Shown here: positions 1-64,000 of the stretch, in pieces
How positions within the stretch are numbered: position 1 is the stretch's first letter
How the letters are laid out: the number at the start of each line of letters is the position of its first letter
Origin: Arenicellales bacterium
GTDB taxonomy: Bacteria > Pseudomonadota > Gammaproteobacteria > Arenicellales > JAHEKD01
Direction of reading: 5' to 3'
Assembly (NCBI GenBank): GCA_028284225.1
Contig: JANQSD010000013.1
Coordinates: 136,422 to 200,421 of the forward strand
DNA: 64,000 bases
Notes under the pieces: model-generated
The model's input: only the letters and a program-made list of their open reading frames with translations
What the model was told of the DNA's origin: nothing
The model's database searches: none
Program-made: the position numbers and the translations under genes

Positions 1-270
1 GCCTTGTATGCAACGACCAAAGTGTTTTTGGAATACTTCAATTTGAAGTCCATACGCGAATTACCACGTCTACAAGAGAAACGGGAACTGGACGAGATAG
101 CCAAGGATAATCAGATTCAATTGCCAATTGAAGAAACCGACGTCGAACCTGGCGAGCAATTGATTGAGACTTCCGATGATTCTGACCATAATAATGCTGA
201 TGGATTAGATGCCGTTGATAATACCGTAGACGATAATACAAATGAGACGCTGAAAGAAGCCACAGTTTGA
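1..270 (+). CDS. scpB: Segregation and condensation protein B (ScpB), C-terminal fragment; 5' end lies outside the window
   Basis: Frame is open from base 1 to TGA at 268-270. '...TTKVFLEYFNLKSIRELPRL' followed by an acidic tail resembles ScpB C-termini. scpB-rluB adjacency is typical of gammaproteobacteria. The TTG start at 4 in the ORF track is a window-edge artefact. Confidence 0.6.
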   Translation, partial: ALYATTKVFLEYFNLKSIRELPRLQEKRELDEIAKDNQIQLPIEETDVEPGEQLIETSDDSDHNNADGLDAVDNTVDDNTNETLKEATV

Positions 271-273
271 ATT

Positions 274-1020
274 GTGTCAAGGGACCTTCAACGTGTTCAG
301 AAAATTATTGCTGATTGTGGATTTACTTCACGCCGCCAGGCAGAACAATTAATTGAACAGGGACGGGTCACTGTTAACGATAAAAAAATAGCACTTGGCA
401 CTAAAGCGCTGGCGAGCGATGAAATTCGGATTGACAATAAGTTACTAAATTCTGCAGCTGCAACAACACAAGCTGAGGTTATTTTGCTCAATAAACCGGA
501 AGGCTACATTACCACTCGCAGTGATCCCAAAAACCGTAAAACAGTATTTCAGCTGTTATCCAAACCCAAACAAGGGCGCTGGATATCAATAGGCCGTCTG
601 GATATAAATACTTCAGGATTATTACTTTTTACCACAGACGGTCAGTTAGCAAACAAATTGATGCATCCATCTGCTCAAATAGAAAGGGAATATCTTTGCC
701 GTGTTTACGGTGATATAAACTCAAATAAAATCAATAAGTTAAAAAATGGAATTAAACTAAATACTGAAAATAATATATCGCTTTTTCATGCTATAAACAT
801 TACTGAAAGCAAAGGAAAAAATCATTGGGTCAGGGTGGTTTTGTTGCAAGGAAAATACCGGGAGGTACGCAGGCTTTGGCAGGCGGTAGGGTGCCAAGTC
901 AGTCGCCTCACCAGAATTCGCTACGGATCAATTAAACTACCGGACGACCTAAAGAAAGGTCACTACCAGGTTCTAAGTACAAAAAGAATTCAACAGCTCA
1001 TGCATGAGCCTACTGTGTAA
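274..1020 (+). CDS. rluB: 23S rRNA pseudouridine synthase, RluB/RsuA family (S4 domain plus PseudoU_synth_2)
   Basis: N-terminal S4 RNA-binding motif (LQKIIADCGFTSRRQAEQLIEQGRVTVN). Catalytic-loop-like 'GRLDINTSGLLLFTTDG' is present. GTG start lies 3 nt after the scpB stop. Confidence 0.85.
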   Translation: MSRDLQRVQKIIADCGFTSRRQAEQLIEQGRVTVNDKKIALGTKALASDEIRIDNKLLNSAAATTQAEVILLNKPEGYITTRSDPKNRKTVFQLLSKPKQGRWISIGRLDINTSGLLLFTTDGQLANKLMHPSAQIEREYLCRVYGDINSNKINKLKNGIKLNTENNISLFHAINITESKGKNHWVRVVLLQGKYREVRRLWQAVGCQVSRLTRIRYGSIKLPDDLKKGHYQVLSTKRIQQLMHEPTV

Positions 1021-1061
1021 TAATGTATTCAGCCGTAGGGCACTGAGGTACGAAGTAATTC

Positions 1062-1523
1062 TTACCCGTGGTTCAACATTTGCAAACAGGCCAAACCAGC
1101 TTCCTTCCCCTTGATGACAAAATGCTCTTTAAAAAATTGCTGATGAGTTTCATGTTCGTGAAAATGATGAGGCGTTAACACAACTGAAAGAATGGGTATA
1201 TGACACTCAAGTTGAACCTGCATCATACCTTGAATAACAGCATTTGCGACAAAATCATGTCGATAAATACCTCCGTTTACAATTAGACCGGTCGCAATGA
1301 TGATCGAATATATATCAGTTTTTTCACCCTTACAGCCTCCAGCCAACATTTTTGCCTTTAATGGAATTTCTAAACTTCCCGGCACTTTGTAGCGATCAAT
1401 CAAACTAATATCAAAATTATTCTGATTTAACACTTCTGTAAGACCAACATAACATTGATCAACTATTTCACTATGCCAACCGGCTTCGATTAGTGCAATT
1501 CGTTTGCTTGAGTTCATTGTCAT
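1062..1523 (-). CDS. ribH: 6,7-dimethyl-8-ribityllumazine synthase, type II (RibH2-like)
   Basis: 153 aa. The block 'GGIYRHDFVANAVIQGMMQVQLECHIPILSVVLTPHHFHEHETHQQFFKEHFVIKGKEA' matches type-II (Brucella RibH2-type) lumazine synthases as I recall them. The gene lies directly downstream of an FMN riboswitch. Confidence 0.85.
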   Translation of the reverse strand: MTMNSSKRIALIEAGWHSEIVDQCYVGLTEVLNQNNFDISLIDRYKVPGSLEIPLKAKMLAGGCKGEKTDIYSIIIATGLIVNGGIYRHDFVANAVIQGMMQVQLECHIPILSVVLTPHHFHEHETHQQFFKEHFVIKGKEAGLACLQMLNHG

Positions 1524-1572
1524 TTCCCTGTCTACTTCGTTAGCAAATATTCAGGGCGAGGCTTAACAGAAA

Positions 1573-1592
1573 GTACTCATGAAGATGAGTAC
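1573..1592 (-). terminator. Hairpin in the riboswitch expression platform (GTACTCAT-CTTC-ATGAGTAC followed by TTTCTGTT on the minus strand)
   Basis: Perfect 8-bp inverted repeat read directly from the sequence. It lies between the FMN aptamer and the ribH start. The stem is AT-rich, so its strength as a terminator is uncertain. Confidence 0.35.
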
Positions 1593-1596
1593 AATG

Positions 1597-1738
1597 CGCT
1601 CTCTTTCATCCGGACTTTAACCGTCGGCTTCGGAGTCACACCGAATCTGCTGACCCTGTTTAACAGGCGCTCGCGGGCTTATAAAGTCATAACTTCACTC
1701 ACCGCCGGTGGGGAATTTCGCCCCGCCCTGAGAACGTT
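1597..1738 (-). promoter_or_regulatory. FMN riboswitch (RFN element) aptamer
   Basis: The minus strand reads CGTTCTCAGGGCGGGGCGAAATTCCCCACCGGCGGTGAG...AAGCCCGCGAGCGCC...GGTCAGCAGATTCGGTGTGACTCCGAAGCCGACGGTTAAAGTCCGGATGAAAGAGAGCG. This is nearly block-for-block identical to the conserved RFN core as known from E. coli ribB. It sits in the 5' leader of the ribH2-like gene. Confidence 0.93.
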
Positions 1739-1760
1739 AGTCGTTTAACTACTAGGATTA

Positions 1761-1789
1761 ATTATAGTTTGCATACACGGCCATAACAA
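1761..1789 (-). promoter_or_regulatory. Putative sigma70 promoter for the riboswitch-ribH transcript
   Basis: The minus strand reads TTGTTA, then 17 nt, then TATAAT (perfect -10). The -10 ends about 20 nt upstream of the aptamer P1 strand. Confidence 0.45.
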
Positions 1790-1972
1790 TGTCTATAGCT
1801 TTGCCAATAATGGCCTAAGTATCAAAGTAATTATTGGTAAAATAGCTTAATGATGTGAGTTTTCTATAGTGGTAATGAACAAAAACCCTTTAGGTATCAC
1901 TCATCTTAATTTGAGAAGATCAGGCAGTTTAGTTATTATCCTTGCTTAATAAATATCTATTCGGAAAATCAA

Positions 1973-3766
1973 ATGTCAATTCCTTACAATGCACCTATTG
2001 AAGACATGTTATTCGCTTTAACTACGAATTCAAATTTAAGCCATTTGCAATCACTCTCAGCCTATGAAGAATGTTCAGATGACTTAGTTGAAGCCGTATT
2101 AACTGAGGCCGGAAAGTTAGCCAGTGAGGTGCTGGCACCAATAAACAGTTCAGGTAATGAGGCAGGGGTAGAATTACAGGACGACAAAGTTGTAACACCA
2201 GATGGCTGGCATGAGGCTTATCAGGCTTTTCAAACTGGTGGCTGGATGGGCCTGGGTTTTGATGTCAATCATGGTGGTCAAGGAATGCCTGCCGCTGTAT
2301 CAACGGCAACAAATGAAATCTGGCATGCTGCCAATATGGCATTTAGCCTTTGCCCTTTACTGACTCAGGGTGCTATTGAGGCGGTTATACAACATGGTAC
2401 GGATGAATTAAAAGAAAAATTCCTCGGCAAACTGATGGAAGGAGCCTGGTCAGGGACAATGAATTTAACAGAGCCTCAGGCAGGTTCGGATCTGGCATTA
2501 GTCAGGACATCAGCGACACCCAATGATGATCATTACCTTATTAAAGGCCAGAAAATATTTATCACTTATGGGGATCATGAGTTAACGGAAAACATTGCTC
2601 ATCTGGTTTTAGCCAGGTTGCCGGATGCTCCGGAAGGCGTTAAAGGAATTTCTTTATTTCTGGTGCCCAAGTTTTTAGTGGATGAAAATGGTCAACCAGG
2701 CGAACGTAACGATGTTAAATGCATAAAGGTTGAACATAAACTCGGCATTCACGCTAGTCCGACATGTGTTATGTCATACGGTGATCAGGGTGGGGCAGTC
2801 GGCTATTTGGTGGGTGAAGAAAATGCGGGACTTGCCTGCATGTTTACCATGATGAATAACGCCAGACATGGGGTTGGCCTGCAAGGTCTATCAATTTCAG
2901 AGCGAGCATATCAACAAGCACTGGCCTATGCGAATGAGCGTGTGCAAAGTAATCCGGCCGGATCGGATACAGCTCATGCAAAAATTATTAAGCACCCTGA
3001 TGTCAAACGCATGCTGCTTTTGGTCAAAACGAATAATGAGGCCATGCGCGGCCTGTGTTATTGGCATGCAAGCTGTATGGATTTAGCGAGCAAAGCGGAG
3101 GATGAAGAAGCTCGAAAGGAAAATTATAAAACACTGGAATTTCTCACGCCAATCGTAAAAGGTTGGTGCACAGAAATGGCAAATGAATTGACGTCCTACA
3201 GTGTTCAAGTACACGGAGGCATGGGCTATATTGAAGAAACCGGAGCTGCACAACATTACCGTGATGCTCGCATCACTGCCATCTATGAAGGCACCACAGC
3301 GATTCAAGCCAATGATCTGATGGGCAGAAAATTACTGCGTGATGAAGGTGTCGTTGCTCACCGTTTAATAGACTCTGCTTTAGAGTTTGTTGATCAGCTG
3401 GAGAAACTCGCCGGTCAACATTCATTTGCAATCATGAAAACAAAATTACGCGATGCCCTGGATGAGATGGCCCATGCAACAGAATGGATGCTTGAGAATG
3501 GCAAAAAAGATCCAGCATTAGTTGCGGCTGCCTCTGTTAATTATTTGATGCTATGTGGTTTAACCTTATCCGGCTTAAAACTGATTGAACAGGCGTTTTA
3601 CGCACAGCAATTACTTGATGCTGAAGAACCACCCGAAAATGAAGATTATTTAAAAAGCAAAATACTTAGTGCAGAATTCTATGCGTCACAAATGTTACCC
3701 AGAGGCGCAGCGTATGAGGATATGATATTACGCGGGTCGCAAAGTATCCTGAACGCAACATTATAA
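1973..3766 (+). CDS. Large acyl-CoA dehydrogenase (about 600 aa FadE/DmdC-like type with N- and C-terminal extensions)
   Basis: 597 aa. ACAD middle and C-terminal motifs are present (NLTEPQAGSDL, KIFITYGDH, GGMGYIEETGAAQHYRDARITAIYEGTTAIQANDL), plus a long helical C-terminal domain. Confidence 0.85.
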   Translation: MSIPYNAPIEDMLFALTTNSNLSHLQSLSAYEECSDDLVEAVLTEAGKLASEVLAPINSSGNEAGVELQDDKVVTPDGWHEAYQAFQTGGWMGLGFDVNHGGQGMPAAVSTATNEIWHAANMAFSLCPLLTQGAIEAVIQHGTDELKEKFLGKLMEGAWSGTMNLTEPQAGSDLALVRTSATPNDDHYLIKGQKIFITYGDHELTENIAHLVLARLPDAPEGVKGISLFLVPKFLVDENGQPGERNDVKCIKVEHKLGIHASPTCVMSYGDQGGAVGYLVGEENAGLACMFTMMNNARHGVGLQGLSISERAYQQALAYANERVQSNPAGSDTAHAKIIKHPDVKRMLLLVKTNNEAMRGLCYWHASCMDLASKAEDEEARKENYKTLEFLTPIVKGWCTEMANELTSYSVQVHGGMGYIEETGAAQHYRDARITAIYEGTTAIQANDLMGRKLLRDEGVVAHRLIDSALEFVDQLEKLAGQHSFAIMKTKLRDALDEMAHATEWMLENGKKDPALVAAASVNYLMLCGLTLSGLKLIEQAFYAQQLLDAEEPPENEDYLKSKILSAEFYASQMLPRGAAYEDMILRGSQSILNATL

Positions 3767-3873
3767 ACATTTATATTGGTGTTGGGTATAAATGGATATA
3801 GGTTATACTCTAGCACTGTTCACCAACATATATTACATGAAAATAATTTAAGCATAGTAAGGATATTGCAGGA

Positions 3874-4911
3874 GTGTTTCAAATTATAAAGCGGCTGATT
3901 ATTACAGCCTTTTGCATGTTCACCGGACTTGTTTATGCAGCCGGTGATTCTTCAGAGTCAGACAGTATTAAGCCCAAAGAAGATATATGCGTACAAGAAT
4001 ATGCTTCTGAACATTGGCTTGATAAAACGCAAGCAGCCACCTTTACCGGCATGTGCAAAACCGTGAGGTGGTTTGACCGGCTATTCGGTAAGGACAAGCC
4101 TTTTGATGATAAAAAGTTCGGTGGCAAAGTAGTGCTCGGTTTCAAAGATACAGAGCGTGATGGTTTTGACCCCAAACTCAGAGTGCGGATTAAATCCAAA
4201 CTACCCAATGCCAGCAAAAGAATGAATGCGTTTATCGGGCGGGTCGATGAAGATGAATTTATTAGTGATTCTAACCAGCGCCCGGATGCAGTCAGTGACT
4301 CTGCATCCGTCAGACGTAGTGATGATGAAGAATCTGAGTGGTTGATCGGTTTAGGTTACAGTAATCCAAAAAATGCAAAAAAAGGTTTTGATTATTCAAT
4401 AGGGGCAAAAATAAGTAGCGGCCTGAATCCTTATGCTAAAGTTCGTTACCGCTATAACTTTAAAATGCCCGAAACACATTTTCTGCGAGCTACCCAGACC
4501 TTATTCTGGCAAAACGATGATGGTTACGGGACTACTACTAATTTAAATTACACCTATGTTTACAGTTACACAGATATTTTGGAATTGGGTGCCAGTGCCA
4601 AGTTCACCGAAGATGAAAACCAATGGGAATGGGTAACCGGAGCCTCCTGGTTCCATCGCCTCCAGAATGGTCACGGTATTGCCGCACGTACCTATATCCG
4701 CGGAGAAGAAGAAAACTCTGAAAGTGTTCCGGAATATGGTGTTGTTTTGACCTATAGACGTCCTTTTTTACGCGACTGGCTATTTCTTGAAGCGGCAGTG
4801 CAACATCAATGGATTCAAGACAACGCAGGCGAACCACGGGATCAATCTTTTGGCTTCGGCTTGCAATTAGAAATGGAAGTAGGGGATTACCGCAAACGCC
4901 GAAAAGAATAA
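3874..4911 (+). CDS. Hypothetical exported protein, possibly an outer-membrane beta-barrel
   Basis: N-terminal signal-like sequence (LIITAFCMFTGLVYAAG). The C-terminal half has alternating aromatic/polar strands (YRYNF.., LNYTYVYSY.., WVTGASWFH..). No family was recognised. GTG start. Confidence 0.4.
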   Translation: MFQIIKRLIITAFCMFTGLVYAAGDSSESDSIKPKEDICVQEYASEHWLDKTQAATFTGMCKTVRWFDRLFGKDKPFDDKKFGGKVVLGFKDTERDGFDPKLRVRIKSKLPNASKRMNAFIGRVDEDEFISDSNQRPDAVSDSASVRRSDDEESEWLIGLGYSNPKNAKKGFDYSIGAKISSGLNPYAKVRYRYNFKMPETHFLRATQTLFWQNDDGYGTTTNLNYTYVYSYTDILELGASAKFTEDENQWEWVTGASWFHRLQNGHGIAARTYIRGEEENSESVPEYGVVLTYRRPFLRDWLFLEAAVQHQWIQDNAGEPRDQSFGFGLQLEMEVGDYRKRRKE

Positions 4912-5038
4912 ACGGTTTGATCACGATAGATATTCGAACTACTTGGAAAAATCATGATCAGAATACTCTATTACTAAAGCAAAATACTTTTTACTTTTTT
5001 GATAGAGCAATCAGTTTTAAGATCAATAAGAAATCTGC

Positions 5039-5647
5039 TCAATCAAAATGATCGGGAAAATTCAGTTTCAAATATGACTTGATGATTTTTCGATTTGTTT
5101 GATAACTGTATTGTTTCGGGTTAAGGTGTGCAGTCCACCAGAATCCCAGCAACATGGCGCTCAGTGCGGCACTAACATGCTTAACATTGACCGCTTGATA
5201 GTTTCCATTGTTAATAATCGATTCTATTAATCTGTAAGTATCCTGATCGTACTTTCTATCTCGATTAGCGTTAAACTGTTTATATAAACCTTTTGCCTCG
5301 CCCCAAAATGTATACCAAACTGAAATCAAATCCGGTTTTTCGATGGGTAATTTAAGATCATAGTCAACCAAGCGCATAAGTTTTTTTTCTGCACTAAGCG
5401 TTTTACTTGACTCTAAAATTTCATTCCATTGTTGATTGTATTCTGCGCCAATCTCACTAAGAACAATTTTCAGCATCTCGTTTTTTGATTTAAAATGGAA
5501 CACCACCAGCGTTCTAGATACACCAGCGATTTGTGCAATACGATCTAAAGTTGTATCGCATAGTCCGCGTGTCGCAATACATTTTATCGCAGCATCAAGA
5601 ATCACTTTACGCCTGGCTACACCTTTCTCTAGTCGTTTATCACTCAC
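5039..5647 (-). CDS. TetR/AcrR-family transcriptional regulator (BetI-like)
   Basis: N-terminal HTH 'ILDAAIKCIATRGLCDTTLDRIAQIAGVSRTLVVFHFKSKNEML'. It is divergent from the amine-dehydrogenase operon. Confidence 0.85.
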   Translation of the reverse strand: MSDKRLEKGVARRKVILDAAIKCIATRGLCDTTLDRIAQIAGVSRTLVVFHFKSKNEMLKIVLSEIGAEYNQQWNEILESSKTLSAEKKLMRLVDYDLKLPIEKPDLISVWYTFWGEAKGLYKQFNANRDRKYDQDTYRLIESIINNGNYQAVNVKHVSAALSAMLLGFWWTAHLNPKQYSYQTNRKIIKSYLKLNFPDHFD

Positions 5648-5669
5648 TACTGATTAACAAAATATTAAA

Positions 5670-5699
5670 TTGACTGACTTGTTAGTCAGTAATTATAAT
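5670..5699 (+). promoter_or_regulatory. Putative sigma70 promoter of the amine operon with an embedded palindromic operator
   Basis: TTGACT (5670-5675), an 18-nt spacer, then TATAAT (5694-5699). The perfect inverted repeat ACTGACT-TGTT-AGTCAGT (5673-5690) occupies the -35/spacer region. This is a typical TetR operator geometry, 46 nt upstream of the ATG at 5736. Confidence 0.55.
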
Positions 5700-5735
5700 A
5701 AGCAAATTCACCACGTGTAAAGAGCAACTTTATCT

Positions 5736-7808
5736 ATGACTGCGGTCAACACCAACTACGATATTTTATTTGAACCCATCGATATTGGTCCGGTGACGGC
5801 AAAAAATCGTTTTTATCAAGTTCCGCACTGTACCGGATTAGGTTGGATCAGACCACGAATGCTGACTGATTTACGGGTTGCTAAGGCAGAAGGCGGTTGG
5901 GGGGTGGTTTGCACTGAATATTGCTCAATCCACCCAAATTCTGATGATATGCCGTACCCATATCAGTCCTTATGGGATCAAAGAGATATAAAGTTCCATG
6001 CTTTAATGACAGAAAAAATACATGAGCATGGCGCCCTTGCGGGTGTAGAACTTTGGGCAGGGGGTCCGCGAGCGTCAAATTTCTTTTCCCGTGAAGTGCC
6101 CATCAGTGTCAGTAATCAACCCAATCTTGTCGGTCATCCACAACAAACTCGCAGAATGGACAAAAAGGACATCAGAGCGTTACGTCAATGGCACAAAGAC
6201 GCTGCAATACGCGCTAAACATGCTGATTTTGATATTGTCTATGTTTATGCTACCCATGATTATTTGCTCTCGCAATTTCTGTCATCCGCAACCAATACAC
6301 GTACAGATGAATATGGCGGCAATCTGGAAAATCAGGTTAGATTAGTAAAAGAGCTGATCGAAGAAACCAAGGATGCGGTCGGAGACCGCTGTGCGGTAGC
6401 AGTACGTTATGCTGTAGACGAACCCTGTGGACAAGATGGAATACCCTTATATGATGAAAAAAGGGAAATGTTTAATTTAATAGCCGAATTGCCGGATTTA
6501 TGGGATATAAACATTACTGATTATTCCTTTGAGATGGGGGCCTCCCGGTTTGTGAAAGAGGCGTCGCTTGAACCCTATATGGATTTTGTCAAATCAGCGA
6601 CGACCAAACCTGTGGTTTCAGTTGGCCGCTTTACCTCAGCTGATACAATGGCAGCTCAAATCAGGCGCGGCCTTGTTGACTTTATTGGTGCAGCGAGACC
6701 CTCCATCGCTGACCCCTTTCTCCCTAATAAGATTAAGCAAGGTCGCTATGACGAAATCCGTGAATGTATAGGTTGTAATATTTGTTATGCAGCTGATGCC
6801 TTGGCTGTACCCATTCGTTGTACACAAAATCCAACAATGGGTGAGGAGTGGCGGCGTGGCTGGCACCCAGAGAAAGTGCCTGCAAAAAGTTCTGATTCTG
6901 AAATACTCATTATCGGATCTGGGCCCTGTGGATTAGAAGCATGTAGAGTGTTAGGTCAACGGGGTTATAGAGTCATATTGGCTGAGGCCGATGACAACCT
7001 GGGGGGTAGGGTAAAAAAGGAAAGCCATTTGCCGGGATTAAGCGAATGGATACGCGTTGTTGATTACAGAGTGCAGCAAATCAACAAAATGGCTAATGTT
7101 CAGGTTTATCGCCATAGTCAATTAACGGCAGCAGATGTGATTGAATTAAATGTCGATCATGTGGCCATCGCGACTGGCGCCCGCTGGCGCAATGATGGAT
7201 TTGGTCGTCATCATCTTAAATCCCTTTCTAGACTAACGACTGATATACAGATATTTACCCCTGATGATATTATGGAGGGTAACTTACCGATGGGTAAAAC
7301 GGTTGTCTATGATGACGATGGATATTACATGGGCAGTGTGATAGCGGAAAAAATTATAGCTGCAGGCAATAAAGCGCTTAGCTTTGTTACTACTGACGAT
7401 AAGGTTTCAAGCTGGAGTGTTAATACAAGCGAGCAGCATCGTGTCCAAAGACGGTTAATTGAGATGGGCATATCGATTACTACAGCTCATTCGTTAATGT
7501 CTTTTGATGGCAATGTGGTCAGCTTCTGTTGTAACTACTCAGATCAAAAAAAATCAATTGATGCAGATTCTATTGTGCTGGTCACGGCACGTACACCTAA
7601 CGATACTTTATATTATGAGCTGGACGAATATTTAAATTCCGAACCGGAAGAAAAACTGTTTACTGTCAGCAAAATCGGTGACTGCGATGCACCGTCAATA
7701 ATTGCTGATGCTGTATTTGCAGGGCACAAATGGGCTCGTGAGTTAGACCAACCTGTCGATTCAAGCAATCCGTTTAAATACGATAGGGTAGAATTCCATG
7801 GGGTTTAG
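5736..7808 (+). CDS. Trimethylamine/dimethylamine/histamine-dehydrogenase-family amine dehydrogenase (FMN OYE-like domain, 4Fe-4S, ADP-binding domain)
   Basis: 690 aa. 'YDILFEPIDIGPVTAKNRFYQVPHC' matches the TMADH N-terminus, including the Cys that forms 6-S-cysteinyl-FMN. The 4Fe-4S ligands CIGCNIC...C and a second Rossmann motif 'ILIIGSGPCGLEA' are present. Confidence 0.85.
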   Translation: MTAVNTNYDILFEPIDIGPVTAKNRFYQVPHCTGLGWIRPRMLTDLRVAKAEGGWGVVCTEYCSIHPNSDDMPYPYQSLWDQRDIKFHALMTEKIHEHGALAGVELWAGGPRASNFFSREVPISVSNQPNLVGHPQQTRRMDKKDIRALRQWHKDAAIRAKHADFDIVYVYATHDYLLSQFLSSATNTRTDEYGGNLENQVRLVKELIEETKDAVGDRCAVAVRYAVDEPCGQDGIPLYDEKREMFNLIAELPDLWDINITDYSFEMGASRFVKEASLEPYMDFVKSATTKPVVSVGRFTSADTMAAQIRRGLVDFIGAARPSIADPFLPNKIKQGRYDEIRECIGCNICYAADALAVPIRCTQNPTMGEEWRRGWHPEKVPAKSSDSEILIIGSGPCGLEACRVLGQRGYRVILAEADDNLGGRVKKESHLPGLSEWIRVVDYRVQQINKMANVQVYRHSQLTAADVIELNVDHVAIATGARWRNDGFGRHHLKSLSRLTTDIQIFTPDDIMEGNLPMGKTVVYDDDGYYMGSVIAEKIIAAGNKALSFVTTDDKVSSWSVNTSEQHRVQRRLIEMGISITTAHSLMSFDGNVVSFCCNYSDQKKSIDADSIVLVTARTPNDTLYYELDEYLNSEPEEKLFTVSKIGDCDAPSIIADAVFAGHKWARELDQPVDSSNPFKYDRVEFHGV

Positions 7809-7844
7809 TATGACTGATAATGGCAAAATCATAGGCAGGTCAGC

Positions 7845-9434
7845 ATGAATAATTACGACGCTATTGTTATCGGTGCCGGTCATAATGGTTTGGTGAATGC
7901 GTGCTATTTGGCTCGTGCCGACTTAAAAACGCTGGTATTGGAACGTAATCCATATATTGGTGGCGCATCAGTTACGCGTGAATTATATCCGGGATTTAGC
8001 TATACAAATTGTTCTTATGTATGCAGCCTGTTTAGACCGGAAATATTCCGTCAGCTTGAACTTTCCAGGCACGGCTTACAAGTCATTCCTTATGATGGCG
8101 GTTGTACATTTACACAAGACGGAAATTACCTGGCCACTTATAATGATCATGAGGCGCAGCGCCGCGAGTTTGCCAGGTTTAGTGCGAGGGATGCCGAAGC
8201 CTATGATGATTATGCAACTGATGTAATGCGGCATTGTAGGTTCATCAAACCCTGGCTATTACGAACACCACCTGATCCTGTATCAAGAAAAGCTAAAGAC
8301 ATCAAAGGGCTTTGGCAACTTTACAAAGATTTACAAGTACTTACTGAGGCGCAAATCTACGATACGCTGGAGTTTTATACTATTAGCTGTGGTGATTATT
8401 TAAATCGCTACTTTGAATCGGACGTCATTAAGGGGCATATTTCCAATAGTTCAATCATCGGTACCGGGCTTGGTCCATATTCACCTGGATCAGCTTATGT
8501 TCTATTGCATCATTATATGGGTGAAGTCGATGGCCGCATAGGGTCGTGGGGGGTGGCACGTGGTGGTATGGGCGCGATAGCCAATGCACTGGCCAGTTCA
8601 TTCAAAGCCAGCCAGGGTGAAATTAAAACCGATTGTAGCGTGGAAAATCTAATCGTTAAGGAAGGTAAGGCTGTGGGTGTCGCCCTGGAAAATGGTGATG
8701 AATATTATGCAGATACTATTGTTTCAAATCTGGATGTTAAGCGTACCTTTCTTAAAGTCGTAGATAAGCAACACTTGCCGCAAGATTTTGTTACTCAGGT
8801 ACAGCAGTTTAAGATTCGTGGCTCTTCTGGAAAATTAAATATAGCACTGGATGGAATGCCGACATTTCCTGCTCTACCTGAAGGTTCAACCGCTATTCGC
8901 GGACATGTCAACATTATTGATAGTATGGAACGGCTGGAGCGGGGTTATGATGACTGGAAAAACGGAACCTGGTCTAAAGACCCTTTTGTTGATTTGCTCA
9001 TCCCCACCCAGACTGACCCGACAATGGTGCCTCCCGGCAAGCAAATGATGTCCGTTTTTGTGCAATATGCGCCGCCTGTTCTAAACACCGGTGAGTGGAC
9101 TGAAGAAGATAAACAGGCCTTTGGGCAAACTGTTATTGATGCGATTGCACAATATAGTCCCGACTTCAAAGATCTGATTTTGCATGCTGAAATCAGAACT
9201 CCTCAAGACATAGAAAACGAAGCAGGTTTGACTCAGGGCAACATATTTCACGGAGAGCTGACACTGGATCAGCTCCTGTTTAACCGTCCCATACCCGGCT
9301 ATGCACAGTATCGTTCTCCCATACCCGGATTTTATATGTGCGGTTCCAGCACCCACCCGGGAGGCGGGGTGATGGGCGCTCCAGGTGCTAATGCAGCGAG
9401 GGAAATATTGGCCGACAAGAGGATGACTGTATGA
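7845..9434 (+). CDS. FAD-dependent oxidoreductase, PYROXD2/phytoene-desaturase (CrtI)-like family, copy A
   Basis: 529 aa. Motifs seen: 'YDAIVIGAGHNGLV', 'GSAYVLLHHYMGEVDGRIGSWGVARGGMGA' and C-terminal 'GNIFHGELTLDQLLFNRP...YMCGSSTHPGGGVMGAPGANAA'. Its stop overlaps the next start (ATGA, 9431-9434). Confidence 0.8.
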   Translation: MNNYDAIVIGAGHNGLVNACYLARADLKTLVLERNPYIGGASVTRELYPGFSYTNCSYVCSLFRPEIFRQLELSRHGLQVIPYDGGCTFTQDGNYLATYNDHEAQRREFARFSARDAEAYDDYATDVMRHCRFIKPWLLRTPPDPVSRKAKDIKGLWQLYKDLQVLTEAQIYDTLEFYTISCGDYLNRYFESDVIKGHISNSSIIGTGLGPYSPGSAYVLLHHYMGEVDGRIGSWGVARGGMGAIANALASSFKASQGEIKTDCSVENLIVKEGKAVGVALENGDEYYADTIVSNLDVKRTFLKVVDKQHLPQDFVTQVQQFKIRGSSGKLNIALDGMPTFPALPEGSTAIRGHVNIIDSMERLERGYDDWKNGTWSKDPFVDLLIPTQTDPTMVPPGKQMMSVFVQYAPPVLNTGEWTEEDKQAFGQTVIDAIAQYSPDFKDLILHAEIRTPQDIENEAGLTQGNIFHGELTLDQLLFNRPIPGYAQYRSPIPGFYMCGSSTHPGGGVMGAPGANAAREILADKRMTV

Positions 9435-10999
9435 GCAATCAATACGACATCATTATCATCGGAGCAGGACTCAATGGATTAGTATGCGCCAATATTCTGG
9501 CTAAAAAAGGCCGCAAGGTGCTAGTGCTGGAAGCCAACAAACAAGTCGGAGGTCTGGCCAATACACGGGAATTTGCAAGCGGTTTTAAAGTTTCGGCGGG
9601 TGCTCATCTGCTCTATGGCTTGCACCCTGATATATACCGACTCTGTGACGTACAGGAATCAAAAATTGAATTTGCCGATAAAAATATTTCCACATTAGTC
9701 ATTAACCAAAACAAGGAATTTATTAATTATTCAAGCGGAGAGGATTCACAAATTATTTACAGTAGCTCATTGTCTGAACAACAAAATTCAGATTGGAGCA
9801 ACTTTCAAAACCGGATGAAAACCTTCAGCGATATTTTATTCGATCTCGCTAACAAAACGCCGCCCCGATTAAAGAATGGTTCAATACAGGATTATAAAAC
9901 CCTGTTCAACACCGGTTTAAAGCTTAAACGTCTTGATAAACAAAATTTGCGCCAATTCCTGAGAATAATTGGCATGAATATATATGATCTGGCAGATGAA
10001 AGTTTCACAGATAACTTACAAAAGGCTGCCATTTGTTTTGAATCAGCCCTTGGTACACGATTGGGGCCGAGAGCGCCGAATACCGTCTACAATTGGCTTA
10101 ATCGTTATTCAATCATTAACCGACAACCTGCGGGTTTAAGTGTGCCTAGAGGAGGTATAGGGAGCTTGTCTCAGGCATTTGCCAACGCCGCCTTGATCAA
10201 GGGTGTGGATATCAGTGTTTCCAGCCGAGTAGAAAAAATTCTGATTGCTGACAATCAAGTCAAAGGTGTGCAATTATCTGGCGGTGAAAAATTTGCTGCC
10301 CGGCAGGTTATTTCTAATGCAGACATTAAAAAAACCATGTTATCCATGGTTGGCCCCGAAAATATTGATACGGATGTAGTCAGGCGCGTTTCGTATATTC
10401 CTATGCAAGGCACCACAGCCAAAATGCATTTAGCGTTAAATCAGCTGCTTGAGCCCATAACTCATAACGTAAGCGATTTTCAATCAAGAATTATTTACGC
10501 GCCTGATGCAGATTTTATTGAGCGAGCCTCAAACTCGATCAAATACAACCAATACACTCATGAACCAACTTTTGAGATTACATTTCCATCGGTACAGGAT
10601 TCAAGTTTAGCGCCGGCAGGTAAACATGTAATGTCGGTTCTGATTCCGTATGTACCTTATGAACATAAAGAGGGTTGGGCCCAGCGCAAAGAGCGATTTG
10701 AAAACCATATTATCGAACAGCTTGAATATATTTTTCCGGGCATACATGCGGCAATAGAGCATGTTGAAACGCTAACACCTGCTGATATTGAACGGCAGTT
10801 TAATATTACCGGCGGGCACTGGCATCACGGTGAGATTGGCCTGGAGCGTTTTATGATGCTAAGGCCAACTGCTGGATTTGCCCAATACAAGACACCCATA
10901 GATGGATTATTTCTATGTGGGGCCGATTGCCACCCGGGTGGTGATTTAAGCGGTGCCCCGGGTATGAACGCAGCGAACACGGTGTTACAAAGCAAATGA
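9431..10999 (+). CDS. FAD-dependent oxidoreductase, PYROXD2/CrtI-like family, divergent copy B
   Basis: 522 aa. Motifs seen: 'YDIIIIGAGLNGLV' and C-terminal 'GGHWHHGEIGLERFMMLRP...LFLCGADCHPGGDLSGAPGMNAA'. It has 4-nt overlaps with both neighbours. Confidence 0.75.
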   Translation: MSNQYDIIIIGAGLNGLVCANILAKKGRKVLVLEANKQVGGLANTREFASGFKVSAGAHLLYGLHPDIYRLCDVQESKIEFADKNISTLVINQNKEFINYSSGEDSQIIYSSSLSEQQNSDWSNFQNRMKTFSDILFDLANKTPPRLKNGSIQDYKTLFNTGLKLKRLDKQNLRQFLRIIGMNIYDLADESFTDNLQKAAICFESALGTRLGPRAPNTVYNWLNRYSIINRQPAGLSVPRGGIGSLSQAFANAALIKGVDISVSSRVEKILIADNQVKGVQLSGGEKFAARQVISNADIKKTMLSMVGPENIDTDVVRRVSYIPMQGTTAKMHLALNQLLEPITHNVSDFQSRIIYAPDADFIERASNSIKYNQYTHEPTFEITFPSVQDSSLAPAGKHVMSVLIPYVPYEHKEGWAQRKERFENHIIEQLEYIFPGIHAAIEHVETLTPADIERQFNITGGHWHHGEIGLERFMMLRPTAGFAQYKTPIDGLFLCGADCHPGGDLSGAPGMNAANTVLQSK

Positions 11000-12192
11000 T
11001 TAATTTTTCACGCTCACTCGAACCGAACAATACCATGGTGATTCCAACACCATTTCATGAACGTAGTTTTGCTGCGAACAGGCGAGGGCATTGGACCAGC
11101 TGGGCCGGCTACACTATCGCCGATGAATATACACATGCAGATCTGGAATATTTTGCAGTACGCAATCAATGTGGTGTTTTTGATCTAACACCAATGATCA
11201 AGTACCACATTTCCGGGGTTGATGCCGAGGCTTATTTGAATAAATTATTTACCCGCGACATTAGAAAAATAAAAGCCTCGCAAGTTGCCTATGTACTATT
11301 TTGTAATGAATCCGGTTACACCCTGGATGACGGGACCTTATTTAAATTTTCAAACTCCGAGTATATTTTTTGCTCTCAGGACCGGCACCTGCCATGGCTG
11401 CTGGACAGCGCAATCGGTTTCGATGTCGAAATCAAAGACAGGACTGATAAAATCGCGGCATTAGCCGTGCAGGGTCCAACATCAGCTGCAATCTTGAAAC
11501 GAATGGGCTTAGACGGCATTGAAAATCTGCCTCCATTCCAGATGCAGTCATTCCAATATCAGCGTGATGACTTGATTGTTTCTCGAACTGGTTTTACCGG
11601 TGACTTAGGTTATGAATTATGGATTGATCCGTATCTTGCAATTAAGCTTTGGGATGATCTGTTTACCTGCGGACAAAACTACGGCATTGAACCCTTTGGC
11701 TCCAAAGCACTGGAAATGTTGCGTATTGAAGCCGGATTTATTTTGCCGCATAAAGATTTCCTGCCGGCAAATCATGTCATTCGCGTTAATCGAGGGCGTA
11801 CACCATTTGAATTGGGTTATGGCCGGCTGGTTGATTTCGACAAGGGATTTTTTAATGGCCGCCAGGCATTACTCAAAGCACAGCAAAATGGGCCACGTTA
11901 CCAACTGGTGGGATTAGAAATAGACGGTAACAAACCCGCTTACGACGCTTGGATTTATCAAAACAAGCGCAAAAATGTCGGTACGATTACTTCTGCCATG
12001 TGGTCACCTTCTTGTAAGACTAACATAGCCTTGGCCTGGTTAGATGCTAACGCTAAAACCGACAACCTTTGGGTTGATATTTACACCAATAAAGAACTTA
12101 AATGGCACAAGAACATGGTGTCATGCAAAGTTGTAAAGCGTCCTTTTTTTAACCCCGCCAGAAGAAATGCTGTACCAGCATTAGATTTTTAA
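10996..12192 (+). CDS. Aminomethyltransferase-family (GcvT-like, folate-binding) protein
   Basis: 398 aa. 'YFAVRNQCGVFDLTPMIKYHISGVDAEAYLNKLFTRD', 'ALAVQGP' and 'RTGFTGDLGYELW' are typical T-protein/DmdA-family motifs. Its start overlaps the stop of copy B (ATGA, 10996-10999). Confidence 0.8.
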   Translation: MINFSRSLEPNNTMVIPTPFHERSFAANRRGHWTSWAGYTIADEYTHADLEYFAVRNQCGVFDLTPMIKYHISGVDAEAYLNKLFTRDIRKIKASQVAYVLFCNESGYTLDDGTLFKFSNSEYIFCSQDRHLPWLLDSAIGFDVEIKDRTDKIAALAVQGPTSAAILKRMGLDGIENLPPFQMQSFQYQRDDLIVSRTGFTGDLGYELWIDPYLAIKLWDDLFTCGQNYGIEPFGSKALEMLRIEAGFILPHKDFLPANHVIRVNRGRTPFELGYGRLVDFDKGFFNGRQALLKAQQNGPRYQLVGLEIDGNKPAYDAWIYQNKRKNVGTITSAMWSPSCKTNIALAWLDANAKTDNLWVDIYTNKELKWHKNMVSCKVVKRPFFNPARRNAVPALDF

Positions 12193-12203
12193 GGGAAAAA
12201 CCC

Positions 12204-13652
12204 ATGATGAAAACTGAACAATTACAGCATCTCGATAATCAATTCGTGCACCCCTGGGAAGACGTTAAATCAATCGGTAAAAACAAACGCACCGTTATAA
12301 CCGGTGGAACAGGTATCTATGTAACCGATTCAGATGGCAATCGCTTAATCGATGGGCCTGCTGGTATGTGGTGTGTCAATATTGGGCACGGCCGTGAAGA
12401 AATGGCGCAAACTATCGCATCTCAATGTATGCAGCTTTCTTATGTTAGCCCCTGGAGTTTGGCTAATTCTCCAGCTGCCAAATTAGCAAATAAACTGGTT
12501 TCTATCGCGCCGGAGGGGATGAATCATGTGTTCTTTACTACCGGCGGCTCAACAGCAGTTGATTCAGCATTGCGATTTTTGATTTTCCGTAATAATTTTC
12601 TTGGCCAAACGGAGAAAAAACATTTTATCTCACGTGCCAATGCCTATCATGGCAGTACTTTTTTATCCTCTTCTGCTTGCGGCAAAACCCGGGATAAGAA
12701 CTTTAACGATTTTGATAAAGAACATTTTCACTTTCTAAGTGACCCTAATCCTTATCGTCGCAAACAAGGTCAATCTATTGAAGAATTTCGTCAATTGTTG
12801 GTCGACGAACTTGAGCAGAAAATTCTGGAGTTAGGCGCCAATAAAGTAGCTGCTTTTATTGCGGAACCGATTCTTGCCTCCGGTGGTGTAATCATTCCTC
12901 CAGACGGCTATCACAAAGCCTGTCATGAGATTTGTAGAAAGTATGATGTCGCCTATATATCTGATGAGGTTGTTACAGGATTTGGTCGCTTGGGCCATTT
13001 TTTCTCGAGTAAAGTGGTATTTGACATCGATGCGGATATTATTACTTGTGCAAAAGGTTTGACATCGGGCTATGTACCATTAGGCGCATTCCTGGTTTCA
13101 GACAGACTTTTGGACGATTTTAAAGATACCGATGAAAGCACCGGTGTTTTTTCAAACGGTTATACGTATTCAGGCCATCCTGTTTCATGTGCAGCAGCGT
13201 TAAAGAACATTGAAATTATTCAAGACGAAAAAATTTTAGAACATGTTCGTGAGGTTTCACCATATTTCCAGCAACGTTTGCATGGATTTATAGATTATCC
13301 AATCGTAGTCGATACACGTGGCATGGGGCTAATGGGTTGTATAGAATGTGAAATTAACCCTGAACAAAATGACCAGCAGCAAAGCACCGATCAGAAAGGT
13401 TATGCAGTGCCAAGGTCAAGCCCTCCACAAATATCAAAGGCAGATAAATTAGCCATTGATTACGATCTTGGCAATAGAATCGACAAACACTGTCAAGCGC
13501 TGGGTTTAATCGTCAGACCTATTATCAATATGTGTGTATTTTCACCACCATTGGTTATTACTAAAAAGCAAATCGATGAAATGTTTAATTTACTGGAAAA
13601 GGGCCTGCAACTGACCATGAAAGATTTATCAAGTGAAGGGCTGCTGGATTGA
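12204..13652 (+). CDS. Class-III (omega) aminotransferase, SpuC/putrescine-pyruvate-aminotransferase-like
   Basis: 482 aa. Motifs seen: 'GPAGMWCVNIGHGREEM', 'FFTTGGSTAVDSA', 'AEPILASGGVIIPP', 'ISDEVVTGFGRLG' and 'CAKGLTSGYVPLG' (PLP-lysine region). Confidence 0.85.
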   Translation: MMKTEQLQHLDNQFVHPWEDVKSIGKNKRTVITGGTGIYVTDSDGNRLIDGPAGMWCVNIGHGREEMAQTIASQCMQLSYVSPWSLANSPAAKLANKLVSIAPEGMNHVFFTTGGSTAVDSALRFLIFRNNFLGQTEKKHFISRANAYHGSTFLSSSACGKTRDKNFNDFDKEHFHFLSDPNPYRRKQGQSIEEFRQLLVDELEQKILELGANKVAAFIAEPILASGGVIIPPDGYHKACHEICRKYDVAYISDEVVTGFGRLGHFFSSKVVFDIDADIITCAKGLTSGYVPLGAFLVSDRLLDDFKDTDESTGVFSNGYTYSGHPVSCAAALKNIEIIQDEKILEHVREVSPYFQQRLHGFIDYPIVVDTRGMGLMGCIECEINPEQNDQQQSTDQKGYAVPRSSPPQISKADKLAIDYDLGNRIDKHCQALGLIVRPIINMCVFSPPLVITKKQIDEMFNLLEKGLQLTMKDLSSEGLLD

Positions 13653-13655
13653 AGT

Positions 13656-14873
13656 ATGAGTTCGCTCGCACCTGCATTGAGTTTTGACATTAAAAGCCTG
13701 GTTCACAGGCAAAAACCTGGGTATTCGCTCGAACAAATTTTCTATGTTGATCCGGAAATTTATAATCATGATTTGGAAAAAATTTTTTTCGCCGATTGGT
13801 TATACATCTGCCATAGCTCCCAAATTCCAGATCCGGGGGATAGCTATACCTACGATATTGATAAGGAATCGATTATTGTTAGTCGAAATCAATCTGGAAA
13901 TATAAATGCATTCGCTAACGTTTGCCGCCATCGTGGTTCCAGAATTTGTGAGTCCGGTAAAAGCACTCAAAAACGTTTTGTCTGCCCTTATCATGCCTGG
14001 ACTTATGACTTAGATGGTGAACTTTTGTCTGCCAGACAGATGGGAGAAGACTTTGATAAATCACAATTCAAGTTGAACAAATTACCTATTGAAGTGTTTT
14101 GCGGTTTTATATTTGTCAGTTTGTCCTCAAATCCGATACCCTTTGCAGAATTAAAGCAGAATCTTAAAGCGCCATTGTCTGTTTTCGATCTGGACAACAC
14201 TAAAGTTGTTGCGCATGAAGTTCATCCCATACATGCAAATTGGAAGCTGGTATTCGAAAATTTTGATGAATGCTATCACTGCGGCCCTGCACATAAGGAG
14301 TTTTCGGCCTCACACTCTCTCATGTTGAGTGATGAGCGGCGTACAGAATTTGATCAACAGATCACCCTGCGAGCACAGGAAATCGGCATATGTGCTGATG
14401 AAATTAAACTTGACCAGCCTGAAGCATTAATGAAACAACAAGCGCCGTATCATTATGATCGCTACGCGTTATTTGACGGATATTTAACCGGCAGTGAAGA
14501 TGGAAAGCCTGTTGCACAATTATTGGGCAATATTCAAGACTATGATAGCGGCGCCAGTAATGTTCAGCTTGGCAATTTAACATTCTTACTCGTCTATTGT
14601 GATCATGTGGTGCTGTATCGATTTACACCGCGTGCAGTAGATTTGACTGATGCGGAAATAATTTGGCTAGTTCGCAGTGACGCAAGTGAACATGATGTTG
14701 ATCTTGAGCGCATGAAATGGTTATGGAATGTCACCACAATTGCTGACAAGGACATCATTGAACGTAACCAAAAAGGTGTATTATCACGTTTCTATCAACC
14801 CGGGCCTTATGCACCTATGGAAATCTATACGATTAATTTTATACAATGGTATTTACAAGCAATCGTAACTTAA
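13656..14873 (+). CDS. Rieske [2Fe-2S] non-haem-iron oxygenase, alpha-subunit type (GbcA/CntA/Stc2-like)
   Basis: 405 aa. Rieske motif 'CRHRGSRIC...CPYHAWTY'. Mononuclear-iron region 'NWKLVFENFDECYHCGPAH'. Confidence 0.85.
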   Translation: MSSLAPALSFDIKSLVHRQKPGYSLEQIFYVDPEIYNHDLEKIFFADWLYICHSSQIPDPGDSYTYDIDKESIIVSRNQSGNINAFANVCRHRGSRICESGKSTQKRFVCPYHAWTYDLDGELLSARQMGEDFDKSQFKLNKLPIEVFCGFIFVSLSSNPIPFAELKQNLKAPLSVFDLDNTKVVAHEVHPIHANWKLVFENFDECYHCGPAHKEFSASHSLMLSDERRTEFDQQITLRAQEIGICADEIKLDQPEALMKQQAPYHYDRYALFDGYLTGSEDGKPVAQLLGNIQDYDSGASNVQLGNLTFLLVYCDHVVLYRFTPRAVDLTDAEIIWLVRSDASEHDVDLERMKWLWNVTTIADKDIIERNQKGVLSRFYQPGPYAPMEIYTINFIQWYLQAIVT

Positions 14874-14885
14874 CAGGGACCTACT

Positions 14886-15236
14886 ATGATCAAAACAGCA
14901 GCCGATTTAATCGCCGATGCACAAACCAAGATTAACTGCGTTAATGTAAAGCAGGCAAAAGAACTGTACCAGGCTTCTGATAATGCAGTCATTCTGGATG
15001 TGCGAGAAGCTGACACGGCGGAAAAATCAAAGCTAAAAGATTCAGTCAATATTTCACGGGGTCTGATCGAAATGAAGGTGCCCAACTTGTGCTCTGATCC
15101 TGACACACTGATTTTGACACACTGTGGTGGGGGAGGCAGGGCTTCATTGGCAGCAGCCACCTTAAAGGAAATGGGCTATAACAATGTTCATGCGGTTACT
15201 GCTACCTATGAAGATATTAAAAAAGAATTTGGCTGA
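14886..15236 (+). CDS. Single-domain rhodanese (sulfurtransferase-like) protein
   Basis: 116 aa. Active-site loop 'LTHCGGGGRAS'. It is the last gene of the plus-strand operon. Confidence 0.8.
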   Translation: MIKTAADLIADAQTKINCVNVKQAKELYQASDNAVILDVREADTAEKSKLKDSVNISRGLIEMKVPNLCSDPDTLILTHCGGGGRASLAAATLKEMGYNNVHAVTATYEDIKKEFG

Positions 15237-15319
15237 CCAGTTTATCTACAACTATAAACGCGTTTAACTTGGAATGATTAGCCAGAACCTGTTTTAAAAC
15301 AGCCCTGAGAAATGTAGAT

Positions 15320-16186
15320 TTAAGCCGTAGTTTCTGTATCGAAGTCGAGCTTGTCTGCAGCTGCCATTTGCTGATCACGCTGCCGTTGCTTTTCCTGGCG
15401 CCACATAATGTAGCCAGCCAGTATTACACCAATAGCCACCGTAACAATAATAATAGTCGCCAGTGCATTAATATCAGGCCTCAATCCCAGGCGAATTCGG
15501 GAGTAAATCAAAATGGGTAACGTATTCGACCCCGGACCTGTAACAAAGCTGGCAATTACCAAGTCATCCAGCGAAAGCGTAAATGCCAACAACCATCCCG
15601 CTAACATGCCCGGTGCAAGTATCGGCAGGGTAATATCAGTTAATACTCTTAACGGTTTCGCCCCTAAATCCTGGGCAGCTTCTTCCAATGATTCATCCAT
15701 ACCGGTTAAACGAGACTGAATAATCACAGCGACATAGGCCATTGAAAAGGTGATATGTGCAATGGTAATCGTGGTAAATCCACGTTCAGATGGCCAACCA
15801 ATGAATTGAGACAAAGTAATAAATAGCAATAGTAGTGACAGGCCAGTGATAACTTCCGGCATAACCAATGGAGCCGAAATCATCCCGGAAAACAGGGTTC
15901 TGCCCCTAAAACGACCAAAACGCACTAATGCCAAACCAGCAAGAGTACCCATTAATGTTGCAAAGGTTGCATTGACGACTGCGATTTTCAGGCTTAACAA
16001 CAGGGCTTGCCAGACTTCTGGGCTTTCAAACAACACCTTGTACCATCTAAAAGAAAAACCTCCCCAGATAGGCACAATTTTAGAATGGTTAAATGAATAA
16101 ACAATCAACAACACCATGGGGATATATAAAAACGCCAGCCCAAAGCAAAGCATTGAAAACATGAAGGTAGAGCGTTGCTTTTTCAT
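15320..16186 (-). CDS. potI: Polyamine (putrescine-type) ABC transporter permease
   Basis: 288 aa, multi-TM. Contains the EAA-type loop 'EEAAQDLGAKPLRVLTDITLPIL'. Its start overlaps the upstream permease stop by 1 nt. Confidence 0.8.
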   Translation of the reverse strand: MKKQRSTFMFSMLCFGLAFLYIPMVLLIVYSFNHSKIVPIWGGFSFRWYKVLFESPEVWQALLLSLKIAVVNATFATLMGTLAGLALVRFGRFRGRTLFSGMISAPLVMPEVITGLSLLLLFITLSQFIGWPSERGFTTITIAHITFSMAYVAVIIQSRLTGMDESLEEAAQDLGAKPLRVLTDITLPILAPGMLAGWLLAFTLSLDDLVIASFVTGPGSNTLPILIYSRIRLGLRPDINALATIIIVTVAIGVILAGYIMWRQEKQRQRDQQMAAADKLDFDTETTA

Positions 16187-17121
16187 TAAGATTCACTCTC
16201 CTTTGACTGAATATGTTGATACAACATCATTGGCGCTACCAGCACTATTAACAAAGCAATGGCTACTGCAGAGGCAACCGGCCAGTCATGGTTATTATTA
16301 AATTCATTGTAAAGCACTTTGCCTATCATCAAGGAGTTGCCGCCGCCAAGTAGATCTGGGATAACGTATTCACCTGTGGCAGGAATAAACACCAAGAGTG
16401 ACCCGGCAATTATTCCCGGCATGGTCATCGGCAATGTAACAGTCAAAAAAGTAGTGATCGGTTTTGCTCCAAGATCAGCCGCAGCTTCGTGCAAGGTTAT
16501 ATCCAGCTTTTCCATGTTGGCATAGAGCGGCAAGATCATAAAAGGCAAATAGGAGTAAACAATGCCTAAATAAACCGCAAACTGGGTATAAAGCATGCGT
16601 ATGGGTTGATCGATAATACCCAACCAGATAAGTAAATTATTAATCGTGCCCTGATCGGCTAATAGCCCCATCCAGGCATATACACGCAGTAAAAAAGAAG
16701 TCCAGAAGGGAAGAATAATCAACATGAGTAGAATATTCTTTTTGGTAGGACTAGAACGGACAATTGCATAAGCCATCGGATAACCGATAATTAAGCAAAT
16801 CAATGTTGATATAAATGCAACTTTAACTGAGTTTATATACGTCGTAATGTATAGTTCGTCTTCCCATAAATAAGCGAAGTTATCAAACAGCACTCTGATT
16901 TGTAATGCACCGTCTTCCGCCCATTGAAATAGAGATGAAAATGGAGGGCTGGCAATCAGAGATTCAGCAAAGCTTATTTTTAATACAATAAAAAATGGAA
17001 CCAGAAAGAAAATGAACAGCCAAATATATGGAATACCTACAACCAGAGTTTTCCAGCTGGACTGAAGTTTATAACTCAGGTTTTTTACCAATGAATTCGA
17101 GATTTGACTAGCTTCAGACAT
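16186..17121 (-). CDS. potH: Polyamine (putrescine-type) ABC transporter permease
   Basis: 311 aa, multi-TM. Contains 'HEAAADLGAKPITTFLTVTLPM'. It follows the ATPase gene with a 1-nt gap. Confidence 0.8.
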   Translation of the reverse strand: MSEASQISNSLVKNLSYKLQSSWKTLVVGIPYIWLFIFFLVPFFIVLKISFAESLIASPPFSSLFQWAEDGALQIRVLFDNFAYLWEDELYITTYINSVKVAFISTLICLIIGYPMAYAIVRSSPTKKNILLMLIILPFWTSFLLRVYAWMGLLADQGTINNLLIWLGIIDQPIRMLYTQFAVYLGIVYSYLPFMILPLYANMEKLDITLHEAAADLGAKPITTFLTVTLPMTMPGIIAGSLLVFIPATGEYVIPDLLGGGNSLMIGKVLYNEFNNNHDWPVASAVAIALLIVLVAPMMLYQHIQSKESES

Positions 17122-17122
17122 G

Positions 17123-18268
17123 TTAATGTGTCAATACAACTGCACTGGAAGCATCCCAGCTTAGATATACTTTTTCCTCCCAATCTACTAAATGATCACC
17201 GCTTTTAGGGCGCACTTGATTCGGGTAAGTAATATCAATGATCTTTCCATTGTCCAGTAAGACTTTATAGTTAGATAATTTGCCCAAATAACCGATATCA
17301 TCTACAGTTCCTATAAGCTGATTATGGTCACTTTGCTCCGGCGGTGATTTCGATATTTTGATTTTCTCAGGCCGAATAGCAACCCAGACTTTGGCATTTT
17401 CTTGTAAGTCTGAACCGTGATCGATATAAAACAAACTCTGATCTCGTGTAGAACGCACTAAAACATGCTCTTTACCACTTTCGACAACATGGCCCTCAAA
17501 AATATTAGCTGAACCAATAAAATTGGCAATAAACCGACTATCAGGGGTTTCATAAATTTCAGTTGGTGTGCCCGTTTGAATAAATTTACCTTTATCCATA
17601 ATTGCAATTCGTGTGGATAAAGTCATTGCTTCTTCTTGATCATGGGTCACAACTATAAATGTAACGCCAAGTTGATCCTGAATATTCATCAACTCATACT
17701 GGGTTTGCTCCCGTAGGCGTTTATCAAGCGCACCCAACGGCTCATCCAGCAATAAAACCTTTGGTTGTTTGACCAACGCTCGAGCTAACGCAACACGTTG
17801 GCGTTGACCACCCGACAGTTGATGTGGTTTGCGCTTACTAAACTGTGTCAATTCAACCATATCTATGATTTCTTCAACTTTAGACTGTATGGTAGCTTTA
17901 TCGAGACCGTCTCTGACCAGCCCATAAGCAATATTCTTTTCAACCGTCATGTGCGGAAATAACGCATAGGACTGAAACATCATATTTACAGGGCGTTCAT
18001 AAGCCGGAATGTCGTTCATTTCCACACCATCAATGAAAATTTTTCCAGCTGTAGGCGTCTCAAAACCGGCAAGCATCCGTAACAGGGTGCTTTTACCGCA
18101 ACCCGATCCACCTAGCCAGCAAAACAATTCACCCTTATAAATATCGAGATCAACATTATCAACAGCAGTAAAGTCACCAAAACGCTTGGTAATACCTTGA
18201 ATCTTTATATAGGGTTCAGCCTCCGGGTCCAACCAAGGACGGTGGGCAAGTTTTGGATCCTTCGACAT
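17123..18268 (-). CDS. potG: Polyamine ABC transporter ATP-binding protein
   Basis: 381 aa. Walker A 'GGSGCGKST', signature 'LSGGQRQRVALARAL', Walker B 'LLLDEP', and a PotA/PotG-type C-terminal regulatory domain. Confidence 0.9.
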   Translation of the reverse strand: MSKDPKLAHRPWLDPEAEPYIKIQGITKRFGDFTAVDNVDLDIYKGELFCWLGGSGCGKSTLLRMLAGFETPTAGKIFIDGVEMNDIPAYERPVNMMFQSYALFPHMTVEKNIAYGLVRDGLDKATIQSKVEEIIDMVELTQFSKRKPHQLSGGQRQRVALARALVKQPKVLLLDEPLGALDKRLREQTQYELMNIQDQLGVTFIVVTHDQEEAMTLSTRIAIMDKGKFIQTGTPTEIYETPDSRFIANFIGSANIFEGHVVESGKEHVLVRSTRDQSLFYIDHGSDLQENAKVWVAIRPEKIKISKSPPEQSDHNQLIGTVDDIGYLGKLSNYKVLLDNGKIIDITYPNQVRPKSGDHLVDWEEKVYLSWDASSAVVLTH

Positions 18269-18295
18269 CTACGAACTTCCTCTATGCTAAAAGTA

Positions 18296-18321
18296 AAAGT
18301 GCCATTTAGAAATGGCACTTT
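18296..18321 (-). terminator. Intercistronic hairpin between the binding-protein and ATPase genes (partial terminator or RNA-stabilising element)
   Basis: Palindrome AAAGTGCCATTT-AG-AAATGGCACTTT read from the sequence. On the minus strand it is followed by TTACTTTT. Confidence 0.5.
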
Positions 18322-18331
18322 ATTAGAACTA

Positions 18332-19432
18332 TTATCCGCCTGTTTTAAAGTTTGTCCAGGCTCTGGTTCTTGCCCGTTCAGCTTTTTTAGGCACTGGAAT
18401 GAGTGGATACATTTGGGTAACCTGTTCTTCAGAAGGATAGGCGGCTTTACTGCTGGTCACTTCTGTATCAACCAGATCGAATGCATCTTTGTTAGCATTG
18501 GCATACCAGGTGTAATTACTGTCACCAGCCGCAACTTCGGGGCGCATCATGTAATTAAGGAACAAGTGGGCATTTTCAACATTTTTAGCGTCGGCCGGAA
18601 TCGCCCAACCATCAGCCCAGAATTGTGCTTTGCCATCGCCTTCCGGTAAAAAGAAATCAAGCACAACACCGGTCTCGGCCTCAGCTGCACCTGCCATAGC
18701 CAATAGGCCATCAGGACCCCAAGTGATCGCAACACAAAATTCCCTTTCCGGCATACGTTGATAAGCATAGTTATCAAAAGTTTTGATATAAGGGCGAACT
18801 TTAGAAAGCATTTCTTCAGCTGCTTTATAGTCTTTTGGATTGGTAGAACTGGGGTCTAGACCCAGGTGCGCCAAAGCCATTGGCATAATATCTGTCGGCG
18901 AATCAAGGAACGAAACACCGCACTCGGCAATTTTCTCCATGTGCTCGGGATTAAACACTAAATCCATTGAACCTATAGGTGCATCAGGATGAACGCTTTT
19001 AACTAATTCTTCATTATAGGTCACGCCATGGGTTCCCCACATGTAAGGGATAATATGTTCATTGCCAGGGTCCCAGTTAGAATTCAATTGCTCCATAATA
19101 TCTGCGCGCATATGCTTCATATTCGGAAGCTTGTTTTTGTCCAGCTTTTGATAGATCCCGGCAGGAATCAAACGTGCATTCATTGAGCTTGCATGACTGA
19201 CCACATCATAGCCGGAATTACCGGCCAGTAATTTTGAGTCTATGGCTTCAACAGAATCGTATACATCATAAATTACCTTGATATTGAATTCCTTTTCAAA
19301 ATTTGCAATCGTCTCTTCGCCAATATATTCGGCCCAGTTAGTAACCCGTAGTTCACCCTCAGCAAATGTAGTTGTTGTAAACCCCAATATTGCAGGAATA
19401 ATCACTATGCCTGCGAATTTTTTAAAATTCAT
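18332..19432 (-). CDS. potF: Periplasmic putrescine/diamine-binding protein (PotF/SpuD-like)
   Basis: 366 aa with a signal peptide. 'RVTNWAEYIGEETIANFEKEFNIKVIYDVYDSVEAIDSKLLAGNSGYDVV' parallels the E. coli PotF N-terminal region as I recall it. Confidence 0.85.
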   Translation of the reverse strand: MNFKKFAGIVIIPAILGFTTTTFAEGELRVTNWAEYIGEETIANFEKEFNIKVIYDVYDSVEAIDSKLLAGNSGYDVVSHASSMNARLIPAGIYQKLDKNKLPNMKHMRADIMEQLNSNWDPGNEHIIPYMWGTHGVTYNEELVKSVHPDAPIGSMDLVFNPEHMEKIAECGVSFLDSPTDIMPMALAHLGLDPSSTNPKDYKAAEEMLSKVRPYIKTFDNYAYQRMPEREFCVAITWGPDGLLAMAGAAEAETGVVLDFFLPEGDGKAQFWADGWAIPADAKNVENAHLFLNYMMRPEVAAGDSNYTWYANANKDAFDLVDTEVTSSKAAYPSEEQVTQMYPLIPVPKKAERARTRAWTNFKTGG

Positions 19433-19526
19433 AGTTTGCTCCGTGTAGTAAGAATAGGATGGTTAAAAAGACTAAAATAATTTAGTTTGACAATCAAGTT
19501 ATAAATACTTAATTCATTACAGATAG

Positions 19527-20711
19527 TTAATGATGGCTAAGCATTAAATGGTTGATTTTAGTAACTTTTCCAGGCGCCGGTTCATTTGCCAAGGTAGCCA
19601 CCGGAATTCTTTGTTGTATCTGTTGATGCAAATGCTTTACACCCTGTTCAAGGGTTGATAGTTGCAGTTTTGGGAAAGCACTGGACTTGATGCCTTTTTG
19701 AATCCAACGGACAAAACTTTCATCCTCCTGTTCTGTTGACTGGTTAATTCGCTGGGTTAAATAGCGCGATAATTTGACTTCACGACGTACATCTGGCAAT
19801 GCGTATGCTGCCCCAATATATTCACTGCAGTCAGGTGAAATGGGAATAGACATGTAATATTCAACCATATCTGGATAAAACCCAATCACCATCGAAGGAA
19901 ATATTCCCGTGTAAAGCCAGAGGCGCTGATAGTCATCAGGCAAATGATCAAAACGTGGCAAAATTTTTTGGTAATGTCTGACACTCCATAGTTTTCCTGG
20001 CTTTTCGTTTATATACCCATAAGACACGGGGATACCATTTTCTATCTCATCGCTATATTGATTACCATAAAGTTGCTGCAACGACGGGTGACCAATTGGA
20101 ACATGATAACCCTCATTATCAATGTCATGAATAATCTTCCAGTTATAAGGGCGTTTCTGCCGATATTTTGTACCCGCAAGCGGCTGGATGTTTTCTAGTT
20201 GATAAGGTACTAATTTCTCTACTAAAGTCCGCATTTGACTTGCCAGACTTTCGCTATTTTCACTGAAATTTATAAATATGAATCCAAACCAGATTTCTAA
20301 CGACAGTTTAACTAAGCCACACTTTTCCTGTTGCAATCCTGGAAAAGTTTCGGCTCTTGGAATATAGCGCACTTGCCCATCTAAATGATAAGACCAACCG
20401 TGAAATGGGCAGACCAGCGCCCTGGGACAGTTTCCATAAGCACCTTCGACAACTTTTGCGCCGCGATGACGACATACATTATGGAAAGCATGAATCGTAA
20501 GGTTTTCATCCCTGATGATTAACGCCCGCTCACCCAGCGCATCAAAAGTCAAATAGTCACCACTGTTAGGAATATCGCTAATATGACCAACTAACAGCCA
20601 GTTCCTTTTGTAAATATATTCCTTTTCAAGTTCAAAGAATTCTTGGTTCCAATATGTCCAGGGCGCTAAGATATCAGTAGTTTCAGGCACAAACGAAGTA
20701 GAATCAGACAT
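19527..20711 (-). CDS. Rieske [2Fe-2S] non-haem-iron oxygenase, alpha-subunit type (second copy)
   Basis: 394 aa. Motifs 'CRHRGAKVVEG...CPFHGWSY' and 'NWKIIHDIDNEGYHVPIGH'. It heads the minus-strand pot operon. Confidence 0.85.
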   Translation of the reverse strand: MSDSTSFVPETTDILAPWTYWNQEFFELEKEYIYKRNWLLVGHISDIPNSGDYLTFDALGERALIIRDENLTIHAFHNVCRHRGAKVVEGAYGNCPRALVCPFHGWSYHLDGQVRYIPRAETFPGLQQEKCGLVKLSLEIWFGFIFINFSENSESLASQMRTLVEKLVPYQLENIQPLAGTKYRQKRPYNWKIIHDIDNEGYHVPIGHPSLQQLYGNQYSDEIENGIPVSYGYINEKPGKLWSVRHYQKILPRFDHLPDDYQRLWLYTGIFPSMVIGFYPDMVEYYMSIPISPDCSEYIGAAYALPDVRREVKLSRYLTQRINQSTEQEDESFVRWIQKGIKSSAFPKLQLSTLEQGVKHLHQQIQQRIPVATLANEPAPGKVTKINHLMLSHH

Positions 20712-20814
20712 AATAGAATATTATATTGAAGTAAATAACAAATAATCACAACTATCGGCAAAATACTGCTGTTTTTACTCAAAGCTGTGCATGTAACAAA
20801 AGCAACATGTTTTT

Positions 20815-21147
20815 GTCATCCTGCGCTCGACGCAGGATCTCCTTGATTCTGTTCGGACATCAAAAAATTGTTACTTTTACAAAGTTGATAATAAAGAGAA
20901 TCAACGGCTATTTTGTTACCCTATTTTCATCTGAAACAGGATTAGGGAAACCCTGAATCTACCGACGCAGTTCAGGATGACCATTTCCGGGTAAATATTG
21001 AATTCTGATCTCGTCATGCCGGACTTGATCCGGCATCCAGGGAGGACAGATTCAGTATACGGGGATGATAAAGGCAGTTTCAATATATAAGGCCTTATTA
21101 TGAGCCCGAACAGAATTATGGAGATCCTGAATCTAGTTCAGGATGAC
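20815..21147. repeat. Cluster of four REP-like hairpin units in alternating orientation (BIME/MITE-like composite)
   Basis: Units lie at 20815-20858, 20952-20982, 21013-21038 and 21104-21147. Each is GTCAT(C/G)C-stem-loop-stem-G(G/C)ATC or its reverse complement. The outer 44-nt arms are reverse complements of each other at 36 of 44 positions by manual alignment. Confidence 0.7.
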
Positions 21148-21172
21148 CAAGGCGTGTTACTTTTGCCCTTGG

Positions 21173-22837
21173 TCACATATTCGGATAATTAGGCCCGCCA
21201 CCGCCTTCTGGTGTAACCCAGTTGATATTCTGACTCACGTCTTTAATATCGCAAGTCTTACAATGCACGCAGTTCTGGGCATTGATTTGCAGGCGTGATT
21301 GTTCGTCTTCAGTCACTATTTCATATACACCGGCAGGGCAGTAGCGTTGTTCTGGTGCATCGTATTCAGCCAGATTAACCGTAATAGGAATAGCATCATC
21401 CTTTAATGTTAAATGAACCGGTTGATCTTCTTCGTGATTAGTGCTGGACAAAAAGACTGATGATAACTTGTCAAAGCTGACCACACCATCCGGTTTTGGA
21501 TACTCAATAGGGGTACATTCACTTTTAGGTTTCGTTTGAGCCCAGTCAGGTTTGGGATCAGATAATGTCCAGGGTAATTTGCCATTAAAGATATTGATAT
21601 CAATAAATGCATAAGCAGAGCCCCAAAAATTACCATATTTATGTTGGGCAGGGCCAAAATTACGTTGCGCGTGCAGCTCTTTATAAGCCCAACTGTTCTT
21701 ATAAGCCTCGGCAAACTCACTAATTTCATCATTGGCACGTTCTGCACCTAACGCCGAGGCTACGCATTCTGCAGCAATCATTCCTGATTTCATTGCAGTA
21801 TGTGAACCTTTAATCTTTGCAAAATTCAAGGTGCCGGCATCGTCACCAATTAGCAAGCCTCCGGCAAATGTCATTTTTGGTTGAGACTGTAAACCGCCTT
21901 TGACAATCGCTCTTGCACCATAAGAAATTCGTTTGCCGCCTTCAAGAAACTTTTTGATTTCGGGATGATGCTTATAACGTTGAAATTCATCAAATGGACT
22001 GACATAGGTATTGCTATAACTCAAATCAGTAATTAATCCTAGCGCAATCTGATTGTCTTCTATATGGTAAAGGAACCCGCCACCTGCTGATTTACTTTCC
22101 GCCAACGGCCAGCCTGCGCTATGTACTACCAGGCCTTGCTGATGTTTTTCGGCCGGAATTTCCCATAATTCTTTTATACCGATGCCGTAATGCTGTGGAT
22201 CTTTACCTTTATCCAGTTCAAATTTAGAGATCAGTTGTTTACCGAGATGCCCACGGCAACCTTCAGCAAACAGGGTGTATTTACCGCGTAATTCCATACC
22301 CGGCATATAGGAATCCTTTTCCTCGCCTTCTTTGGAAATCCCCATATCGCCCGTAATAATACCCATTACCTCGCCTGATTCACCATAAAGCACTTCAGCA
22401 GCAGTAAATCCGGGGAAAATTTCCGCACCCAGTTCTTCTGCCTGTTCTGCCAACCAGCGGCAAAGGTTGCCAAGACTGATAATATAATTACCTTCATTAT
22501 GCATGGTCTTGGGCACAGCAAAATTAGGTACTTTACTGGCCTTGTCCTTAGATTGCATGAGATAAATTTTATCTTCAGTCACTGCTGTATTAAGCGGCGC
22601 TCCTTTATCTTTCCAATCCGGAATCAATTCATTCAGTGCTGTGGGCTCAAATACGGCGCCTGAAAGAATATGGGCACCAACTTCTGATCCTTTTTCGACG
22701 ACAACAACTGATATGTCATTGCCCGATTGTTCCGCCAGTTGACGCAGTTTTATTGCAGCAGACAGACCGGAAGGACCTGCACCGACAATGACAACATCAT
22801 ATTCCATGTATTCACGTTCAATCTCGTGATCAGACAT
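21173..22837 (-). CDS. Electron-transfer flavoprotein:ubiquinone oxidoreductase (ETF-QO)
   Basis: 554 aa. Motifs 'YDVVIVGAGPSGLSAAI' and C-terminal ferredoxin-like 'CPAGVYE...NCVHCKTCDIKD...INWVTPEGGGGPNY'. Confidence 0.93.
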   Translation of the reverse strand: MSDHEIEREYMEYDVVIVGAGPSGLSAAIKLRQLAEQSGNDISVVVVEKGSEVGAHILSGAVFEPTALNELIPDWKDKGAPLNTAVTEDKIYLMQSKDKASKVPNFAVPKTMHNEGNYIISLGNLCRWLAEQAEELGAEIFPGFTAAEVLYGESGEVMGIITGDMGISKEGEEKDSYMPGMELRGKYTLFAEGCRGHLGKQLISKFELDKGKDPQHYGIGIKELWEIPAEKHQQGLVVHSAGWPLAESKSAGGGFLYHIEDNQIALGLITDLSYSNTYVSPFDEFQRYKHHPEIKKFLEGGKRISYGARAIVKGGLQSQPKMTFAGGLLIGDDAGTLNFAKIKGSHTAMKSGMIAAECVASALGAERANDEISEFAEAYKNSWAYKELHAQRNFGPAQHKYGNFWGSAYAFIDINIFNGKLPWTLSDPKPDWAQTKPKSECTPIEYPKPDGVVSFDKLSSVFLSSTNHEEDQPVHLTLKDDAIPITVNLAEYDAPEQRYCPAGVYEIVTEDEQSRLQINAQNCVHCKTCDIKDVSQNINWVTPEGGGGPNYPNM

Positions 22838-22873
22838 GATTTTTTCCTCTAATAAATGTGCTTAATAGCTTGA

Positions 22874-23335
22874 TTATGGATTAGCTGTAAACGTACCATC
22901 CAGGGAAATCGTACTGGAAACATTATTTTCCACACACATGGCAGATGGTGTGGACACGGTTCCCGTCAAAGCTGATCCAGAACTGGATCCATTAATAGTG
23001 GTGAATCCTGTACAAGTCTGAATACCCAGGTTAAAGCTTATCGTGCCTGAAGTTGAAAATGAGCCGCCTGATACCGACCCGGTTGTAGTCCCGGAATCAT
23101 TACTTGAAATTGTGACATTACCATTAGCATCAATATCGATAATAATTGTGGCGCTGCTGTTCAAGCCCGCAAAATCAATATTTCCGGTATAACGACCACT
23201 GTCAATCGTTGTCGCTCCACCGCCAGTTCCTTCAATTGTTGGATCAGCACCGCCGCTACCGGATGAACTGCCTGCATTACCGCCGCTACAACCCGCTAGA
23301 GTCATCGCTGCCATTAAAATGAGAATTCGATTCAT
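22874..23335 (-). CDS. Gly/Ser/Thr-rich hypothetical lipoprotein
   Basis: An internal ATG gives 'MNRILILMAAMTLAGC', a signal peptide plus lipobox. The 43-codon TTG-initiated extension in the ORF track (to 23464) lacks signal features. The start coordinate was derived by codon counting. Confidence 0.55.
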   Translation of the reverse strand: MNRILILMAAMTLAGCSGGNAGSSSGSGGADPTIEGTGGGATTIDSGRYTGNIDFAGLNSSATIIIDIDANGNVTISSNDSGTTTGSVSGGSFSTSGTISFNLGIQTCTGFTTINGSSSGSALTGTVSTPSAMCVENNVSSTISLDGTFTANP

Positions 23336-23491
23336 GGTTTTTTCCTGAAATTTTATTCGTCGGCTACCAGTAGCCTGGTGGTTTTCGAAGTAGATTATTT
23401 TACCTTTAGAATTCAGGATTCGCCATGCTTGTAATAAAGAAAATGCCCGGTAAATACCGGGCAAATTCTATATGACGAGAGAGGGATCTTG

Positions 23492-25255
23492 CTAACTTAC
23501 AGTTCCAGGTGAACGAATATCGTCAACCATAGCCTCAATATGATCTGGCACTGCCTGAGTCATACCTGAAACTACATAGGCTACGGTAAAGTTAATTACT
23601 GCTCCGATAGCACCAAACGCATTGGGTTCGATACCTAGGAACCAGCTGGGTTTCATATCACCCAAAAAGCTTGTACCGGGAATAAAGAACCAGCCTTTGT
23701 GCTGGAATACATAAAGCAGGGTAATAGTCAGACCTGCTATCATGCCGGCAATGGCGCCTTCCTTATTAACCTTTTTGGAAAATATTCCCATCATCAGGGC
23801 CGGGAATATCGACGATGCTGCCAAGCCGAAAGCTATTGCCACAGTACCGGCAGCAAAATCAGGCGGATTTAGCCCCAGATACCCGGCCAATAACACCGCA
23901 CCAACCATGGATATTCGACTCGCTGTTAATTCAGCTCGCTCTGAAATATCCGGTCTGAATACACCTTTGAGCAGATCATGCGAGATCGACGAGGCAATTG
24001 CCAGCAATAAACCGGCCGCTGTCGATAGTGCAGCTGCTAGGCCGCCGGCGACAACCAAAGCGATGACCCAGTTTGGCAGTTTGGCTATTTCAGGGTTTGC
24101 CAAGACCATAATGTCTCGATCAACCTTGGTCATTTCATTACCAGACCAACCAAAACCTTCTGCTTTAGCATTGAATTCTTCGCTTTTATCATTGTAGTAC
24201 TGGATTTTTCCATCGCCGTTTTTATCTTCATAGGCCAGTAAACCTGTAGACTCCCAGTTTTTGAACCACTGCGGCCTTTCTTCATAGGACAGATTGCCTT
24301 CCGGTGAACCCACTTCAGACGTTTGGATAGTGTTCATCAAGTTAAGGCGTGCCATTGCACCTACAGCCGGAGCTGTTGTGTAGAGCAAGGCGATAAAAAC
24401 CAGAGCCCAACCTGCTGAAGCTCGTGCATCCTTGACTTTGGGTACAGTAAAGAATCTAACAATAACGTGCGGTAATCCAGCCGTACCGATCATCAGCGAG
24501 AGGGTATAAACAAACATGTTAAATGTACCGCCTCGCTTGGATGTCGTGTATTCGGCAAATCCCAGGTCCTTCACCACCGCATCCAGTTTGTCTAACAGAT
24601 AAACTCCATCAGCCATTTGACTGCCTAATCCGATTTGCGGAATAGGGTTGCCTGTTAAATTCAAGGAGATGAAAATAGCCGGCACTGTGTAGGCAAAAAT
24701 CAGTACACAGTACTGAGCAATCTGCGTATAAGTAATACCTTTCATGCCGCCTAATACAGCATAAGTTAATACGATGCCCATACCAATCAACAGGCCAACA
24801 TCGTAAGGCACTTCCAAAAACCTTGAGAAGGCGACACCAACACCTTTCATTTGACCGATTACATATGTAATCGATGCAAACAATAGGCAGATAACCGCAA
24901 CAACTCGAGCAGAGTTTGAGTAATATCGATCACCAATAAATTCCGGAACAGTGAATTTATTAGATTTTCTTAAGTAGGGTGCGAGCAACATGGCTAATAA
25001 TACATAACCGCCAGTCCATCCCATTAAGAAAATAGAACCGCCATAACCTAAAAATGCGATCAAACCCGCCATCGAAATAAATGACGCTGCCGACATCCAG
25101 TCTGCAGCCGTAGCCATACCGTTTGCTACCGGATTAATGCCTTTTCCGGCCACATAAAATTCACTTGTACTACCGGCTTTGGCCCAGAAGGCAATGCCGA
25201 TATAAAGTGCAAATGTTAGTCCAACGACTATATAGGTAAGTGTTTTTAAATCCAT
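23492..25255 (-). CDS. Sodium:solute symporter (SSS/SLC5 family), acetate/monocarboxylate-permease-like large subunit
   Basis: 587 aa, multi-TM. N-terminal 'EFYVAGKGINPVANGMATAADWMSAASFISMAG'. It is paired with an upstream DUF4212-type small membrane protein. Confidence 0.85.
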   Translation of the reverse strand: MDLKTLTYIVVGLTFALYIGIAFWAKAGSTSEFYVAGKGINPVANGMATAADWMSAASFISMAGLIAFLGYGGSIFLMGWTGGYVLLAMLLAPYLRKSNKFTVPEFIGDRYYSNSARVVAVICLLFASITYVIGQMKGVGVAFSRFLEVPYDVGLLIGMGIVLTYAVLGGMKGITYTQIAQYCVLIFAYTVPAIFISLNLTGNPIPQIGLGSQMADGVYLLDKLDAVVKDLGFAEYTTSKRGGTFNMFVYTLSLMIGTAGLPHVIVRFFTVPKVKDARASAGWALVFIALLYTTAPAVGAMARLNLMNTIQTSEVGSPEGNLSYEERPQWFKNWESTGLLAYEDKNGDGKIQYYNDKSEEFNAKAEGFGWSGNEMTKVDRDIMVLANPEIAKLPNWVIALVVAGGLAAALSTAAGLLLAIASSISHDLLKGVFRPDISERAELTASRISMVGAVLLAGYLGLNPPDFAAGTVAIAFGLAASSIFPALMMGIFSKKVNKEGAIAGMIAGLTITLLYVFQHKGWFFIPGTSFLGDMKPSWFLGIEPNAFGAIGAVINFTVAYVVSGMTQAVPDHIEAMVDDIRSPGTVS

Positions 25256-25267
25256 TATTCGCTCTCC

Positions 25268-25519
25268 TTATTCTTCTGCACCAAACTCTTTATCTATTTT
25301 GCCCATTTGCTTGGCATAAAAATAAATAAGGAGTAAAAACACATAGATTGATCCTTGTTGGGCGAACCAAAAACCCAGCTTATAACCTCCAATCCTGATG
25401 TTATTTAACGAGTCAACAAGAATGATTCCAAATAAGTACGAAACGACAAACCAGACAACCAAACAAATGGTTAATAGTTTGACATTCGCCTTCCAATACT
25501 CTTCTTTACGATTTGACAT
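25268..25519 (-). CDS. Small membrane subunit of the solute symporter (DUF4212-like)
   Basis: 83 aa with two predicted TM helices. It lies 12 nt upstream of the SSS gene, which is the conserved pairing. Confidence 0.7.
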   Translation of the reverse strand: MSNRKEEYWKANVKLLTICLVVWFVVSYLFGIILVDSLNNIRIGGYKLGFWFAQQGSIYVFLLLIYFYAKQMGKIDKEFGAEE

Positions 25520-25714
25520 AAGATAGCCACCTTTTCCTCGTGATAAGATTAGTGTTTTGAGTATTCACGCAACACGCTTACAATTAAGCTAAACACAGAT
25601 ACTCACAGGCTATTATCAGCAAACTCGGTTTGGTTTTGTATTAGCCGAAAGTATAATTTGAGGACAAGTGAATAAATTTTAATAATTTCACAGAGGAAGG
25701 ACGATTCACTTAAC

Positions 25715-26386
25715 ATGTTTGCAATTAAAAAAATTGTAATCGCTGACGATCACCCGTTGTTTAGGGAAGCCCTGCAACAAGCTGTAATGAATTCGTTTGG
25801 TGAACTGGAAATTATCAGCAGCGGATCATTTTCAAGCTTACAAAGATCGCTAAACCGGCATTCAGATGCGGATCTGATTTTACTGGATTTACATATGCCG
25901 GGAGCAGTGGGCTTTTCCACTTTGCATTACTTGGGCATTAGCTACCCGCAATTACCTGTGATTATTATTTCTGCCAACGAAGAAAACGAAATTATTTCAC
26001 GTGCACTTAAACATGGTGCCAGCGGCTTCATTCCAAAATCATCATCTATCGAAACAATAGTATCGGCGATAAAACAGGTGATTGAAGGAGTAGTATGGGT
26101 TCCGCAGTATTTTCATGATTACTCAATTGATCAAGATAATGAGGATGAGGAGTTTGTTAGTCGTCTCAGTAGTCTGACCCCTAAACAGTTCAGGGTTCTG
26201 ATGATGTTGATAGAAGGCAGAACTAACAGTGAAATCGCAGCTGAGTCTCACGTTACTATTGCCACTATCAAAGCACATCTAAGTGAGATATTTAAAAAAC
26301 TGTCTGTTAACAATCGCACTCAGGCTGCAATGATTGCAGCCAATCATCTTGAAGTTGAAGATCCGAATACCTTAACTTTTCAATGA
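25715..26386 (+). CDS. crbR: NarL/FixJ-family response regulator (REC plus LuxR HTH), CrbR-like
   Basis: 223 aa. 'VIADDHPLFREAL...ILLDLHMPG' forms the receiver. 'LTPKQFRVLMMLIEGRTNSEIAAESHVTIATIKAHLSEIFKKL' forms the LuxR HTH. It lies beside a CrbS-type kinase, acs and the symporter. Confidence 0.7.
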   Translation: MFAIKKIVIADDHPLFREALQQAVMNSFGELEIISSGSFSSLQRSLNRHSDADLILLDLHMPGAVGFSTLHYLGISYPQLPVIIISANEENEIISRALKHGASGFIPKSSSIETIVSAIKQVIEGVVWVPQYFHDYSIDQDNEDEEFVSRLSSLTPKQFRVLMMLIEGRTNSEIAAESHVTIATIKAHLSEIFKKLSVNNRTQAAMIAANHLEVEDPNTLTFQ

Positions 26387-26399
26387 TAATTTATCTGCT

Positions 26400-29300
26400 T
26401 TATACGATTATTCTGCTGTGTTTTTTGACCATTCGGTAAATGAGGTTCCGCAAAGCTGCCGGGCTCACCGGTTTATGCAAATATTCAAAGCCATTAATTG
26501 ACGCACTGTGTTTCAATTCATCACTAATATCAGCCGAAATCAAAATAGTCGGCACCTTGGAATTCAAAACAGAATGCAGTGAATTTATCACATCAATTCC
26601 ATTTTCATTGTCCAGATGATAGTCAACTAATAAGATTTCAGCGGCAAACCCGCCCAGAATGATCTCTTGGGCCGGGGCAGAACCAGAAACACATCGACTA
26701 TCACATTGCCAGGCATCAAGTTGAGTCTGCATCGCTTCTAGTACATTTGCATCGTTATCAATACACAAAACCCTAATGCCCTCAAGATTCGAGGTGTGTC
26801 TAGGCGTTACAGTTTCAATTGGTTTAGGTTTTTGACTGGTAACAGGCTTTTCGGCTATTGGCAGCACCAAGCTAAAAATACTACCTTTCCCTGGCCAAGA
26901 CTTGACCTTAATTTTAGCCTCAATCAGATCAGCAATGCGTTTTGCAATGGCCAACCCAACTCCGAGGCGCTTTTGATTTTCATTGATCTGATTATCCAGG
27001 CGTTTAAATTCTTCAAAAATCAATTCGAGATTACTAGCATTAATACCTACACCGGTATCATGAACTTCAATTGACACCAACGGGTTTCCATTAATGCCTT
27101 TAGAGCGCCTGCAGCCTATGGTTACTCGGCCGCCACTACCGGTATAGCGTAAAGCATTAGAAATAAAATTTTGCAAAACACGTCTAACCAGGTGGGCATC
27201 ACTCTCAACATCGATACCTGAATGTATGTATTTCAATTTCAGATCTCTTTGCTCAGCGATGACGCTAAATTCAGCAGTTAATTTTTCTAATACATCATCA
27301 ATACTAAACACCGTTATATTTTTTGTAATACCACCGCTATCTAGCTTGGAAATATCCAATAAAGTATGAATAATTTCCTCAGCAGAACGAATCGAGCTAT
27401 TAATCTTGTCACTCAAGCCTGATTTATCATTGGTATGTTGTGCTAATGCTGAGGCAAATAGACGGGCAGCATTTAATGGTTGCATCACATCATGATTAAC
27501 CGCCGTAAGAAACTTGTTTTTGCTGTCAATCGCCTGTTCCAGTTCATTATTAACCTTTGATAATTCTTTTGTTCTACCTTCAACAATTTTTTCCAGATTC
27601 TCATTAGTTTTACGCAATTCCTGTTCAGCACGTTTTAACTCAGTAACATCAGTGAAACTGGTTACATAGCCGACACCCGGCATCGGCTTTCCCTGAATTT
27701 GTATAACCGTGCCGTCTTTACGGTAACGCAAATAAGAATGTTTTTTACCATCGCGCATATAATTAAGACGTTGCTCGATATTTAACTTCGAGCTGCCTGC
27801 TTCGACGTCACCTGAGGCCGCACTGTGTCTGAGAACCTCAGCGATAGGGCGCCCAACCTGAATCAGACTTTTGGGATACTGATGAATTTCAATATAGCGA
27901 CTGTTCCAGGCAATTAGTTTCAAATTTTCATCAACCACATTAATACCCTGGTCGATATGCTCAATAGTGTTATTTAAGAGTTCCTGATTAAACTGGACAG
28001 CTTGGGAAGCCTCATCAACAATACTAAACACATCTTCAATCGGCAAATCCTTATTACGTAATACCGAACTGATAATAAGCCGGGCAGAGGAAGCACCAAT
28101 CGCACCTGCCAATAACCGCTCAGTAAAACTGATTAATTCCGCATCTGCTTTTTCGCTTGGAAATAATTGTGTTGAACGCCGCTGAGCATACTCACTAAAA
28201 GCAATTTGGGTTGATCGTTCACCAATAAACTTCTCTGCCAATACTCGTAATTCACCTACTGCGACCGTGCTCCACCATGGCAGTCCATCGCTTGAATCTT
28301 TCTGCTGCGTTGTTTGAGTAAATTTAGCGGCCTGAATTCGGCCAAGTAAATCTGATTTTCTCGTTAACGAGAAATATATATAACAACCTATGTTTGCAGC
28401 CAGGCTTAAAATTAGCGCATGTGTAATAGGCGTCCACTGATCAAAACCGAACAAAGCATAGGATTTTAGATACTCAATCCCAAACAAGCCGGTTTCGATC
28501 AGTCCGCTCGGCAGCCACCCGGTACCAGCTAATGTAGGTAAAAACAGTGTATAAAACCAAACTGCAAATCCGGCGATAAGGCCGAATGTAGCGCCCTGGC
28601 GAGTAGCTTTCTTCCAATAAACACCACCAACGATTGCGGGTGCAAACTGTATAGCGGCAACGAAAGCGATTAAACCAATTGAAGCTAATGCCGTATAAGC
28701 ACTGATGTATTGATAATAAAAATAGCTGAGTAAAAGAATCGCAATAATTGCTAATCTGCGGATAAGCAACAGGATATTAGAAATATCTTTTCTATCCCTA
28801 AGCCTGAATTTAGAGATTTTAAACAGCACCGGCATAACGATATCGTTACAAATCATCGTACTGAGCGTGATAACGGCAACGATGACCATTCCTGTTGCAG
28901 CTGAAAACCCGCCTAAAAACACCAATAGTGTCATCATTTCATTTCCAGCAGTCATAGGAATCATCAACACAAACATATCGGGATTAACATCCTTGCCCTC
29001 AAATAAAAGCAATCCACTAATGGCAATAGGTATAACCACCAAGCTGGTGATAATGAGATACAGTGGAAACAGCCAGCGGGATTTTTTCATGTTTTCAGTA
29101 TTGTCCACTTCAACAAAGGCAACGTGGAATTGGCGCGGCAAACAAAAAATAGCAGCCATTGCAAGGATAGTGTTACCGATAAAAATAATTTGAAAAAAAT
29201 CTTCACCCAGAGTGGGTGCTAATAATTCACTGGCTGTTTGTGATGTTGAGCTGTTTGCCAAAATATCGCCTGGACCATCAAAAACGATATAAACCGCAAA

Positions 29301-29945
29301 TATGCATACTCCAATTAACGCCAACAACTTAACCACCGATTCAAAAGCAATCGCCAAGATAATGCCTTCGTGATGCTCAGACGCATTAACATAACGTGTA
29401 CCAAACAAAATACTGAATACAGCCATAATGACTGCGACCACTAAACCGGTATCACTTAGAAATGGTGCCGTCGCTTCAAAAGGAAGTGACTGTGATGAAA
29501 ACGATGCAATCACCTCATAACTTGAGGCAACTGCTTTTAACTGCAAAGCTATATAGGGAAGCGTGCCCATAATCGCAATAACAGTAACCAGGACGGCCAG
29601 GCTCTGAGCTTTGCCGTAACGTGATGCAACAAAGTCGGCTATGGTTGTAATATTGTTTTCAATACAAATTTTTGCAACACGTTTAAGAAACTGGTGACCG
29701 AAAATAACAAGCAATATAGGGCCTAAATAAATCGCAAAATATTCCCAACCTCGGGTACTGGCATTGCCTACAGCACCATAATAAGTCCAGGATGTGCAAT
29801 AGACCGCTAAAGAGAGGCTGTAAATTAAGGGACGGTAGGGTGCAAGACTGCGTTGATGCTTTTGCTTATCACCATAATGAGCGATGGCAAACAAAACCCC
29901 GATGTAGATGAGTGAAAAAAATATGAGTACCCAGGGCTGCAGCAT
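26400..29945 (-). CDS. crbS: Hybrid sensor histidine kinase with an N-terminal SLC5/SSS transporter-like domain (CrbS/CbrA-type)
   Basis: 1181 aa. About 13 TM segments resemble SSS transporters. These are followed by a PAS region, an H-box 'AVNHDVMQPLNA', an HATPase (GVGLAIAKR...) and a C-terminal receiver ('LLVDYHLDNENG'). Confidence 0.8.
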   Translation of the reverse strand: MLQPWVLIFFSLIYIGVLFAIAHYGDKQKHQRSLAPYRPLIYSLSLAVYCTSWTYYGAVGNASTRGWEYFAIYLGPILLVIFGHQFLKRVAKICIENNITTIADFVASRYGKAQSLAVLVTVIAIMGTLPYIALQLKAVASSYEVIASFSSQSLPFEATAPFLSDTGLVVAVIMAVFSILFGTRYVNASEHHEGIILAIAFESVVKLLALIGVCIFAVYIVFDGPGDILANSSTSQTASELLAPTLGEDFFQIIFIGNTILAMAAIFCLPRQFHVAFVEVDNTENMKKSRWLFPLYLIITSLVVIPIAISGLLLFEGKDVNPDMFVLMIPMTAGNEMMTLLVFLGGFSAATGMVIVAVITLSTMICNDIVMPVLFKISKFRLRDRKDISNILLLIRRLAIIAILLLSYFYYQYISAYTALASIGLIAFVAAIQFAPAIVGGVYWKKATRQGATFGLIAGFAVWFYTLFLPTLAGTGWLPSGLIETGLFGIEYLKSYALFGFDQWTPITHALILSLAANIGCYIYFSLTRKSDLLGRIQAAKFTQTTQQKDSSDGLPWWSTVAVGELRVLAEKFIGERSTQIAFSEYAQRRSTQLFPSEKADAELISFTERLLAGAIGASSARLIISSVLRNKDLPIEDVFSIVDEASQAVQFNQELLNNTIEHIDQGINVVDENLKLIAWNSRYIEIHQYPKSLIQVGRPIAEVLRHSAASGDVEAGSSKLNIEQRLNYMRDGKKHSYLRYRKDGTVIQIQGKPMPGVGYVTSFTDVTELKRAEQELRKTNENLEKIVEGRTKELSKVNNELEQAIDSKNKFLTAVNHDVMQPLNAARLFASALAQHTNDKSGLSDKINSSIRSAEEIIHTLLDISKLDSGGITKNITVFSIDDVLEKLTAEFSVIAEQRDLKLKYIHSGIDVESDAHLVRRVLQNFISNALRYTGSGGRVTIGCRRSKGINGNPLVSIEVHDTGVGINASNLELIFEEFKRLDNQINENQKRLGVGLAIAKRIADLIEAKIKVKSWPGKGSIFSLVLPIAEKPVTSQKPKPIETVTPRHTSNLEGIRVLCIDNDANVLEAMQTQLDAWQCDSRCVSGSAPAQEIILGGFAAEILLVDYHLDNENGIDVINSLHSVLNSKVPTILISADISDELKHSASINGFEYLHKPVSPAALRNLIYRMVKKHSRIIV

Positions 29946-30099
29946 ACTAATCGGAATCTGTAATTAAATTTTATACTTTAGGCTAGTAACAATTTGTCTG
30001 TAAATTGCATAATATCAGATTATTCAATGCTATAGTTTTGGACCACGTGAAAAGTAAAGTTTCACATGGCTGAATATTAACCCGTTCAGGAGGCACATC

Positions 30100-32037
30100 A
30101 TGAGTGAAGACAAGATATATGACGTAAGCAGTGAATTAAGCCAAAACGCTCATATTAACAAGGAAACTTATCAATCGCTGTACAAGCAGTCTATAGAAGA
30201 TCCTCAGACATTTTGGGCAGATCGTGCAAATGAGTTTGTTGACTGGTTCAAACCCTGGAACGAGGTTTTAGACTGGAACTATCGTGAAGGACATATCAGA
30301 TGGTTTGAGGGGGCCACTCTAAATATCAGCTACAACTGCCTTGATCGCCACCTCGAAAACCGCGGCGATCAAACCGCCATAATTTGGGAATCTGATGATC
30401 CTGATGTTGATGAAAACATCACCTACAAAGATTTACATGAACGTGTTTGCCGCTTTGCCAACGTCTTAAAGCAACGAGGAGTAAACAAAGGCGACAGAGT
30501 ATCGATCTATATGCCGATGATTCCGGAGGCTGCGGTTGCCATGCTGGCTTGTACCCGCATCGGTGCAGTACATTCCATCGTCTTCGGGGGCTTTTCACCA
30601 GATGCGCTACGTGATCGGATTTTGGATTCTGATTGCCGAGTCGTCATCACCGCAGACGAAGGACCGCGTGGTGGTAAAAATGTACCACTAAAAGCCAATG
30701 TCGATAAAGCCTTGGCAGAATGTCCTAATGTACATACGGTTATTGTTGTTAAAAGGACTGGAAACGCAATCGACTGGGACGATAACAGGGATTGCTGGTG
30801 TCATGAGGCCTGTGCTGCAGTTTCAGCTGAATGCGAACTTGAACATATGGATGCCGAAGATCCGCTATTCATACTTTATACCTCTGGGTCAACAGGAAAG
30901 CCTAAGGGGGTGTTACATACTACTGGTGGTTATTTGCTTTATGCTGCAATGACACACAAGTATATCTTTGATTACCACGACGGTGATGTATATTGGTGTA
31001 CTGCCGACGTGGGTTGGATTACCGGACACAGCTACATTGTCTATGGGCCTCTGGCTAATGGTGCAACATCTTTAATGTTTGAAGGCGTACCCACTTATCC
31101 TGACGGCAGCCGTTTTTGGCAAGTGATTGACAAACATAAGGTCAATATTTTTTACACCGCACCAACGGCAATCCGCGCTTTAATGCGATTAGGCAATGAA
31201 CTGGTTGAACAAACATCACGCAGCTCACTCAAATTACTGGGCTCTGTTGGTGAGCCGATCAACCCAGAAGCCTGGGAGTGGTACTACCATGTGGTTGGCA
31301 ACGAAAAATGTCCGATAGTTGACACTTGGTGGCAAACCGAAACCGGGGGCATCTTGATCACACCATTACCGGGCGCAATCGATTTGAAACCCGGCTCCGC
31401 AACCTTGCCATTTTTTGGCGTTCAACCCGTACTTTTAGATAACGACGGCAATGAAGTTACTGGAGAAGGGGAAGGCAATCTAGTCATCAAGCACCCCTGG
31501 CCAGGACAAATGCGAACTGTATTTGGTGATCATAAGCGCTTTATCGAAACCTATTTCAGCGGCTTTGATAATGTTTATGTTACCGGTGACGGAGCCAAAC
31601 GTGATGCTGACGGTTACTATTGGATAACAGGCCGGGTTGATGATGTGATTAATGTATCCGGGCATCGTATGGGCACCGCTGAAGTTGAAAGCGCATTAGT
31701 TCTACATGATACAGTTGCCGAGGCGGCGGTAATTGGCTATCCACACGACATTAAAGGGCAGGGTATTTATGCTTATGTCACGTTAATGAAAGGCATCGAG
31801 CCCAGTGACGAATTGAAAAAAGAACTGGTTACCCTGGTACGCAAAGAGATAGGTCCAATCGCATCACCGGATATTATTCAGTGGGCACCAGGGTTGCCCA
31901 AGACCCGATCAGGCAAAATCATGCGGCGTATTTTACGCAAAATAGCCGCCAATGAAATTGACAGCCTGGGAGATACGTCAACATTAGCCGAACCGGCGGT
32001 TGTCGATGATTTGATCGCTAATCGGCAAAATGTTTAA
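30100..32037 (+). CDS. acs: Acetyl-CoA synthetase (AMP-forming)
   Basis: 645 aa. Motifs '[11 protein letters not shown]', 'WWQTETGG', '[31 protein letters not shown]' and '[11 protein letters not shown]'. Confidence 0.95.
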
Positions 32038-32057
32038 ACCACTTAAACTATTTTCAC

Positions 32058-32084
32058 AAAAGGCTCATTTAATGGGCCTTTTTT
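32058..32084 (+). terminator. Rho-independent terminator after acs
   Basis: AAAAGGCTCA-TTTAA-TGGGCCTTTT followed by TT. The 10-bp stem has one G-U pair. It starts 21 nt after the acs stop. Confidence 0.6.
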
Positions 32085-32105
32085 GATTAAAGACGCTGAC
32101 AAACC

Positions 32106-33977
32106 ATGCACGGTGAACTAGAAGAAATTTATGAGTTTGTAAGAACTGTCCGGCCTTTTGACGAGTTAGCGGATGATGAATTACGAAAACTCAGCAAGCA
32201 GTTGACAATTCGATATTTCAAGCGTCAGCAGAAAATTCTAAAAACAGGCCAGGAAACAGATTCACTATTTATTATTCGAACCGGAGCAGCCGATATTTTT
32301 AATGCTGACGGTAACTTTATCATCCGGGTGAACGAAAAAGGTTGTTTTGGTTTTGTATCGATAATTAATCAAAAGCCCAGTTCCAGTGATGTAATTGCTC
32401 ATGAAGACAGTCTGGTTTATATACTGTCTGGTGATCTCTTCAGGAGGCTTTGTGAGCAGCATTCTGACTTCAAGGATCACTTCGTGATGGCGGAATCGCA
32501 GCGCTTGCGCAAAGCACTGTCTCAGTTAAGAAATAGTCATTTCCAATTTAGTGCACGACTGGCAGCACCCGTGACAGGCATTATCCGGCGGGAGCCGGTT
32601 ATGTCAGCTGATAACTTATCGATTCATCAGGCTGCGGCAAAAATGGCCACCGAAAATGTATCGACACTCATGATCGTTGACGCTAATGAAAATCTTATCG
32701 GCCTGATCACAGATAGAGATATCCGTAATAGAGTGGTAGCTGCAAATATCAATATTAATGACCCTGTAAAATCGGTGATGACTCAACAATTGGTCACCAT
32801 TAGTCCCGATACAATGGCCTTTGAAGCCGGTTTACTAATGATGCGGCACAATGTCCATCACTTGCCCGTAGTATCTGAGAACAAACCTATAGGTCTGATA
32901 TCGACAACTGATTTGCTTAAACTTTCTAACCAAAGTCCGGTTTACACCATCTCGGAGGTGGCCAAAGCAACAAGCATTTCTCAACTCAGCAATATTAGCC
33001 AGACTATCCCTGAAATCCTGAGTCAGTTGGTTAACAGTGGCTTACCGGCATACCAGGTCGGACAAATGGTCAGCACGCTTGGTGAAAACATCAATATCCG
33101 TTTACTGCAACTTGCCGAGCAGAAACTCGGTTCGGCGCCTATTGATTATTGCTGGCTGGCTGCCGGCTCATTAGGCCGTCGTGAACAACTTTTACATTCT
33201 GATCAGGATAACGCTCTACTGCTGAGTAATGACTTTGATAAACCCAGTCATGAAGAATACTTCCTCTTATTGACTCGATATGTAAGCGATGGATTGAATG
33301 AATGCGGCTATGTATATTGTCCAGGAGAAGTCATGGCCACTAATCCAAAATGGCGCCAGCCGCTAAATGAGTGGAAGAACTACTTTACCAATTGGGTAAC
33401 CAAGCCAGAGCCTAAGGCACTTATGTACTGCAGTATATTTTTTGACATGCGCTCTATATATGGAAACAACGAACTGTTTGATAATCTTAAAGCCCATTAT
33501 CTTAACTTAGCTAAAGATAACAACTTATTCTTGAGCCACCTGTCGGTCAATGCATTACAAAACACACCACCATTAGGATTTTTTAGACAATTTGTACTGG
33601 TCAACGATAAGGAGCATAAAAATCAACTTAATTTAAAGAAACGGGGTACCGCGCCCATAGTTGATTTGGCCCGGGTTTATGCGCTTGCTGATGGACTAAA
33701 CAGTATTAACACCCATAATCGTATACTGGACGCCAAAGCTTATGCTGTTATCAGCGATGAAGCAGCAGACAATTTGCTGGATGCTTATGAATTTATTAAT
33801 CATTTTCGTATGCAACATCAGGCTAACCAAATCAGCAACAAACTTGAACCTGATAATTTTGCCAATCCAGATGAATTATCAGCGTTTGAACGTGATCACC
33901 TGCATGATGCATTTAAAATTGTAGCCGAAATGCAAAAATACCTTGCCCAGCGCTATACTGCCAGCCATATGAGGTAG
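32106..33977 (+). CDS. Cyclic-nucleotide-binding / tandem-CBS / DUF294 putative nucleotidyltransferase
   Basis: 623 aa. An N-terminal cNMP-binding fold, two CBS domains ('VSTLMIVDANENLIGLITDRDI', 'VHHLPVVSENKPIGLISTTDL'), then a nucleotidyltransferase-like 'GSLGRREQLLHSDQDNALL'. Confidence 0.8.
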   Translation: MHGELEEIYEFVRTVRPFDELADDELRKLSKQLTIRYFKRQQKILKTGQETDSLFIIRTGAADIFNADGNFIIRVNEKGCFGFVSIINQKPSSSDVIAHEDSLVYILSGDLFRRLCEQHSDFKDHFVMAESQRLRKALSQLRNSHFQFSARLAAPVTGIIRREPVMSADNLSIHQAAAKMATENVSTLMIVDANENLIGLITDRDIRNRVVAANININDPVKSVMTQQLVTISPDTMAFEAGLLMMRHNVHHLPVVSENKPIGLISTTDLLKLSNQSPVYTISEVAKATSISQLSNISQTIPEILSQLVNSGLPAYQVGQMVSTLGENINIRLLQLAEQKLGSAPIDYCWLAAGSLGRREQLLHSDQDNALLLSNDFDKPSHEEYFLLLTRYVSDGLNECGYVYCPGEVMATNPKWRQPLNEWKNYFTNWVTKPEPKALMYCSIFFDMRSIYGNNELFDNLKAHYLNLAKDNNLFLSHLSVNALQNTPPLGFFRQFVLVNDKEHKNQLNLKKRGTAPIVDLARVYALADGLNSINTHNRILDAKAYAVISDEAADNLLDAYEFINHFRMQHQANQISNKLEPDNFANPDELSAFERDHLHDAFKIVAEMQKYLAQRYTASHMR

Positions 33978-33983
33978 GACTTT

Positions 33984-34664
33984 ATGTTTAAGTTTTTTGG
34001 CGCAGATGCAAAGCAATCCCGACTGCTTAAAGCCGCACCGGAAGGTCCATTAAAAAACTTTCTTGGTCATAATCTGCCGGATAAAAATCAACTGCTTGAG
34101 GATGCTAATTTACTGGCTGTCGATTTTGAAACTACGGGCCTCGATAGCAATAATGATGAGTTATTAAGCATAGGATTTGTGCAAATTAATAACTTGGAAA
34201 TCGATCTGTCTACTGCGGCGCATTATTTAATTAAAACCAATAATGACCTAGTTGAAGAAACTGTCGTAATCCATAAAATCACTGACGATCAGATTTCCAC
34301 TGGTCTGGCATTAAAAGATGCTGTCGCTCACTTTCTTCAGGCCCTAAAAGGCAGGGTAATGGTCGCTCACCATGCCAAAATTGAAAGCGGGTTTACCCAA
34401 CAAGCCTGCAGGAATATTTACGGCTGTGGGATAATAATTCCGGTGATTGATACCCTCGCGATAGAGGCAAGCAGGCTACCTAAAGAGCAACATGCTAACA
34501 ATAATCTAAATCTGAATATGTGCTGCAAACGCTACAACCTGCCACGCTACAGATTACACGATGCACTAAGTGATGCCTTGTCCTGTGCTGAGCTGTTATT
34601 GGCACAGATTAGTCATTGCAGCACTGCGCCCAGATTAAATCGATTTATCGGTTATTTGCCGTAG
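33984..34664 (+). CDS. DEDDh 3'-5' exonuclease (DNA polymerase III epsilon-like)
   Basis: 226 aa. Exo I 'AVDFETTGL', Exo II-like 'MVAHHAKIESGF' and Exo III 'HDALSDALSCAEL'. It starts 6 nt after the DUF294 gene. Confidence 0.8.
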   Translation: MFKFFGADAKQSRLLKAAPEGPLKNFLGHNLPDKNQLLEDANLLAVDFETTGLDSNNDELLSIGFVQINNLEIDLSTAAHYLIKTNNDLVEETVVIHKITDDQISTGLALKDAVAHFLQALKGRVMVAHHAKIESGFTQQACRNIYGCGIIIPVIDTLAIEASRLPKEQHANNNLNLNMCCKRYNLPRYRLHDALSDALSCAELLLAQISHCSTAPRLNRFIGYLP

Positions 34665-34917
34665 AAAACCTTTTCTTAATAAGAAGAGTTAGCTAGATTC
34701 AAAATATAGGTTTAGTTATATCAAAATTTAAGCGAATCATGCATTAAAGACGTCCTTTTAGTGACCCATCAATGTGCGGCTGCTGATGGATAAGAATCTC
34801 ACGAAGAATGTAGTTCTCCAGTAAACATTGAGCAGATCGCTTAAGATGATTTTTAAATCATAGGACAACTTAAGGACTATGCTACCGGCTAAAAATCGAT
34901 ACTTGTGCATCAATATT

Positions 34918-35742
34918 TTAATAACGTTTTGATACGAATTCTGTTTTCTCAATAGTTTCTGTTGATGCGAAAAGCTTATTATTGTTTCGCTTAAATTTAA
35001 AGTACCTGTTAAGTCCCTCAAGTTCCTTTATTGTTTTCAAGGTCTTTTTTTGACAGTGTTTTCTCTTTTTCTTGTTATTGATAATTTCACTTAGAAACAT
35101 GCCTCTGCCAACTCTTGAGTATGAATGTTTGTGCACTATGTTTTCCAAAGGCCAGACCTTTGCGCATATCGCATAGTTTTCAAGTTCAGAAGACTTAATC
35201 AGTGGATTAATTTGATATGTTGAAACAGCATAATCAATGGTTTCCCCGCCTAATTGCTCAGACGTAAATGAATCAATCATCCAGCAACCCAAGGGTAGAA
35301 ATTTTGTACCGCTCAGATCTTCTGTTTTTACCAGATCTGTAAACGCTGGTGTATTGGAAATACTTGAGACATGAATTATTCCCGCATTAATCCCTGCATT
35401 TATAATTCCGTTCGATAACGAATGATCAGGGTATGTAAGAAATTGTGAAGATATAAAATCACACGATATAGCCGCGCCTATCCTATCATCACTTGCGTTG
35501 CTTTTTCTACCAGAAAATGGAGATGGGTCATTTGCATATTTTATTGCCGCACTAGGGTTTATATCACTTCCTTTCAATCCACCTCTTGTGTTGGTGTTCC
35601 CGCCAGTGTCTCTTATATCACCTATTGTTTGAGATACAGTTTTCTCAACATTTTTGGCAATTTCACTAATGGGTTTTTGTATTTCTGTACAGCTGCTAAG
35701 AAAAAAAGATGCGAAGATTAAAATTAATAGAATTTTTTTCAT
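34918..35742 (-). CDS. Hypothetical lipoprotein with a highly basic C-terminal tail
   Basis: 274 aa. 'MKKILLILIFASFFLSSC' is a signal peptide plus lipobox. No family was recognised. The gene is AT-rich and flanked by AT-rich spacers. Confidence 0.5.
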   Translation of the reverse strand: MKKILLILIFASFFLSSCTEIQKPISEIAKNVEKTVSQTIGDIRDTGGNTNTRGGLKGSDINPSAAIKYANDPSPFSGRKSNASDDRIGAAISCDFISSQFLTYPDHSLSNGIINAGINAGIIHVSSISNTPAFTDLVKTEDLSGTKFLPLGCWMIDSFTSEQLGGETIDYAVSTYQINPLIKSSELENYAICAKVWPLENIVHKHSYSRVGRGMFLSEIINNKKKRKHCQKKTLKTIKELEGLNRYFKFKRNNNKLFASTETIEKTEFVSKRY

Positions 35743-35879
35743 AACTATCGTCCCTGATTGTTTATATAGATGGTAAGAATTTAATAATAATATAATTTAG
35801 GTTTAATGAGAACCCAATACCAAGAATTTTTTATAACTCCGATTAAAATTATTCCGCAGTTTAATTTAGTAGCCTTAAA

Positions 35880-36869
35880 ATGTTTGCTATTATTCGCGCT
35901 TTGATTATGTACATATGGAGAACTTTGCAAACGACCGCCATTACAGCAGTTGTTTTAACCTACAACGAAGAAAAAAATTTGCCTGCATGCCTGGGAAGCC
36001 TTGCGGACTTTTGTCCCGTATTTGTGCTTGATTCAGGCAGCACTGACTCCACATTGAGCATCGCAGAGCAATATAATGCCGAGGTTTTTCATCATGATTT
36101 TACCAATCATGCTGAACACTGGAGCTGGGCAATTGAAAACTTGCCTTTTGAATCTGAATGGATGCTTGCACTGGACGCGGATTATGTCGTCAGTGATGAA
36201 CTGAAGCAGAAAATCAGCAACGAAATTCAAACGGTCCCCGACCACATAAATGGAATATATGTCAAATATCGTTATACCTTTGGCGGCAGTCCTATCCGTT
36301 TTGGCGGCACTCGTCATGACCGATTACAAATAATCCGATTAGGCCATGCAAAACTTGATTCCAGTGACTTGGTTGATAATCGCTTTGTTGTAGACGGTGA
36401 AACTATTCATTGGAATAAACATATCTATGAATCAAATTATTACGATCAAGATATTTCAATCTGGATGGCCAAACAGGACAAATATGCTATTCGGTTAGCT
36501 GTCGAAGAGGAGCTTAGAAAGCAAGGACACATTTCATGGCAGGGGAATCCATCTTTGTTCGGCACGCCTGATCAGCGTGTAACCTGGCTGCGTCAACAAT
36601 GGATGCGTTTGCCTTTATTTATTCGCCCGCTTTTTTATTTTTTATTCCGCTACGTATTTGCTCTGGGTTTCCTGGACGGGAAGGGTGGCTTTCTCTATCA
36701 TTTTCTCCAGGGCTTTGTGTTGAGAGTAATGATAGATTGGAAGATTGGGCAGTTACGCAGAGCTAAACTCTCAGGTGAAAAACTACTTCAATTCAAGCAA
36801 AAAATGCTGGAAACAGGTGACGCCTCCGTCGAGAGAGTCTTACAAATGATTGAACCAAATAATGGATAG
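35880..36869 (+). CDS. Family-2 glycosyltransferase
   Basis: 329 aa. Motifs 'AVVLTYNEEKNLPACLGSL...FVLDSGSTDST' and 'LALDADY' (DxD). The start is uncertain, with an alternative ATG at 35907. The stop lies 2 nt before gltX. Confidence 0.7.
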   Translation: MFAIIRALIMYIWRTLQTTAITAVVLTYNEEKNLPACLGSLADFCPVFVLDSGSTDSTLSIAEQYNAEVFHHDFTNHAEHWSWAIENLPFESEWMLALDADYVVSDELKQKISNEIQTVPDHINGIYVKYRYTFGGSPIRFGGTRHDRLQIIRLGHAKLDSSDLVDNRFVVDGETIHWNKHIYESNYYDQDISIWMAKQDKYAIRLAVEEELRKQGHISWQGNPSLFGTPDQRVTWLRQQWMRLPLFIRPLFYFLFRYVFALGFLDGKGGFLYHFLQGFVLRVMIDWKIGQLRRAKLSGEKLLQFKQKMLETGDASVERVLQMIEPNNG

Positions 36870-36871
36870 TA

Positions 36872-38275
36872 ATGAAACAAGTTAGAACACGTTTTGCACC
36901 TTCTCCCACAGGTTATTTACATATCGGTGGTGTGCGAACTGCATTATTCTGTTGGCTTTATGCCCGTAAATATAACGGCCAATATATTTTACGTATTGAA
37001 GATACTGATAGAGAGAGATCAACACAGGCAGCAACCGATGCAATTATTGACGGCCTGGCCTGGTTAGGCCTAGATGCCGATGAAGGCCCTTTCTTTCAAT
37101 CGCAACGATTTGATCGTTATCGTGAGGTTGCCCAGCAACTCCTTGAGGCAGGACATGCCTATCATTGTTATTGCACCAAGGAAGAACTTGAAGCTATACG
37201 AGAACAACAGCAAAAAAACGGCGAAAAACCTCGTTATAACCGTTGTTGCCGCGAATTAACCACGCCCAAGCACAAAAATGTAAAGCCTGTTTTACGCTTT
37301 AAAACGCCTGTTGATGGCGAAGTGATTATTGACGACTTGGTGCATGGTCGGATCAAAGTTAGCAACCAGGAACTGGATGATTTCATCATTTTACGTAGCG
37401 ACAATACACCTACATATAATTTCACAGTCGTTGTCGATGATGCTGACATGGAAATTACGCATGTTATTCGTGGCGATGATCATATTAATAACACCCCCAA
37501 GCAGATTCATATTTTTAATGCGCTGGGTGTGAATATTCCTAAGTTTGCACATTTGCCCATGATCAATGGGCAAGATGGGCGCAAACTCTCAAAACGTCAC
37601 GGTGCTGTGAGCGTGCTTGAATATGAGCAAGAAGGGTACTTGCCGGAAGCCCTGTTAAATTATTTAGCCAGATTAGGCTGGTCGCATGGCGACCAGGAGT
37701 TATTCACTATAGAAGAAATGATTGAATACTTTGATATAACCAATGTCAACAAATCATCAGCTTCCTTTGATGTCGATAAATTACAATGGACTAATCAACA
37801 TCATCTAAAAAAAGCAGATTCATCGCGCCTGGCAAAGCTAATTGCAAAACGACTAAGCAATCAGAATATCAATATTGATACTAATGTTAACTTAAACAAT
37901 GTAGTAGATGTCTATCGAGAGAAAGTAAAGACATTGAAGGAACTGGCGGACTCAATTAGTTATTTATTCATGGATAAAGTTGTCTATGATCCACAAAGTG
38001 CTGATAAGTTTCTTAATGCTGAGAGTGTAACTACATTGGAGTCGGCCAGAGAAAAGCTGCTCTCTCATGAGCAGTGGCAGGTTGAACCTCTTGGCCAAAT
38101 GATCAAATCATTAGTCAAACAAACAGGCCTTAAATTTCCGTTGGTAGCACAACCACTTCGAGTAGCACTCACGGGTAGTACAAATTCACCTTCAATTGAT
38201 CAAACATTATGGTTAGTAGGTAAAGATAAAAGTCTGCAAAGACTAAGTGACGCCATTGACCATATAAACAAATAG
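36872..38275 (+). CDS. gltX: Glutamyl-tRNA synthetase
   Basis: 467 aa. Motifs 'RFAPSPTGYLHIGG' (HIGH) and 'KLSKRHG' (KMSKS). Confidence 0.95.
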   Translation: MKQVRTRFAPSPTGYLHIGGVRTALFCWLYARKYNGQYILRIEDTDRERSTQAATDAIIDGLAWLGLDADEGPFFQSQRFDRYREVAQQLLEAGHAYHCYCTKEELEAIREQQQKNGEKPRYNRCCRELTTPKHKNVKPVLRFKTPVDGEVIIDDLVHGRIKVSNQELDDFIILRSDNTPTYNFTVVVDDADMEITHVIRGDDHINNTPKQIHIFNALGVNIPKFAHLPMINGQDGRKLSKRHGAVSVLEYEQEGYLPEALLNYLARLGWSHGDQELFTIEEMIEYFDITNVNKSSASFDVDKLQWTNQHHLKKADSSRLAKLIAKRLSNQNINIDTNVNLNNVVDVYREKVKTLKELADSISYLFMDKVVYDPQSADKFLNAESVTTLESAREKLLSHEQWQVEPLGQMIKSLVKQTGLKFPLVAQPLRVALTGSTNSPSIDQTLWLVGKDKSLQRLSDAIDHINK

Positions 38276-38284
38276 AGGAAAACC

Positions 38285-40699
38285 ATGAAATCACACGCTC
38301 AGGTTGTTGTAATTGGTGGCGGTGTAGTCGGCTGCAGCGTTCTCTATCATTTGACCAAGTTTGGCTGGACAGATGTGCTGTTGCTCGAACGTTCAGAATT
38401 AACATCTGGCTCAACCTGGCATGCAGCAGGTGGATTCCATACTCTGAATGCGGATACCAATATGGCCGCACTTCAAGGCTACACCATTAAACTCTACAAA
38501 GAATTAGAGGAAATCTCGGGCCAAAGCTGTGGTTTACATCATGTAGGAGGACTGACTTTGGCCACCACTCCCGAGCGCATGGATTTTCTCAAAGCCGAAC
38601 GAGCCAAACATCGTTATATGGGATTGGAAACAGAAATTGTCGGACCGCAGGAAATTTCAAAGCTTTCGCCAATCACTAATACAGAGGGTGTAATCGGTGC
38701 GCTTTACGATCCACTAGACGGTCATCTGGACCCTTACGGCACCACGCATGCTTATGCCAAGGCAGCCAAACTGAATGGCGCTGAGATTCAACTTCGAACA
38801 AAAGTTGAGGCACTCGATCCAAAACCAGACGGAAGCTGGGAAATCGTCACCGACCAGGGCAATATCATAGCTGAATATGTAGTCAATGCGGCTGGTCTTT
38901 GGGCTAGAGAAATTGGTGAAATGGCTGGTGTTTATCTGCCTCTACACCCGATGGAGCACCAATATTTAGTCACAGATGAGATCGATATTATCATCAATCG
39001 TGAGCATGAATTACCACATGTGATGGACCCGACAGGGGAAAGTTATTTACGACAGGAAGGTAATGGATTGGTGATCGGTTTCTATGAACAGGCCTGTGTA
39101 CCTTGGGCGGTTGATGGTACGGATTGGAACTTCGGGCATGAATTATTAGAAGATGATTTAGATCGTATCGGTGATTCGCTGACAATTGCTTATCATCGCT
39201 TTCCGGTGTTAGAAACTGCAGGCTTAAAGCGTGTTATCAATGGCCCGTTTACCTTTGCACCGGATGGTAATCCGTTGGTTGGTCCGGTACCGGGGCTAAC
39301 AAATTTCTGGTCAGCGTGTGCCGTGATGGCAGGGTTTAGCCAGGGAGGTGGTGTTGGATTAACGCTTGCAGAATGGATGGTAGAAGGGCAGCCGTCACGT
39401 GATGTCTTCGCCATGGATGTGGCCCGGTTTGGCGACTATTGCACCAAGGACTACACCCGAATTAAAGTAACTGAGAACTATCAACGTCGTTTTGCCGTTT
39501 CTTACCCCAATGAGGAATTGCCGGCAGGCCGACCATTACATACCACACCTGCGTACGATATCTGGAAACAGCAAAACGCCGTTTTTGGCCAGGGATATGG
39601 CCTAGAGCATGTAAATTACTTTGCGCCAGCCGGCGAAGAACCGTATGAAATTCCCAGCTTTAGACGTTCTAATGCATTTGCCACTGTCAGCGAAGAGTGC
39701 AGAACCGTCAGAGAGGCAGTCGGCTTAAATGAAATCCATAATTTCAGCAAATTCAAAATCACCGGGGGAAATGCCCGGGCCTGGCTGGATAAAATCATGG
39801 CCGGACGAATTCCAAAACCAGGAAGAATTGCCTTAACGCCCATGTTAAACCATAAAGGTTTTTTGATAGGTGATTTCACCATCATGAATCTAGGTGATGG
39901 TGGCTTTCAACTGACAGCTTCTTATTCAGCTCAGGCCTTTCATCAGCGTTGGTTTGAGCAACATATGCAAGAGGGTGTTGAAATTGAAAATATTTCGCTG
40001 AATAAAATCGGCTTTCAAATTGCCGGACCTAAGGCAAGGGAATTATTATCTCGGATAACCGACTATGACGTATCACATGACAATTTCAAATTTTTGTCGG
40101 TTAAAGAAATTAACCTTGGGGATATAAGTGCTTTAGTTGCCCGAGTCAGCTATACCGGCGATCTTGGTTATGAAATCTATGTAGATGCAGAGCAACAACC
40201 AAAGCTATATGAACTTTTAACGACGGCAGGGCAGAATTTAGGACTTAAACCTTTTGGTATGCGGGCAATGATGAGCCTGCGCCTGGAAAAATCATTTGGC
40301 TCCTGGATGAATGAATTCAAGCCTGACTATACAGCCGCGGAGACAGGGCTAGATCGCTTTATCGATTTTGACAAGCCTGTGGCATTTATAGGTAAACAGG
40401 TTGCTACCGCTGAAAGGAATAACCCGCCGGCAAGACGGTTATGTACCATGATTGTTGAAGCCGATGATGCGGATGTCTGGGGTTATGAACCGGTCTGGAA
40501 AAATAACAAAGTCATTGGTTTTGTCACTTCAGGTGGCTACGCACACTATTCACAACAAAGTGTGGCTTTTGCACTGTTACCCAGAGAATTGATTAGCGAT
40601 GGAGAAGAATTTGAAATCGAAATCCTGGGCGAGCTCAAAAAAGCCCGGGTTTTTACTGAAACACTGTTTGATCCGCAATCATTAAGGCTTCGTAGTTAA
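38285..40699 (+). CDS. Dimethylglycine/sarcosine-dehydrogenase-family protein (DAO flavin domain fused to a GcvT-like folate domain)
   Basis: 804 aa. Motifs 'VVVIGGGVVGCSVLYHL' and 'SGSTWHAAGG' (position of the covalent-FAD His in DMGDH). The C-terminal half has 'SYTGDLGYEIY'. Confidence 0.85.
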   Translation: MKSHAQVVVIGGGVVGCSVLYHLTKFGWTDVLLLERSELTSGSTWHAAGGFHTLNADTNMAALQGYTIKLYKELEEISGQSCGLHHVGGLTLATTPERMDFLKAERAKHRYMGLETEIVGPQEISKLSPITNTEGVIGALYDPLDGHLDPYGTTHAYAKAAKLNGAEIQLRTKVEALDPKPDGSWEIVTDQGNIIAEYVVNAAGLWAREIGEMAGVYLPLHPMEHQYLVTDEIDIIINREHELPHVMDPTGESYLRQEGNGLVIGFYEQACVPWAVDGTDWNFGHELLEDDLDRIGDSLTIAYHRFPVLETAGLKRVINGPFTFAPDGNPLVGPVPGLTNFWSACAVMAGFSQGGGVGLTLAEWMVEGQPSRDVFAMDVARFGDYCTKDYTRIKVTENYQRRFAVSYPNEELPAGRPLHTTPAYDIWKQQNAVFGQGYGLEHVNYFAPAGEEPYEIPSFRRSNAFATVSEECRTVREAVGLNEIHNFSKFKITGGNARAWLDKIMAGRIPKPGRIALTPMLNHKGFLIGDFTIMNLGDGGFQLTASYSAQAFHQRWFEQHMQEGVEIENISLNKIGFQIAGPKARELLSRITDYDVSHDNFKFLSVKEINLGDISALVARVSYTGDLGYEIYVDAEQQPKLYELLTTAGQNLGLKPFGMRAMMSLRLEKSFGSWMNEFKPDYTAAETGLDRFIDFDKPVAFIGKQVATAERNNPPARRLCTMIVEADDADVWGYEPVWKNNKVIGFVTSGGYAHYSQQSVAFALLPRELISDGEEFEIEILGELKKARVFTETLFDPQSLRLRS

Positions 40700-40781
40700 T
40701 TGATTTTGAGCTCAACAATTTGGATTTATTCTGATTCCATTCATTAGGAAATGAAATGGGCATTAAAAAACACCCCTCCTG

Positions 40782-40937
40782 ACCTCCCCTGATAGGGGAG
40801 GAATTAATTCTCCCCTATTAGGGAAAGTTAGAGGGAGCAGTATAGACAAAAAAACTAATATAGCAATCTCGCGACAAATCCAATTTAAAACTATAAATCA
40901 TCCATTCTCCCCCTCTTAGGGGGAGTTAGAGGGGGTT
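40782..40937. repeat. Three CCCCT/AGGGG hairpin repeats
   Basis: CCTCCCCT-GAT-AGGGGAGG (40782-40800). TCTCCCCTATTAGGGAAAGTTAGAGGGAG (about 40808-40836). CTCCCCCT-CTT-AGGGGGAG-TTAGAGGGGG (about 40906-40935). The last two share the tail GTTAGAGGG. Confidence 0.6.
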
Positions 40938-40967
40938 AAAAATCATAAGCTTTAAATTATGCGTTAA

Positions 40968-41705
40968 TCATCTTGTAGACCACATTCGATTTTTCCTGTT
41001 TTTTAATCGATCACTTTTTTCACCTTTAAGCCTATCCCAGATTTGTAAACCGGCGTGCTTTTCTACATCAACTGTTGGTACAAGAAAGTCTTTCAATTGC
41101 TTATTATCAGCTTTGTGATTTGGGATAATGAATGACCACATTTCCAGCTGACCGGTAGCTTTTGGCTTAGCCCTTTCTGCCAGTATAGATTTAAAATAGG
41201 CATCCGGCACGACAACATTATTGGCGCCTATAACTTCAATTTTGTCACCGATTTTAAACAATGGGCCACAAATACTATAGACTTCATGATATTGATCCTT
41301 TTCTGAAAGAGTTCGTACCGCTTTTTCTAAATCCAGCCAGATTTTGCGATTAAAATTTGGTTTTTGCGGACTCATATTACTTAACAGAAAGGTTTCGCTA
41401 TTTATTATTTTTGAATTACGTTTATCGGCGCTGTTAATTAAATGACCCCGGTCATAACCGGAACCGCGATAATCCTCAAGAGTTGAGCGAAACTTTTCAG
41501 GAATTCTCAAATCTTCACGGAAATTGTCAAGTCGATCAAAATCGTCTTCCATATCTTTGGTTTGATCATCAATTAATTGCATTGCCCAACGAGGCTGACG
41601 AAAAAGAAAAGAATAGCCAACTACATACTGACGGTTAAACAAAAATAAATCTGCGGTAGGTAGACCATACCTGGTCTCTGGCCTAAGACTGGGTAACTCC
41701 AGCAT
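40968..41705 (-). CDS. DNA/RNA non-specific endonuclease (Endonuclease_NS / NucA-EndoG family)
   Basis: 245 aa. Motifs 'GYDRGHL' (DRGH) and 'LLSNMSPQ' (metal-binding Asn region). No N-terminal signal peptide is visible. Confidence 0.8.
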   Translation of the reverse strand: MLELPSLRPETRYGLPTADLFLFNRQYVVGYSFLFRQPRWAMQLIDDQTKDMEDDFDRLDNFREDLRIPEKFRSTLEDYRGSGYDRGHLINSADKRNSKIINSETFLLSNMSPQKPNFNRKIWLDLEKAVRTLSEKDQYHEVYSICGPLFKIGDKIEVIGANNVVVPDAYFKSILAERAKPKATGQLEMWSFIIPNHKADNKQLKDFLVPTVDVEKHAGLQIWDRLKGEKSDRLKNRKNRMWSTR

Positions 41706-41767
41706 TTTGATCCTCCAACTTTAGTTATATATTTTTATAACCGCCTCATTATACTTCGGTTAAAACA

Positions 41768-41798
41768 TAAAAAAAGCGCCGTTAAAACGGCGCTTTTC
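41768..41798 (-). terminator. Rho-independent (bidirectional-looking) terminator after the antiporter gene
   Basis: AGCGCCG-TTAAAA-CGGCGCT is flanked by a 7-A run on one side and TTTT on the other. It lies 16 nt downstream of the stop at 41814. Confidence 0.75.
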
Positions 41799-41813
41799 TC
41801 AGAATGCAGTTAC

Positions 41814-43289
41814 CTAATGCGTGTCGTCATCAGGTACATAGCGTTTACGCTCCTCATCCATTCTGGCTTTATGTTCCGCCATATCAGCAGGGACATGAGC
41901 CACTTCCGGACGCGATAACTCAATACCAAACAGCTTAAATTGCTTAAAGCCCAGGTAATAAGGTTTCCACCATTTAAGTACTATCGGAACGGTAATATTA
42001 AGCATAAAGCATGCAAACATCAGAGTATAAAATTCTTCAACGCCAATGATCTTCTCCTGAACAAAGGCGATGTTAATGACAATGAAAGCGAGTTCGGCCC
42101 TCCCTAACATACCGAATCCGATCATGACACTTTCATGCCATTTGTAATTACCCGTGAACCTGGCTGAGATGGATGCGGACACCACCTGAAAAACCACCAC
42201 TGTAACAAATAACAGAAATGCCACAGGCAAGACCTTAAGCATTACCTCAAGGTCAAAGATCAACTTGCCACCTAAGTTAACAAAAAAGATTGGGCCAAAA
42301 ATGGTAAATGCCAAATGCTCAATCACATGGTTAGCGTCATGAAAGTGATCATCTTCTTCGATATATTTTTCACCTTGCTCGTTAGTTTTTTCCTTGCTAA
42401 ATATAAAATACTCACGATGAAAAAACAGACCGGCAAAATAAGCGCCGATAGCTGGATGAAATCCTAATTCATAAGCGGTAACACCGGCTATCATTCCGAA
42501 AAACAACATAATAAGCGGTGTGAATTCACCTTGATGGACGAGTAAAATTTTTCGAACACCAATCTTGGCTATGAAACGAGAGAAAGCATGTGAAATACGC
42601 TGAAAAATATTAGCATCTGCTGGTAGTTCCCTCGGTGCACGCTCTGGAAATGCAATCAAACCAAGAAACAATGTGATCGCGAAAAATATGATGACTTTAA
42701 AAATTATCCAGGATATCTCAGCAAAGCCAACACCACCTTCAACACCACCTGCTGAACTAGCCACGATCAGTGGAATCAAAATTGCCACACCAACCAAAGA
42801 GGCTACATCGTCAATAATTGCAGCAGTCATAATACCTGTTGCAGCCGTTGATTTATGCATTAGATCGCCACGCAAACTCATCATAGTCAGACTCACTGCA
42901 GTAGCAGTCATGGTCAAACCCCAGAGCATACAAATGTTATGCTCGTATCCCATAAGAGTGGCTACACCATAGCCGGCAAGAAAAGGAAACAGGGCACCAA
43001 AGAACGCAACACCGATAGAACGCCTTAAGCCTTGCGTAAAGCGATTGAGATCCTCCTCAAGTCCCAAAGCGAACATAATAAACAGAATTCCCCACTCACC
43101 AATGGTTTCCAAGGATTCGTTATGTTCAGGTAATAAACCGAGATTTGTCAGAATAGATCCGAAAACGATCAACCACAATACATCTACGGTCTTGGTTGTT
43201 TTACTGATCAGTTTGGAAACAACGACAACAATAAATACAATTGCTGAATATTCCCAAATAGTAAAACCAGTGCTATCTCCTGTTGTCAT
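41814..43289 (-). CDS. Cation:proton antiporter (Na+/H+ exchanger family, CPA)
   Basis: 491 aa with about 12 TM segments and a short charged cytoplasmic tail. Confidence 0.75.
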   Translation of the reverse strand: MTTGDSTGFTIWEYSAIVFIVVVVSKLISKTTKTVDVLWLIVFGSILTNLGLLPEHNESLETIGEWGILFIMFALGLEEDLNRFTQGLRRSIGVAFFGALFPFLAGYGVATLMGYEHNICMLWGLTMTATAVSLTMMSLRGDLMHKSTAATGIMTAAIIDDVASLVGVAILIPLIVASSAGGVEGGVGFAEISWIIFKVIIFFAITLFLGLIAFPERAPRELPADANIFQRISHAFSRFIAKIGVRKILLVHQGEFTPLIMLFFGMIAGVTAYELGFHPAIGAYFAGLFFHREYFIFSKEKTNEQGEKYIEEDDHFHDANHVIEHLAFTIFGPIFFVNLGGKLIFDLEVMLKVLPVAFLLFVTVVVFQVVSASISARFTGNYKWHESVMIGFGMLGRAELAFIVINIAFVQEKIIGVEEFYTLMFACFMLNITVPIVLKWWKPYYLGFKQFKLFGIELSRPEVAHVPADMAEHKARMDEERKRYVPDDDTH

Positions 43290-43427
43290 GCTAATTCCTC
43301 TGCTCGTTAATTTTTTACATCTTAAAAACTCTCAATGTAATTCTAACATTTGAGATTCCTCGATGTTGGTTAACCATATAAACTTTTTTACTTATCTGCA
43401 AGCCTGCAAACGGCATGCATATTCTCA

Positions 43428-44285
43428 TCAAATCAATGATTGACGAACTGTCTGTAAATAGATTTCTCTTAGTTTTAAAGTCAGTTCACCCGGCTTGCCG
43501 TCAGTGATAGTTTGATCATCGACTCTGGTCACCGGAATGATATAGCTTGAGGCACCGGTAATGAATGCTTCATCAGCATCATATACATGCTCCAGTTTGA
43601 ATTTGCACTCAGAAATTTCAAGCTTGTTTTGTTCAGCCAAAGTGACCACAGCTTTCCTTGTCACTCCAGGTAAAATTTTATTTGAGAGGGGACGAGTCAT
43701 AATCATCTTATTCTTAATCATAAAAAAACTGGTAGCACCACCTTCTGTAACAAAACCATCTTCGTCAATTAACAGCGCCTCATAGGCACCTGATTCACAG
43801 GCTTGTTGCTTGGCCAAAACCTGACCAAGGAGATTGACAGATTTAATATCACGCCTAGCCCAACGCAGATCTTTGCAGCTGGATAACTTAACACCGTGAT
43901 TTTCATATTTATGCTCTGTATTAGGTTTGGCTTGAGTAAACATAAAGACAGTAGGCGTTAACCCTTGTTGCCAGACAAAATCACGTTCTGCTTCACCTCT
44001 GGTGATCTGCATATAGACCAAGCCTTCTTGGAGCGTGTTTAATGAAACCAGTTTTCTATAAGCAACCAAAATTTCATCTTCAGTCAACGGTGATTCGATA
44101 GACAATGCCGCTAACGAATTTTTAAGTCGAGCCATATGATTAGAAAAATCAATCAATTTACCGTCTAAAACACCAGCCACTTCATAGACAGCGTCGCCAA
44201 ATAATAGCCCCCGATCAAAAATTGATACCTTTGCCCGCTGCGGAGCTAAATATTCACCATTTAAATATACTGTACGCGTCGCCAT
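43428..44285 (-). CDS. Class-IV aminotransferase, D-amino-acid aminotransferase-like
   Basis: 285 aa. Motifs 'VYLNGEYL...AKVSIFDRGLLFGDAVYEV', 'RWARRDIKSVNLL' and 'EGGATSFF'. Confidence 0.8.
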   Translation of the reverse strand: MATRTVYLNGEYLAPQRAKVSIFDRGLLFGDAVYEVAGVLDGKLIDFSNHMARLKNSLAALSIESPLTEDEILVAYRKLVSLNTLQEGLVYMQITRGEAERDFVWQQGLTPTVFMFTQAKPNTEHKYENHGVKLSSCKDLRWARRDIKSVNLLGQVLAKQQACESGAYEALLIDEDGFVTEGGATSFFMIKNKMIMTRPLSNKILPGVTRKAVVTLAEQNKLEISECKFKLEHVYDADEAFITGASSYIIPVTRVDDQTITDGKPGELTLKLREIYLQTVRQSLI

Positions 44286-44287
44286 CT

Positions 44288-45730
44288 TTAGTGCCTTAAA
44301 AACTGTCCAGGACGGTGTTCAGTTGAGGCGCCGTGCTGCCATACAGGTTTACCATTTACAAATACACTATGAATACCCTTGGTTGGCTGTTCCGGATCAT
44401 CAAAATCGGCCAAATCTTCAATGGTTTGTGAATCGAAAATAACCATGTCAGCATAATATCCGGGTTTGAGTAAACCGCGATCTTTGAGCGTAAATGTTTG
44501 AGCGCTTAGCCCGGTCATTTTATGTATTGCCTGCTCAAGTGTTAACAGTTTTTGCTCACGTACATAGCGTTTCAAAACCCTTGGAAATGTTGCCCAAAGC
44601 CGGGGATGCGGTTTTTCATGGCCAGGTAATCCATCAGAACCGATCATGGTGCTTGGATAACTCATAATTCGTTTTAAATCTTCTTCATCCATTTGAAAAT
44701 AAATGGCGCCGGCTGGATAAAGCTTCTGTGCTGCCTGCTTTTGACTGCAATTCCAAGCTAAAGCTATTTCACCCAATAGACGGCCGTTCTGTTCCGGATG
44801 AGGCTTGGACCAGCTTACAATCACTTTTTCAGCATTATCAATAAAGCGTGGTAGCAGCGTTGTCGAGCTAGCGATATACGGATAAACATCCAGAGCGACG
44901 TCTTGACCGTTTTCCTGGGCAAGCCTGATTTTTGCTAATGTCTCAACGCTACGACCATAATTTTTGGGACCCGCACACTTGTGATGAGAAATAACAATAG
45001 CTGTCTTTGACTTCTTACCAATGACTAATGCTTCTTCAACAGCCTCAAGCACACCATCACATTCATCGCGTATGTGCGAGGTATAGATCGCCGACTCAAA
45101 CTCATTCAAAACCTTGGCTAATTCAATAATTTCGTCAGTAGATGATTGCAGGGCAGGTGGGTAATCCAGTCCAGTACTTAAACCTATACAGCCTTGTTGC
45201 AACGCCAGCTTCAGGTCTGCTTTCATTTGGTTGAGTTCAGATTCTTCAGCTGTTCGCTCAAATCCACTATTCATGGCCTTAACACGCAATGAACTATGAC
45301 CCGCTAACAGGGCAACATTGGTAGCGGCCGGGGACGTTTCAAATTTATCGCGATAATCCGAGACACGGGGAAAAACGAAATCCTTTTGTTCACCCAGCAA
45401 CGGAAAAGGAGCTGGAAATTCTCCTTGAGCTTGAAATGGAGCCAGGCTAATACCACAATTACCGGCCACTACTGTAGTGACACCCTGCGAAACCTTGAAG
45501 GGCATAGCAGGTGTTTTTAATAATGCTGAATCATCATGGGTATGAACATCGATAAAACCCGGTGAAACACACCAGCCGTTGGCGTCAATTTTCTCATCCG
45601 CCTGATAGTGATTTAGCGCTCCGATTTCGATAATTCGATCTGTTTCTATAGCAATATCAGCTTGGTAGGCTGCATTACCGCTGCCATCAATAATAGTGGC
45701 GTTAGTAATCTTAAGGTGGCAGCGGGGCAT
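44288..45730 (-). CDS. N-acyl-D-amino-acid deacylase (D-aminoacylase) family amidohydrolase
   Basis: 480 aa. Motifs 'ATIIDGSGNAAYQADIAIETDRIIEIG...VSPGFIDVHTHDD' and 'QGVTTVVAGNCGISLAP'. Confidence 0.8.
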   Translation of the reverse strand: MPRCHLKITNATIIDGSGNAAYQADIAIETDRIIEIGALNHYQADEKIDANGWCVSPGFIDVHTHDDSALLKTPAMPFKVSQGVTTVVAGNCGISLAPFQAQGEFPAPFPLLGEQKDFVFPRVSDYRDKFETSPAATNVALLAGHSSLRVKAMNSGFERTAEESELNQMKADLKLALQQGCIGLSTGLDYPPALQSSTDEIIELAKVLNEFESAIYTSHIRDECDGVLEAVEEALVIGKKSKTAIVISHHKCAGPKNYGRSVETLAKIRLAQENGQDVALDVYPYIASSTTLLPRFIDNAEKVIVSWSKPHPEQNGRLLGEIALAWNCSQKQAAQKLYPAGAIYFQMDEEDLKRIMSYPSTMIGSDGLPGHEKPHPRLWATFPRVLKRYVREQKLLTLEQAIHKMTGLSAQTFTLKDRGLLKPGYYADMVIFDSQTIEDLADFDDPEQPTKGIHSVFVNGKPVWQHGASTEHRPGQFLRH

Positions 45731-47031
45731 TAACCCAAAACCGAAAAACTGCTATCCGGGTTAATTTCACGATTACGAGAGAAAAAACCCAGGTTTAAAT
45801 CAAAACCAATATGCTTGAGGCGAAAATGTACCGGGTTCGAATCATGGTCACGACCGTTTTCACATTCTGAAATTAGCTTAGCCATCATTTCACCGGCAAT
45901 TGGTGCATTTTTGTATTGGTTACCACTGGTACCACAGGCCATGTAAAAGCCCTTAACAAAACTTTTATCATAGATCGGTATCCAGTCCTCAGTCACATCA
46001 TAAAGCTCAACCACACCTTTTGCCTGCCCGGGAATTTCCATATCCGTAACCCGTTGTGCAGCACGCATTGCTAAGGTATTCCAGTGTGAACTAAAGTTAC
46101 GATCAAAATCATCCGGATCTACCCATTCTTTGTTATCACAATCTGGGTCTTCACTACCAACCAGAATATGATTGCCAATTTCCGGTCTTAGATAAGCACC
46201 GATATCATTATCGGACACCACACAACCATCATGTTCAAAATCATAAGCTTTAGGCGCAGGGACATGGGCAACCTCATGACGCAAGGCTCGAGTAGAAATT
46301 TTCATGTCAGCGGTAACACCGGCCATTTCATTAATAATTGAAGAATGGGGGCCAGCAACATTAACAAGGACGCTAGTACTAATAATTTGCTCAGCGTTTA
46401 ATATCACAGCGGTAATTTGGTTACTTGTTATCTGGATATCAGTAACAGCAGTATTAAATCTGAACTCGACACCTGCAGCTTCGGCTGCACATTGAACATT
46501 ATGTGCCGATAATTGCGGGTCACTAACGTAACCACCGTGCGGGAAAAATACAGCACCTGTAACCGTGCTGCCATTGGAAGTACCGAAATCCGGGTGCTCG
46601 GGGGGCTTGGCTGGTGTATAGGATTTCATGTTGATTAAGGGCAAACGTTCCTGCACCTGGTCAGTGGTTAATTCTTCATAAGGACAACCGATCTCATCCA
46701 TGATTTTTATAGTCGGTTTTAGATGCCCGTTTTCTTCGGTTTTCATCACCAGGCAACCACAATCATGATAGATTACATTGCCTTTTTCATCCTCTAAACC
46801 TAGATATTGGTCCCAGTTTTTCCAGTAAAAATGACTTTCATAGGCTAAGGCTGAACCTTCTACAGTTGAATAATAGGGTCTAATAATGGCACATGAACCA
46901 CTGGTCGAACCATAACCTGCAGCCGGCAGTTTATCGACACAGAGTGTTTTGTAACCTGACATAGCTAATTGGTAAGCTGTTGATGTACCAATAATTCCTG
47001 CACCGATGACTACAGCATCGTAATTACTCAT
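45730..47031 (-). CDS. DAO-family FAD-dependent oxidoreductase (sarcosine-oxidase-beta / D-amino-acid-dehydrogenase-like)
   Basis: 433 aa. 'YDAVVIGAGIIGTSTAYQLA' is present. Its stop shares 1 nt with the D-aminoacylase start (TAATG). Confidence 0.8.
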   Translation of the reverse strand: MSNYDAVVIGAGIIGTSTAYQLAMSGYKTLCVDKLPAAGYGSTSGSCAIIRPYYSTVEGSALAYESHFYWKNWDQYLGLEDEKGNVIYHDCGCLVMKTEENGHLKPTIKIMDEIGCPYEELTTDQVQERLPLINMKSYTPAKPPEHPDFGTSNGSTVTGAVFFPHGGYVSDPQLSAHNVQCAAEAAGVEFRFNTAVTDIQITSNQITAVILNAEQIISTSVLVNVAGPHSSIINEMAGVTADMKISTRALRHEVAHVPAPKAYDFEHDGCVVSDNDIGAYLRPEIGNHILVGSEDPDCDNKEWVDPDDFDRNFSSHWNTLAMRAAQRVTDMEIPGQAKGVVELYDVTEDWIPIYDKSFVKGFYMACGTSGNQYKNAPIAGEMMAKLISECENGRDHDSNPVHFRLKHIGFDLNLGFFSRNREINPDSSFSVLG

Positions 47032-47045
47032 AATAACTCCATTAT

Positions 47046-48566
47046 TTACAAGCTGGGTGCACCGCCCTCAGCTTTGCGCTTTTGAACAAATTCATCTAAC
47101 TGCTCAGCACAATCTTGTTCCAGCAAAGGCTCGTTATATTCGGCAAGCAATTGTTTCCAGATTTTGTTTGCTTTTTGTGTTGCTGTGACTTCGCCATTCT
47201 CCTGCCAGGTTTCGAAGTTACTCCAATCTGAAACCAGGGGGCTATAAAATGCATGCTCATAACGCTCGATAGTATGAGCCGATTGAAAAAAGTGGTTACC
47301 CGGGCCGACTTCATCGATGGCTTTTACTGCTAGCTCATCCTCAGCAAATGATAACGGCTGCAAATATTCTGACATCATTTGTAGCATCTCAGCATCCAGA
47401 ATTACTTTCTCATAGTTAGCACAAAGCCCGCCTTCCAGCCATCCCAGGCCATGCATGATTAAATTAATATGACCGTTAATACATGACCATAAAGACATTT
47501 GCGATTCGTAAACAGATTGCGCATCAGGTGCGTTGGATGCATTCGCATTCGACGCACGCAGAGGTATCTGATATTTGCGTGCCAATTGTCCACTGATAAC
47601 AGTGGCCTTAGCGTATTCAGGTGTCCCGAACGCGGGTGAACCCGACTTCATATCTACGTTTGAAGTAAAACTGCCATACATAACCGGACAACCAGGATTG
47701 ACTGCCTGGGCAAAGGCTATACCGGCCAGGGCTTCAGCATTCTGTTGTACTAATGCACCTACCACAGTTACGGGGGCCATTGCCCCGGCCAGGGTAAACG
47801 GTGTAAAGGCCACAGGTTGACCGCGTCTCACCATTGATAACACCCCTTGCAACATTGGAATATCATATTGAAGCGGTGAATTAGCATTAACAATTGTGAT
47901 CAACGAGGGTTGTTCTTGTAACGTTTGTTCATCAATGCCGCGAATGATTTTTGCGATTTCAAGACCATCATTAATACGAACATCACCCAGGGCATAGGCG
48001 TATAAAGGTTTATCTGTCAGTGTTGCCAAGGCTGCAATTGCATCCAGATGGCGTGTGGTCGGCGGCAAGTCAATCGGCTCTACAGGATAGCCGGCAATCA
48101 AATGAGTTGTATTTAAACTTTGCCCAAGCTTGAGCAAATTACAATAATCATGAAAATTTCCAGTTCGCCGGCCTTTATCCAGACAAGAAACATTCGGAGT
48201 GCTTGCGACCATAGAGAAGTTAACTGCATTTTCACCAAAGAACAGGTTATGACCAGCATTTCTTGCATGCAGCGTAAAACTTGGAGGCGCTTTACTGACC
48301 AACTCTATTAATAGATCCGGGTCAAATCTAACCCGCTCACTACCGGTTTCTGTTTGTGCACCGGCTTGTTTCAAAATCTCGCGTGCTTCAGGTAGCAAAA
48401 ACCGCATGCCTGTATCACGTAAAAGCGCTAAAGAAGCATGATGAATCGCCTCTATTTCATCTTCAGAAGCAATCGCTAAGGCGGGATAGGGATTACGTAA
48501 ATGCCGATAAGGAAGCTGCTTTATTGAGTTTGATTCTCTGGGGTTTCTGCGTGCTCGGCGTACCAT
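47046..48566 (-). CDS. Trimethylamine-methyltransferase (MttB) superfamily protein, non-pyrrolysine type
   Basis: 506 aa with an uninterrupted frame (no in-frame UAG). 'SEDEIEAIHHASLALLRDTGMRFLLPEAREILKQAGAQ...RVRFDPDLL' matches the MttB-family N-terminus. Length is typical. Confidence 0.8.
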   Translation of the reverse strand: MVRRARRNPRESNSIKQLPYRHLRNPYPALAIASEDEIEAIHHASLALLRDTGMRFLLPEAREILKQAGAQTETGSERVRFDPDLLIELVSKAPPSFTLHARNAGHNLFFGENAVNFSMVASTPNVSCLDKGRRTGNFHDYCNLLKLGQSLNTTHLIAGYPVEPIDLPPTTRHLDAIAALATLTDKPLYAYALGDVRINDGLEIAKIIRGIDEQTLQEQPSLITIVNANSPLQYDIPMLQGVLSMVRRGQPVAFTPFTLAGAMAPVTVVGALVQQNAEALAGIAFAQAVNPGCPVMYGSFTSNVDMKSGSPAFGTPEYAKATVISGQLARKYQIPLRASNANASNAPDAQSVYESQMSLWSCINGHINLIMHGLGWLEGGLCANYEKVILDAEMLQMMSEYLQPLSFAEDELAVKAIDEVGPGNHFFQSAHTIERYEHAFYSPLVSDWSNFETWQENGEVTATQKANKIWKQLLAEYNEPLLEQDCAEQLDEFVQKRKAEGGAPSL

Positions 48567-48667
48567 TAAGAACCTTTAAAAAATTGATTTAGATGCTGCA
48601 ATATTAGCTTTTTGTTTTGAAAATATCGATAACAAAATGACAGAATTTATGCGTATTTTTTACCCAC

Positions 48668-48701
48668 AAATAAAAAGAGGGCTTTCATATAGAAAGCCCT
48701 C
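48668..48701 (-). terminator. Rho-independent terminator after the usp gene
   Basis: GAGGGCTTTC-ATATA-GAAAGCCCTC is a perfect 10-bp stem. On the minus strand it is followed by TTTTTATTT. It starts 20 nt after the stop at 48722. Confidence 0.75.
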
Positions 48702-48721
48702 GATATTAGTGAAAAATCAGA

Positions 48722-49171
48722 TTATCTTACAACGGTAACAGAACACTCAGCATGGCGAGCTACACGAGCTGAGTTAGGACCAAGCAAAAAGTCTGCCAGT
48801 GAAGGCCGATGCGCACCCATGACGATTTGATCAATATTCAAATCTTTGGCTGCTTCTACAATTTCACGATAGACCGTGCCATTTTCAACAATAACACCAG
48901 CTTGCAACTCAGTAGGAATATGCTCATTAGCAATTTCTCTAAGCTTTTCTGCAGCTTCATCTTTCCATTGTTGCATAGGGTATTCGGTTGATCCATGCAT
49001 CTCACCGCGTATTGCGTAACGTTGGTCAATCCCAGTTGTAATTCCTGAAATTACAGTCATCAGATAGATTTTGGCACCTTCATTGCCAGTTGCCATAGCA
49101 ACTGTCTTACCAATCACATCTTTCCAGGACTCCTCATCAGCAAGATCGATGGCTGCTAAATAATTAGACAT
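48722..49171 (-). CDS. Universal stress protein (UspA family)
   Basis: 149 aa. C-terminal 'IVMGAHRPSLADFLLGPNSARVARHAECSVTVV' is typical of Usp. Confidence 0.85.
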   Translation of the reverse strand: MSNYLAAIDLADEESWKDVIGKTVAMATGNEGAKIYLMTVISGITTGIDQRYAIRGEMHGSTEYPMQQWKDEAAEKLREIANEHIPTELQAGVIVENGTVYREIVEAAKDLNIDQIVMGAHRPSLADFLLGPNSARVARHAECSVTVVR

Positions 49172-49195
49172 AATATTTCTCCTTAAATGTAAGAT

Positions 49196-51097
49196 TTAAT
49201 CGCCATCTTCAGGCATGGTGAATTTACGCGGACTAGGCAGCATGCATATATAAATCATCCAAATGGCAAATGCTATAGCCAGGATATTCATGATTGAAAT
49301 ATCAATACTAAACGGCAATGATTTATCTGCCACTTCAATAGTTGGAATTAAGGAAGCATGTTTCGGTAAAGCTGGATCAATAACATCGCTGGCACCGATT
49401 GCTTCACGTATAGAAGATACTTCACCCGCACTAACCGGCACTACTCCTGCTTCACTCGTGCCAGCTGTGCCAGGGCCAACTTCACCGGCATCTTGAACAC
49501 GCTCGACTGGACCAGCCAATACAACCTGTGTACTAACACTGGAGACAGGTTGATATTGAGCGTTATAGGTACGTGCAGGGATTGTAGCCGGACGGATAAA
49601 ACTGAAATTTGCTGTATGACCGCCTTCAGCCCACTCGTCCAGGCTGACTAAGCCAATGGCTGCATTGACCAAAGCACCGCTCACTTCACGATCTCCCTGA
49701 GGAGCCATGACGAATACACCATCGCCGTCACCATTAACTAAACTAGCAACTTGATCTGCAACACCTGCATCAGAGTTTACAACTTCAACACTTTCAGATG
49801 AACCTAGTGAGCTAAGAATCATGGCTAAAACATTTGCGGAGCTTGAACCAACAGGGCCTGTAATGATTTTACTCATATCCCCAATAGATTTAGCACCTCC
49901 ACGAAGGGCGATCAAATGCGCAGATTTATAACCTAAGACGGCAAACGCCTCAGCATTATTCTTGGCAACAGGGCCGCTATCTCCCAAAGCATAGAAAGTT
50001 TCAGCACCTACCATAGCTACTCGGGCACTCCCATCCGATAAGGCAGCTAATGGTGTAGCAGTATTTGATAACTCAAGATCATTGCCTGAAAATCCGGCTC
50101 GAATCGCTCTTAGAGCCTTAGCTGTAGTGCTACTCGCACCAACGCTTGGGTCTGCTGCTACAAGTAATTTGTCAGCACCGCCACCGCCAGCACCCTCAGG
50201 CAGTAAACCTTTAGACACAAGGTAGTTTGTTGCCACAGACGCGGGTGTTTGAGCATCCAGGTCTACAGCCTTATTCATCGCCTGCATATCAGCTGCGCTG
50301 ATTGCACCGGCGAGTTTCTCTAATACAGTTGATAATCCTGGCACCGCAGAAAGCGCATCAGAACGCACTAACGGTGCAGCCTCGTAAATGGGGAAAAAAC
50401 GTTTATCATCTTCCAACACGATCAAGTCGTACTCGGCAATCTGACCATCAGTTGCAAAAAGTTCAGCCACATCGGCAGAGCCATCAAGCAATGCGGAAAT
50501 TTGCTGATCTTTACCTTCCGTGCCAGTTGGAAATGGCAGTGAACTGCTACCGGAAATACCATAATGACGGTTCATTTGCTGTAATCCATCAGCGGGACGT
50601 TCAAGAAAGTCCTGCTCAACAGCGAAGGTTACAGGGTCAGTCAGTCCAGCCAGGTCACTGATCTTGGTAACACCTAGTTCTTGTGCCCGATCAGCACTCA
50701 TGGTCATGACATAGTCATTAGAAAAACCGAAACTGCCAGCTAATTGAAGTCCCTGGGACTCAAATAACTTATTAACAGTTTCTGTAGTTTTAGCGCTATC
50801 ACTACTTGGTGCCTGACCAAGAAAAGTTAGGCTTGTACCATTATATTCTGGATAAACATCGACAATACCTTGTTTAGCAGCTTCCATGACGGTTGACGTA
50901 AAACCGTAAGACAGATTACGTGTTACGTCTATGCCTTCGTTCTCTGCTAATTGAGCAATCATTTCAGCTAATACTTCGCTTTCAGTGAACGGTTTAGAAC
51001 CGACACTTAAACTTGGTTTTTCTTCAGCACAACCAATCAGAACAACTGAAAACAGGGCAATTGTGAAATATTTAAAGTATTTATTTAACATTATCAT
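49196..51097 (-). CDS. Membrane-anchored double substrate-binding protein: OpuCC/OsmF-type quaternary-amine SBP domain, TAXI-like SBP domain, C-terminal TM helix
   Basis: 633 aa with lipobox 'VVLIGC'. Residues about 30-300 resemble the YehZ/OpuCC family (VGSKPFTESEVLAEMIAQL, DVYPEYNGTS, FFPIYEAAPLVR). Residues about 310-560 resemble TAXI-type receptors (ATIPARTYNAQ...). The C-terminal hydrophobic stretch is 'IMNILAIAFAIWMIYICML'. Confidence 0.65.
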   Translation of the reverse strand: MIMLNKYFKYFTIALFSVVLIGCAEEKPSLSVGSKPFTESEVLAEMIAQLAENEGIDVTRNLSYGFTSTVMEAAKQGIVDVYPEYNGTSLTFLGQAPSSDSAKTTETVNKLFESQGLQLAGSFGFSNDYVMTMSADRAQELGVTKISDLAGLTDPVTFAVEQDFLERPADGLQQMNRHYGISGSSSLPFPTGTEGKDQQISALLDGSADVAELFATDGQIAEYDLIVLEDDKRFFPIYEAAPLVRSDALSAVPGLSTVLEKLAGAISAADMQAMNKAVDLDAQTPASVATNYLVSKGLLPEGAGGGGADKLLVAADPSVGASSTTAKALRAIRAGFSGNDLELSNTATPLAALSDGSARVAMVGAETFYALGDSGPVAKNNAEAFAVLGYKSAHLIALRGGAKSIGDMSKIITGPVGSSSANVLAMILSSLGSSESVEVVNSDAGVADQVASLVNGDGDGVFVMAPQGDREVSGALVNAAIGLVSLDEWAEGGHTANFSFIRPATIPARTYNAQYQPVSSVSTQVVLAGPVERVQDAGEVGPGTAGTSEAGVVPVSAGEVSSIREAIGASDVIDPALPKHASLIPTIEVADKSLPFSIDISIMNILAIAFAIWMIYICMLPSPRKFTMPEDGD

Positions 51098-51103
51098 TTC
51101 TCC

Positions 51104-52663
51104 TTATGCTGTTTCTTCAGGTGTATGTCCAACCGGCATGACCTCACGCACTTTAGTGCTGGACTCTTTAACCATATGATCATCACGCACAATTCTAAAG
51201 AAAGCGATCAGCTGCATAATAATGATGATCGTAAACGGAATTGCTCCGGTAATAGCCATGGCTTTGGCCACCGTGACGCTCTCTGTAACAATTGTAGAGA
51301 CTGTCAATGCAGTAATTATCAATCCCCATGTAAGCTTTAACTTAGTTGGTGGATTCAAGCTACCATTGCTTGTCATCATACTAATTACGAATGTACCCGA
51401 ATCAGCACTTGTTACCAGAAAGATAAATATTAAACATACTGATAAGAAGTTAAGAATTGTAGTGCCGGGGAAATATTCAAAAAAGCCGAATAGTGCCGCT
51501 GACACATCCGCGAAAACTAAAGGTGCAACACCTCCATCACCAAACATTTGGATATGAATGGCTGCGCCACCGAAACATGCAAACCAAAGCATTGAAGCAA
51601 TAGTTGGCACGCCTACAACGAAAGTCACAAACTCTCTGATGGTTCGGCCGCGACTAATTCTTGCCACGAAAATTCCCACAAACGGACCCCAGGCTAACCA
51701 CCAGATTAAATAAGTTAATGTCCAACCATGAAACCAGTTCCAACTACCAAAATCAGTATAGCTATAGGTCTTAAACGACAGTGGTATTAATGCAAACAGA
51801 TAATCACCGATTGAATAAATAAAAACTTGCAGCAAGTATGCTGTGGGGCCACCAAACAATACCACAAGCATGATCGCCACAGCTGTCAACATGTTGATGT
51901 TACTTAAAATCTTGATGCCTTTATCCACACCTGTGCAAGCTGACAATAAGAAACAAACGGTCATCACAACTATTATGATCATACTCATGGTAACACTTTG
52001 ATCTGTCCCAAACACTGAGTGCATACCAGATCTAACCATTAAAGTGCCCATTGCTAAGGAACCTGCCAACCCAAAAATAACGGACAATACAGCTAGAATA
52101 TCAGCAGTGCTACCCAAAGCATTCAAGGTACCGCGGCTGAATACATTTTTGAAACCAACCAAGATGGGTGTTGATACCATAGAGGGAAGGTTGAGCCTAA
52201 AAGTGAAGTAAGCAATTACCAAGGCACAACAACCGTAGATTGACCAAGCATGAAAACCCCAGTGCAAATTAGTCAACACAAATGCATTTCTGGCAGCAGA
52301 GGCTGTTTCACCTGGTTCATCGGGTGGTGTCATGAAATGATAGATGGGTTCTGCCACTCCCCAGAACAACAGACCTGAGCCCATCCCTGCAGCAAATAAC
52401 ATTGCCACCCAGGAACCAGTGCTAAATTCAGGCACTTCATCATCACCGCCCAATTTGATCTTGCCGTACTTACTAAATCCCATATATCCCATGATTACAA
52501 GGAAAGCTGTACAGAGAAATAAGTAAAACCAATCTAATGATGTTAGAACATAGTTCACTAAACCTTGTGCAGAACCGGTCATTGAGTCGGGGTCTATTAA
52601 GCCCCAGGCACCAATGCCGCCGCATAAAATCAGTGAAATTAACATGGTCTTGTTCATAGGCAA
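51104..52663 (-). CDS. BCCT-family (betaine/carnitine/choline) transporter
   Basis: 519 aa with 12 TM segments. 'GFHAWSIY' and the Trp-rich 'WNWFHGWTLTYLIWWLAWGPFVGIFVARISRGRTIREF' are BCCT signature regions. Confidence 0.9.
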   Translation of the reverse strand: MPMNKTMLISLILCGGIGAWGLIDPDSMTGSAQGLVNYVLTSLDWFYLFLCTAFLVIMGYMGFSKYGKIKLGGDDEVPEFSTGSWVAMLFAAGMGSGLLFWGVAEPIYHFMTPPDEPGETASAARNAFVLTNLHWGFHAWSIYGCCALVIAYFTFRLNLPSMVSTPILVGFKNVFSRGTLNALGSTADILAVLSVIFGLAGSLAMGTLMVRSGMHSVFGTDQSVTMSMIIIVVMTVCFLLSACTGVDKGIKILSNINMLTAVAIMLVVLFGGPTAYLLQVFIYSIGDYLFALIPLSFKTYSYTDFGSWNWFHGWTLTYLIWWLAWGPFVGIFVARISRGRTIREFVTFVVGVPTIASMLWFACFGGAAIHIQMFGDGGVAPLVFADVSAALFGFFEYFPGTTILNFLSVCLIFIFLVTSADSGTFVISMMTSNGSLNPPTKLKLTWGLIITALTVSTIVTESVTVAKAMAITGAIPFTIIIIMQLIAFFRIVRDDHMVKESSTKVREVMPVGHTPEETA

Positions 52664-53111
52664 TATCTCCTTTTATTTTGAAATCTGTGAATAGCCGCAA
52701 TACAGACGATTGCCAAGGGCATGGTGAACAGCCTTAAAGTTAAAGCCATTGATGCTATCAATAGCAATAAAATTGGGGAGTAATAGCATTATTCTCCTCT
52801 GTGTTTCTCGTCTGTGTTATATGACTAGTTAAAAAATAACTAAGGTAATCGTACCTTACCATTTTTTTAGTTTGCAAATCAAAACTAAAAGCGACCTCAA
52901 TATAATTCCGAAAAATGATTATTCCGGTTTTACCGCAGTTAGGATTTGCTTGATTCACTTACAATAACTAATCAAACCTACTCATAATTCTCGACTACTT
53001 ATGAGTGAGATTGAGGATATATCTATTCATCAGATTAGTAAAATGAATATATTTGTAGTTATAATTCGAAATATTCGATATTAAAGTACCCGTAAGCATA
53101 CAAAATAAGTC

Positions 53112-53966
53112 ATGAATGTTGAAAACATTAAAGCCTTTCTGGAAGTCGCATCAACCGGAAGCTTCCAACAGGCCGCCGAGAACATGCACATCACACAATC
53201 CACCATGAGTGCAAGAATAAAAAGTCTCGAAGAGTCTATCAATAGGCAATTATTTATACGCAAGCGCACTGGCGCTGTTTTAACTCCAGGAGGAAAGAAT
53301 TTTTTTCGCTATGCGGTTACTGTAGTCAAAACTTGGGAAAGGGCACGTACAGAAGCTTCGTTACCGGAAAATATTGAATCTATTGTCGGTCTGGGATTAC
53401 AGCTGAATCATTTAGAGGACGTTGGTCAAAAATGGACACAGTGGATCAGTAATGAGGCACCTAATGTCGCCACACAAATTAAATCTGATTATTCAGATCG
53501 ATTAATGAATCAATTGCGCAACGGGTTCTTAGATATTGCAATTGTCTATGATCCGCAAAAAAGCCCGGAAGTCGAAATTCAACGATATAAAACTGAGAAG
53601 CTGGTTTTGGTTTCAACCGAACCGAGATTATTTCAACAGGGCAAAGTGGATGATTATATATTTGTAGATTGGGGAGAAAGTTACAGAGCGGATCATAATC
53701 GCATATTCGTAGAAGGTTCGTACCAGACCATGGAAATTTCAATCGCATCTGTGGCTCTAAACTACATCCTGGGACACGGAGGTTCCGGATATTTTCTAGA
53801 AAGCCAGGTATTGCCATTAATACAACAGCAAAAATTGTTTCGAGTCGATGACTCTGTAGCCATGTACATCAATTTATTCATGGTATTTAATGTTGACCGG
53901 AAAAACGATTACTCAGTAAAAATTGCTATAGATGGATTAAATGCGATTAAAGAGATGCGGGAGTAA
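53112..53966 (+). CDS. LysR-family transcriptional regulator
   Basis: 284 aa. N-terminal HTH 'IKAFLEVASTGSFQQAAENMHITQSTMSARIKSLEE'. It is divergent from the BCCT cluster. Confidence 0.9.
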   Translation: MNVENIKAFLEVASTGSFQQAAENMHITQSTMSARIKSLEESINRQLFIRKRTGAVLTPGGKNFFRYAVTVVKTWERARTEASLPENIESIVGLGLQLNHLEDVGQKWTQWISNEAPNVATQIKSDYSDRLMNQLRNGFLDIAIVYDPQKSPEVEIQRYKTEKLVLVSTEPRLFQQGKVDDYIFVDWGESYRADHNRIFVEGSYQTMEISIASVALNYILGHGGSGYFLESQVLPLIQQQKLFRVDDSVAMYINLFMVFNVDRKNDYSVKIAIDGLNAIKEMRE

Positions 53967-53978
53967 AACTTGCGCTTG

Positions 53979-55421
53979 TTAAAGATTATTTTCTGCTAAT
54001 TTATAAGCAATATAGTATTTATTGACATTAGCCACATATTGTACAGTTTCACGGCCAATTTCACGTGCTGCCATACGTTCGACATTGAAAAACCATTTAT
54101 TAGGGTCATAACCGTTTTCAGCTGCCAATTCTCGAAGCCGGTTAATTCGAGCAGGTCCGGCATTATAGGCAGCCCAGGTAAAGTCTATTTGATCCTCCGG
54201 CGCAATGTCGTCTGATGAAAAGTAGCGATCACGCAAATAGGCCAAATATTTAACTCCGGCATTAATATTATTCTCGCCATTATCAATATCAGGTATGCCC
54301 ACCTCATGAGACGCTGCCGTATCGGGTTTAATTTGCATAATGCCTACGGCTCCACGCGGGCTAACTTTACTTTGATCAATCCTGGATTCCTGATACGCCA
54401 TGGCGGCGACAGAAAGCCAATCAAAATTATGCTCGGCCGCATATTTTTGAAATAGAGATTTATATTTTTCCAACCTAGACGCTTGCTCAGGGGCTGTAGG
54501 GTCATCTATCCACTTCGAATTTTCATAATAGCGTTTAAAAAAAATATTGCCGAGCAAGGTACCTTTACGGATATCCGCAATGAATTGATTTAAACTATCC
54601 AATAATTCATTTGAATCTTTGCGCACTGCCCAGGCAATTTCACCGCCGGCATTAATTTTCAAATCTTCACGCACAACAATATTGGGCAACACATCCTGCC
54701 AGGCTTTGGCAGTAAAATCATCAGCCACAGTCAACGTGTAGATACCGGCATTAATTAATTCAAAAATATCTTCGGAGGTTAAATTTGGTGGAGCTTCAAG
54801 TATCTTTGCTGGTTTCAAACCTTGTTCAGTAAGCTGCTCATTTAATTCTTCCGCATGCTGAATAAAGCTGCTCCCCGCCAACAGATACAGCGACTTACCG
54901 GATAAATCATCCAGGGAATTTAAACCCGTAGTCGATTTATTTTGCACAATGACTTCACTGACTTTAGAAAAGTAGGGTTCAGTGAATTCGACTAACTTTT
55001 GTCGTTCTGGCGTAATCGTAAAATTCGCAACAGCGATATCTCCACGACCTTCAACCAGGTCCGCAAGAATATCGGCAAATGGCCTGACAATAAACGTCGC
55101 AACGGTTTTGTTGGCTTCATTCGAAATATTTTGATTCAAGAGCTTTTCATACTCACGCATGATTTCATAATCGAAACCTTTAATTTCAGGGCCATCGAAA
55201 AAAAAGTTGGTTTTGCTGTATGACACTAATACTCTTAACAGTCGCCGCTCTTTTATTTCTGCCAAATCCCCGAATTCAGGTGTCGAAACCCGGTCTATTA
55301 GTGCTTGTTCAGCATTGCTCGCAGGTGTGTCGACTTCTTCTGGTTTGTCTTCAACAATTAATAGCAAGGCAGCAGCGATAAGGATCACCGCAATCAAACT
55401 GAATATAATTGTATTTTTCAT
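53979..55421 (-). CDS. mltF: Membrane-bound lytic murein transglycosylase F (SBP_bac_3 domain plus SLT domain)
   Basis: 480 aa. The N-terminal half is amino-acid-SBP-like. The SLT catalytic region is 'AAMAYQESRID...SPRGAVGIMQI'. Confidence 0.85.
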   Translation of the reverse strand: MKNTIIFSLIAVILIAAALLLIVEDKPEEVDTPASNAEQALIDRVSTPEFGDLAEIKERRLLRVLVSYSKTNFFFDGPEIKGFDYEIMREYEKLLNQNISNEANKTVATFIVRPFADILADLVEGRGDIAVANFTITPERQKLVEFTEPYFSKVSEVIVQNKSTTGLNSLDDLSGKSLYLLAGSSFIQHAEELNEQLTEQGLKPAKILEAPPNLTSEDIFELINAGIYTLTVADDFTAKAWQDVLPNIVVREDLKINAGGEIAWAVRKDSNELLDSLNQFIADIRKGTLLGNIFFKRYYENSKWIDDPTAPEQASRLEKYKSLFQKYAAEHNFDWLSVAAMAYQESRIDQSKVSPRGAVGIMQIKPDTAASHEVGIPDIDNGENNINAGVKYLAYLRDRYFSSDDIAPEDQIDFTWAAYNAGPARINRLRELAAENGYDPNKWFFNVERMAAREIGRETVQYVANVNKYYIAYKLAENNL

Positions 55422-55572
55422 CAGCGACTATTGACTAAAAACAACTCCGTTGTCCTTACTTATAGCAGACAAACCAACTCTTTGCATTTAAGATCTAGAT
55501 CTTTGGAAGAATAAAACCTGCCGATGATTGAAGGCTAGTTGGTAATATGATAATGTCCGATTCCTTTTTCAC

Positions 55573-55647
55573 AGGCGCGTAGCTCAGTGGTAGAGCACCA
55601 CCTTGACATGGTGGTGGTCGGTGGTTCGATCCCACTCGCGCCTACCA
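55573..55647 (+). tRNA. tRNA-Val (anticodon GAC), with encoded CCA
   Basis: Manual cloverleaf: acceptor AGGCGCG/CGCGCCT, D arm GCTC-AGTGGTA-GAGC, anticodon arm CCACC-TTGACAT-GGTGG, variable TGGTC, T arm GGTGG-TTCGATC-CCACT, then ACCA. It closely resembles E. coli tRNA-Val(GAC). Confidence 0.9.
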
Positions 55648-55810
55648 TTTTCACATTATCAAATCTGAGAAAGTCCAAGTAAACCAGTAAATAATGGGGG
55701 TTTCAGCTTTTTATGGGTCCGAGGCTATTCGTTATTATTTGTTGTAATTCAGGGGTCGGATTATGGGGTAACCCCGTCACAAAAATGTGACAGGGTTGAA
55801 TCATTCAAAT

Positions 55811-57421
55811 TTATAAATTGGGAAAGGCTCTGTCTATAAATGCTGCAGTTTGAGCGTTTGTTAAATTATCATTGGGACAGAATTTTTTTGGTAAAGAAGT
55901 AGTGCAACCTCCAATAATACCATCATTGTAGAGTCTTTCTACATATCCAGCCCAAGGATGATCGATCAAGTCAGAAAAAACACCAACCGAAGTAGGTGCC
56001 GAAGTGATTCCATACTTTACCCTATATAAGAAAAGAGCCCAATGTAACCTAGAAACCGTTGTATACGGACAATACTTTCCGCCTCCACAACCACCTGTTA
56101 TGCCATCGCGTTTTAGTTGCTCAATCCAAGAAGCAAGCGGGAGTGTTTTAGGCACATCTGAAAATACATTACCTGTGGCTGGAGGAGGAGTAAAATACCT
56201 ACCATGCTTAGCTCTAACTAGATAAACAGCCATATAATCTCTACGTGTAGAATTTTCAGGCAGGAAAATTCGAGGGCTGCTACCATGCCCATTCATAACA
56301 TTTTTTCGATCTAAATTATTTATGCTATTTCTTGCCCAATGATTATACGGCACATCATCAAAAGATGGCCAAACTGTTTGAACATAATGAGTGTTGTACC
56401 AATATCGAATTGAAAATGCTGCACCAAGTGTGATTAAGTTATTTTGATGTGTAAAAATTCTTTCACGTTTTATGATTTCTTTAGGGGAAGCATTTAGACA
56501 ACACCCTTCATTATTGGGAATGGGATTTGCGGGATGGTTGGGGTGCTTGGTGAAATGTTCAATATTAACTCGAACTGTTGACACATTTGTAGTATTTCTA
56601 ACAGGGTATAATATGTTCTTTATGTAATTTATCGTATCAGTTGTAGTAAGGCGTTTATAATTGACCTTGTCAATATATTGATTTTTAGTTTCACAACTTT
56701 TCCCGGTCTCGCTGTTAGGATCATCCTTTGCAATGCATCTATATTTCCATGTCCCACCAAGACCGTCTTGCAAATCAATCTTTCGAATTTTGTTTGCTGA
56801 CAGAAATGTGTTTATAAGGCCATTTTTAATTTGTGTTCTAGCCGATGGGTTCAGTTCTCCATACGGTTTTTTTATCCAAGGAGAGATCATAATTTCAGCA
56901 TTTTTAACTGCTGTTAAATCATTAGAAAGCTTTGTATAAATCTGTTTCACATTATTCTGGTAGGTACTATTGCCCATATGTTCTAATCCAAATTCTTGGG
57001 TGATATACCAACCAAATTTAGCTCCCAAATATCCATATTCATTATGTATGTAATTTGCAACTGCCTTATGCTTCTCATAATTAGGCCTGGAAGAGTTATC
57101 ATATAGATGAATATTGGATTCAAGAATGGTTCCGAAGTAAATTTTTTTGAAACAATAAAACAATGGTTCGATTTTTGCATCTACTTCAGAATAATATTGG
57201 CTAAAATTATTCCCTTCGAGTTTCGCGTGATTAACGACTACTAGATCTTGGTATTTATTGGTACTGCATTTACTTTTCAGTTTGTTAATTCCTGCTTTAG
57301 CCATAGTATTTAGTGGCGTGGTGATCATAATGCTTTTTATTGAACTGCCAGTCACAAAAGCATGGCTATATTGAATAAACCCCAAAAACAATACTACAAT
57401 GGAAATTAATATTCTGATCAT
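55811..57421 (-). CDS. Secreted protein with an unknown (possibly glycoside-hydrolase-like) N-terminal domain and three C-terminal SLH-like repeats
   Basis: 536 aa with signal peptide 'ILISIVVLFLGFIQYSHA'. Three repeats start FDDVPYNHWA..., FSDVPKTLPLASWIEQLKRDGITGGC...YCP... and FSDLIDHPWAGYVERLYNDGIIGGC...FCP.... All fit the S-layer-homology pattern. Confidence 0.6.
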   Translation of the reverse strand: MIRILISIVVLFLGFIQYSHAFVTGSSIKSIMITTPLNTMAKAGINKLKSKCSTNKYQDLVVVNHAKLEGNNFSQYYSEVDAKIEPLFYCFKKIYFGTILESNIHLYDNSSRPNYEKHKAVANYIHNEYGYLGAKFGWYITQEFGLEHMGNSTYQNNVKQIYTKLSNDLTAVKNAEIMISPWIKKPYGELNPSARTQIKNGLINTFLSANKIRKIDLQDGLGGTWKYRCIAKDDPNSETGKSCETKNQYIDKVNYKRLTTTDTINYIKNILYPVRNTTNVSTVRVNIEHFTKHPNHPANPIPNNEGCCLNASPKEIIKRERIFTHQNNLITLGAAFSIRYWYNTHYVQTVWPSFDDVPYNHWARNSINNLDRKNVMNGHGSSPRIFLPENSTRRDYMAVYLVRAKHGRYFTPPPATGNVFSDVPKTLPLASWIEQLKRDGITGGCGGGKYCPYTTVSRLHWALFLYRVKYGITSAPTSVGVFSDLIDHPWAGYVERLYNDGIIGGCTTSLPKKFCPNDNLTNAQTAAFIDRAFPNL

Positions 57422-57548
57422 ATTTTACCTCTTGCCTGTAATTAAAAAAGCAGAATTATATCTTATATTTTCTTCATGCCTAATGTGTTTCTGAAATTTA
57501 GTATTAACCGGTGGTGCATTTAGGCTTAAATATCTATTTAATCGATAA

Positions 57549-57966
57549 TTATTGTTCTGTCTTAGTGGAAATTCCGGAGGAATTATCCGCAATCCAGATC
57601 ATATTTGGCATTTCTCCTGGATTCCGTATCAGCATGGAATGACCGGAGTTAAAAAATCGGTGATTCCCATAAGACTAATTCTCTAAATGCACTACGGGTT
57701 AGCGTTATTTTCACTTAGAATCTTACGTTTGCTAATCGATTTAATTGCAATCTGCACTAAGGCCAGTAATTTCCTTTATTTTAAGGTCAACACTCTCACC
57801 ATCAATCAAGATGCAGATAGTTGACTCTAGATTAGAAAGAATATAACCGAATTTTGATTAAGTTCTGTGTTTTGGATTTTTTAAGAATTGCATTCCAATA
57901 TGACAAATTCTAAAAGCATGAATATTGTCCTGTAATTTGATGAAATTTATGATAGATTGCGCTTCC
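57549..57966 (-). pseudogene. Decayed alpha/beta-hydrolase gene remnant
   Basis: Manual minus-strand translation gives four fragments in different frames separated by stops. They are 'EAQSIINFIKLQDNIHAFRICHIGMQFLKNPKHRT*' (degenerate nucleophile elbow), 'ILIDGESVDLKIKEITGLSADCN*', '..SENNANP*' and 'YGNHRFFNSGHSMLIRNPGEMPNMIWIAD...*' (catalytic-His region). Confidence 0.4.
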
Positions 57967-58118
57967 TTAATCCCATAGTTACTTTGCATAATTAAGGGGA
58001 ATTTATGGGGTATGTTTTATATAATCACAATAATGTATTTATATAGAACAATATCTTGGGTGCTTGAGCATATATAACTCTCACCTACCATTAACTATAG
58101 TTTAATTATTCAGTATTA

Positions 58119-60032
58119 ATGCCTGCAATTACCTTACCAGATGGCTCGGTACGCGAGTTTGATCAGCCCGTGCGAGTGGCCGATGTTGCTGCTGCGATTG
58201 GTCCCGGCTTGGCCAAAGCCGCTCTGGGGGGTATTGCTAATGGTAAACAGGTCGATATTAGTTATCTGATTGATGATGATATAGAACTGAGTATTATCAC
58301 GGCCAAAGACCAAAAGGGTCTTGAGATCATTCGCCACTCAACTGCGCACTTAATGGCGCAAGCGGTCAAGCAACTTTACCCTGATGCCCAAGTCACTATC
58401 GGGCCGGTCGTTGAAAACGGTTTTTACTACGATTTTGCTTACCCACCGGGATTTAGTGAAGATGATTTTGGCAAAATCGAACAGCGCATGAGCGAATTGG
58501 TTAAACAGGATATTCCTGTTGAGCGTTTCGTGCTGAATCGTGAACAAGCCAAAGATCTAGTAACACAACGGGGTGAATCGTATAAAGTTGAATTAATCGA
58601 TGATATTCCCGAAGACGAAGAAATCTCGTTTTACCGACAGGATGATTTCACCGATTTATGCCGCGGCACTCATGTGCCATCAACCGGGCACTTGAAAGCC
58701 TTCAAATTAATGAAGGTCGCCGGTGCTTATTGGCGCGGCGATGCCGATAATGAAATGCTGCAACGCATTTACGGTACTGCCTGGGCCTCAAAAAAAGACC
58801 TGGATGCTTATTTATTTCAACTTGAAGAAGCTGAAAAACGCGATCATCGCAAACTTGGTAAAGCCATGGATTTATTCCATTTCCAAGAGCAAGCACCGGG
58901 CATGGTCTTCTGGCACGAAAAAGGCTGGACAATAAACCGTGTTATTCGCAACTATATACGCGCACGCCTGGAAAAAACCGGGTATAAAGAAATCAATACT
59001 CCTCAATTAGTAGATCGTTCTCTTTGGGAACAATCCGGTCACTGGGACAAATTCGGGGACGACATGTTTACATCCTCATCGGAGAATCGTGATTATGCAA
59101 TCAAGCCGATGAATTGCCCTTGCCATGTACAAGTATTTAATCAAGGTCTAAAAAGCTACCGTGATTTACCGCTACGATTAGCTGAGTTTGGCTCCTGTCA
59201 CCGTAATGAACCCTCAGGCACATTGCATGGACTTATGCGAGTACGTGGATTTGTCCAGGATGATGCTCATATTTTTTGTACTGAAGACCAAATCCAGGAT
59301 GAAGTATCAGACTTCAATGATTTGTTGTATAGCATTTATAAAGATTTTGGCTTTGAAAATATAGAACTGGCACTGTCAACCCGGCCTGAGAAGCGTGTGG
59401 GTGGTGATCAAGCCTGGGATCAGGCTGAGTCGGCTCTGGAAGCCGCACTGAACAAAACCGGTCATCCTTGGACACTGAATCCGGGTGAAGGTGCATTTTA
59501 TGGCCCCAAAATAGAATATTCACTACGGGATAGCCTGGGCCGTGTCTGGCAATGCGGCACTATGCAAGTTGATTTCCAATTACCTGACCGGCTTGAAGCC
59601 AGTTATATTGCCGAAGACGGTAGTAAGCAGATCCCTGTTATGTTGCATCGGGCAATACTGGGTTCGATGGAGCGTTTTATTGGTATTCTGATTGAACATT
59701 ACGCCGGTAAACTACCTACCTGGTTAGCGCCAACCCAGGCTGTTTTACTAACGATTACTGGCAAACATGACGAATATGCACAAAAATTGGAAAAAATCCT
59801 GAAAAATCAGCATATTCGGGCCGAATCCGACTTGAGAAACGAGAAAATCGGCTTTAAAATCCGCGAACATACTTTGGCGCGTGTACCCTACTTGCTGGTT
59901 ATAGGCGACAAAGAAATGGAAAATAATACCGTTTCAGTTCGAACCCGTGATGGCGAGGACAAAGGGGTATTTGCTATAGATACTTTAATCACTGAATTGA
60001 AAAAAGAAATGATTTTTTCAAACGTGATTTGA
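58119..60032 (+). CDS. thrS: Threonyl-tRNA synthetase
   Basis: 637 aa. '[34 protein letters not shown]' parallels the E. coli ThrS N-terminus. Class-II motifs are present. Confidence 0.97.
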
Positions 60033-60059
60033 TTTTTTTAATTATTTGGAGGACTTAGC

Positions 60060-60578
60060 ATAGTCAAAGAAAAGGATACGCGTGTCAATGATGATATCGA
60101 TGCAGGCGAGGTTCGCTTGATTGATGATGAAGGCACGCAAGTTGGGGTTGTCTCATTGGTCAGGGCCAAAGAGCTGGCGGAAGAAGCAGGCTTGGATTTA
60201 GTGGAAATCGCCCCCAATGCACAGCCGCCTGTATGTAAAATAATGGATTATGGCAAGTATCTTTATGGTCAGAGCAAGAAAAAGCAGGAAGCTAAGAAAA
60301 AGCAAAAACAGATAACGGTTAAGGAAGTTAAATTTAGACCGGTTACCGATATCGGTGACTATAAGGTCAAAGTTAACCGCCTGACTCAGTTTTTGAATGA
60401 AGGCAATAAGACCAAAGTTACTATGCGTTTTAGAGGGCGAGAGATGGCATTTCCCGAACAGGGAATGGATATGCTTAAACGTGTTGCAGCAGACCTGGAT
60501 GAAATCAGTGATGTTGAACAACACCCAAAAATGGAAGGTCGCCAGATGGTGATGGTTCTGGCACCTAAGAAAACTTAA
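60060..60578 (+). CDS. infC: Translation initiation factor IF-3, probably initiated at a non-canonical ATA codon
   Basis: The conserved IF-3 N-terminal segment '[13 protein letters not shown]' lies upstream of the TTG at 60117 used in the ORF track. No ATG, GTG or TTG occurs in frame between the stop at 60039-60041 and that segment. ATA at 60060 lies 7 nt after GGAGG (60048-60052). Confidence 0.85.
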
Positions 60579-60599
60579 AGAGATACAAAGGCTAAAATT

Positions 60600-60797
60600 A
60601 TGCCCAAGATTAAAACCAACAGCGGCGCTGCCAAGCGTTTTAAAAAGACCGGCAGCGGGCGGTTCAAGCGTAGCCAATCGCATTTGAACCACATTTTGAC
60701 GAAAAAATCGACAAAGCGTAAACGCCATTTGCGTGCAGATGCAGTGGTCGACGAAGCCGATCACACGATGATCGCACGCTTGTTGCCTTATTCTTAA
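60600..60797 (+). CDS. rpmI: 50S ribosomal protein L35
   Basis: 65 aa. '[37 protein letters not shown]'. Confidence 0.95.
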
Positions 60798-60809
60798 GGA
60801 GAAAATCAT

Positions 60810-62287
<1,478 letters not shown>

Positions 62288-62299
62288 AGGTAGAGAGTT

Positions 62300-64000
62300 A
62301 TGTTATTTAGTGAAAATTGGTTGCGAGAATGGACTAATCCGCAAATCATATCCCAGGAACTGGCTAACACCTTAACCATGGCTGGATTAGAAGTTGATAG
62401 CGTTGAAAAGCAAACCGCTGAATTCTCCAAGGTTGTGGTTGGTGAAATCCTTGAGATTAAACCTCATCCTGACTCCAAAAAACTATCATTATGCCGTGTT
62501 GGCTACAGTAAAACCAAAACCGTTAATGTGGTCTGCGGTGCCCAAAATATAGCCGTTACCATGAAAGTACCATTGGCCATGGTGGGTGCAAAATTGCCTA
62601 ATGGCCTGATTATCAAGCAGACAGAAATCCGGGGCTGTACATCACAGGGTATGCTGTGTTCGGCGGCAGAATTAGGGTTGTCTGAAAAGTCAGAAGGAAT
62701 TATGCAGCTTGATCCGCTGGCAAAGCTGGGAACCTCTGTAGCCACCCATCTGAATTTGAACGACAATATCGTTGAACTTGAATTAACACCTAACCGGGGA
62801 GATTGTTTAAGCATTGCAGGCATTGCCAGAGAGGTCGCCGCATTAACCAATACCAAACTTAAACCGGCAAAAATTCCCCCGGTTGCTGCAACCAGTAAAA
62901 TACGAATCCCGATCAAAATTGAAAATTACCAGGGTTGTCCGCGTTATGTCGGCCGGGTAATTGAAAATATTAACCCACAAGCAATCACGCCTGACTGGAT
63001 GAAAGAAAAGCTCAGGCGCTGCGGCGTCAGGCCGATCAGTGCAGTGGTCGACATTACTAACTATGTCATGCTGGAACTTGGGCAACCCATGCATGCGTTT
63101 GATTTAAAAAATATCGATACCGGCATTATTGTGCGCAATGCCCAAAAGAATGAAAAACTAACATTACTCGATGAGCGACAACTTAAACTTAAATCCGATG
63201 ATTTATTAATCTGTGATCATTCGGGGCCCGTTGCATTAGCAGGTATTATGGGCGGCCTGGGTTCAGGCATCAATGATCAGACACAATCTGTTTTGTTGGA
63301 ATCGGCTTATTTTGCCCAATCTGAAATCATAGGTAAAGCCAGGCGCATCAGCATGCAAACAGACGCGTCTTACCGCTTTGAACGTGGTGTCGACCCGTTA
63401 GGACAACAAAAAGCTGTTGAACGTGCAACTGCCTTATTGCTTGAAATCTGCGGTGGCAGAGCCGGACCGGTACTGGAAGCTGTAAATAAAAAATTTATAC
63501 CTGCAAAAGCACCAATCAAGGTTCGTTATCAACGAATCAATAAAGTACTCGGGGTTGACGTTAAACCGGCTAAAGTGACTCAATACCTTAACCGACTAGG
63601 ATGCAAAGTTGAGCAATTAAAAAATTCGGTTAAAGCCATTCCCCCCAGTTACCGCTTTGACTTGGAAAAGGAATATGACCTGGTAGAAGAAGTGGCCCGA
63701 CTTTATGGATACAACAACATTCCCGAGGCTCCACCGGCAGCCACAATCACCAGCACCGCAACTAGCGAATCAATCATTGCTTTGAATCGTTTTCGTAACT
63801 TGATGATAGACCGGGGCTATCATGAAGCGATTACGTATAGTTTTGTAGATCCAACATTACAAAAGAAATTCCACCAAAATAAAAACTCAGCAGAGCATGT
63901 AATAGAACTCAAAAATCCTATCGCCGAAAATTTATCGCAAATGCGCTTGTCATTGACCCCAGGTCTATTGCAGGCATTAGCAAATAATTATCATCGTCAA
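62300..64000 (+). CDS. pheT: Phenylalanyl-tRNA synthetase beta subunit, N-terminal 567 codons; 3' end lies outside the window
   Basis: ATG at 62300 gives 'MLFSENWLREWTNPQI...LTMAGLEVDSVE', matching the PheT N-terminus. The frame is open to the window end. It is absent from the ORF track because it has no stop in the window. Confidence 0.9.
   Translation, partial: MLFSENWLREWTNPQIISQELANTLTMAGLEVDSVEKQTAEFSKVVVGEILEIKPHPDSKKLSLCRVGYSKTKTVNVVCGAQNIAVTMKVPLAMVGAKLPNGLIIKQTEIRGCTSQGMLCSAAELGLSEKSEGIMQLDPLAKLGTSVATHLNLNDNIVELELTPNRGDCLSIAGIAREVAALTNTKLKPAKIPPVAATSKIRIPIKIENYQGCPRYVGRVIENINPQAITPDWMKEKLRRCGVRPISAVVDITNYVMLELGQPMHAFDLKNIDTGIIVRNAQKNEKLTLLDERQLKLKSDDLLICDHSGPVALAGIMGGLGSGINDQTQSVLLESAYFAQSEIIGKARRISMQTDASYRFERGVDPLGQQKAVERATALLLEICGGRAGPVLEAVNKKFIPAKAPIKVRYQRINKVLGVDVKPAKVTQYLNRLGCKVEQLKNSVKAIPPSYRFDLEKEYDLVEEVARLYGYNNIPEAPPAATITSTATSESIIALNRFRNLMIDRGYHEAITYSFVDPTLQKKFHQNKNSAEHVIELKNPIAENLSQMRLSLTPGLLQALANNYHRQ

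Follow-up and report, generated by a model that had tools for sequence, protein, structure and literature searches.

The 64-kb stretch of Arenicellales DNA analyzed here (the window) contains a 15-kb group of genes with relatives in amine import and C-N bond oxidation, which raises the question of what substrate these genes act on and whether they act on it together. We consider it somewhat probable (roughly 0.55) that this island serves the catabolism of a cationic, N-methylated amine of the diamine or polyamine type, combining import, N-demethylation by Rieske and flavoprotein/folate enzymes, transamination or dehydrogenation, and TetR regulation. All enzymatic steps of this proposal are inferences from homology and gene context. 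The features concerned are the following.

5039..5647, minus strand: repressor of the TetR family whose C-terminal domain is BetI-type (Pfam TetR_N and TetR_C_6), divergent from the operon
5670..5699, plus strand: promoter-like site (promoter scan), TTGACT and TATAAT separated by 18 nt, overlapping the divergent tetR promoter
5673-5690: putative TetR operator, the perfect palindrome ACTGACT-tgtt-AGTCAGT, between the -35 and -10 elements
5736..7808, plus strand: amine dehydrogenase of the TMADH/histamine dehydrogenase family (FMN, 4Fe-4S, ADP-binding domain)
7845..9434, plus strand: PYROXD2-like FAD flavoprotein, subunit A of a putative demethylase (Pfam Amino_oxidase and NAD_binding_8)
9431..10999, plus strand: paralogous CrtI/PYROXD2-like FAD flavoprotein, subunit B, in ATGA overlap with A
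10996..12192, plus strand: GcvT-like, tetrahydrofolate-binding protein of the aminomethyltransferase family, in ATGA overlap with B
12204..13652, plus strand: class-III omega-transaminase of the pyruvate-dependent amine/polyamine type
13656..14873, plus strand: Rieske non-haem-iron monooxygenase 1, Stc2/GbcA-like
14886..15236, plus strand: single-domain rhodanese (Pfam Rhodanese), active-site loop HCGGGGR
15320..17121, minus strand: two ABC permeases (Pfam BPD_transp_1 in both), PotI-like (15320-16186) and PotH-like (16186-17121)
17123..18268, minus strand: PotG-like ABC ATPase with TOBE domain (Pfam ABC_tran and TOBE_2)
18332..19432, minus strand: periplasmic binding protein of the PotF/SpuD/SpuE type, its pocket modified
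19527..20711, minus strand: second Rieske non-haem-iron monooxygenase (Rieske 2), a distant relative of CntA that opens the transporter arm
21173..22837, minus strand: ETF-ubiquinone oxidoreductase (Pfam ETFQO_UQ-bd and Fer4_ETF_QO)

An earlier sequence-only reading of this DNA described the gene content, operon structure and domains correctly: its coordinates match the predicted open reading frames exactly, and Pfam returns the same calls. The plus-strand operon (5736-15236) has intergenic gaps of 36, -4, -4, 11, 3 and 12 nt; at each -4 gap, between A and B and between B and the GcvT-like gene, start and stop codons overlap as ATGA, and an AAGAGG Shine-Dalgarno sequence lies upstream of the second gene. 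Convergent with this operon is the minus-strand arm of Rieske 2 and potFGHI. The Pfam content comprises TetR_N with the BetI-type domain in the regulator; Oxidored_FMN with Pyr_redox_2, two Amino_oxidase/CrtI-like proteins, GCV_T with GCV_T_C, and Aminotran_3 on the plus strand; two Rieske plus Ring_hydroxyl_A proteins and one Rhodanese; and, for the importer, two BPD_transp_1 permeases, ABC_tran with TOBE_2 and the PotF-like binding protein. The cluster is a real, densely packed bacterial gene set, and its arrangement is not a matter of chance, because synteny extends to further genomes and the trio of two flavoproteins and GcvT-like protein recurs in every related locus (48/48) that has 6 kb or more of sequence on both sides. 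Betaine genes are abundant elsewhere in the window (BCCT, OpuAC, MttB and a DMGDH-like gene).

The cross-genome comparison that the sequence-only reading had called for reveals an invariant core with a changing set of companions. The entire cluster is syntenic in two more genomes (L001 and L004), where the convergent order of the two arms is kept at 84% and 70% GcvT identity. In a third genome, L005 (GcvT 65% identical), the plus-strand operon recurs from TetR to Rieske 1, and the adjacent potFGHI/Rieske 2 arm is missing. Among the 48 trio loci, an ABC importer accompanies the trio in 35, a Rieske oxygenase in 32 and a class-III transaminase in 31, whereas the TMADH-family dehydrogenase occurs in only four. 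Accessory gene content varies widely: other genomes carry an ADP-forming acyl-CoA synthetase, an ALDH, a short-chain ACAD, an ECH, a GS-like gene and a fusion of 3-hydroxyacyl-CoA dehydrogenase with a thioesterase. These genes point to a carbon skeleton handled as acyl-CoA, which counts against our main reading; the window has none of them. The trio is also found in soil Steroidobacteraceae and Mesorhizobium, which speaks against a core-module substrate specific to diatoms.

Over its full length, subunit A of the trio shares 38% identity with human PYROXD2 (E 1e-128, with a hand-entered PYROXD2 query, a point that weakens this comparison), which bears out the label 'PYROXD2-like/GcvT trio' given to these genes before, and is 65-69% identical across bacterial classes. 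Its AF2 model (pLDDT 83) has a CrtD/CrtI/amine-oxidase fold, of the CrtI/flavin amine oxidase superfamily. Subunit B, 28% identical to A and 26% to the same hand-entered PYROXD2 sequence, co-occurs with A in 48/48 loci and keeps the GxGxxG motif; the full-length similarity to PYROXD2 and the N-terminal GxGxxG place the pair in the PYROXD2/CrtI-like family. Membership in the carotenoid desaturases (CrtI/CrtD/CrtO) is disfavored by sub-cut-off scores (114 and 133 bits against 238 for TIGR02734; 302 against 1000 for CrtO) and by the lack of carotenoid genes near the trio. C-C desaturation is nevertheless another reaction compatible with a CrtI-like fold, and this is a point against the demethylase reading.

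The third member belongs to the tetrahydrofolate-binding superfamily (GCV_T 196 bits, GCV_T_C 48 bits), with an invariant DDGT motif in 16 homologues, which we take to be the folate motif of GcvT-type proteins. It is not a glycine cleavage T-protein proper: its scores fall below the cut-offs of TIGR00528 (160.7 bits, cut-off 235.85) and PRK00389 (227.6, cut-off 300), and its neighbors are flavoproteins, not gcvH or gcvP. Among solved structures it matches the THF domain of the TMAO demethylase (9Q5A) best, followed by T-proteins, DMGDH and SoxA. In that demethylase, Tdm, the THF domain traps channelled formaldehyde as methylene-THF (PMC13619132). The heterotetrameric sarcosine oxidase SoxBDAG, dimethylglycine dehydrogenase/oxidase and Tdm all join an N-methyl-oxidizing or demethylating unit to a GcvT-type THF module of this kind, and a homologous module is present in the window. 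Unlike in those systems, the flavoprotein is a CrtI/PYROXD2-like pair rather than a DAO fold, the THF module forms a polypeptide of its own, and the activity is predicted from the genes. Variants of human PYROXD2 are associated with trimethylamine, dimethylamine, N-methylpipecolate, ADMA and N2-acetyl-N6,N6-dimethyllysine (PMC4564198, PMC13352909), which ties this human relative of subunit A genetically to N-methylated amines. The human protein differs in being an orphan enzyme with no assigned reaction and with no known paralogue or GcvT-like partner, while the bacterial subunit A adjoins both.

A further line of evidence comes from the binding protein. It scores 294-322 bits over PotF, SpuD and SpuE (322 to SpuD, 294 to PotF), and all four acidic ligand positions of PotF are acidic here (D39E and E185D, with D247 and D278 kept), in agreement with its earlier description as PotF-like and diamine-binding. 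A putrescine-specific PotF equivalog is ruled out by a score of 322.6 bits against a cut-off of 636 and by the loss of the S38 and S85 hydroxyls. Relative to PotF, the pocket has lost two serines (S38A, S85A), gained a tryptophan (F276W) and changed P84H, and no basic residue able to bind a carboxylate has been introduced. S38A, E185D, F276W and usually P84H recur in most of the 21 trio-linked binding proteins. As judged from these residues, the pocket favors a dicationic, methylated amine as ligand. The permeases are 84-91% identical in L001/L004 and 33-69% where detected in other trio loci. The transporter architecture, the binding protein family and the transaminase resemble PotFGHI/SpuDEFGH and SpuC of polyamine catabolism in Pseudomonas and E. 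coli; the window differs from those systems by the signature S38A, E185D, P84H, F276W and by three extra C-N-oxidizing systems.

Both Rieske proteins have intact motifs, CRH...CPYH with NWK..ENFDECYHCGPAH and CRH...CPFH with NWK..DIDNEGYHVPIGH: each displays CxH...CxxH, the mononuclear-iron H-x4-H and a Glu at the bridging position, which is typical of the GbcA/Stc2/CntA clade. Rieske 1 scores about 235 bits to the stachydrine demethylase (4QUP/3VCA) and to 3N0Q, and Rieske 2 scores 122 bits to carnitine monooxygenase (6Y8J). Scores to the GbcA model lie far below its cut-off of 670 (300 bits for Rieske 1 and 140 bits for Rieske 2), and with the structure scores above, neither protein reaches equivalog level to a characterized member of the clade. 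As had been reported for this window, no Rieske reductase or ferredoxin is found in the 64 kb: Pfam detects none in any ORF of 150 aa or more, a Fer2/FNR reductase query has no tblastn match at E <= 10, and whole-window motif scans return nothing beyond the two oxygenases themselves. The missing reductase is a point against the main reading. In the order of a Rieske enzyme for quaternary nitrogen and later flavoprotein demethylases, with a BetI/TetR-type or related regulator, the cluster resembles GbcAB->DgcAB->Sox and Stc2->StcD, and Stc2 of the stachydrine pathway is closest to Rieske 1. Unlike these pathways, it has a PotF-type importer with a dication pocket, a transaminase in the operon and no adjacent reductase gene. 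The rhodanese that closes the operon is conserved only in L001 and L004 (77-89%).

The earlier count of four N-dealkylation chemistries proves too high. The transaminase deaminates: it exceeds the cut-off of NF005447 (PRK07036 type; 646.8 bits against 618), and among solved structures 3I5T is nearest, ahead of the putrescine and polyamine:pyruvate transaminases 6GWI, 6HX9 and 9J4Z. The dehydrogenase, homologous over its full length to the three-domain TMADH/HADH family, aligns with histamine dehydrogenase (3K30, residues 3-682) at 686 bits and is much more distant from TMADH (528 bits). It shares with histamine dehydrogenase (3K30, 6DE6) and TMADH the ADP-binding domain, the 4Fe-4S motif CIGCNIC...C and the cysteine of 6-S-cysteinyl-FMN (Cys32, aligned with HADH Cys35). 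Its pocket appears to match neither enzyme. We take Q65, E79, W267 and D358 to be the substrate-pocket residues of HADH, the first three in contact with histamine; the window has Tyr, Tyr, Tyr and Asp, so that D358 alone is retained, which speaks against histamine dehydrogenase proper. Presuming an aromatic bowl of Y60, W264 and W355 in TMADH, the equivalents here are Tyr, Tyr and Asp, as placed through the HADH alignment rather than by aligning TMADH directly. The pocket is largely conserved in the orthologues, with Ser at position 79 in L001. Histamine dehydrogenase oxidizes primary amines, deaminating rather than demethylating them. The window's enzyme could therefore serve in either demethylation or deamination, which counts against the main reading. 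The ETF-ubiquinone oxidoreductase is a possible electron sink for it via ETF; its membership in the cluster is doubtful, and it is absent within 10 kb of the cluster in every other locus, L001 and L004 included. A further point against it is that the window contains no aldehyde dehydrogenase for the compounds that the transaminase or dehydrogenase would form; an aminoaldehyde dehydrogenase and a gamma-glutamylation enzyme are likewise absent.

The regulator scores 74.5 bits against the BetI equivalog, under both cut-offs (118 and 201), which speaks against choline-responsive BetI proper; only the TetR_C_6 fold is shared. Its orthologues in L004, L001 and L005 are 46-61% identical, whereas identity to the TetR type of about 50 other trio loci is only 26%; across all fetched loci, tblastn picks up a BetI-type TetR in about 50. 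The promoter-like site scores 11 of 12 in the promoter scan on each of the two strands. The palindrome within it is unique in the window at zero mismatches and is conserved in all four genomes (the window, L004, L001 and L005), while the remaining spacer has diverged. On the strength of this conserved candidate operator, the idea of a TetR-controlled 15-kb island is supported for the plus-strand operon alone. Upstream of the Rieske 2/potFGHI arm a palindrome search of the window finds no operator copy; for co-regulation of both arms, this absence counts against our main reading.

Could the substrate be a zwitterionic betaine, such as gamma-butyrobetaine, beta-alanine betaine, delta-valerobetaine or proline betaine? 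Demethylation would then proceed stepwise, from trimethyl to dimethyl by the Rieske enzymes, to monomethyl by the TMADH-family enzyme and to the primary amine by the PYROXD2-like/GcvT proteins, followed by transamination, in parallel to the known routes for glycine betaine (GbcAB/DgcAB/Sox) and stachydrine (Stc2/StcD). The nearest relatives of the Rieske proteins (Stc2 for Rieske 1, carnitine monooxygenase for Rieske 2), the BetI-type ligand domain of the regulator and the wealth of betaine genes (BCCT, OpuAC, MttB, DMGDH-like) in the rest of the window agree with this, as do the acyl-CoA synthetase, ACAD, ECH and dehydrogenase-thioesterase fusion adjoining the trio elsewhere, a set that we take to resemble the gamma-butyrobetaine and carnitine genes. 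A betaine is nevertheless unlikely. The importer is of the PotF type, not ProX/OpuAC; its binding protein and most trio-linked relatives keep the four acidic residues with which PotF binds two ammonium groups, with no basic residue introduced for a carboxylate; no known methylamine demethylase comes as close to the TMADH-family enzyme as histamine dehydrogenase does; and the accessory ACAD is a generic short-chain enzyme, not specifically a crotonobetainyl-CoA or glutaryl-CoA dehydrogenase.

A mosaic is less probable again: the 15 kb would hold independently regulated modules for different substrates, one running from TetR through the dehydrogenase, trio, transaminase and Rieske 1 to the rhodanese, the other consisting of Rieske 2 and potFGHI, with only the neighborhood in common. 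The lack of an operator copy at the minus-strand arm fits this, and so do the wide variation in accessory genes, the retention in L005 of the operon without the adjacent arm, and the second TetR, of a different lineage, at this arm in L001, a gene that the window does not have. Set against these are the PotF-type ABC system, no more than 10 kb from the trio in 35 of the 48 loci and spanning several classes, the Rieske 2-type gene near it in 22, the pocket signature common to trio-linked binding proteins, and the convergent order preserved in the window, L001 and L004 at 70-84% GcvT identity. Least probable, in our judgement very unlikely, is the breakdown of ordinary unmethylated amines (putrescine, spermidine, agmatine, histamine) by PotFGHI, the HADH-like enzyme and a SpuC-like transaminase, with the trio and Rieske genes merely co-located. 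Such a route draws on the scores of the binding protein to PotF, SpuD and SpuE (294-322 bits) and of the dehydrogenase to histamine dehydrogenase (686 bits), and on the kinship of the transaminase to SpuC and putrescine transaminases. But the trio lies inside the operon (gaps of 36, -4, -4 and 11 nt) and is invariant, and it is the trio that the ABC system accompanies across classes, the dehydrogenase being present in only 4/48 loci. The pocket departs from PotF/SpuD/SpuE family-wide at S38, S85, P84, E185 and F276, the histamine contacts Q65, E79 and W267 are all replaced, and no aminoaldehyde dehydrogenase is present.

For a cationic, N-methylated diamine or polyamine, the route would begin with import by the PotFGHI-type system, whose binding protein would be tuned to a dication with a bulkier, methylated nitrogen. 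Rieske 1 and Rieske 2, as members of the quaternary-amine clade, would hydroxylate the carbon beside a fully substituted nitrogen, removing a methyl group as formaldehyde or cleaving the C-N bond, with electrons from a reductase whose gene presumably lies elsewhere in the genome. A, B and the GcvT-like protein, as a translationally coupled complex, would oxidize residual N-methyl groups to the iminium and load the one-carbon unit onto tetrahydrofolate, giving 5,10-methylene-THF. Sarcosine oxidase, dimethylglycine dehydrogenase and the TMAO demethylase with its THF domain offer the analogy for this step. Exposed primary amino groups would be removed by the pyruvate-type omega-transaminase and the histamine-dehydrogenase-like FMN/4Fe-4S enzyme, the electrons of the latter probably passing to ETF. 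The BetI-type TetR would repress the plus-strand operon at the palindrome between the -35 and -10 elements.

The sequence-only proposal of a pathway for N-methylated di- or polyamines thus survives in part: the binding pocket and the trio argue for it, demethylation by the dehydrogenase and TetR control of both arms become doubtful, and a one-off combination of genes falls away. A literature search found no described pathway with this gene combination, as that reading had supposed. The cluster is not a singular assembly, but a lineage-specific elaboration of a widespread one with variable accessory genes: the window holds the Arenicellales-type variant, with the rhodanese and the TMADH-family dehydrogenase as additions, built around a trio that forms an invariant core, widespread in bacteria and apparently uncharacterized.

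The amine cluster, as mapped by ORFs with Pfam and NCBIfam assignments, comprises the following genes:

5039-5647, minus strand, TetR regulator
5736-7808, plus strand, TMADH-family dehydrogenase
7845-9434, plus strand, PYROXD2-like flavoprotein A
9431-10999, plus strand, PYROXD2-like flavoprotein B
10996-12192, plus strand, GcvT-like protein
12204-13652, plus strand, class-III transaminase
13656-14873, plus strand, Rieske oxygenase 1
14886-15236, plus strand, rhodanese
15320-16186, minus strand, ABC permease
16186-17121, minus strand, ABC permease
17123-18268, minus strand, ABC ATPase
18332-19432, minus strand, PotF-like binding protein (SBP)
19527-20711, minus strand, Rieske oxygenase 2

This layout and its domain assignments bear out the sequence-only reading, and the ORF map reproduces the gaps of 36, -4, -4, 11, 3 and 12 nt reported among the seven genes of the plus-strand operon (5736-15236). 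At both gaps of -4 nt, start and stop codons overlap in an ATGA, and the second gene has an AAGAGG ribosome-binding site ahead of it. The claim that neither Rieske oxygenase has a reductase or ferredoxin partner in the window also stands: none is found in the 64 kb by Pfam among all ORFs of at least 150 aa or by motif scans across the whole window, and a Fer2/FNR reductase from a related locus finds no tblastn match there. The TetR gene is separated from that of a 597-aa acyl-CoA dehydrogenase by a gene (3874-4911, plus strand) whose 345-aa product carries a signal peptide, has no Pfam or NCBIfam match and is syntenic and 64-89% conserved in two related loci, L001 and L004. On the other side, the region 21173-34664 holds an ETF-QO gene followed by an apparent acetate-switch neighbourhood (VC_2705-family Na+/solute symporter with a small partner, hybrid PAS_7 histidine kinase, LuxR-type regulator, acetyl-CoA synthetase, and DUF294 nucleotidyltransferase with exonuclease), which marks the right-hand boundary of the island.

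An alignment of the GcvT-like protein, used to scan genomes, yielded 80 loci. The nearest by GcvT identity are L004, from an Arenicellales MAG (84%), and L005, from a Ca. Poriferihabitaceae MAG (65%); L001, an ENA genome with 70% identity, was found apart from the scan. By these relatives, the probable source of the window is an Arenicellales gammaproteobacterium. The comparison across genomes that had been proposed for the whole cluster shows it conserved in identical order in L001 and L004, while L005 retains TetR and the plus-strand operon as far as Rieske 1, without the rhodanese and the transporter arm (Rieske 2 and potFGHI). In the 48 loci with at least 6 kb of flank on each side, the GcvT-like gene is joined by both CrtI-like flavoproteins every time (48/48); we refer to these three genes as the trio. 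Within 10 kb, the companions include a PotF-type ABC system (35/48), a Rieske oxygenase of any type (32/48; type 2 in 22, type 1 in 13) and a class-III transaminase (31/48), followed by an ADP-forming acyl-CoA synthetase (13/48), a PuuC-like aldehyde dehydrogenase and a short-chain acyl-CoA dehydrogenase (ACAD; 11/48 each) and a GS-like enzyme (8/48). The TMADH-family enzyme is present in 4/48, only one of them beyond close relatives; outside the window the rhodanese is confined to L001 and L004, and an ETF-QO gene adjoins the cluster in the window only. Elsewhere the typical architecture is perm< ATPase< SBP< ACAD< TetR<, divergent from AT> CrtI> CrtI> GcvT> ACS> ALDH/GS/Rieske>, and carriers of the wider cluster include Steroidobacteraceae, Woeseiaceae, Halieaceae, Porticoccaceae/SAR92, Kiloniellaceae, Mesorhizobium and Hoeflea, among others. 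Cultured carriers of the core are Kiloniella laminariae DSM 19542, Hoeflea olei JC234, Mesorhizobium amorphae and Lentisalinibacter orientalis. With accessory genes that vary around a constant trio, the cluster is widespread, and the window holds a variant specific to its lineage. Two further families called in high-GC loci, 'u556' and 'u548', proved to be antisense ORFs, artefacts of ORF calling.

Two other features of the related loci deserve mention. A GS-like gene (gamma-glutamylputrescine synthetase/GmaS-like) lies directly 5' of a Rieske 1-type gene in L017, L021, L026, L050 and others, a pairing that recalls gamma-glutamylation-dependent amine oxygenation systems. In the alphaproteobacterial loci L047, L059, L063, L064 and L072, a SAM-dependent methyltransferase adjoins a PotD-like binding protein, which is unexpected for a presumed demethylation cluster.

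Subunit A of the trio is 65-69% identical between classes and has at least 8000 homologues at E <= 1e-20 in a word-indexed search, carried in the sources under generic names only, such as 'phytoene dehydrogenase-like'. Subunits A and B are paralogues (28% identity), both with a GxGxxG motif. Human PYROXD2 aligns end-to-end with A at an approximate 38% identity (E 1e-128) and with B at about 26%; so strong a match to A cannot arise by chance. The AlphaFold model of A (pLDDT 83) has a CrtD-type desaturase as its best Foldseek match (TM 0.78), then CrtI, and after it amine oxidases and dehydrogenases of the flavin type, among them NicA2, putrescine oxidase, MAO and Pnao. Foldseek with this model returned no solved homologue closer than CrtD/CrtI, and structure therefore does not tell the possible functions of A apart. 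Two homologues of A, P0130 (904 aa) and P0135 (890 aa), appear to be fusions with a truncated subunit B, which, if real, could back a physical A-B complex, or could be frameshift or gene-calling artefacts.

The GcvT-like protein falls under the T-protein equivalog cut-offs. Among solved structures it is nearest to the tetrahydrofolate (THF)-binding domain of TMAO demethylase (Tdm), where formaldehyde that arrives by channelling is captured as methylene-THF (PMC13619132); next come T-proteins, along with the THF domains of DMGDH and SoxA. Human PYROXD2 variants are associated with trimethylamine, dimethylamine, N-methylpipecolate, ADMA and N2-acetyl-N6,N6-dimethyllysine (PMC4564198, PMC13352909); the locus is among the strongest urinary metabolite associations (P < 1e-307), with the signal assigned to trimethylamine (PMC4564198). 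No enzymatic activity of PYROXD2 is reported in the papers searched. Taken together, the relatives of the GcvT-like protein, the conservation of A, the PYROXD2 match, the fold and the human associations support, and do not prove, a role of the trio as a folate-linked oxidative N-demethylase on the CrtI/PYROXD2 fold. The cluster resembles the sarcosine oxidase, DMGDH, Tdm and GbcA/Stc2 pathways in principle, but differs in its catalytic flavoproteins and in its overall combination. A dimethylglycine-dehydrogenase-like DAO/FAO_M/GCV_T fusion is encoded right after gltX (38285-40699, plus strand); the genome thus has a classical DAO-type folate-linked demethylase besides the PYROXD2-like one. The minus strand at 43428-52663 carries a second methylated-amine island. 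Its MttB-family methyltransferase (47046-48566) lacks an in-frame stop; the island also encodes a DAO flavoprotein, an amidohydrolase, a class-IV aminotransferase, a fusion protein that contains OpuAC, and a BCCT transporter, and no corrinoid protein turned up nearby.

Of the remaining enzymes, the TMADH-family protein keeps the Cys for 6-S-cysteinyl-FMN and the 4Fe-4S motif, and scores 686 bits against histamine dehydrogenase (HADH, 3K30), 657 bits against PDB 6L6J and 528 bits against TMADH. Its pocket carries Tyr/Tyr/Tyr/Asp at HADH positions 65/79/267/358, a combination unlike that of HADH, apparently also unlike that of TMADH, and mostly kept in the cluster orthologues, and the enzyme may act by either demethylation or deamination. 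Rieske 1 is nearest to the stachydrine demethylase Stc2 (~235 bits) and Rieske 2 to the carnitine monooxygenase CntA (122 bits), both with complete Rieske and iron motifs. The transaminase passes the NF005447 cut-off and groups with putrescine/polyamine:pyruvate transaminases. The HCGGGGR loop of the rhodanese is intact; one guess at its role would be that it supplies the three Fe-S enzymes with sulfur.

The binding protein scores 294-322 bits against PotF, SpuD and SpuE. Numbered after PotF 1A99, its pocket keeps W37, Y40, W244 and Y314 together with all four acidic positions (D39E, E185D, D247, D278), which favours a dication over a zwitterionic betaine. S38 and S85 are replaced by Ala and P84 by His, and a Trp is found at 276; the loss of hydroxyls and the added aromatic residue would be compatible with a methylated nitrogen. 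Most of the 21 binding proteins linked to the trio share the signature WA[DE]Y + E185D + F276W.

The 88-nt spacer between tetR and the operon contains a perfect palindrome, ACTGACT-tgtt-AGTCAGT (5673-5690), placed between the -35 and -10 elements of the best promoter-like site and overlapping the divergent tetR promoter. The palindrome and the flanking TTGAC and TATAAT are kept in L004, L001 and L005, while the remaining spacer has diverged and the TetR repressors are only 46-61% identical to that of the window. That the motif persists despite this divergence speaks for control of the plus-strand operon by TetR. The proposal of a TetR-controlled island holds for this operon but does not extend to the island as a whole: no copy of the palindrome within 3 mismatches, and no half-site within 2, is found 5' of Rieske 2/potF. 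The BetI-type TetRs beside the trio fall into two lineages. Members of the common one share 35-41% identity across loci (by tblastn, in ~50 of all those fetched), and the divergent one accompanies only the version with the TMADH gene (window, L001, L004, L005). L001 carries both, its transporter arm having its own TetR of the common lineage (19982-20644, minus strand), which the window and L004 lack. This second regulator and the absence of the palindrome from the transporter arm leave co-regulation of the arms unproven. The L001 gene occupies the position of a 460-bp non-coding gap 5' of Rieske 2 in the window (20712-21172), where no remnant of it is found. The gap contains several hairpin-forming repeats, one of which, GTTCAGGATGACC, occurs in it twice (20970 and 21136), with none expected by chance.

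We favour, at a probability of roughly 0.55, a route in which a methylated dicationic amine is imported, demethylated by the Rieske oxygenases and the trio, and then deaminated. After uptake, the Rieske monooxygenases would attack the fully substituted nitrogen, the trio would pass the remaining methyl groups to methylene-THF, and the transaminase and HADH-like dehydrogenase would take off the primary amino groups. Stepwise demethylation of a zwitterionic betaine is unlikely, as the binding-protein pocket speaks against it. That the cluster is a mosaic of independent modules is harder still to credit, given the co-occurrence of its parts across classes and the pocket signature common to the trio-linked binding proteins. 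Catabolism of plain polyamines or biogenic amines appears improbable in view of the invariance of the trio and its position in the operon.

As to the carbon skeleton of the presumed methylated dication, the trio elsewhere adjoins an acyl-CoA synthetase, a short-chain ACAD, an ECH and a 3-hydroxyacyl-CoA dehydrogenase-thioesterase fusion; all of these, and an aldehyde dehydrogenase, are absent from the window. A lysine/cadaverine (C5) skeleton ending in glutaryl-CoA is unsupported, because the accessory ACAD of the other loci is of the generic short-chain type (CarC/SCAD best) and not a glutaryl-CoA dehydrogenase.

Full-text searches found no description of the trio or of the cluster, in agreement with the initial impression that the gene combination is not a described pathway, and the Ianthella basta symbiont paper makes no mention of the cluster. 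In sea and soil, much of the traffic in nitrogen and one-carbon units passes through methylated amines, a major currency of both, and known demethylases leave the very abundant trio unexplained. We tentatively propose that the trio may be an unrecognised, very widespread heteromeric N-demethylase of N-methylated alkylamines that passes the methyl carbon to tetrahydrofolate, a bacterial counterpart of human PYROXD2, and that, if so, the version in the window, having two Rieske oxygenases and a new TMADH-family dehydrogenase, may form a complete route for multiply methylated di- or polyamines in a probably sponge-associated Arenicellales bacterium. The main interest lies in the abundance of the trio and its testable tie to the human protein. 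If true, the trio would reveal the reaction type of the orphan PYROXD2, which would become directly testable as N-methyl amine oxidation, possibly folate-coupled, with candidate substrates suggested by the bacterial setting (N-methylated diamines) and by human genetics (N6-methyl-lysines and N-methylpipecolate).

Follow-up and report, generated by a model that had tools for sequence, protein, structure and literature searches.

An overlapping gene trio for two PYROXD2-like flavoproteins and a GcvT-type protein as a candidate tetrahydrofolate-coupled N-demethylase

The window, that is, the whole stretch of 64,000 nucleotides analyzed here, contains three consecutive plus-strand genes, each with an ATG start in the list of open reading frames (ORFs): A (7845..9434, 529 aa), B (9431..10999, 522 aa) and T (10996..12192, 398 aa). 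The A/B junction at 9431-9434 reads GACTGTATGAGC and the B/T junction at 10996-10999 reads AGCAAATGATTA. Because of these letters, both junctions are ATGA stop/start overlaps, and the ATGA chaining of the three genes in a preliminary description of this DNA was borne out by the ORF coordinates and the junction sequence. Pfam revealed Amino_oxidase and NAD_binding_8 domains in both flavoproteins, A and B, whereas T consisted of GCV_T (196 bits) and GCV_T_C (48 bits) domains.

Subunit A is a PYROXD2-like FAD flavoprotein. Mouse PYROXD2 aligned with A over the full length at 38% identity (379 bits, E 7e-130), which confirmed the co-linearity given in the preliminary description. In the alignment of A proteins, 204 columns were at least 95% conserved, and the GxGxxG motif, E33 and the C-terminal HPGGG motif were invariant; 36 invariant positions were common to A and PYROXD2 and absent from B. 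The predicted structure of A (AF2; mean pLDDT 88.5) revealed a CrtI-like/amine-oxidase fold. We also found stand-alone bacterial proteins closer to PYROXD2 than A is, the closest of which (P0371) occur without B or T. A is a member of the same family as PYROXD2, yet the two are not sister clades.

Subunit B showed 28% identity to A and 29% to PYROXD2, and its predicted structure (AF2; mean pLDDT 83.8) had the same fold as A. Only 56 columns of the B alignment were at least 95% conserved, and B had its own invariant signature (GGHWHHGE, R214, R353 and Y372). B is a divergent, fast-evolving paralogue of A in which the dinucleotide-binding (FAD-binding) motifs are retained. The far stronger conservation of A could also mean that B binds varying substrates while the role of A stays constant.

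Subunit T is a stand-alone GcvT-type folate-binding protein and the proposed one-carbon acceptor. It aligned over its whole length both with solved T-proteins and with the folate domain of trimethylamine N-oxide (TMAO) demethylase (Tdm; 9q5a), to which T is closest, and its DD, TGFTGDLGYE and LRIEAG motifs aligned with those of T-proteins and Tdm. DMGDH and TSOX were also among its PDB matches. Among models of methylene-THF-forming domains, T scored 254 bits with the Tdm folate domain, 228 with GcvT and 134 with SoxA; the methyl-THF-forming enzymes DmdA and LigM gave 148 bits (cut-off 410) and 65 bits, respectively. All of the GcvT, DmdA, SoxA and Tdm scores were below the model cut-offs, and in their ranking T lies with the methylene-THF-forming domains, with the methyl-THF-forming enzymes lower.

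To describe conservation of the trio, we compared 85 related loci from other Alpha- and Gammaproteobacteria, counting gene order only in loci with enough downstream DNA (79 for A to B and 72 for B to T). B lay directly 3' of A in 79/79 loci and T directly 3' of B in 72/72, with the strand and the order A, B, T constant; the trio is therefore conserved as a unit in other genomes, and its arrangement is not due to chance. The A/B start/stop overlap, of 1-14 nt, was found in 71 of 84 loci (85%) and the B/T overlap in 51 of 74 (69%), and the same overlaps were present in independent gene calls of public assemblies. Across the loci, identities were 63-81% for A, 28-53% for B and 44-65% for T. Labrys okinawensis, Mesorhizobium zhangyense and Shinella lacus are cultured bacteria with the trio. 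Some loci consisted of a TetR gene and the trio alone, and in others (L019, L044 and L052) two trios lay close together. Database entries that seem to fuse A and B look artefactual, the product of frameshifts or deletions.

Upstream of the trio, a TetR-family repressor gene (5039..5647, minus strand; Pfam TetR_N and TetR_C_6), likely the operon regulator, is transcribed divergently from the operon. It has a BetI-type C-terminal domain (BetI models reached 74.5 bits, under their cut-offs), and a TetR homologue adjoined the trio in 58/85 loci. The divergent promoter region (5663..5721) contains promoter-like sites at 5670-5699 (+) and 5721-5692 (-) that match at 11/12 positions, and a 17-nt inverted repeat (5663-5679 / 5684-5700; 82% complementary) that is a candidate TetR operator overlapping the plus-strand promoter. 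These elements are consensus matches of putative function.

The first operon gene (5736..7808, plus strand; Pfam Oxidored_FMN and Pyr_redox_2) encodes an FMN/Fe-S amine dehydrogenase of the histamine/trimethylamine dehydrogenase family, with homologues in only 13/85 loci. Downstream of the trio lie a class-III (omega) aminotransferase (12204..13652, +), a Rieske non-haem iron oxygenase of the GbcA/Stc2/CntA group (13656..14873, +; Pfam Rieske and Ring_hydroxyl_A) and, as the last operon gene, a rhodanese-domain protein (14886..15236, +; Pfam Rhodanese) that is not conserved with the trio (2/85 loci). The dehydrogenase, aminotransferase and Rieske oxygenase named in the preliminary description are thus present, but the dehydrogenase proved to be the nearer relative of histamine dehydrogenase (686 bits with 3k30, compared with 528 bits with TMADH). 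The aminotransferase resembles SpuC/polyamine:pyruvate transaminase: it scored 646.8 bits with the NCBIfam model PRK07036, above the cut-off of 618, and matched 3i5t, 6gwi (putrescine aminotransferase) and 9j4z (polyamine:pyruvate transaminase) in the PDB. Class-III transaminases occurred in 49/85 loci, and a second, GSA-aminomutase-like type lay directly 5' of A in 25 loci. The Rieske oxygenase, with homologues in 47/85 loci, matched stachydrine demethylase (3vca/4qup, 234 bits) and reached 300 bits with the GbcA model, under the cut-off of 670.

On the minus strand, a PotFGHI-type ABC importer (15320..19432) comprises two permeases (15320-16186 and 16186-17121; BPD_transp_1), an ATPase (17123-18268; ABC_tran and TOBE_2) and a binding protein (18332-19432; SBP_bac_8) whose nearest matches are SpuD/SpuE of P. 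aeruginosa (3ttm, 322 bits) and PotF of E. coli (PotF model 322 bits, under the cut-off of 636). About 46-50 of the 85 loci had a PotF-type transporter close to the trio. Additionally, a second, more distant GbcA-like Rieske oxygenase (19527..20711, minus strand; Pfam; GbcA model 140 bits) has homologues that recur beside the trio in loci of Rhizobiales and Steroidobacteraceae. An ETF:ubiquinone oxidoreductase (21173..22837, minus strand; Fer4_ETF_QO and ETFQO_UQ-bd) was near the trio in this genome only (1/85); it is possibly an electron sink for the dehydrogenases, and its tie to the trio is tentative. Many trio loci also carried gamma-glutamylpolyamine-synthetase-like and PuuB-like genes. 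The recurrent neighbors of the trio are amine-handling genes, and the surroundings of the trio are of a polyamine type (PotF/SpuC-like) rather than simply of a methylamine type. As a separate observation, the PotF/SpuD-like binding protein and the SpuC-like transaminase indicate ordinary polyamines, which lack N-methyl groups, and this speaks against a demethylase.

We found no characterization of the trio in the literature. Similarly, no assigned reaction for the A/B family or PYROXD2 was found there, and no NCBIfam equivalog exists for the family, in agreement with the earlier statement that PYROXD2 has no defined reaction. The genetic link to methylated amines was also substantiated, as PYROXD2 is associated with TMA in urine and DMA in plasma (PMC3169529) and with N6-methyl- and N6,N6-dimethyl-lysine (PMC9730628, PMC7878905), for both of which it is the strongest human locus. 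In one eukaryotic ORF (L089:1437-3887), a single sequence, a glutathione-dependent formaldehyde-activating (GFA) domain is fused to a PYROXD2-like protein, which independently hints at formaldehyde production by the family. Because PYROXD2 has no T partner and its closest relatives are stand-alone proteins, the family can function without folate coupling.

The explanation that we favor, with somewhat more confidence than doubt, is that the trio encodes a tetrahydrofolate-coupled flavoprotein N-demethylase acting on methylated (poly)amines, with A, B and T as its three subunits or, at the least, as obligate partners. The evidence for a physical complex is gene order and the overlaps, which suggest one; reaction chemistry, catalytic subunit, electron acceptor and substrate are likewise what we infer. 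A, the probable catalytic subunit, would use FAD to oxidize a secondary or tertiary alkylamine at its N-CH3 bond, giving an iminium ion, and T would bind the one-carbon unit to tetrahydrofolate. Formation of 5,10-methylene-THF in this way would avoid the release of free formaldehyde and leave the demethylated amine as product. B would be the partner of A and serve as a second flavin site, specificity module or scaffold. The trio would be a module within a TetR-controlled pathway for a methylated amine or polyamine-like compound imported by the PotF-type transporter. The Rieske oxygenase at 13656..14873 could act first, demethylating or hydroxylating an amine with more substituents, and this oxygenase and/or the histamine-dehydrogenase-like enzyme could handle other substitution states; A/B/T would remove N-methyl groups, and the primary amine so released would be turned into an aldehyde by the SpuC-like transaminase. 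The N-demethylase interpretation of the preliminary description is supported, and nothing that could be checked in silico contradicted it.

An unlikely alternative is that the products are consecutive enzymes of one pathway and form no single complex. T would be a stand-alone folate-dependent methyltransferase that, like DmdA and LigM, removes a methyl group straight from its onium or amine substrate, and A/B would be a heterodimeric amine dehydrogenase/oxidase acting on the product or another intermediate. DmdA and LigM are stand-alone GcvT-family proteins able to act as complete demethylases, T reaches 148 bits with the DmdA model, A has stand-alone relatives, and overlap of genes proves co-expression, not association. 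However, T is nearer to Tdm and GcvT than to DmdA and LigM, and the fixed-order, overlapping linkage (72/72) persists in very different operon contexts, even in loci with only a TetR gene and the trio, and is tighter than that of any other pathway gene.

We consider it improbable that A/B is a polyamine oxidase/dehydrogenase that cuts internal C-N bonds of unmethylated polyamines such as spermidine or norspermidine, with a non-canonical, folate-independent or scavenging role for T. The SpuD/SpuE/PotF-like binding protein, the SpuC-like transaminase and the gamma-glutamylpolyamine-synthetase-like and PuuB-like genes would fit such an enzyme; in addition, the Pfam family of A and B includes polyamine oxidases, and putrescine oxidase was among the structural matches. 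In contrast, a strictly conserved, full-length T with intact T-protein motifs would be unexplained, because cleavage of unmethylated polyamines yields no one-carbon unit. Moreover, Rieske oxygenases of the GbcA/Stc2 type, present in 47/85 loci, are known from N-methyl chemistry, and the human relative PYROXD2 tracks N-methylated compounds, not polyamines.

It is very improbable that A and B are carotenoid/isoprenoid desaturases or ketolases (CrtI/CrtO/CrtD type) that only happen to adjoin T. Public annotations read "phytoene dehydrogenase-like", CrtO ketolase was the best NCBIfam match, and the best PDB sequence and structure matches were CrtI 4dgk and 4rep. However, A and B scored far below the cut-offs for CrtO (302 and 202 bits; cut-off 1000) and crtI_fam (114 and 133 bits; cut-off 238), as for every carotenoid model, and therefore do not qualify as carotenoid enzymes. 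Identity to CrtI structures was 16-19%, compared with 38% for A to PYROXD2, and both proteins passed the Pfam flavin amine oxidase threshold; their predicted models matched the CrtI fold and then NicA2, MAO and putrescine oxidase. No carotenoid genes were among the annotated window ORFs, carotenoid genes such as those for phytoene synthase or cyclase were absent near the trio here and in inspected loci, and the linkage to T is absolute. Equally hard to credit is a housekeeping glycine-cleavage T-protein beside two unrelated oxidoreductases: despite its end-to-end alignment with solved T-proteins and a GcvT subfamily model as second-best NCBIfam match, T missed both GcvT cut-offs (227.6 vs 300; 160.7 vs 235.85), no gcvH or gcvP was nearby in the window or inspected loci, and genomes with two nearby trios do not fit.

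DMGDH and TSOX, known demethylases that combine a flavoprotein with a T domain, are precedents for the proposed A/B/T enzyme, in which the role of B would resemble that of the alpha subunit of heterotetrameric sarcosine oxidase. In SAR11, a split DAO-type flavoprotein lies beside a stand-alone T-like gene (PMC3160333). If the folate-coupled N-demethylase proposed here is correct, the trio would represent a new architecture for a known reaction type.

The three genes of the trio were found exactly where the preliminary description had put them. The ORF list places A, the PYROXD2-like flavoprotein (7845-9434; 529 aa), B, its divergent paralogue (9431-10999; 522 aa), and T, the stand-alone GcvT-type protein (10996-12192; 398 aa), on the plus strand, each with an ATG start. 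Both A and B contained the Pfam flavin amine oxidoreductase domain with an N-terminal NAD_binding_8 Rossmann motif, and T contained the GCV_T and GCV_T_C domains. The overlaps that had been claimed at both junctions could be read directly in the sequence; A/B and B/T are each joined by an ATGA, in which the stop of one gene overlaps the start of the next. The trio is embedded in a tightly packed plus-strand operon with intergenic gaps of 3-36 nt, which begins upstream of A with an OYE/FMN plus Pyr_redox dehydrogenase (5736-7808) and continues after T with a class-III aminotransferase (12204-13652), a Rieske oxygenase (13656-14873) and a rhodanese (14886-15236), so that the aminotransferase and Rieske genes reported beside the trio are indeed present. 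A TetR/BetI-type regulator (5039-5647) is divergent from the operon, and the 88-nt region between them revealed two promoter-like sites (11/12 positions each) and a 17-nt inverted repeat (5663-5700), which is a plausible candidate operator. Downstream of the operon, the minus strand carries a PotFGHI-type ABC importer (15320-19432), a second Rieske oxygenase (19527-20711) and an ETF:quinone oxidoreductase (21173-22837); among the 85 loci compared, the last of these was found near the trio only in the window genome.

Two further plus-strand genes precede the regulator. A 597-aa acyl-CoA dehydrogenase with an Acyl-CoA_dh_C extension (1973-3766), of the AidB/DmdC-like long type, had no link to the trio in other lineages. 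Between it and the TetR gene lies the gene for a protein of 345 aa (3874-4911) that has a hydrophobic N-terminus and gave no Pfam or NCBIfam match. The related locus L085, from a cluster mate of A in a MAG where the operon recurs, contains, in the same places, a gene of equal length and domain set to the acyl-CoA dehydrogenase and a 343-aa gene, also without a Pfam match, that is likened to the 345-aa protein by length and place only.

To assess conservation, relatives of A were collected by a one-genome-per-species scan, which gave 570 confirmed relatives, and 80 loci were kept; five additional loci (L081-L085) obtained through exact-protein look-ups brought the neighbourhood total to 85. The gene order was scored by tblastn with the window proteins. 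B directly followed A in all 79 loci where the sequence extends 800 nt or more downstream, and T followed B in all 72 loci where it extends 2.4 kb or more, which is the opposite of what a trio not conserved as a unit would give. The inferred A-stop/B-start overlap (1, 4, 8 or 14 nt) was present in 71 of 84 loci, and the two genes were at most 30 nt apart in 80 of 84; for B and T, the corresponding values were 51 of 74 and 70 of 74. Public gene calls gave the same overlap pattern at both junctions. Gammaproteobacterial carriers included Porticoccaceae, SAR92, Woeseiaceae, Steroidobacteraceae, Arenicellales and a sponge-associated Poriferihabitaceae MAG, and alphaproteobacterial carriers included Labrys, Mesorhizobium, Shinella, Aquibium, Kiloniellales, SAR116 and a Fonsibacter MAG.

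Some genomes contained two trios within about 10 kb. The extra paralogous A/B(/T) copies were located in marine gammaproteobacterial MAGs (L019:18150-20892, L044:801-2369 and L052:2-2393), and the presence of paired trios in one genome suggests diversification of substrate. Two apparent natural A-B fusions were considered as evidence for a complex and discarded as probable assembly or annotation artefacts: in the database protein P0010 (904 aa) the A-B junction is frameshifted, reading HPRRRGDG... instead of HPGGGVMG, and in P0015 (890 aa) B is internally deleted, with the first ~160 residues missing.

Database names for proteins of the A/B type are generic ("phytoene dehydrogenase-like"), and carotenoid desaturase membership was examined. 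The crtI_fam model (TIGR02734) gave 114.2 bits for A and 132.9 bits for B against a cut-off of 238.1, and the CrtO ketolase model (NF045689) gave 302.2 and 202.4 bits against a cut-off of 1000. No carotenoid genes, such as phytoene synthase or cyclase, were found among the annotated window ORFs or in the Pfam-annotated loci L081-L085. Judged by these scores and this gene context, neither A nor B is a carotenoid enzyme, and the concern that they might fall among bona fide carotenoid desaturases was not borne out. Both proteins passed the PF01593 gathering threshold of 19.8 (A, 48.6 bits; B, 88.6 bits), which places them in the flavin amine oxidoreductase superfamily, and DAO matches on A and B were confined to the N-terminal Rossmann segment. 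The AlphaFold models (mean pLDDT 88.5 for A and 83.8 for B) matched the CrtI fold best, followed by flavin amine oxidases (NicA2, MAO, putrescine oxidase). The nearest solved structures were of the CrtI type, including 4dgk and 4rep, with 67-70 bits and 16-19% identity; 4rep superposed on the A and B models with TM values of 0.79 and 0.74, respectively.

When 61 A, 56 B and 4 PYROXD2 sequences were aligned, the FAD motifs proved to be invariant in A, B and PYROXD2 alike. In A, these comprise G10/G12/G15/E33 (the N-terminal GxGxxG and acidic residue) and H504-P-G-G (the C-terminal FAD motif), and in B they comprise G11/G13/G16/E34 and H501-P-G-G. The two flavoproteins are only 28% identical to each other and differ strongly in constraint; conservation reached 95% or more at 204 columns in A and at just 56 in B. 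A and PYROXD2 share 36 invariant positions at which B differs, whereas the reverse pattern occurred at only 2. The A/PYROXD2-specific invariants include S57, Y58, H222, H223, N466-I467-F468 and S501, and the motifs SY..SL.R, G..YVLLHH.M and GNIF, while R214, R353, Y372 and H463-W464-H465 are invariants peculiar to B.

The relationship of A to PYROXD2 was examined with database proteins that carry the name PYROXD2 in NCBI and UniRef, a human sequence serving only as a probe. As had been proposed, A is co-linear with PYROXD2; it shares 38% identity with the mouse protein over 548 columns, the whole length (379 bits, E 7e-130), compared with only 67 bits to CrtI 4dgk. B showed 29% identity and 210 bits to PYROXD2. 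A HMMER scan of 1.84 billion cluster representatives returned 2,182 clusters at E <= 1e-30, with eukaryotic PYROXD2-type proteins, ~37% identical to A, among the top matches. Some proteins of prokaryotic length were nearer PYROXD2 than A: P0371, encoded by a stand-alone gene, and P0374 at ~46%, and P0442 at 47.5%. P0369 shares 48% identity with A, and its gene overlaps a second flavoprotein gene downstream of it. In a neighbour-joining distance tree, A, B and PYROXD2 formed separate monophyletic groups, and A and PYROXD2 were not sisters, although a distance tree is a weak test of orthology. The common ancestor of A and PYROXD2 spans 98 of the 153 sequences; on sequence grounds, A is thus a member of the PYROXD2 family, a placement made at the level of family and not of orthology.

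PYROXD2 is among the most strongly replicated metabolite-QTL loci, for methyl-lysines, trimethylamine and dimethylamine. The link between PYROXD2 variants and methylated amines, which the preliminary description had put forward, proved to be real: the gene is tied to trimethylamine and dimethylamine (PMC3169529), to N6-methyl- and N6,N6-dimethyl-lysine in plasma, urine and CSF (PMC9730628, PMC7878905) and to N2-acetyl-N6,N6-dimethyl-lysine (PMC13352909). PYROXD2 is also a human mitochondrial disease gene (PMC8777681) with no known reaction. No report of an enzymatic function for PYROXD2, and no reaction already assigned to the family, was found in the literature. We also observed, at L089:1437-3887, an uninterrupted 816-codon ORF in which a GFA domain (PF04828) is fused to a PYROXD2-like flavoprotein sharing 47% identity with the mouse protein; the contig is eukaryotic-looking, with VMP1 as a neighbour, and the fusion is a database singleton. 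GFA denotes glutathione-dependent formaldehyde-activating proteins. A stand-alone GFA gene is present 2.4 kb downstream of T in L084. The fusion agrees with N-methyl chemistry in the PYROXD2 family and, since it is a single sequence, it is taken as a hint only. Human genetics and the GFA fusion are two independent lines that agree on such chemistry.

T has a GcvT-type fold, with 196.1 bits for GCV_T (gathering 25.6) and 47.9 bits for GCV_T_C (gathering 25.9). Its residues 30-390 align with the solved T-proteins 1yx2 and 1woo and with the TMAO demethylase 9q5a, and the DD, TGFTGDLGYE and LRIEAG motifs are common to T, the T-proteins and the folate-binding half of Tdm. Every curated model nevertheless scored T below its cut-off: 160.7 against 235.85 (TIGR00528) and 227.6 against 300 (PRK00389) for GcvT, 147.9 against 410 for DmdA, 65.2 against 580 for LigM, 134.2 against 1164 for SoxA of heterotetrameric sarcosine oxidase, and 254.5 against 1100 for Tdm (NF053776), the last over model positions 382-759 only. 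Because the scores rank as Tdm folate domain (254) > GcvT (228) > DmdA (148) > SoxA (134) > LigM (65), all below cut-off, T is on these comparisons a distinct GcvT-family member, nearer to methylene-THF-making domains than to direct methyltransferases. No gcvH or gcvP was found near T in the annotated window ORFs or in the inspected loci, and no NCBIfam equivalog was found for A, B or T.

Around the trio, the gene content varies. The recurrent neighbours across the 85 loci were TetR regulators (58), ABC ATPases (50), class-III transaminases (49), Rieske proteins of any kind (47) and binding proteins (38). A GSA-aminomutase-like transaminase lies directly upstream of A in 25 loci, and unbiased ORF clustering placed an ADP-forming acyl-CoA synthetase directly after T in 20 loci; the same clustering identified acyl-CoA dehydrogenase, gamma-glutamylputrescine-synthetase-like ligase, PuuB-like DAO oxidase and aldehyde dehydrogenase as further neighbours. 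Minimal loci contained TetR and the trio alone (Labrys) or the trio and a transaminase, from which it follows that A-B-T is the constant core, with amine import, transamination and oxygenation as a variable periphery. In Rhizobiales and some Rhodospirillales, a SAM-dependent methyltransferase of ~273 aa, with weak similarity to sarcosine/dimethylglycine N-methyltransferase and ArsM, adjoins the trio; it is immediately upstream of A in L047, L058, L065 and L080 and is also present in L011 and L021. Marine Gammaproteobacteria (L010, L026, L045, L083 and others) have a long operon that looks like a complete catabolic pathway, in which the GSA-like transaminase, A, B and T come first, followed by the ADP-forming acyl-CoA synthetase, sometimes enoyl-CoA hydratase, a gamma-glutamylpolyamine-synthetase-like ligase, a Rieske protein and a PuuB-like oxidase, with acyl-CoA dehydrogenase, TetR and potFGHI upstream.

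In the window, the aminotransferase scores above the cut-off of PRK07036 and is similar to SpuC and to polyamine:pyruvate transaminases; the Rieske protein is like the stachydrine demethylase Stc2 and GbcA, yet falls below the GbcA cut-off; and the binding protein of the importer is SpuD/SpuE/PotF-like. The gene upstream of A had been assigned to the TMADH family, and an amine dehydrogenase of that kind is present, but its closer match is histamine dehydrogenase (686 bits, against 528 bits for TMADH). This likeness, and the occurrence of a homologue beside the trio in only 13 of the 85 loci, weaken the idea of a TMADH/DgcA/StcD-type step in a three-step demethylation series. Candidate substrates considered from context were beta-alanine betaine, gamma-butyrobetaine, N-methylated diamines, methyl-lysines, methylamine via gamma-glutamylmethylamide, and long-chain N-methyl polyamines of diatoms or sponges; none was singled out, since the neighbours differ between lineages.

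The window also encodes an 804-aa fused DAO + FAO_M + GCV_T + GCV_T_C protein of the canonical DMGDH/SARDH type (38285-40699, plus strand). Its domain composition indicates that this genome already has a conventional folate-coupled demethylase, and the trio is thus an additional, different system. A second methylated-amine cluster occupies 43428-52663 on the minus strand and comprises a class-IV aminotransferase (43428-44285), an amidohydrolase (44288-45730), a DAO-type oxidoreductase (45730-47031), a non-Pyl MttB-family methyltransferase (47046-48566; 616 bits), a 633-aa protein with an OpuAC domain (49196-51097) and a BCCT transporter (51104-52663).

The most economical reading of these sequence comparisons, and one that we consider rather probable, is that the trio is a folate-coupled flavoprotein N-demethylase. 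In such an enzyme, the flavin would oxidise an N-methyl C-H bond to give an iminium ion, T would load the iminium carbon onto tetrahydrofolate, and the transaminase would receive the demethylated primary amine. By analogy, this mechanism would parallel those of DMGDH/SARDH and heterotetrameric sarcosine oxidase, with another flavoprotein family and subunit plan. A is the likelier catalytic subunit because stand-alone relatives of A and PYROXD2 work without partners, although the opposite assignment, in which the variable B binds the substrates, may hold. The strongest competing explanation, that the three proteins are consecutive enzymes that form no complex and that T is a DmdA-like methyltransferase, seems rather unlikely, as both the score ranking of T and the absolute A-B-T linkage disfavour it. 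Less likely still is polyamine C-N cleavage by A and B with a non-canonical T, which agrees with the PotF/SpuC context but gives no reason for the conservation of T. That A and B are carotenoid enzymes, or that T is a housekeeping GcvT, is barely credible, as each fails the curated cut-offs and the context tests.

No characterisation of an A/B/T trio was found in the literature; the reaction is of a known type, and the novelty lies in the flavoprotein family and the three-gene architecture. A bolder proposal, which we hold only tentatively and with the balance somewhat against it, is that the PYROXD2 family consists of oxidative omega-N-methylated-alkylamine N-demethylases, that A/B/T is a third folate-coupled architecture, and that human PYROXD2 is the gene for the kidney "epsilon-alkyllysinase". 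The two folate-coupled architectures recognised so far are those of SoxBDAG and of the fused DMGDH/SARDH enzymes. The kidney activity, described in 1963-64, converts free N6-methyl-lysine to lysine and formaldehyde (PMC3936616); its connection to PYROXD2 is one that we infer from the present analysis. If true, it would explain the methyl-lysine, trimethylamine and dimethylamine associations and PYROXD2 mitochondrial disease. The trio also provides an orphan human enzyme, PYROXD2, with its first mechanistic hypothesis that can be tested directly, and it suggests that environmental bacteria draw on a pool of N-methylated (poly)amines that has gone unrecognised. Its carriers are found widely among Alpha- and Gammaproteobacteria; they include SAR11-like bacteria, SAR116, SAR92, Porticoccaceae, Woeseiaceae and Rhizobiales.

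In mitochondria, as in marine and soil bacteria, folate-coupled flavoprotein demethylases have a central part in the turnover of one-carbon units and methylated amines. To our knowledge, all known members use a DAO-type flavoprotein, and the trio would add another flavoprotein family and subunit layout. SoxBDAG and N-methylglutamate dehydrogenase combine a catalytic flavoprotein with another subunit of Rossmann type and with a folate domain like that of GcvT, which in SoxBDAG-type enzymes converts the iminium carbon to 5,10-methylene-THF. The trio resembles SoxBDAG in its multi-subunit plan, and T matches the SoxA structures 1vrq and 2gag. In SoxBDAG, however, the catalytic SoxB is of the DAO family, the T domain is fused to the alpha subunit, and gamma and delta subunits are present, whereas both flavoproteins of the trio are of the CrtI/PYROXD2 type and T is a separate polypeptide; no gamma- or delta-like small-subunit ORFs were found between or beside A, B and T in the window. 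DMGDH, SARDH, dimethylglycine oxidase and 4-methylaminobutyrate oxidase contain a T domain homologous to T (5l46, 4p9s, 1pj5), and enzymes of the DMGDH/SARDH group carry out flavin-dependent oxidative N-demethylation in which folate captures the C1 unit. Unlike the trio, they are single polypeptides (DAO + FAO_M + GCV_T) with a DAO-type flavin domain. The C-terminal folate-binding half of Tdm is the best match to T (254 bits; 167 bits for 9q5a), and the same role, capture of a formaldehyde-level carbon from an N-methyl group, is proposed for both. In Tdm, this half is fused to a catalytic metal-dependent DUF1989 domain and no flavoprotein is involved, whereas T lacks DUF1989.

On the flavoprotein side, PYROXD2 is of the same family as A and shares the FAD motifs and the 36 family-specific positions, but it is a single protein without a B or T partner and is not sister to the A clade. 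CrtI, CrtD and CrtO have the same fold as A and B and share the N- and C-terminal FAD motifs, but the sequence identity is 16-19%, all scores lie below the curated cut-offs, the carotenoid context is missing, and A and B have an obligate folate-protein partner. MAO, polyamine oxidase, LSD1, NicA2 and putrescine oxidase resemble A and B in structure and through PF01593, and LSD1 demethylates N-methyl-lysine through an iminium ion within this superfamily. These oxidases are only 13-17% identical to A and B; they are homomeric, release free formaldehyde or aldehyde, and have no folate-binding partner. A precedent in marine bacteria for a split flavoprotein and stand-alone T-like gene is SAR11_1303/1304, in which a stand-alone GcvT-like protein adjoins a monomeric sarcosine oxidase, in a system with no known substrate (PMC3160333); its flavoprotein, however, is encoded by one DAO-type gene and not by a CrtI/PYROXD2-type pair.

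Follow-up and report, generated by a model that had tools for sequence, protein, structure and literature searches.

What does a non-pyrrolysine member of the MttB methyltransferase superfamily do in a gene cluster that carries no corrinoid partner and ends in enzymes of D-amino-acid metabolism? A first-pass annotation of the window (the whole 64-kb stretch of DNA analyzed here) had answered with a single pathway, running from a betaine to a backbone handled as a D- or N-acyl-D-amino acid. We favor, with moderate confidence, a different reading, in which an uncultured aerobic gammaproteobacterium takes up and demethylates a betaine by means of this locus, and two accessory modules lie behind the MttB gene; the locus is ordinary in kind. 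The cluster and the signals upstream of it are as follows.

47046-48566, minus strand: MttB-family gene (506 aa)
45730-47031, minus strand: DAO flavoprotein gene (433 aa)
44288-45730, minus strand: D-aminoacylase-family gene
43428-44285, minus strand: D-amino-acid transaminase gene
48598-48632, minus strand: promoter-like element of 35 nt, TTATCGATATTTTCAAAACAAAAAGCTAATATTGC, with a candidate -10 TAATAT at 48606-48601
48677-48701, minus strand: terminator of the universal stress protein (usp) gene, a strong intrinsic-terminator-like hairpin with a 10-bp stem containing 6 G-C pairs, then a T run, TTTTTATTTG

Coordinates of the open reading frames and the junction sequences bear out the earlier description of four tightly packed minus-strand genes with gaps of 14, -1, and 2 nt: the DAO start is preceded by GGAG, the DAO and acylase genes overlap at TAATG, and the transaminase start is preceded by AAGG. 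The first-pass annotation had also placed a promoter region for the cluster after the usp terminator. The hairpin is present, and is kept in the related loci L082, L084, and L098, and the 35-nt element is nearly invariant in an alignment of the window with L082, L084, L098, and L100, in which the intergenic flanks diverge, but a consensus scan of the 155-nt gap upstream of the MttB gene returned no sigma-70 promoter. The conserved element may act as a promoter, and we predict that the four genes are cotranscribed. No terminator was found 3' of the transaminase gene, so transcription may run on into a Na+/H+ exchanger gene 138 nt downstream.

The betaine-uptake context that had been recognized upstream is upheld, and the surroundings of the cluster include the following genes.

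48722-49171, minus strand: universal stress protein (usp) gene (PF00582)
49196-51097, minus strand: lipoprotein-like protein in which an OpuAC quaternary-amine-binding domain is fused to a binding domain of TAXI/NMT1-like type (633 aa; PF04069 at residues 29-293, PF16868 at 398-528)
51104-52663, minus strand: BCCT-family betaine transporter (PF02028, E 2e-156; TIGR00842 above cutoff)
53112-53966, plus strand: LysR-family regulator (HTH_1 and LysR_substrate), divergent from the BCCT gene
38285-40699, plus strand: dimethylglycine dehydrogenase (DMGDH; 804 aa, DAO-FAO_M-GCV_T), convergent with the cluster and 2.7 kb from its end
21173-22837, minus strand: ETF-ubiquinone oxidoreductase (ETF-QO; Fer4_ETF_QO and ETFQO_UQ-bd domains)

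The BCCT protein scores 486 bits against NF047988, "glycine betaine uptake BCCT," below the cutoff of 650. The N terminus of the OpuAC fusion ends in LIGC, resembling a lipobox, and the fusion is kept at 79 to 82% in L082, L084, L098, and L100; the Usp protein is 89 to 95% identical in syntenic relatives. The LysR gene is syntenic in L082, L098, and L100 (79 to 93% identity) and absent from L084, and its product is a probable regulator of the locus.

The MttB protein, of the non-pyrrolysine type, covers the whole PF06253 profile (E 5e-185), and its reading frame has no internal stop codon. It matches the superfamily and TIM-barrel family of Desulfitobacterium hafniense MtgB at E 2e-91, with 35% identity to MtgB and 36% to 4yyc. 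The MtgB carboxylate ligands R312 and H348 are retained, but Ala replaces Y97 and Gly replaces F356, such that both cation-pi residues are missing; in MtgB, Y97A alone raises the Km about 340-fold (PMC13080624). Ala or Gly at the first position and Gly at the second, with Trp four residues earlier (A/G-R-H-W-G), marks the window protein, and of 98 MttB-like sequences drawn from the loci, 85 have this signature as well. In L053 and L058, a member of this clade coexists with a 4yyc-like YRHWG paralogue, which is 45% identical to bona fide MtgB, and in L058 it is this paralogue, not the window-type clade, that adjoins MtgC. Because the cation-pi pair is missing, identity is only 35 to 36%, and the MtgC-adjacent paralogue belongs to another clade, glycine betaine is not secure as the substrate. 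The retained carboxylate ligands, the BCCT and OpuAC genes upstream, and the DMGDH-like genes of the clade loci favor a betaine substrate; the window protein is probably a betaine:corrinoid methyltransferase whose substrate would be a carboxylated quaternary amine, glycine betaine being the most parsimonious. It is 85 to 90% identical among relatives whose ThrRS is 75 to 90% identical, which indicates that the gene is not decaying.

The absence of corrinoid-system genes, as originally reported, holds throughout the 64-kb window: Pfam scans of the open reading frames (and, for the genes at 274-5647, Pfam assignments computed beforehand) revealed no B12-binding or pterin-binding gene, an MtgC-type HMM run against all six-frame reading frames of at least 60 aa found no corrinoid gene, and tblastn with MtgC, MtgD, and RACo of locus L017 recovered none of the three. 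Seven close-relative loci likewise contain no corrinoid partner genes. That this makes the locus unusual, with an unknown methyl acceptor, does not follow. In L017, the MttB orthologue (59% identity) is succeeded within an operon by B12-binding plus B12-binding_2, DUF1638, Pterin_bind, and RACo genes, and 80 genome-derived clade loci have, within 10 kb, MtgC-type (6 loci), RACo (4), DUF1638 (6), and homocysteine S-methyltransferase (14) genes. Glycine betaine demethylation in Ruegeria pomeroyi requires MtgC (SPO2160) and MtgD (SPO1863), loss of either abolishing use; both map to loci apart from those of the PF06253 genes SPO2108 and SPO2134 and serve up to seven PF06253 paralogues. For MttB homologues of aerobic proteobacteria, corrinoid partners at separate loci are the rule in published work (PMC12478193). 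By analogy with these other aerobic bacteria, the gene for the B12 partner of the window MttB most likely lies in another part of this genome.

The DMGDH gene, 2.7 kb away, had been overlooked in the first-pass annotation. Its product aligns over its full length with rat and human DMGDH (E 4e-186). A DMGDH-like gene occurs in 35 of 80 clade loci, and in 34 of the 80 a homologue with 49 to 73% identity is codirectional with the MttB orthologue and has its start within 3 kb downstream of that gene; DMGDH is the conserved functional partner of the window MttB clade. An ETF-linked DMGDH would be expected to pass its electrons out through ETF-QO, which would tie the latter, loosely, to the locus. 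The second gene of the cluster encodes an FAD flavoprotein (PF01266) whose best NCBIfam and PDB matches, all far below cutoffs, are N-methyltryptophan and sarcosine oxidases, and homologues lie beside MttB and DMGDH in L001, L011, L048, and L069. This weak homology and the four co-occurrences make an oxidase or dehydrogenase of N-methyl amino acids, of the sarcosine type, the probable identity of the DAO protein. We rejected assignment to the D-amino-acid enzymes, since the scores of D-amino-acid dehydrogenase models stop at 49 bits, where 383 would be needed to pass the cutoff. Thus, although profile matches bear out the original family calls (non-pyrrolysine MttB, DAO-fold flavoprotein, D-aminoacylase, and D-amino-acid transaminase), the statement that the downstream enzymes are of D-amino-acid type breaks down at the flavoprotein.

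The acylase (Amidohydro_3), of the N-acyl-D-amino-acid deacylase family, matches the D-aminoacylase structures 9g5m (1e-143), 1m7j (4e-135), and 3gip (1e-131) and retains every metal and catalytic motif (HTH, GNCGIS, THIRDE, SHH, and GSDG). The transaminase is of fold-type/class IV, scores 343 bits against NF005209, "D-amino-acid transaminase" (cutoff of 320), matches 1daa at 3e-52, and conserves Y31, R98, K145, and E177, with Phe at H100. Their motifs predict a coherent two-step route. Its placement inside a betaine operon is unusual.

Among close relatives with shared synteny, gene content behind MttB forms a mosaic, with nothing more in L084, DAO in L082, the acylase-transaminase pair without DAO in L098 and L100, and all three genes in the window and L099, the only loci besides L098 and L100 with an acylase behind MttB. 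Indel boundaries coincide exactly with gene ends. MttB occurs without the pair in L082, L084, L001, and L083 and in every one of the 80 more distant loci, and in L101, of a different lineage (0.52 GC), an MFS gene, the acylase (64%), and the transaminase (59%) stand alone without MttB; other acylase homologues adjoin racemase, PLP-enzyme, or peptidase genes, never MttB. This pattern, in which DAO and the pair vary independently, speaks against the proposed pathway from MttB to the D-amino-acid enzymes. The pair has nevertheless kept its place immediately after MttB or DAO in the window, L098, and L100, three genomes that have diverged to 78 to 82% identity, and this retention, with junctions of the translational-coupling type, is compatible with a functional link. 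Its GC3, at 0.35 to 0.37, falls within the 0.31 to 0.41 of neighboring genes, and its composition gives no hint of a recent foreign source.

We propose that the BCCT transporter brings in a carboxylated quaternary amine, with the OpuAC-type lipoprotein helping or sensing. MttB would pass one N-methyl group to Co(I) of a separate MtgC-type corrinoid protein, from which a pterin-binding methyltransferase (MtgD/MtgA type) would move it to tetrahydrofolate, while a RACo-type activase would hold the corrinoid reduced; the window contains none of the genes for these three proteins, which are predicted to be encoded elsewhere in the genome. DMGDH would then oxidatively demethylate the dimethyl product, electrons passing to ETF and ETF-QO, and the 433-aa DAO flavoprotein may take off the last methyl in the manner of a sarcosine oxidase. 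The acylase-transaminase pair would form a self-contained cassette, converting an N-acyl-D-amino acid to a D-amino acid and on to a 2-oxo acid, that one sublineage would have gained and that would use the betaine promoter but operate outside betaine catabolism.

The same architecture and corrinoid mechanism could serve another carboxylated quaternary amine (proline betaine, alanine or beta-alanine betaine, or another small betaine), with the DMGDH-like enzyme and DAO stripping the remaining methyls from that backbone, an alternative that we consider realistic if unlikely. The A/G-R-H-W-G signature, the low identity of the clade to MtgB and 4yyc, and the greater proximity to bona fide MtgB of the YRHWG paralogue in L053 and L058, adjoining MtgC in the latter, all speak for it, as does the published proposal that paralogues act on different methylated substrates (PMC12478193). 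Against these stand the full-length match of the conserved neighbor to mammalian DMGDH, the glycine betaine type of the NCBIfam model nearest to the BCCT protein, the standing of glycine betaine as by far the most abundant such marine substrate (PMC12478193), and the finding that no racemase, cyclodeaminase, or backbone-specific enzyme is conserved with the clade.

Two other explanations depart further from the preferred reading. It is improbable that the four genes form the one pathway first envisaged, in which an N-acyl-D- or D-amino acid backbone is deacylated and transaminated and the acceptor is not a canonical corrinoid: the 1-nt overlap and 2-nt gap, the position of the pair in the window, L098, and L100, its unremarkable GC3, and 64 kb devoid of corrinoid genes favor it, but MttB and the pair each occur without the other, DAO varies independently and is not of the D-amino-acid oxidase type, the L017 orthologue shares its operon with a full corrinoid/THF system, and DMGDH, the enzyme conserved downstream, has a product line terminating in glycine, which is achiral. 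Very improbable, in our estimate, is an MttB that has no dedicated corrinoid protein and draws on MetH, through its cobalamin domain, or on free cobalamin, or that plays a non-methyltransferase role. Partner genes are indeed absent from the window and seven close-relative loci, and MtgB methylates free cob(I)alamin in vitro (PMC13080624), but R. pomeroyi without MtgC or MtgD cannot use glycine betaine (PMC12478193), several genomes carry clade members in linkage with MtgC, RACo, DUF1638, and MtgD, and the gene is not decaying.

Among known systems, the HpbD hydroxyproline/proline betaine pathway, which Zhao et al. are said to have described in Nature in 2013, reportedly demonstrates that D-configured intermediates and flavoprotein N-demethylases are possible in betaine catabolism; its first demethylation is reportedly carried out by Rieske oxygenases, not MttB, and neither an acylase nor a D-transaminase is said to belong to it. 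The 64-kb window contains no racemase of the HpbD type. The Eubacterium limosum enzymes MtpB, MtcB, MtyB, and MthB are reported to be non-pyrrolysine MttB-superfamily members that act on different carboxylated or acidic quaternary amines and share one corrinoid protein (PMC8604678 and PMC12155760); as described, they resemble the window MttB in keeping R312 and not the aromatic pair, but they come from an anaerobic acetogen with a Wood-Ljungdahl pathway. The MtgB/MtgC/MtgA system of D. hafniense (PDB 2qne and 9yce; PMC13080624) belongs to the same superfamily and has R312 and H348 in common with the window MttB, which is 35% identical and differs at Y97 (Ala) and F356 (Gly); the window, from an aerobic host, has no adjacent corrinoid protein or methylcorrinoid:THF methyltransferase. 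MtgBCD(E) of R. pomeroyi DSS-3, a glycine betaine demethylase/split methionine synthase of aerobic marine bacteria (Mausz et al. 2025, PMC12478193), shares with the window a PF06253 methyltransferase of a multiparalogous family, an aerobic proteobacterial host, the lack of partner genes beside the methyltransferase gene, and a BCCT-type transporter and dimethylglycine/sarcosine demethylation genes nearby. The window differs from it in its host, a deep-branching uncultured gammaproteobacterium, and in the D-aminoacylase/transaminase pair at the tail of the operon, which is not described for R. pomeroyi (PMC12478193).

Comparison with sister genomes resolves the locus into three independently varying modules. 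The first-pass annotation had described four packed minus-strand genes, and their coordinates and intergenic gaps (14, -1 and 2 nt, in the order MttB, DAO flavoprotein, D-aminoacylase, D-amino-acid transaminase) are confirmed. They and their neighbors lie as follows, the operon strand being the minus strand.

51104-52663, minus strand: BCCT transporter gene, upstream of the operon (Pfam/NCBIfam)
49196-51097, minus strand: OpuAC-type binding protein gene, 633 aa, upstream of the operon (Pfam)
47046-48566, minus strand: MttB gene, 506 aa, PF06253
45730-47031, minus strand: DAO gene, 433 aa, DAO family (Pfam)
44288-45730, minus strand: acylase gene, 480 aa, Amidohydro_3
43428-44285, minus strand: transaminase gene, 285 aa, class IV aminotransferase
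38285-40699, plus strand: dimethylglycine dehydrogenase (DMGDH) gene, 804 aa, DAO-FAO_M-GCV_T, 2.7 kb past the operon end

A GGAG motif stands ahead of the DAO gene, a TAATG stop/start overlap ahead of the acylase gene, and AAGG ahead of the transaminase gene. On the operon strand, usp is likewise upstream, and a LysR gene past the BCCT, binding protein, and usp genes is transcribed divergently (Pfam, NCBIfam). The 3' end of usp carries a hairpin with a 10-bp stem followed by a T run, and between this hairpin and the MttB start, alignment reveals a 35-nt element, TTATCGATATTTTCAAAACAAAAAGCTAATATTGC, that is near-invariant across five syntenic loci while the surrounding sequence drifts. Because of this conservation, the proposal that the operon has its own promoter gains support, although a consensus promoter scan found none. 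No terminator was found after the transaminase gene, and consensus promoter and terminator scans within the operon returned counts equal to the shuffle expectation, so that they are uninformative on internal signals. Riboswitches for cobalamin, THF, or glycine close to the operon were rejected, since the Rfam matches in the window comprise only a tRNA and an FMN riboswitch (1594-1739, minus strand, 122 bits), the latter in the ordinary arrangement ahead of ribH (1062-1523), the DMRL synthase gene.

The 633-aa binding protein, encoded between the BCCT and usp genes, is lipoprotein-like and fuses an OpuAC betaine-binding domain to a second binding domain of TAXI/NMT1-like type; it is kept at 79 to 82% identity in four relatives. 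BCCT transporters need no binding protein; candidate roles for the fusion are sensor, scavenger, and BCCT partner.

Six loci were recovered from relatives whose MttB proteins are 85 to 90% identical to that of the window, and what follows the MttB gene differs among them.

Gene content behind MttB in the window and in homologous loci of other genomes (L-numbers)
Window and L099: context thrS...mltF-(LysR)-BCCT-SBP-Usp-MttB...DMGDH-gltX; behind MttB, DAO, acylase, and transaminase
L084: synteny of the window; behind MttB, none of these, the Na+/H+ exchanger gene coming directly next
L082: synteny of the window; behind MttB, DAO only
L098 (circular 5.05-Mb contig): synteny of the window; behind MttB, acylase and transaminase, no DAO
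L100: synteny of the window; behind MttB, acylase and transaminase, no DAO
L001 and L083: context different from that of the window; behind MttB, DAO and DMGDH

The neighborhood is thus conserved in part: synteny is kept in L082, L084, L098, and L100, but all four genes occur together only in the window and L099. The window and L084 have homologous sequence immediately past the operon's final stop codon, and therefore the indel has its ends at gene boundaries. In L100, the stretch immediately after the transaminase gene (10424-14179) holds Na+/H+ exchanger fragments and a DUF2238 gene between two DDE transposase genes, marking the slot behind the operon as a rearrangement hotspot; this locus also has about 800 nt extra between usp and MttB. 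L084 differs from the window in another respect: its ThrRS and MltF are only 75% and 70% identical, yet identity rises to 95% for the BCCT transporter, 94% for the Na+/H+ exchanger, 93% for Usp, and 90% for DMGDH, which suggests that the betaine locus recently recombined or was exchanged between lineages.

The acylase has the features of an N-acyl-D-amino-acid deacylase (EC 3.5.1.81). Its motifs DVHTHDD, GNCGIS, THIRDE, ISHHK, and GSDG align with 1m7j (E value of 4e-135) and 9g5m (1e-143), its top structural relative is a characterized D-acylase, and the binuclear-site and catalytic residues of A. faecalis D-aminoacylase (H67, H69, C96, H220, H250, and D366), are all kept. The transaminase scores 343 bits against NF005209, a D-amino-acid transaminase subfamily model (cutoff, 320), and 247 bits against the equivalog TIGR01121 (cutoff, 277). 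Relative to the Bacillus enzyme, it keeps the catalytic K145 and E177 and the carboxylate-trap residues Y31 and R98. Phe replaces H100 of the alpha-carboxylate trap in Bacillus DAAT, and the transaminase may have an atypical substrate range. Together, the two enzymes would suffice to convert N-acyl-D-amino acids to 2-oxo acids in two steps.

Between the window and L098, the acylase and transaminase are 82% and 78% identical, and because these values match the range of the flanking genes (80 to 95%), the pair was probably inherited from a common ancestor of the two lineages. A recent foreign origin was also considered on compositional grounds and rejected, GC and GC3 being unremarkable. Outside the genus-level group, the nearest acylase with recoverable context (64% identical; L101, GC of 0.52) lies in the order MFS transporter, acylase, transaminase (59%), and this locus has no MttB, BCCT, or DAO gene. 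More remote acylase homologues adjoin racemase, PLP-enzyme, ornithine cyclodeaminase, or peptidase genes, and a metagenome scan with the acylase returned relatives that were all at or below 57% identity, none with a transaminase or MttB neighbor.

The flavoprotein and DMGDH genes have a different distribution. Along its entire length, DMGDH matches the dimethylglycine dehydrogenases of rat and human (E value of 4e-186), and tblastn with the window proteins located homologues in 35 of 80 genome-derived loci of the MttB clade, 34 of them on the same strand and with a start less than 3 kb downstream from the MttB orthologue. In four loci (L001, L011, L048, and L069), MttB and DMGDH are adjoined by a homologue of the 433-aa DAO protein (52 to 81% identity). 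The same tblastn search never found an acylase homologue at the 80 loci, and its sole transaminase match (38%; L068) lies some 7 kb from MttB and on the other strand. Other recurrent neighbors of the MttB orthologues in L002 to L081, much of which is Mesorhizobium synteny, are a PhnD-like binding protein (18 loci), an M24 creatinase/prolidase-like protein (17 loci), a class III aminotransferase (16 loci), an MFS transporter (15 loci), and an S9 prolyl oligopeptidase (12 loci). The DAO protein had been taken for an enzyme of D-amino-acid type, but by its scores it is not one: the D-amino-acid dehydrogenase (DadA) models give 49 and 24 bits, far under their cutoffs of 383 and 494 and below the scores of the best models, all weak themselves, namely, N-methyltryptophan oxidase (92 bits; cutoff, 257) and sarcosine oxidases. 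Its best PDB match is 1y56_B (6e-14). MttB, DMGDH, and a flavoprotein resembling sarcosine oxidase form a triad consistent with N-demethylation in three successive steps.

MttB itself is a non-pyrrolysine member of its superfamily, because its open reading frame of 507 codons has no in-frame amber codon and no stop other than the terminal TAA; the Pyl-type equivalog TIGR02369 gives 298 bits (cutoff, 525). The protein matches PF06253 with an E value of 5.4e-185 (residues 3 to 502 on profile positions 5 to 500 of 500) and PDB entries 4yyc (1.6e-92) and 2qne (2.1e-91). Aerobic proteobacteria have very many non-pyrrolysine MttB homologues, and to our knowledge, substrates are known for only a few of them. 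In the complex of Desulfitobacterium hafniense MtgB with glycine betaine, the cation-pi contacts come from Y97 and F356, and the carboxylate is bound by R312 and H348; characterized quaternary-amine enzymes share R312 but do not share the aromatic pair (PMC13080624). The window MttB, 35 to 36% identical to MtgB and to 4yyc, keeps both carboxylate ligands, as do 91 of 98 MttB-like sequences in the loci, whereas Ala and Gly replace Y97 and F356. It has Trp at the position of I352, four residues before that of F356, within a signature, ARHWG, whose general form A/G-R-H-W-G is common to 85 of the 98 sequences. Clades were compared by active-site signatures and by identities to 2qne and 4yyc. The comparison defines a large clade with this signature, usually beside a DMGDH gene; no Rhodobacteraceae locus is among the best 80 genome matches of the window protein. 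For the window protein, the retained ligands make a carboxylated quaternary amine a well-supported prediction, and glycine betaine, though not proven, is the parsimonious choice because DMGDH, BCCT, and OpuAC genes are nearby.

A second, 4yyc-like clade has the signature YRHWG and is nearer to MtgB (45% identity). In L053 (7-3082), members of both clades form a tandem pair that precedes a DMGDH-like gene, and in L058 (232-11774) they are again side by side and the YRHWG copy adjoins genes for MtgC (the corrinoid protein) and homocysteine S-methyltransferase, which suggests different substrates feeding one corrinoid system.

The absence of corrinoid partner genes from the 64-kb window, as originally noted, is borne out. 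Pfam scans of its open reading frames found no B12-binding, pterin-binding, or reductive activase (RACo) gene (genes at 274-5647 being covered by precomputed Pfam families), an MtgC-type HMM run over all six-frame open reading frames of at least 60 aa had no match, nor did tblastn with the complete corrinoid gene set of L017, and Rfam detected no cobalamin riboswitch. Seven close-relative loci likewise have no corrinoid protein, methylcorrinoid:THF methyltransferase, or reductive activase. L017, from a Geminicoccaceae MAG, has the following complete operon and can usefully serve as a reference for how this clade depends on corrinoid.

9938-16186 of L017: MttB orthologue (59% identical), B12-binding/B12-binding_2 protein, DUF1638 protein, Pterin_bind methyltransferase, RACo-type activase

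Within 10 kb of MttB, the 80 clade loci include 6 with MtgC-type genes (five located by a B12-motif regular expression and L017, which it missed, added by the HMM), 6 with DUF1638, 4 with RACo, 2 with MtgD (the pterin-binding methyltransferase), and 14 with homocysteine S-methyltransferase. In Ruegeria pomeroyi, glycine betaine demethylation involves PF06253 proteins together with MtgC (SPO2160) and MtgD (SPO1863), the genes for which lie at separate loci and are shared with a split methionine synthase; genomes hold up to seven PF06253 paralogues, for which the authors of that 2025 study propose different methylated substrates (PMC12478193). An MttB gene without adjacent partners is accordingly the known pattern in aerobic proteobacteria. 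These unlinked partners and the L017 operon make the first-pass notion of an unknown methyl acceptor unlikely, and the corrinoid partners of the window MttB would be encoded in trans, elsewhere in the genome.

The source lineage is gammaproteobacterial and uncultured, its genomes being about 4 to 5 Mb with 42% G+C; the window ThrRS is 82 to 90% identical to that of a few relatives and then about 70% to Thiohalophilus, "Candidatus Competibacter," and gammaproteobacterial MAGs. Rieske oxygenases and ETF-QO encoded in the window point to an aerobic lifestyle. They belong to a second, larger catabolic cluster.

5039-14873, 15320-20711, and 21173-22837: second catabolic cluster

It encodes a TetR regulator, an OYE+Pyr_redox_2 flavoprotein of 690 aa, two CrtI/amine-oxidase-like paralogues next to each other (529 and 522 aa), and a stand-alone GcvT-like folate-binding protein whose best model is the C-terminal part of TMAO demethylase. 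Its other products are a class III aminotransferase, two Rieske oxygenases, one of them GbcA-like (300 bits; cutoff, 670), a rhodanese, an ABC importer encoded by four genes, and ETF-QO. From this content, it looks like another methylated-amine or polyamine pathway.

The first-pass annotation had joined MttB to the D-amino-acid enzymes in one pathway, a proposal made unlikely by the mosaic slot in the relatives and by the stand-alone pair in L101; that tight packing in one genome had suggested it is a caution for neighborhood-based function prediction. Another reading starts from the retention of the pair directly behind MttB in three diverged genomes, which might reflect a real metabolic link: an ARHWG-type MttB would demethylate a betaine other than glycine betaine, the backbone or a co-occurring conjugate being released as an N-acyl-D- or D-amino acid. 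If true, this would be a new betaine catabolic route combining cobalamin-dependent demethylation with D-amino-acid chemistry, but we regard it as improbable. The locus is best read as betaine uptake and demethylation of the known aerobic, cobalamin-dependent kind, with partners predicted to be encoded in trans. Appended to the locus would be a sarcosine-oxidase-like gene that varies among relatives and a D-aminoacylase/D-transaminase cassette with independent inheritance. The locus adds a gammaproteobacterial example to this recently described scheme and, like the aerobic MtgBCD(E) system (PMC12478193), has DMGDH and BCCT genes co-located.
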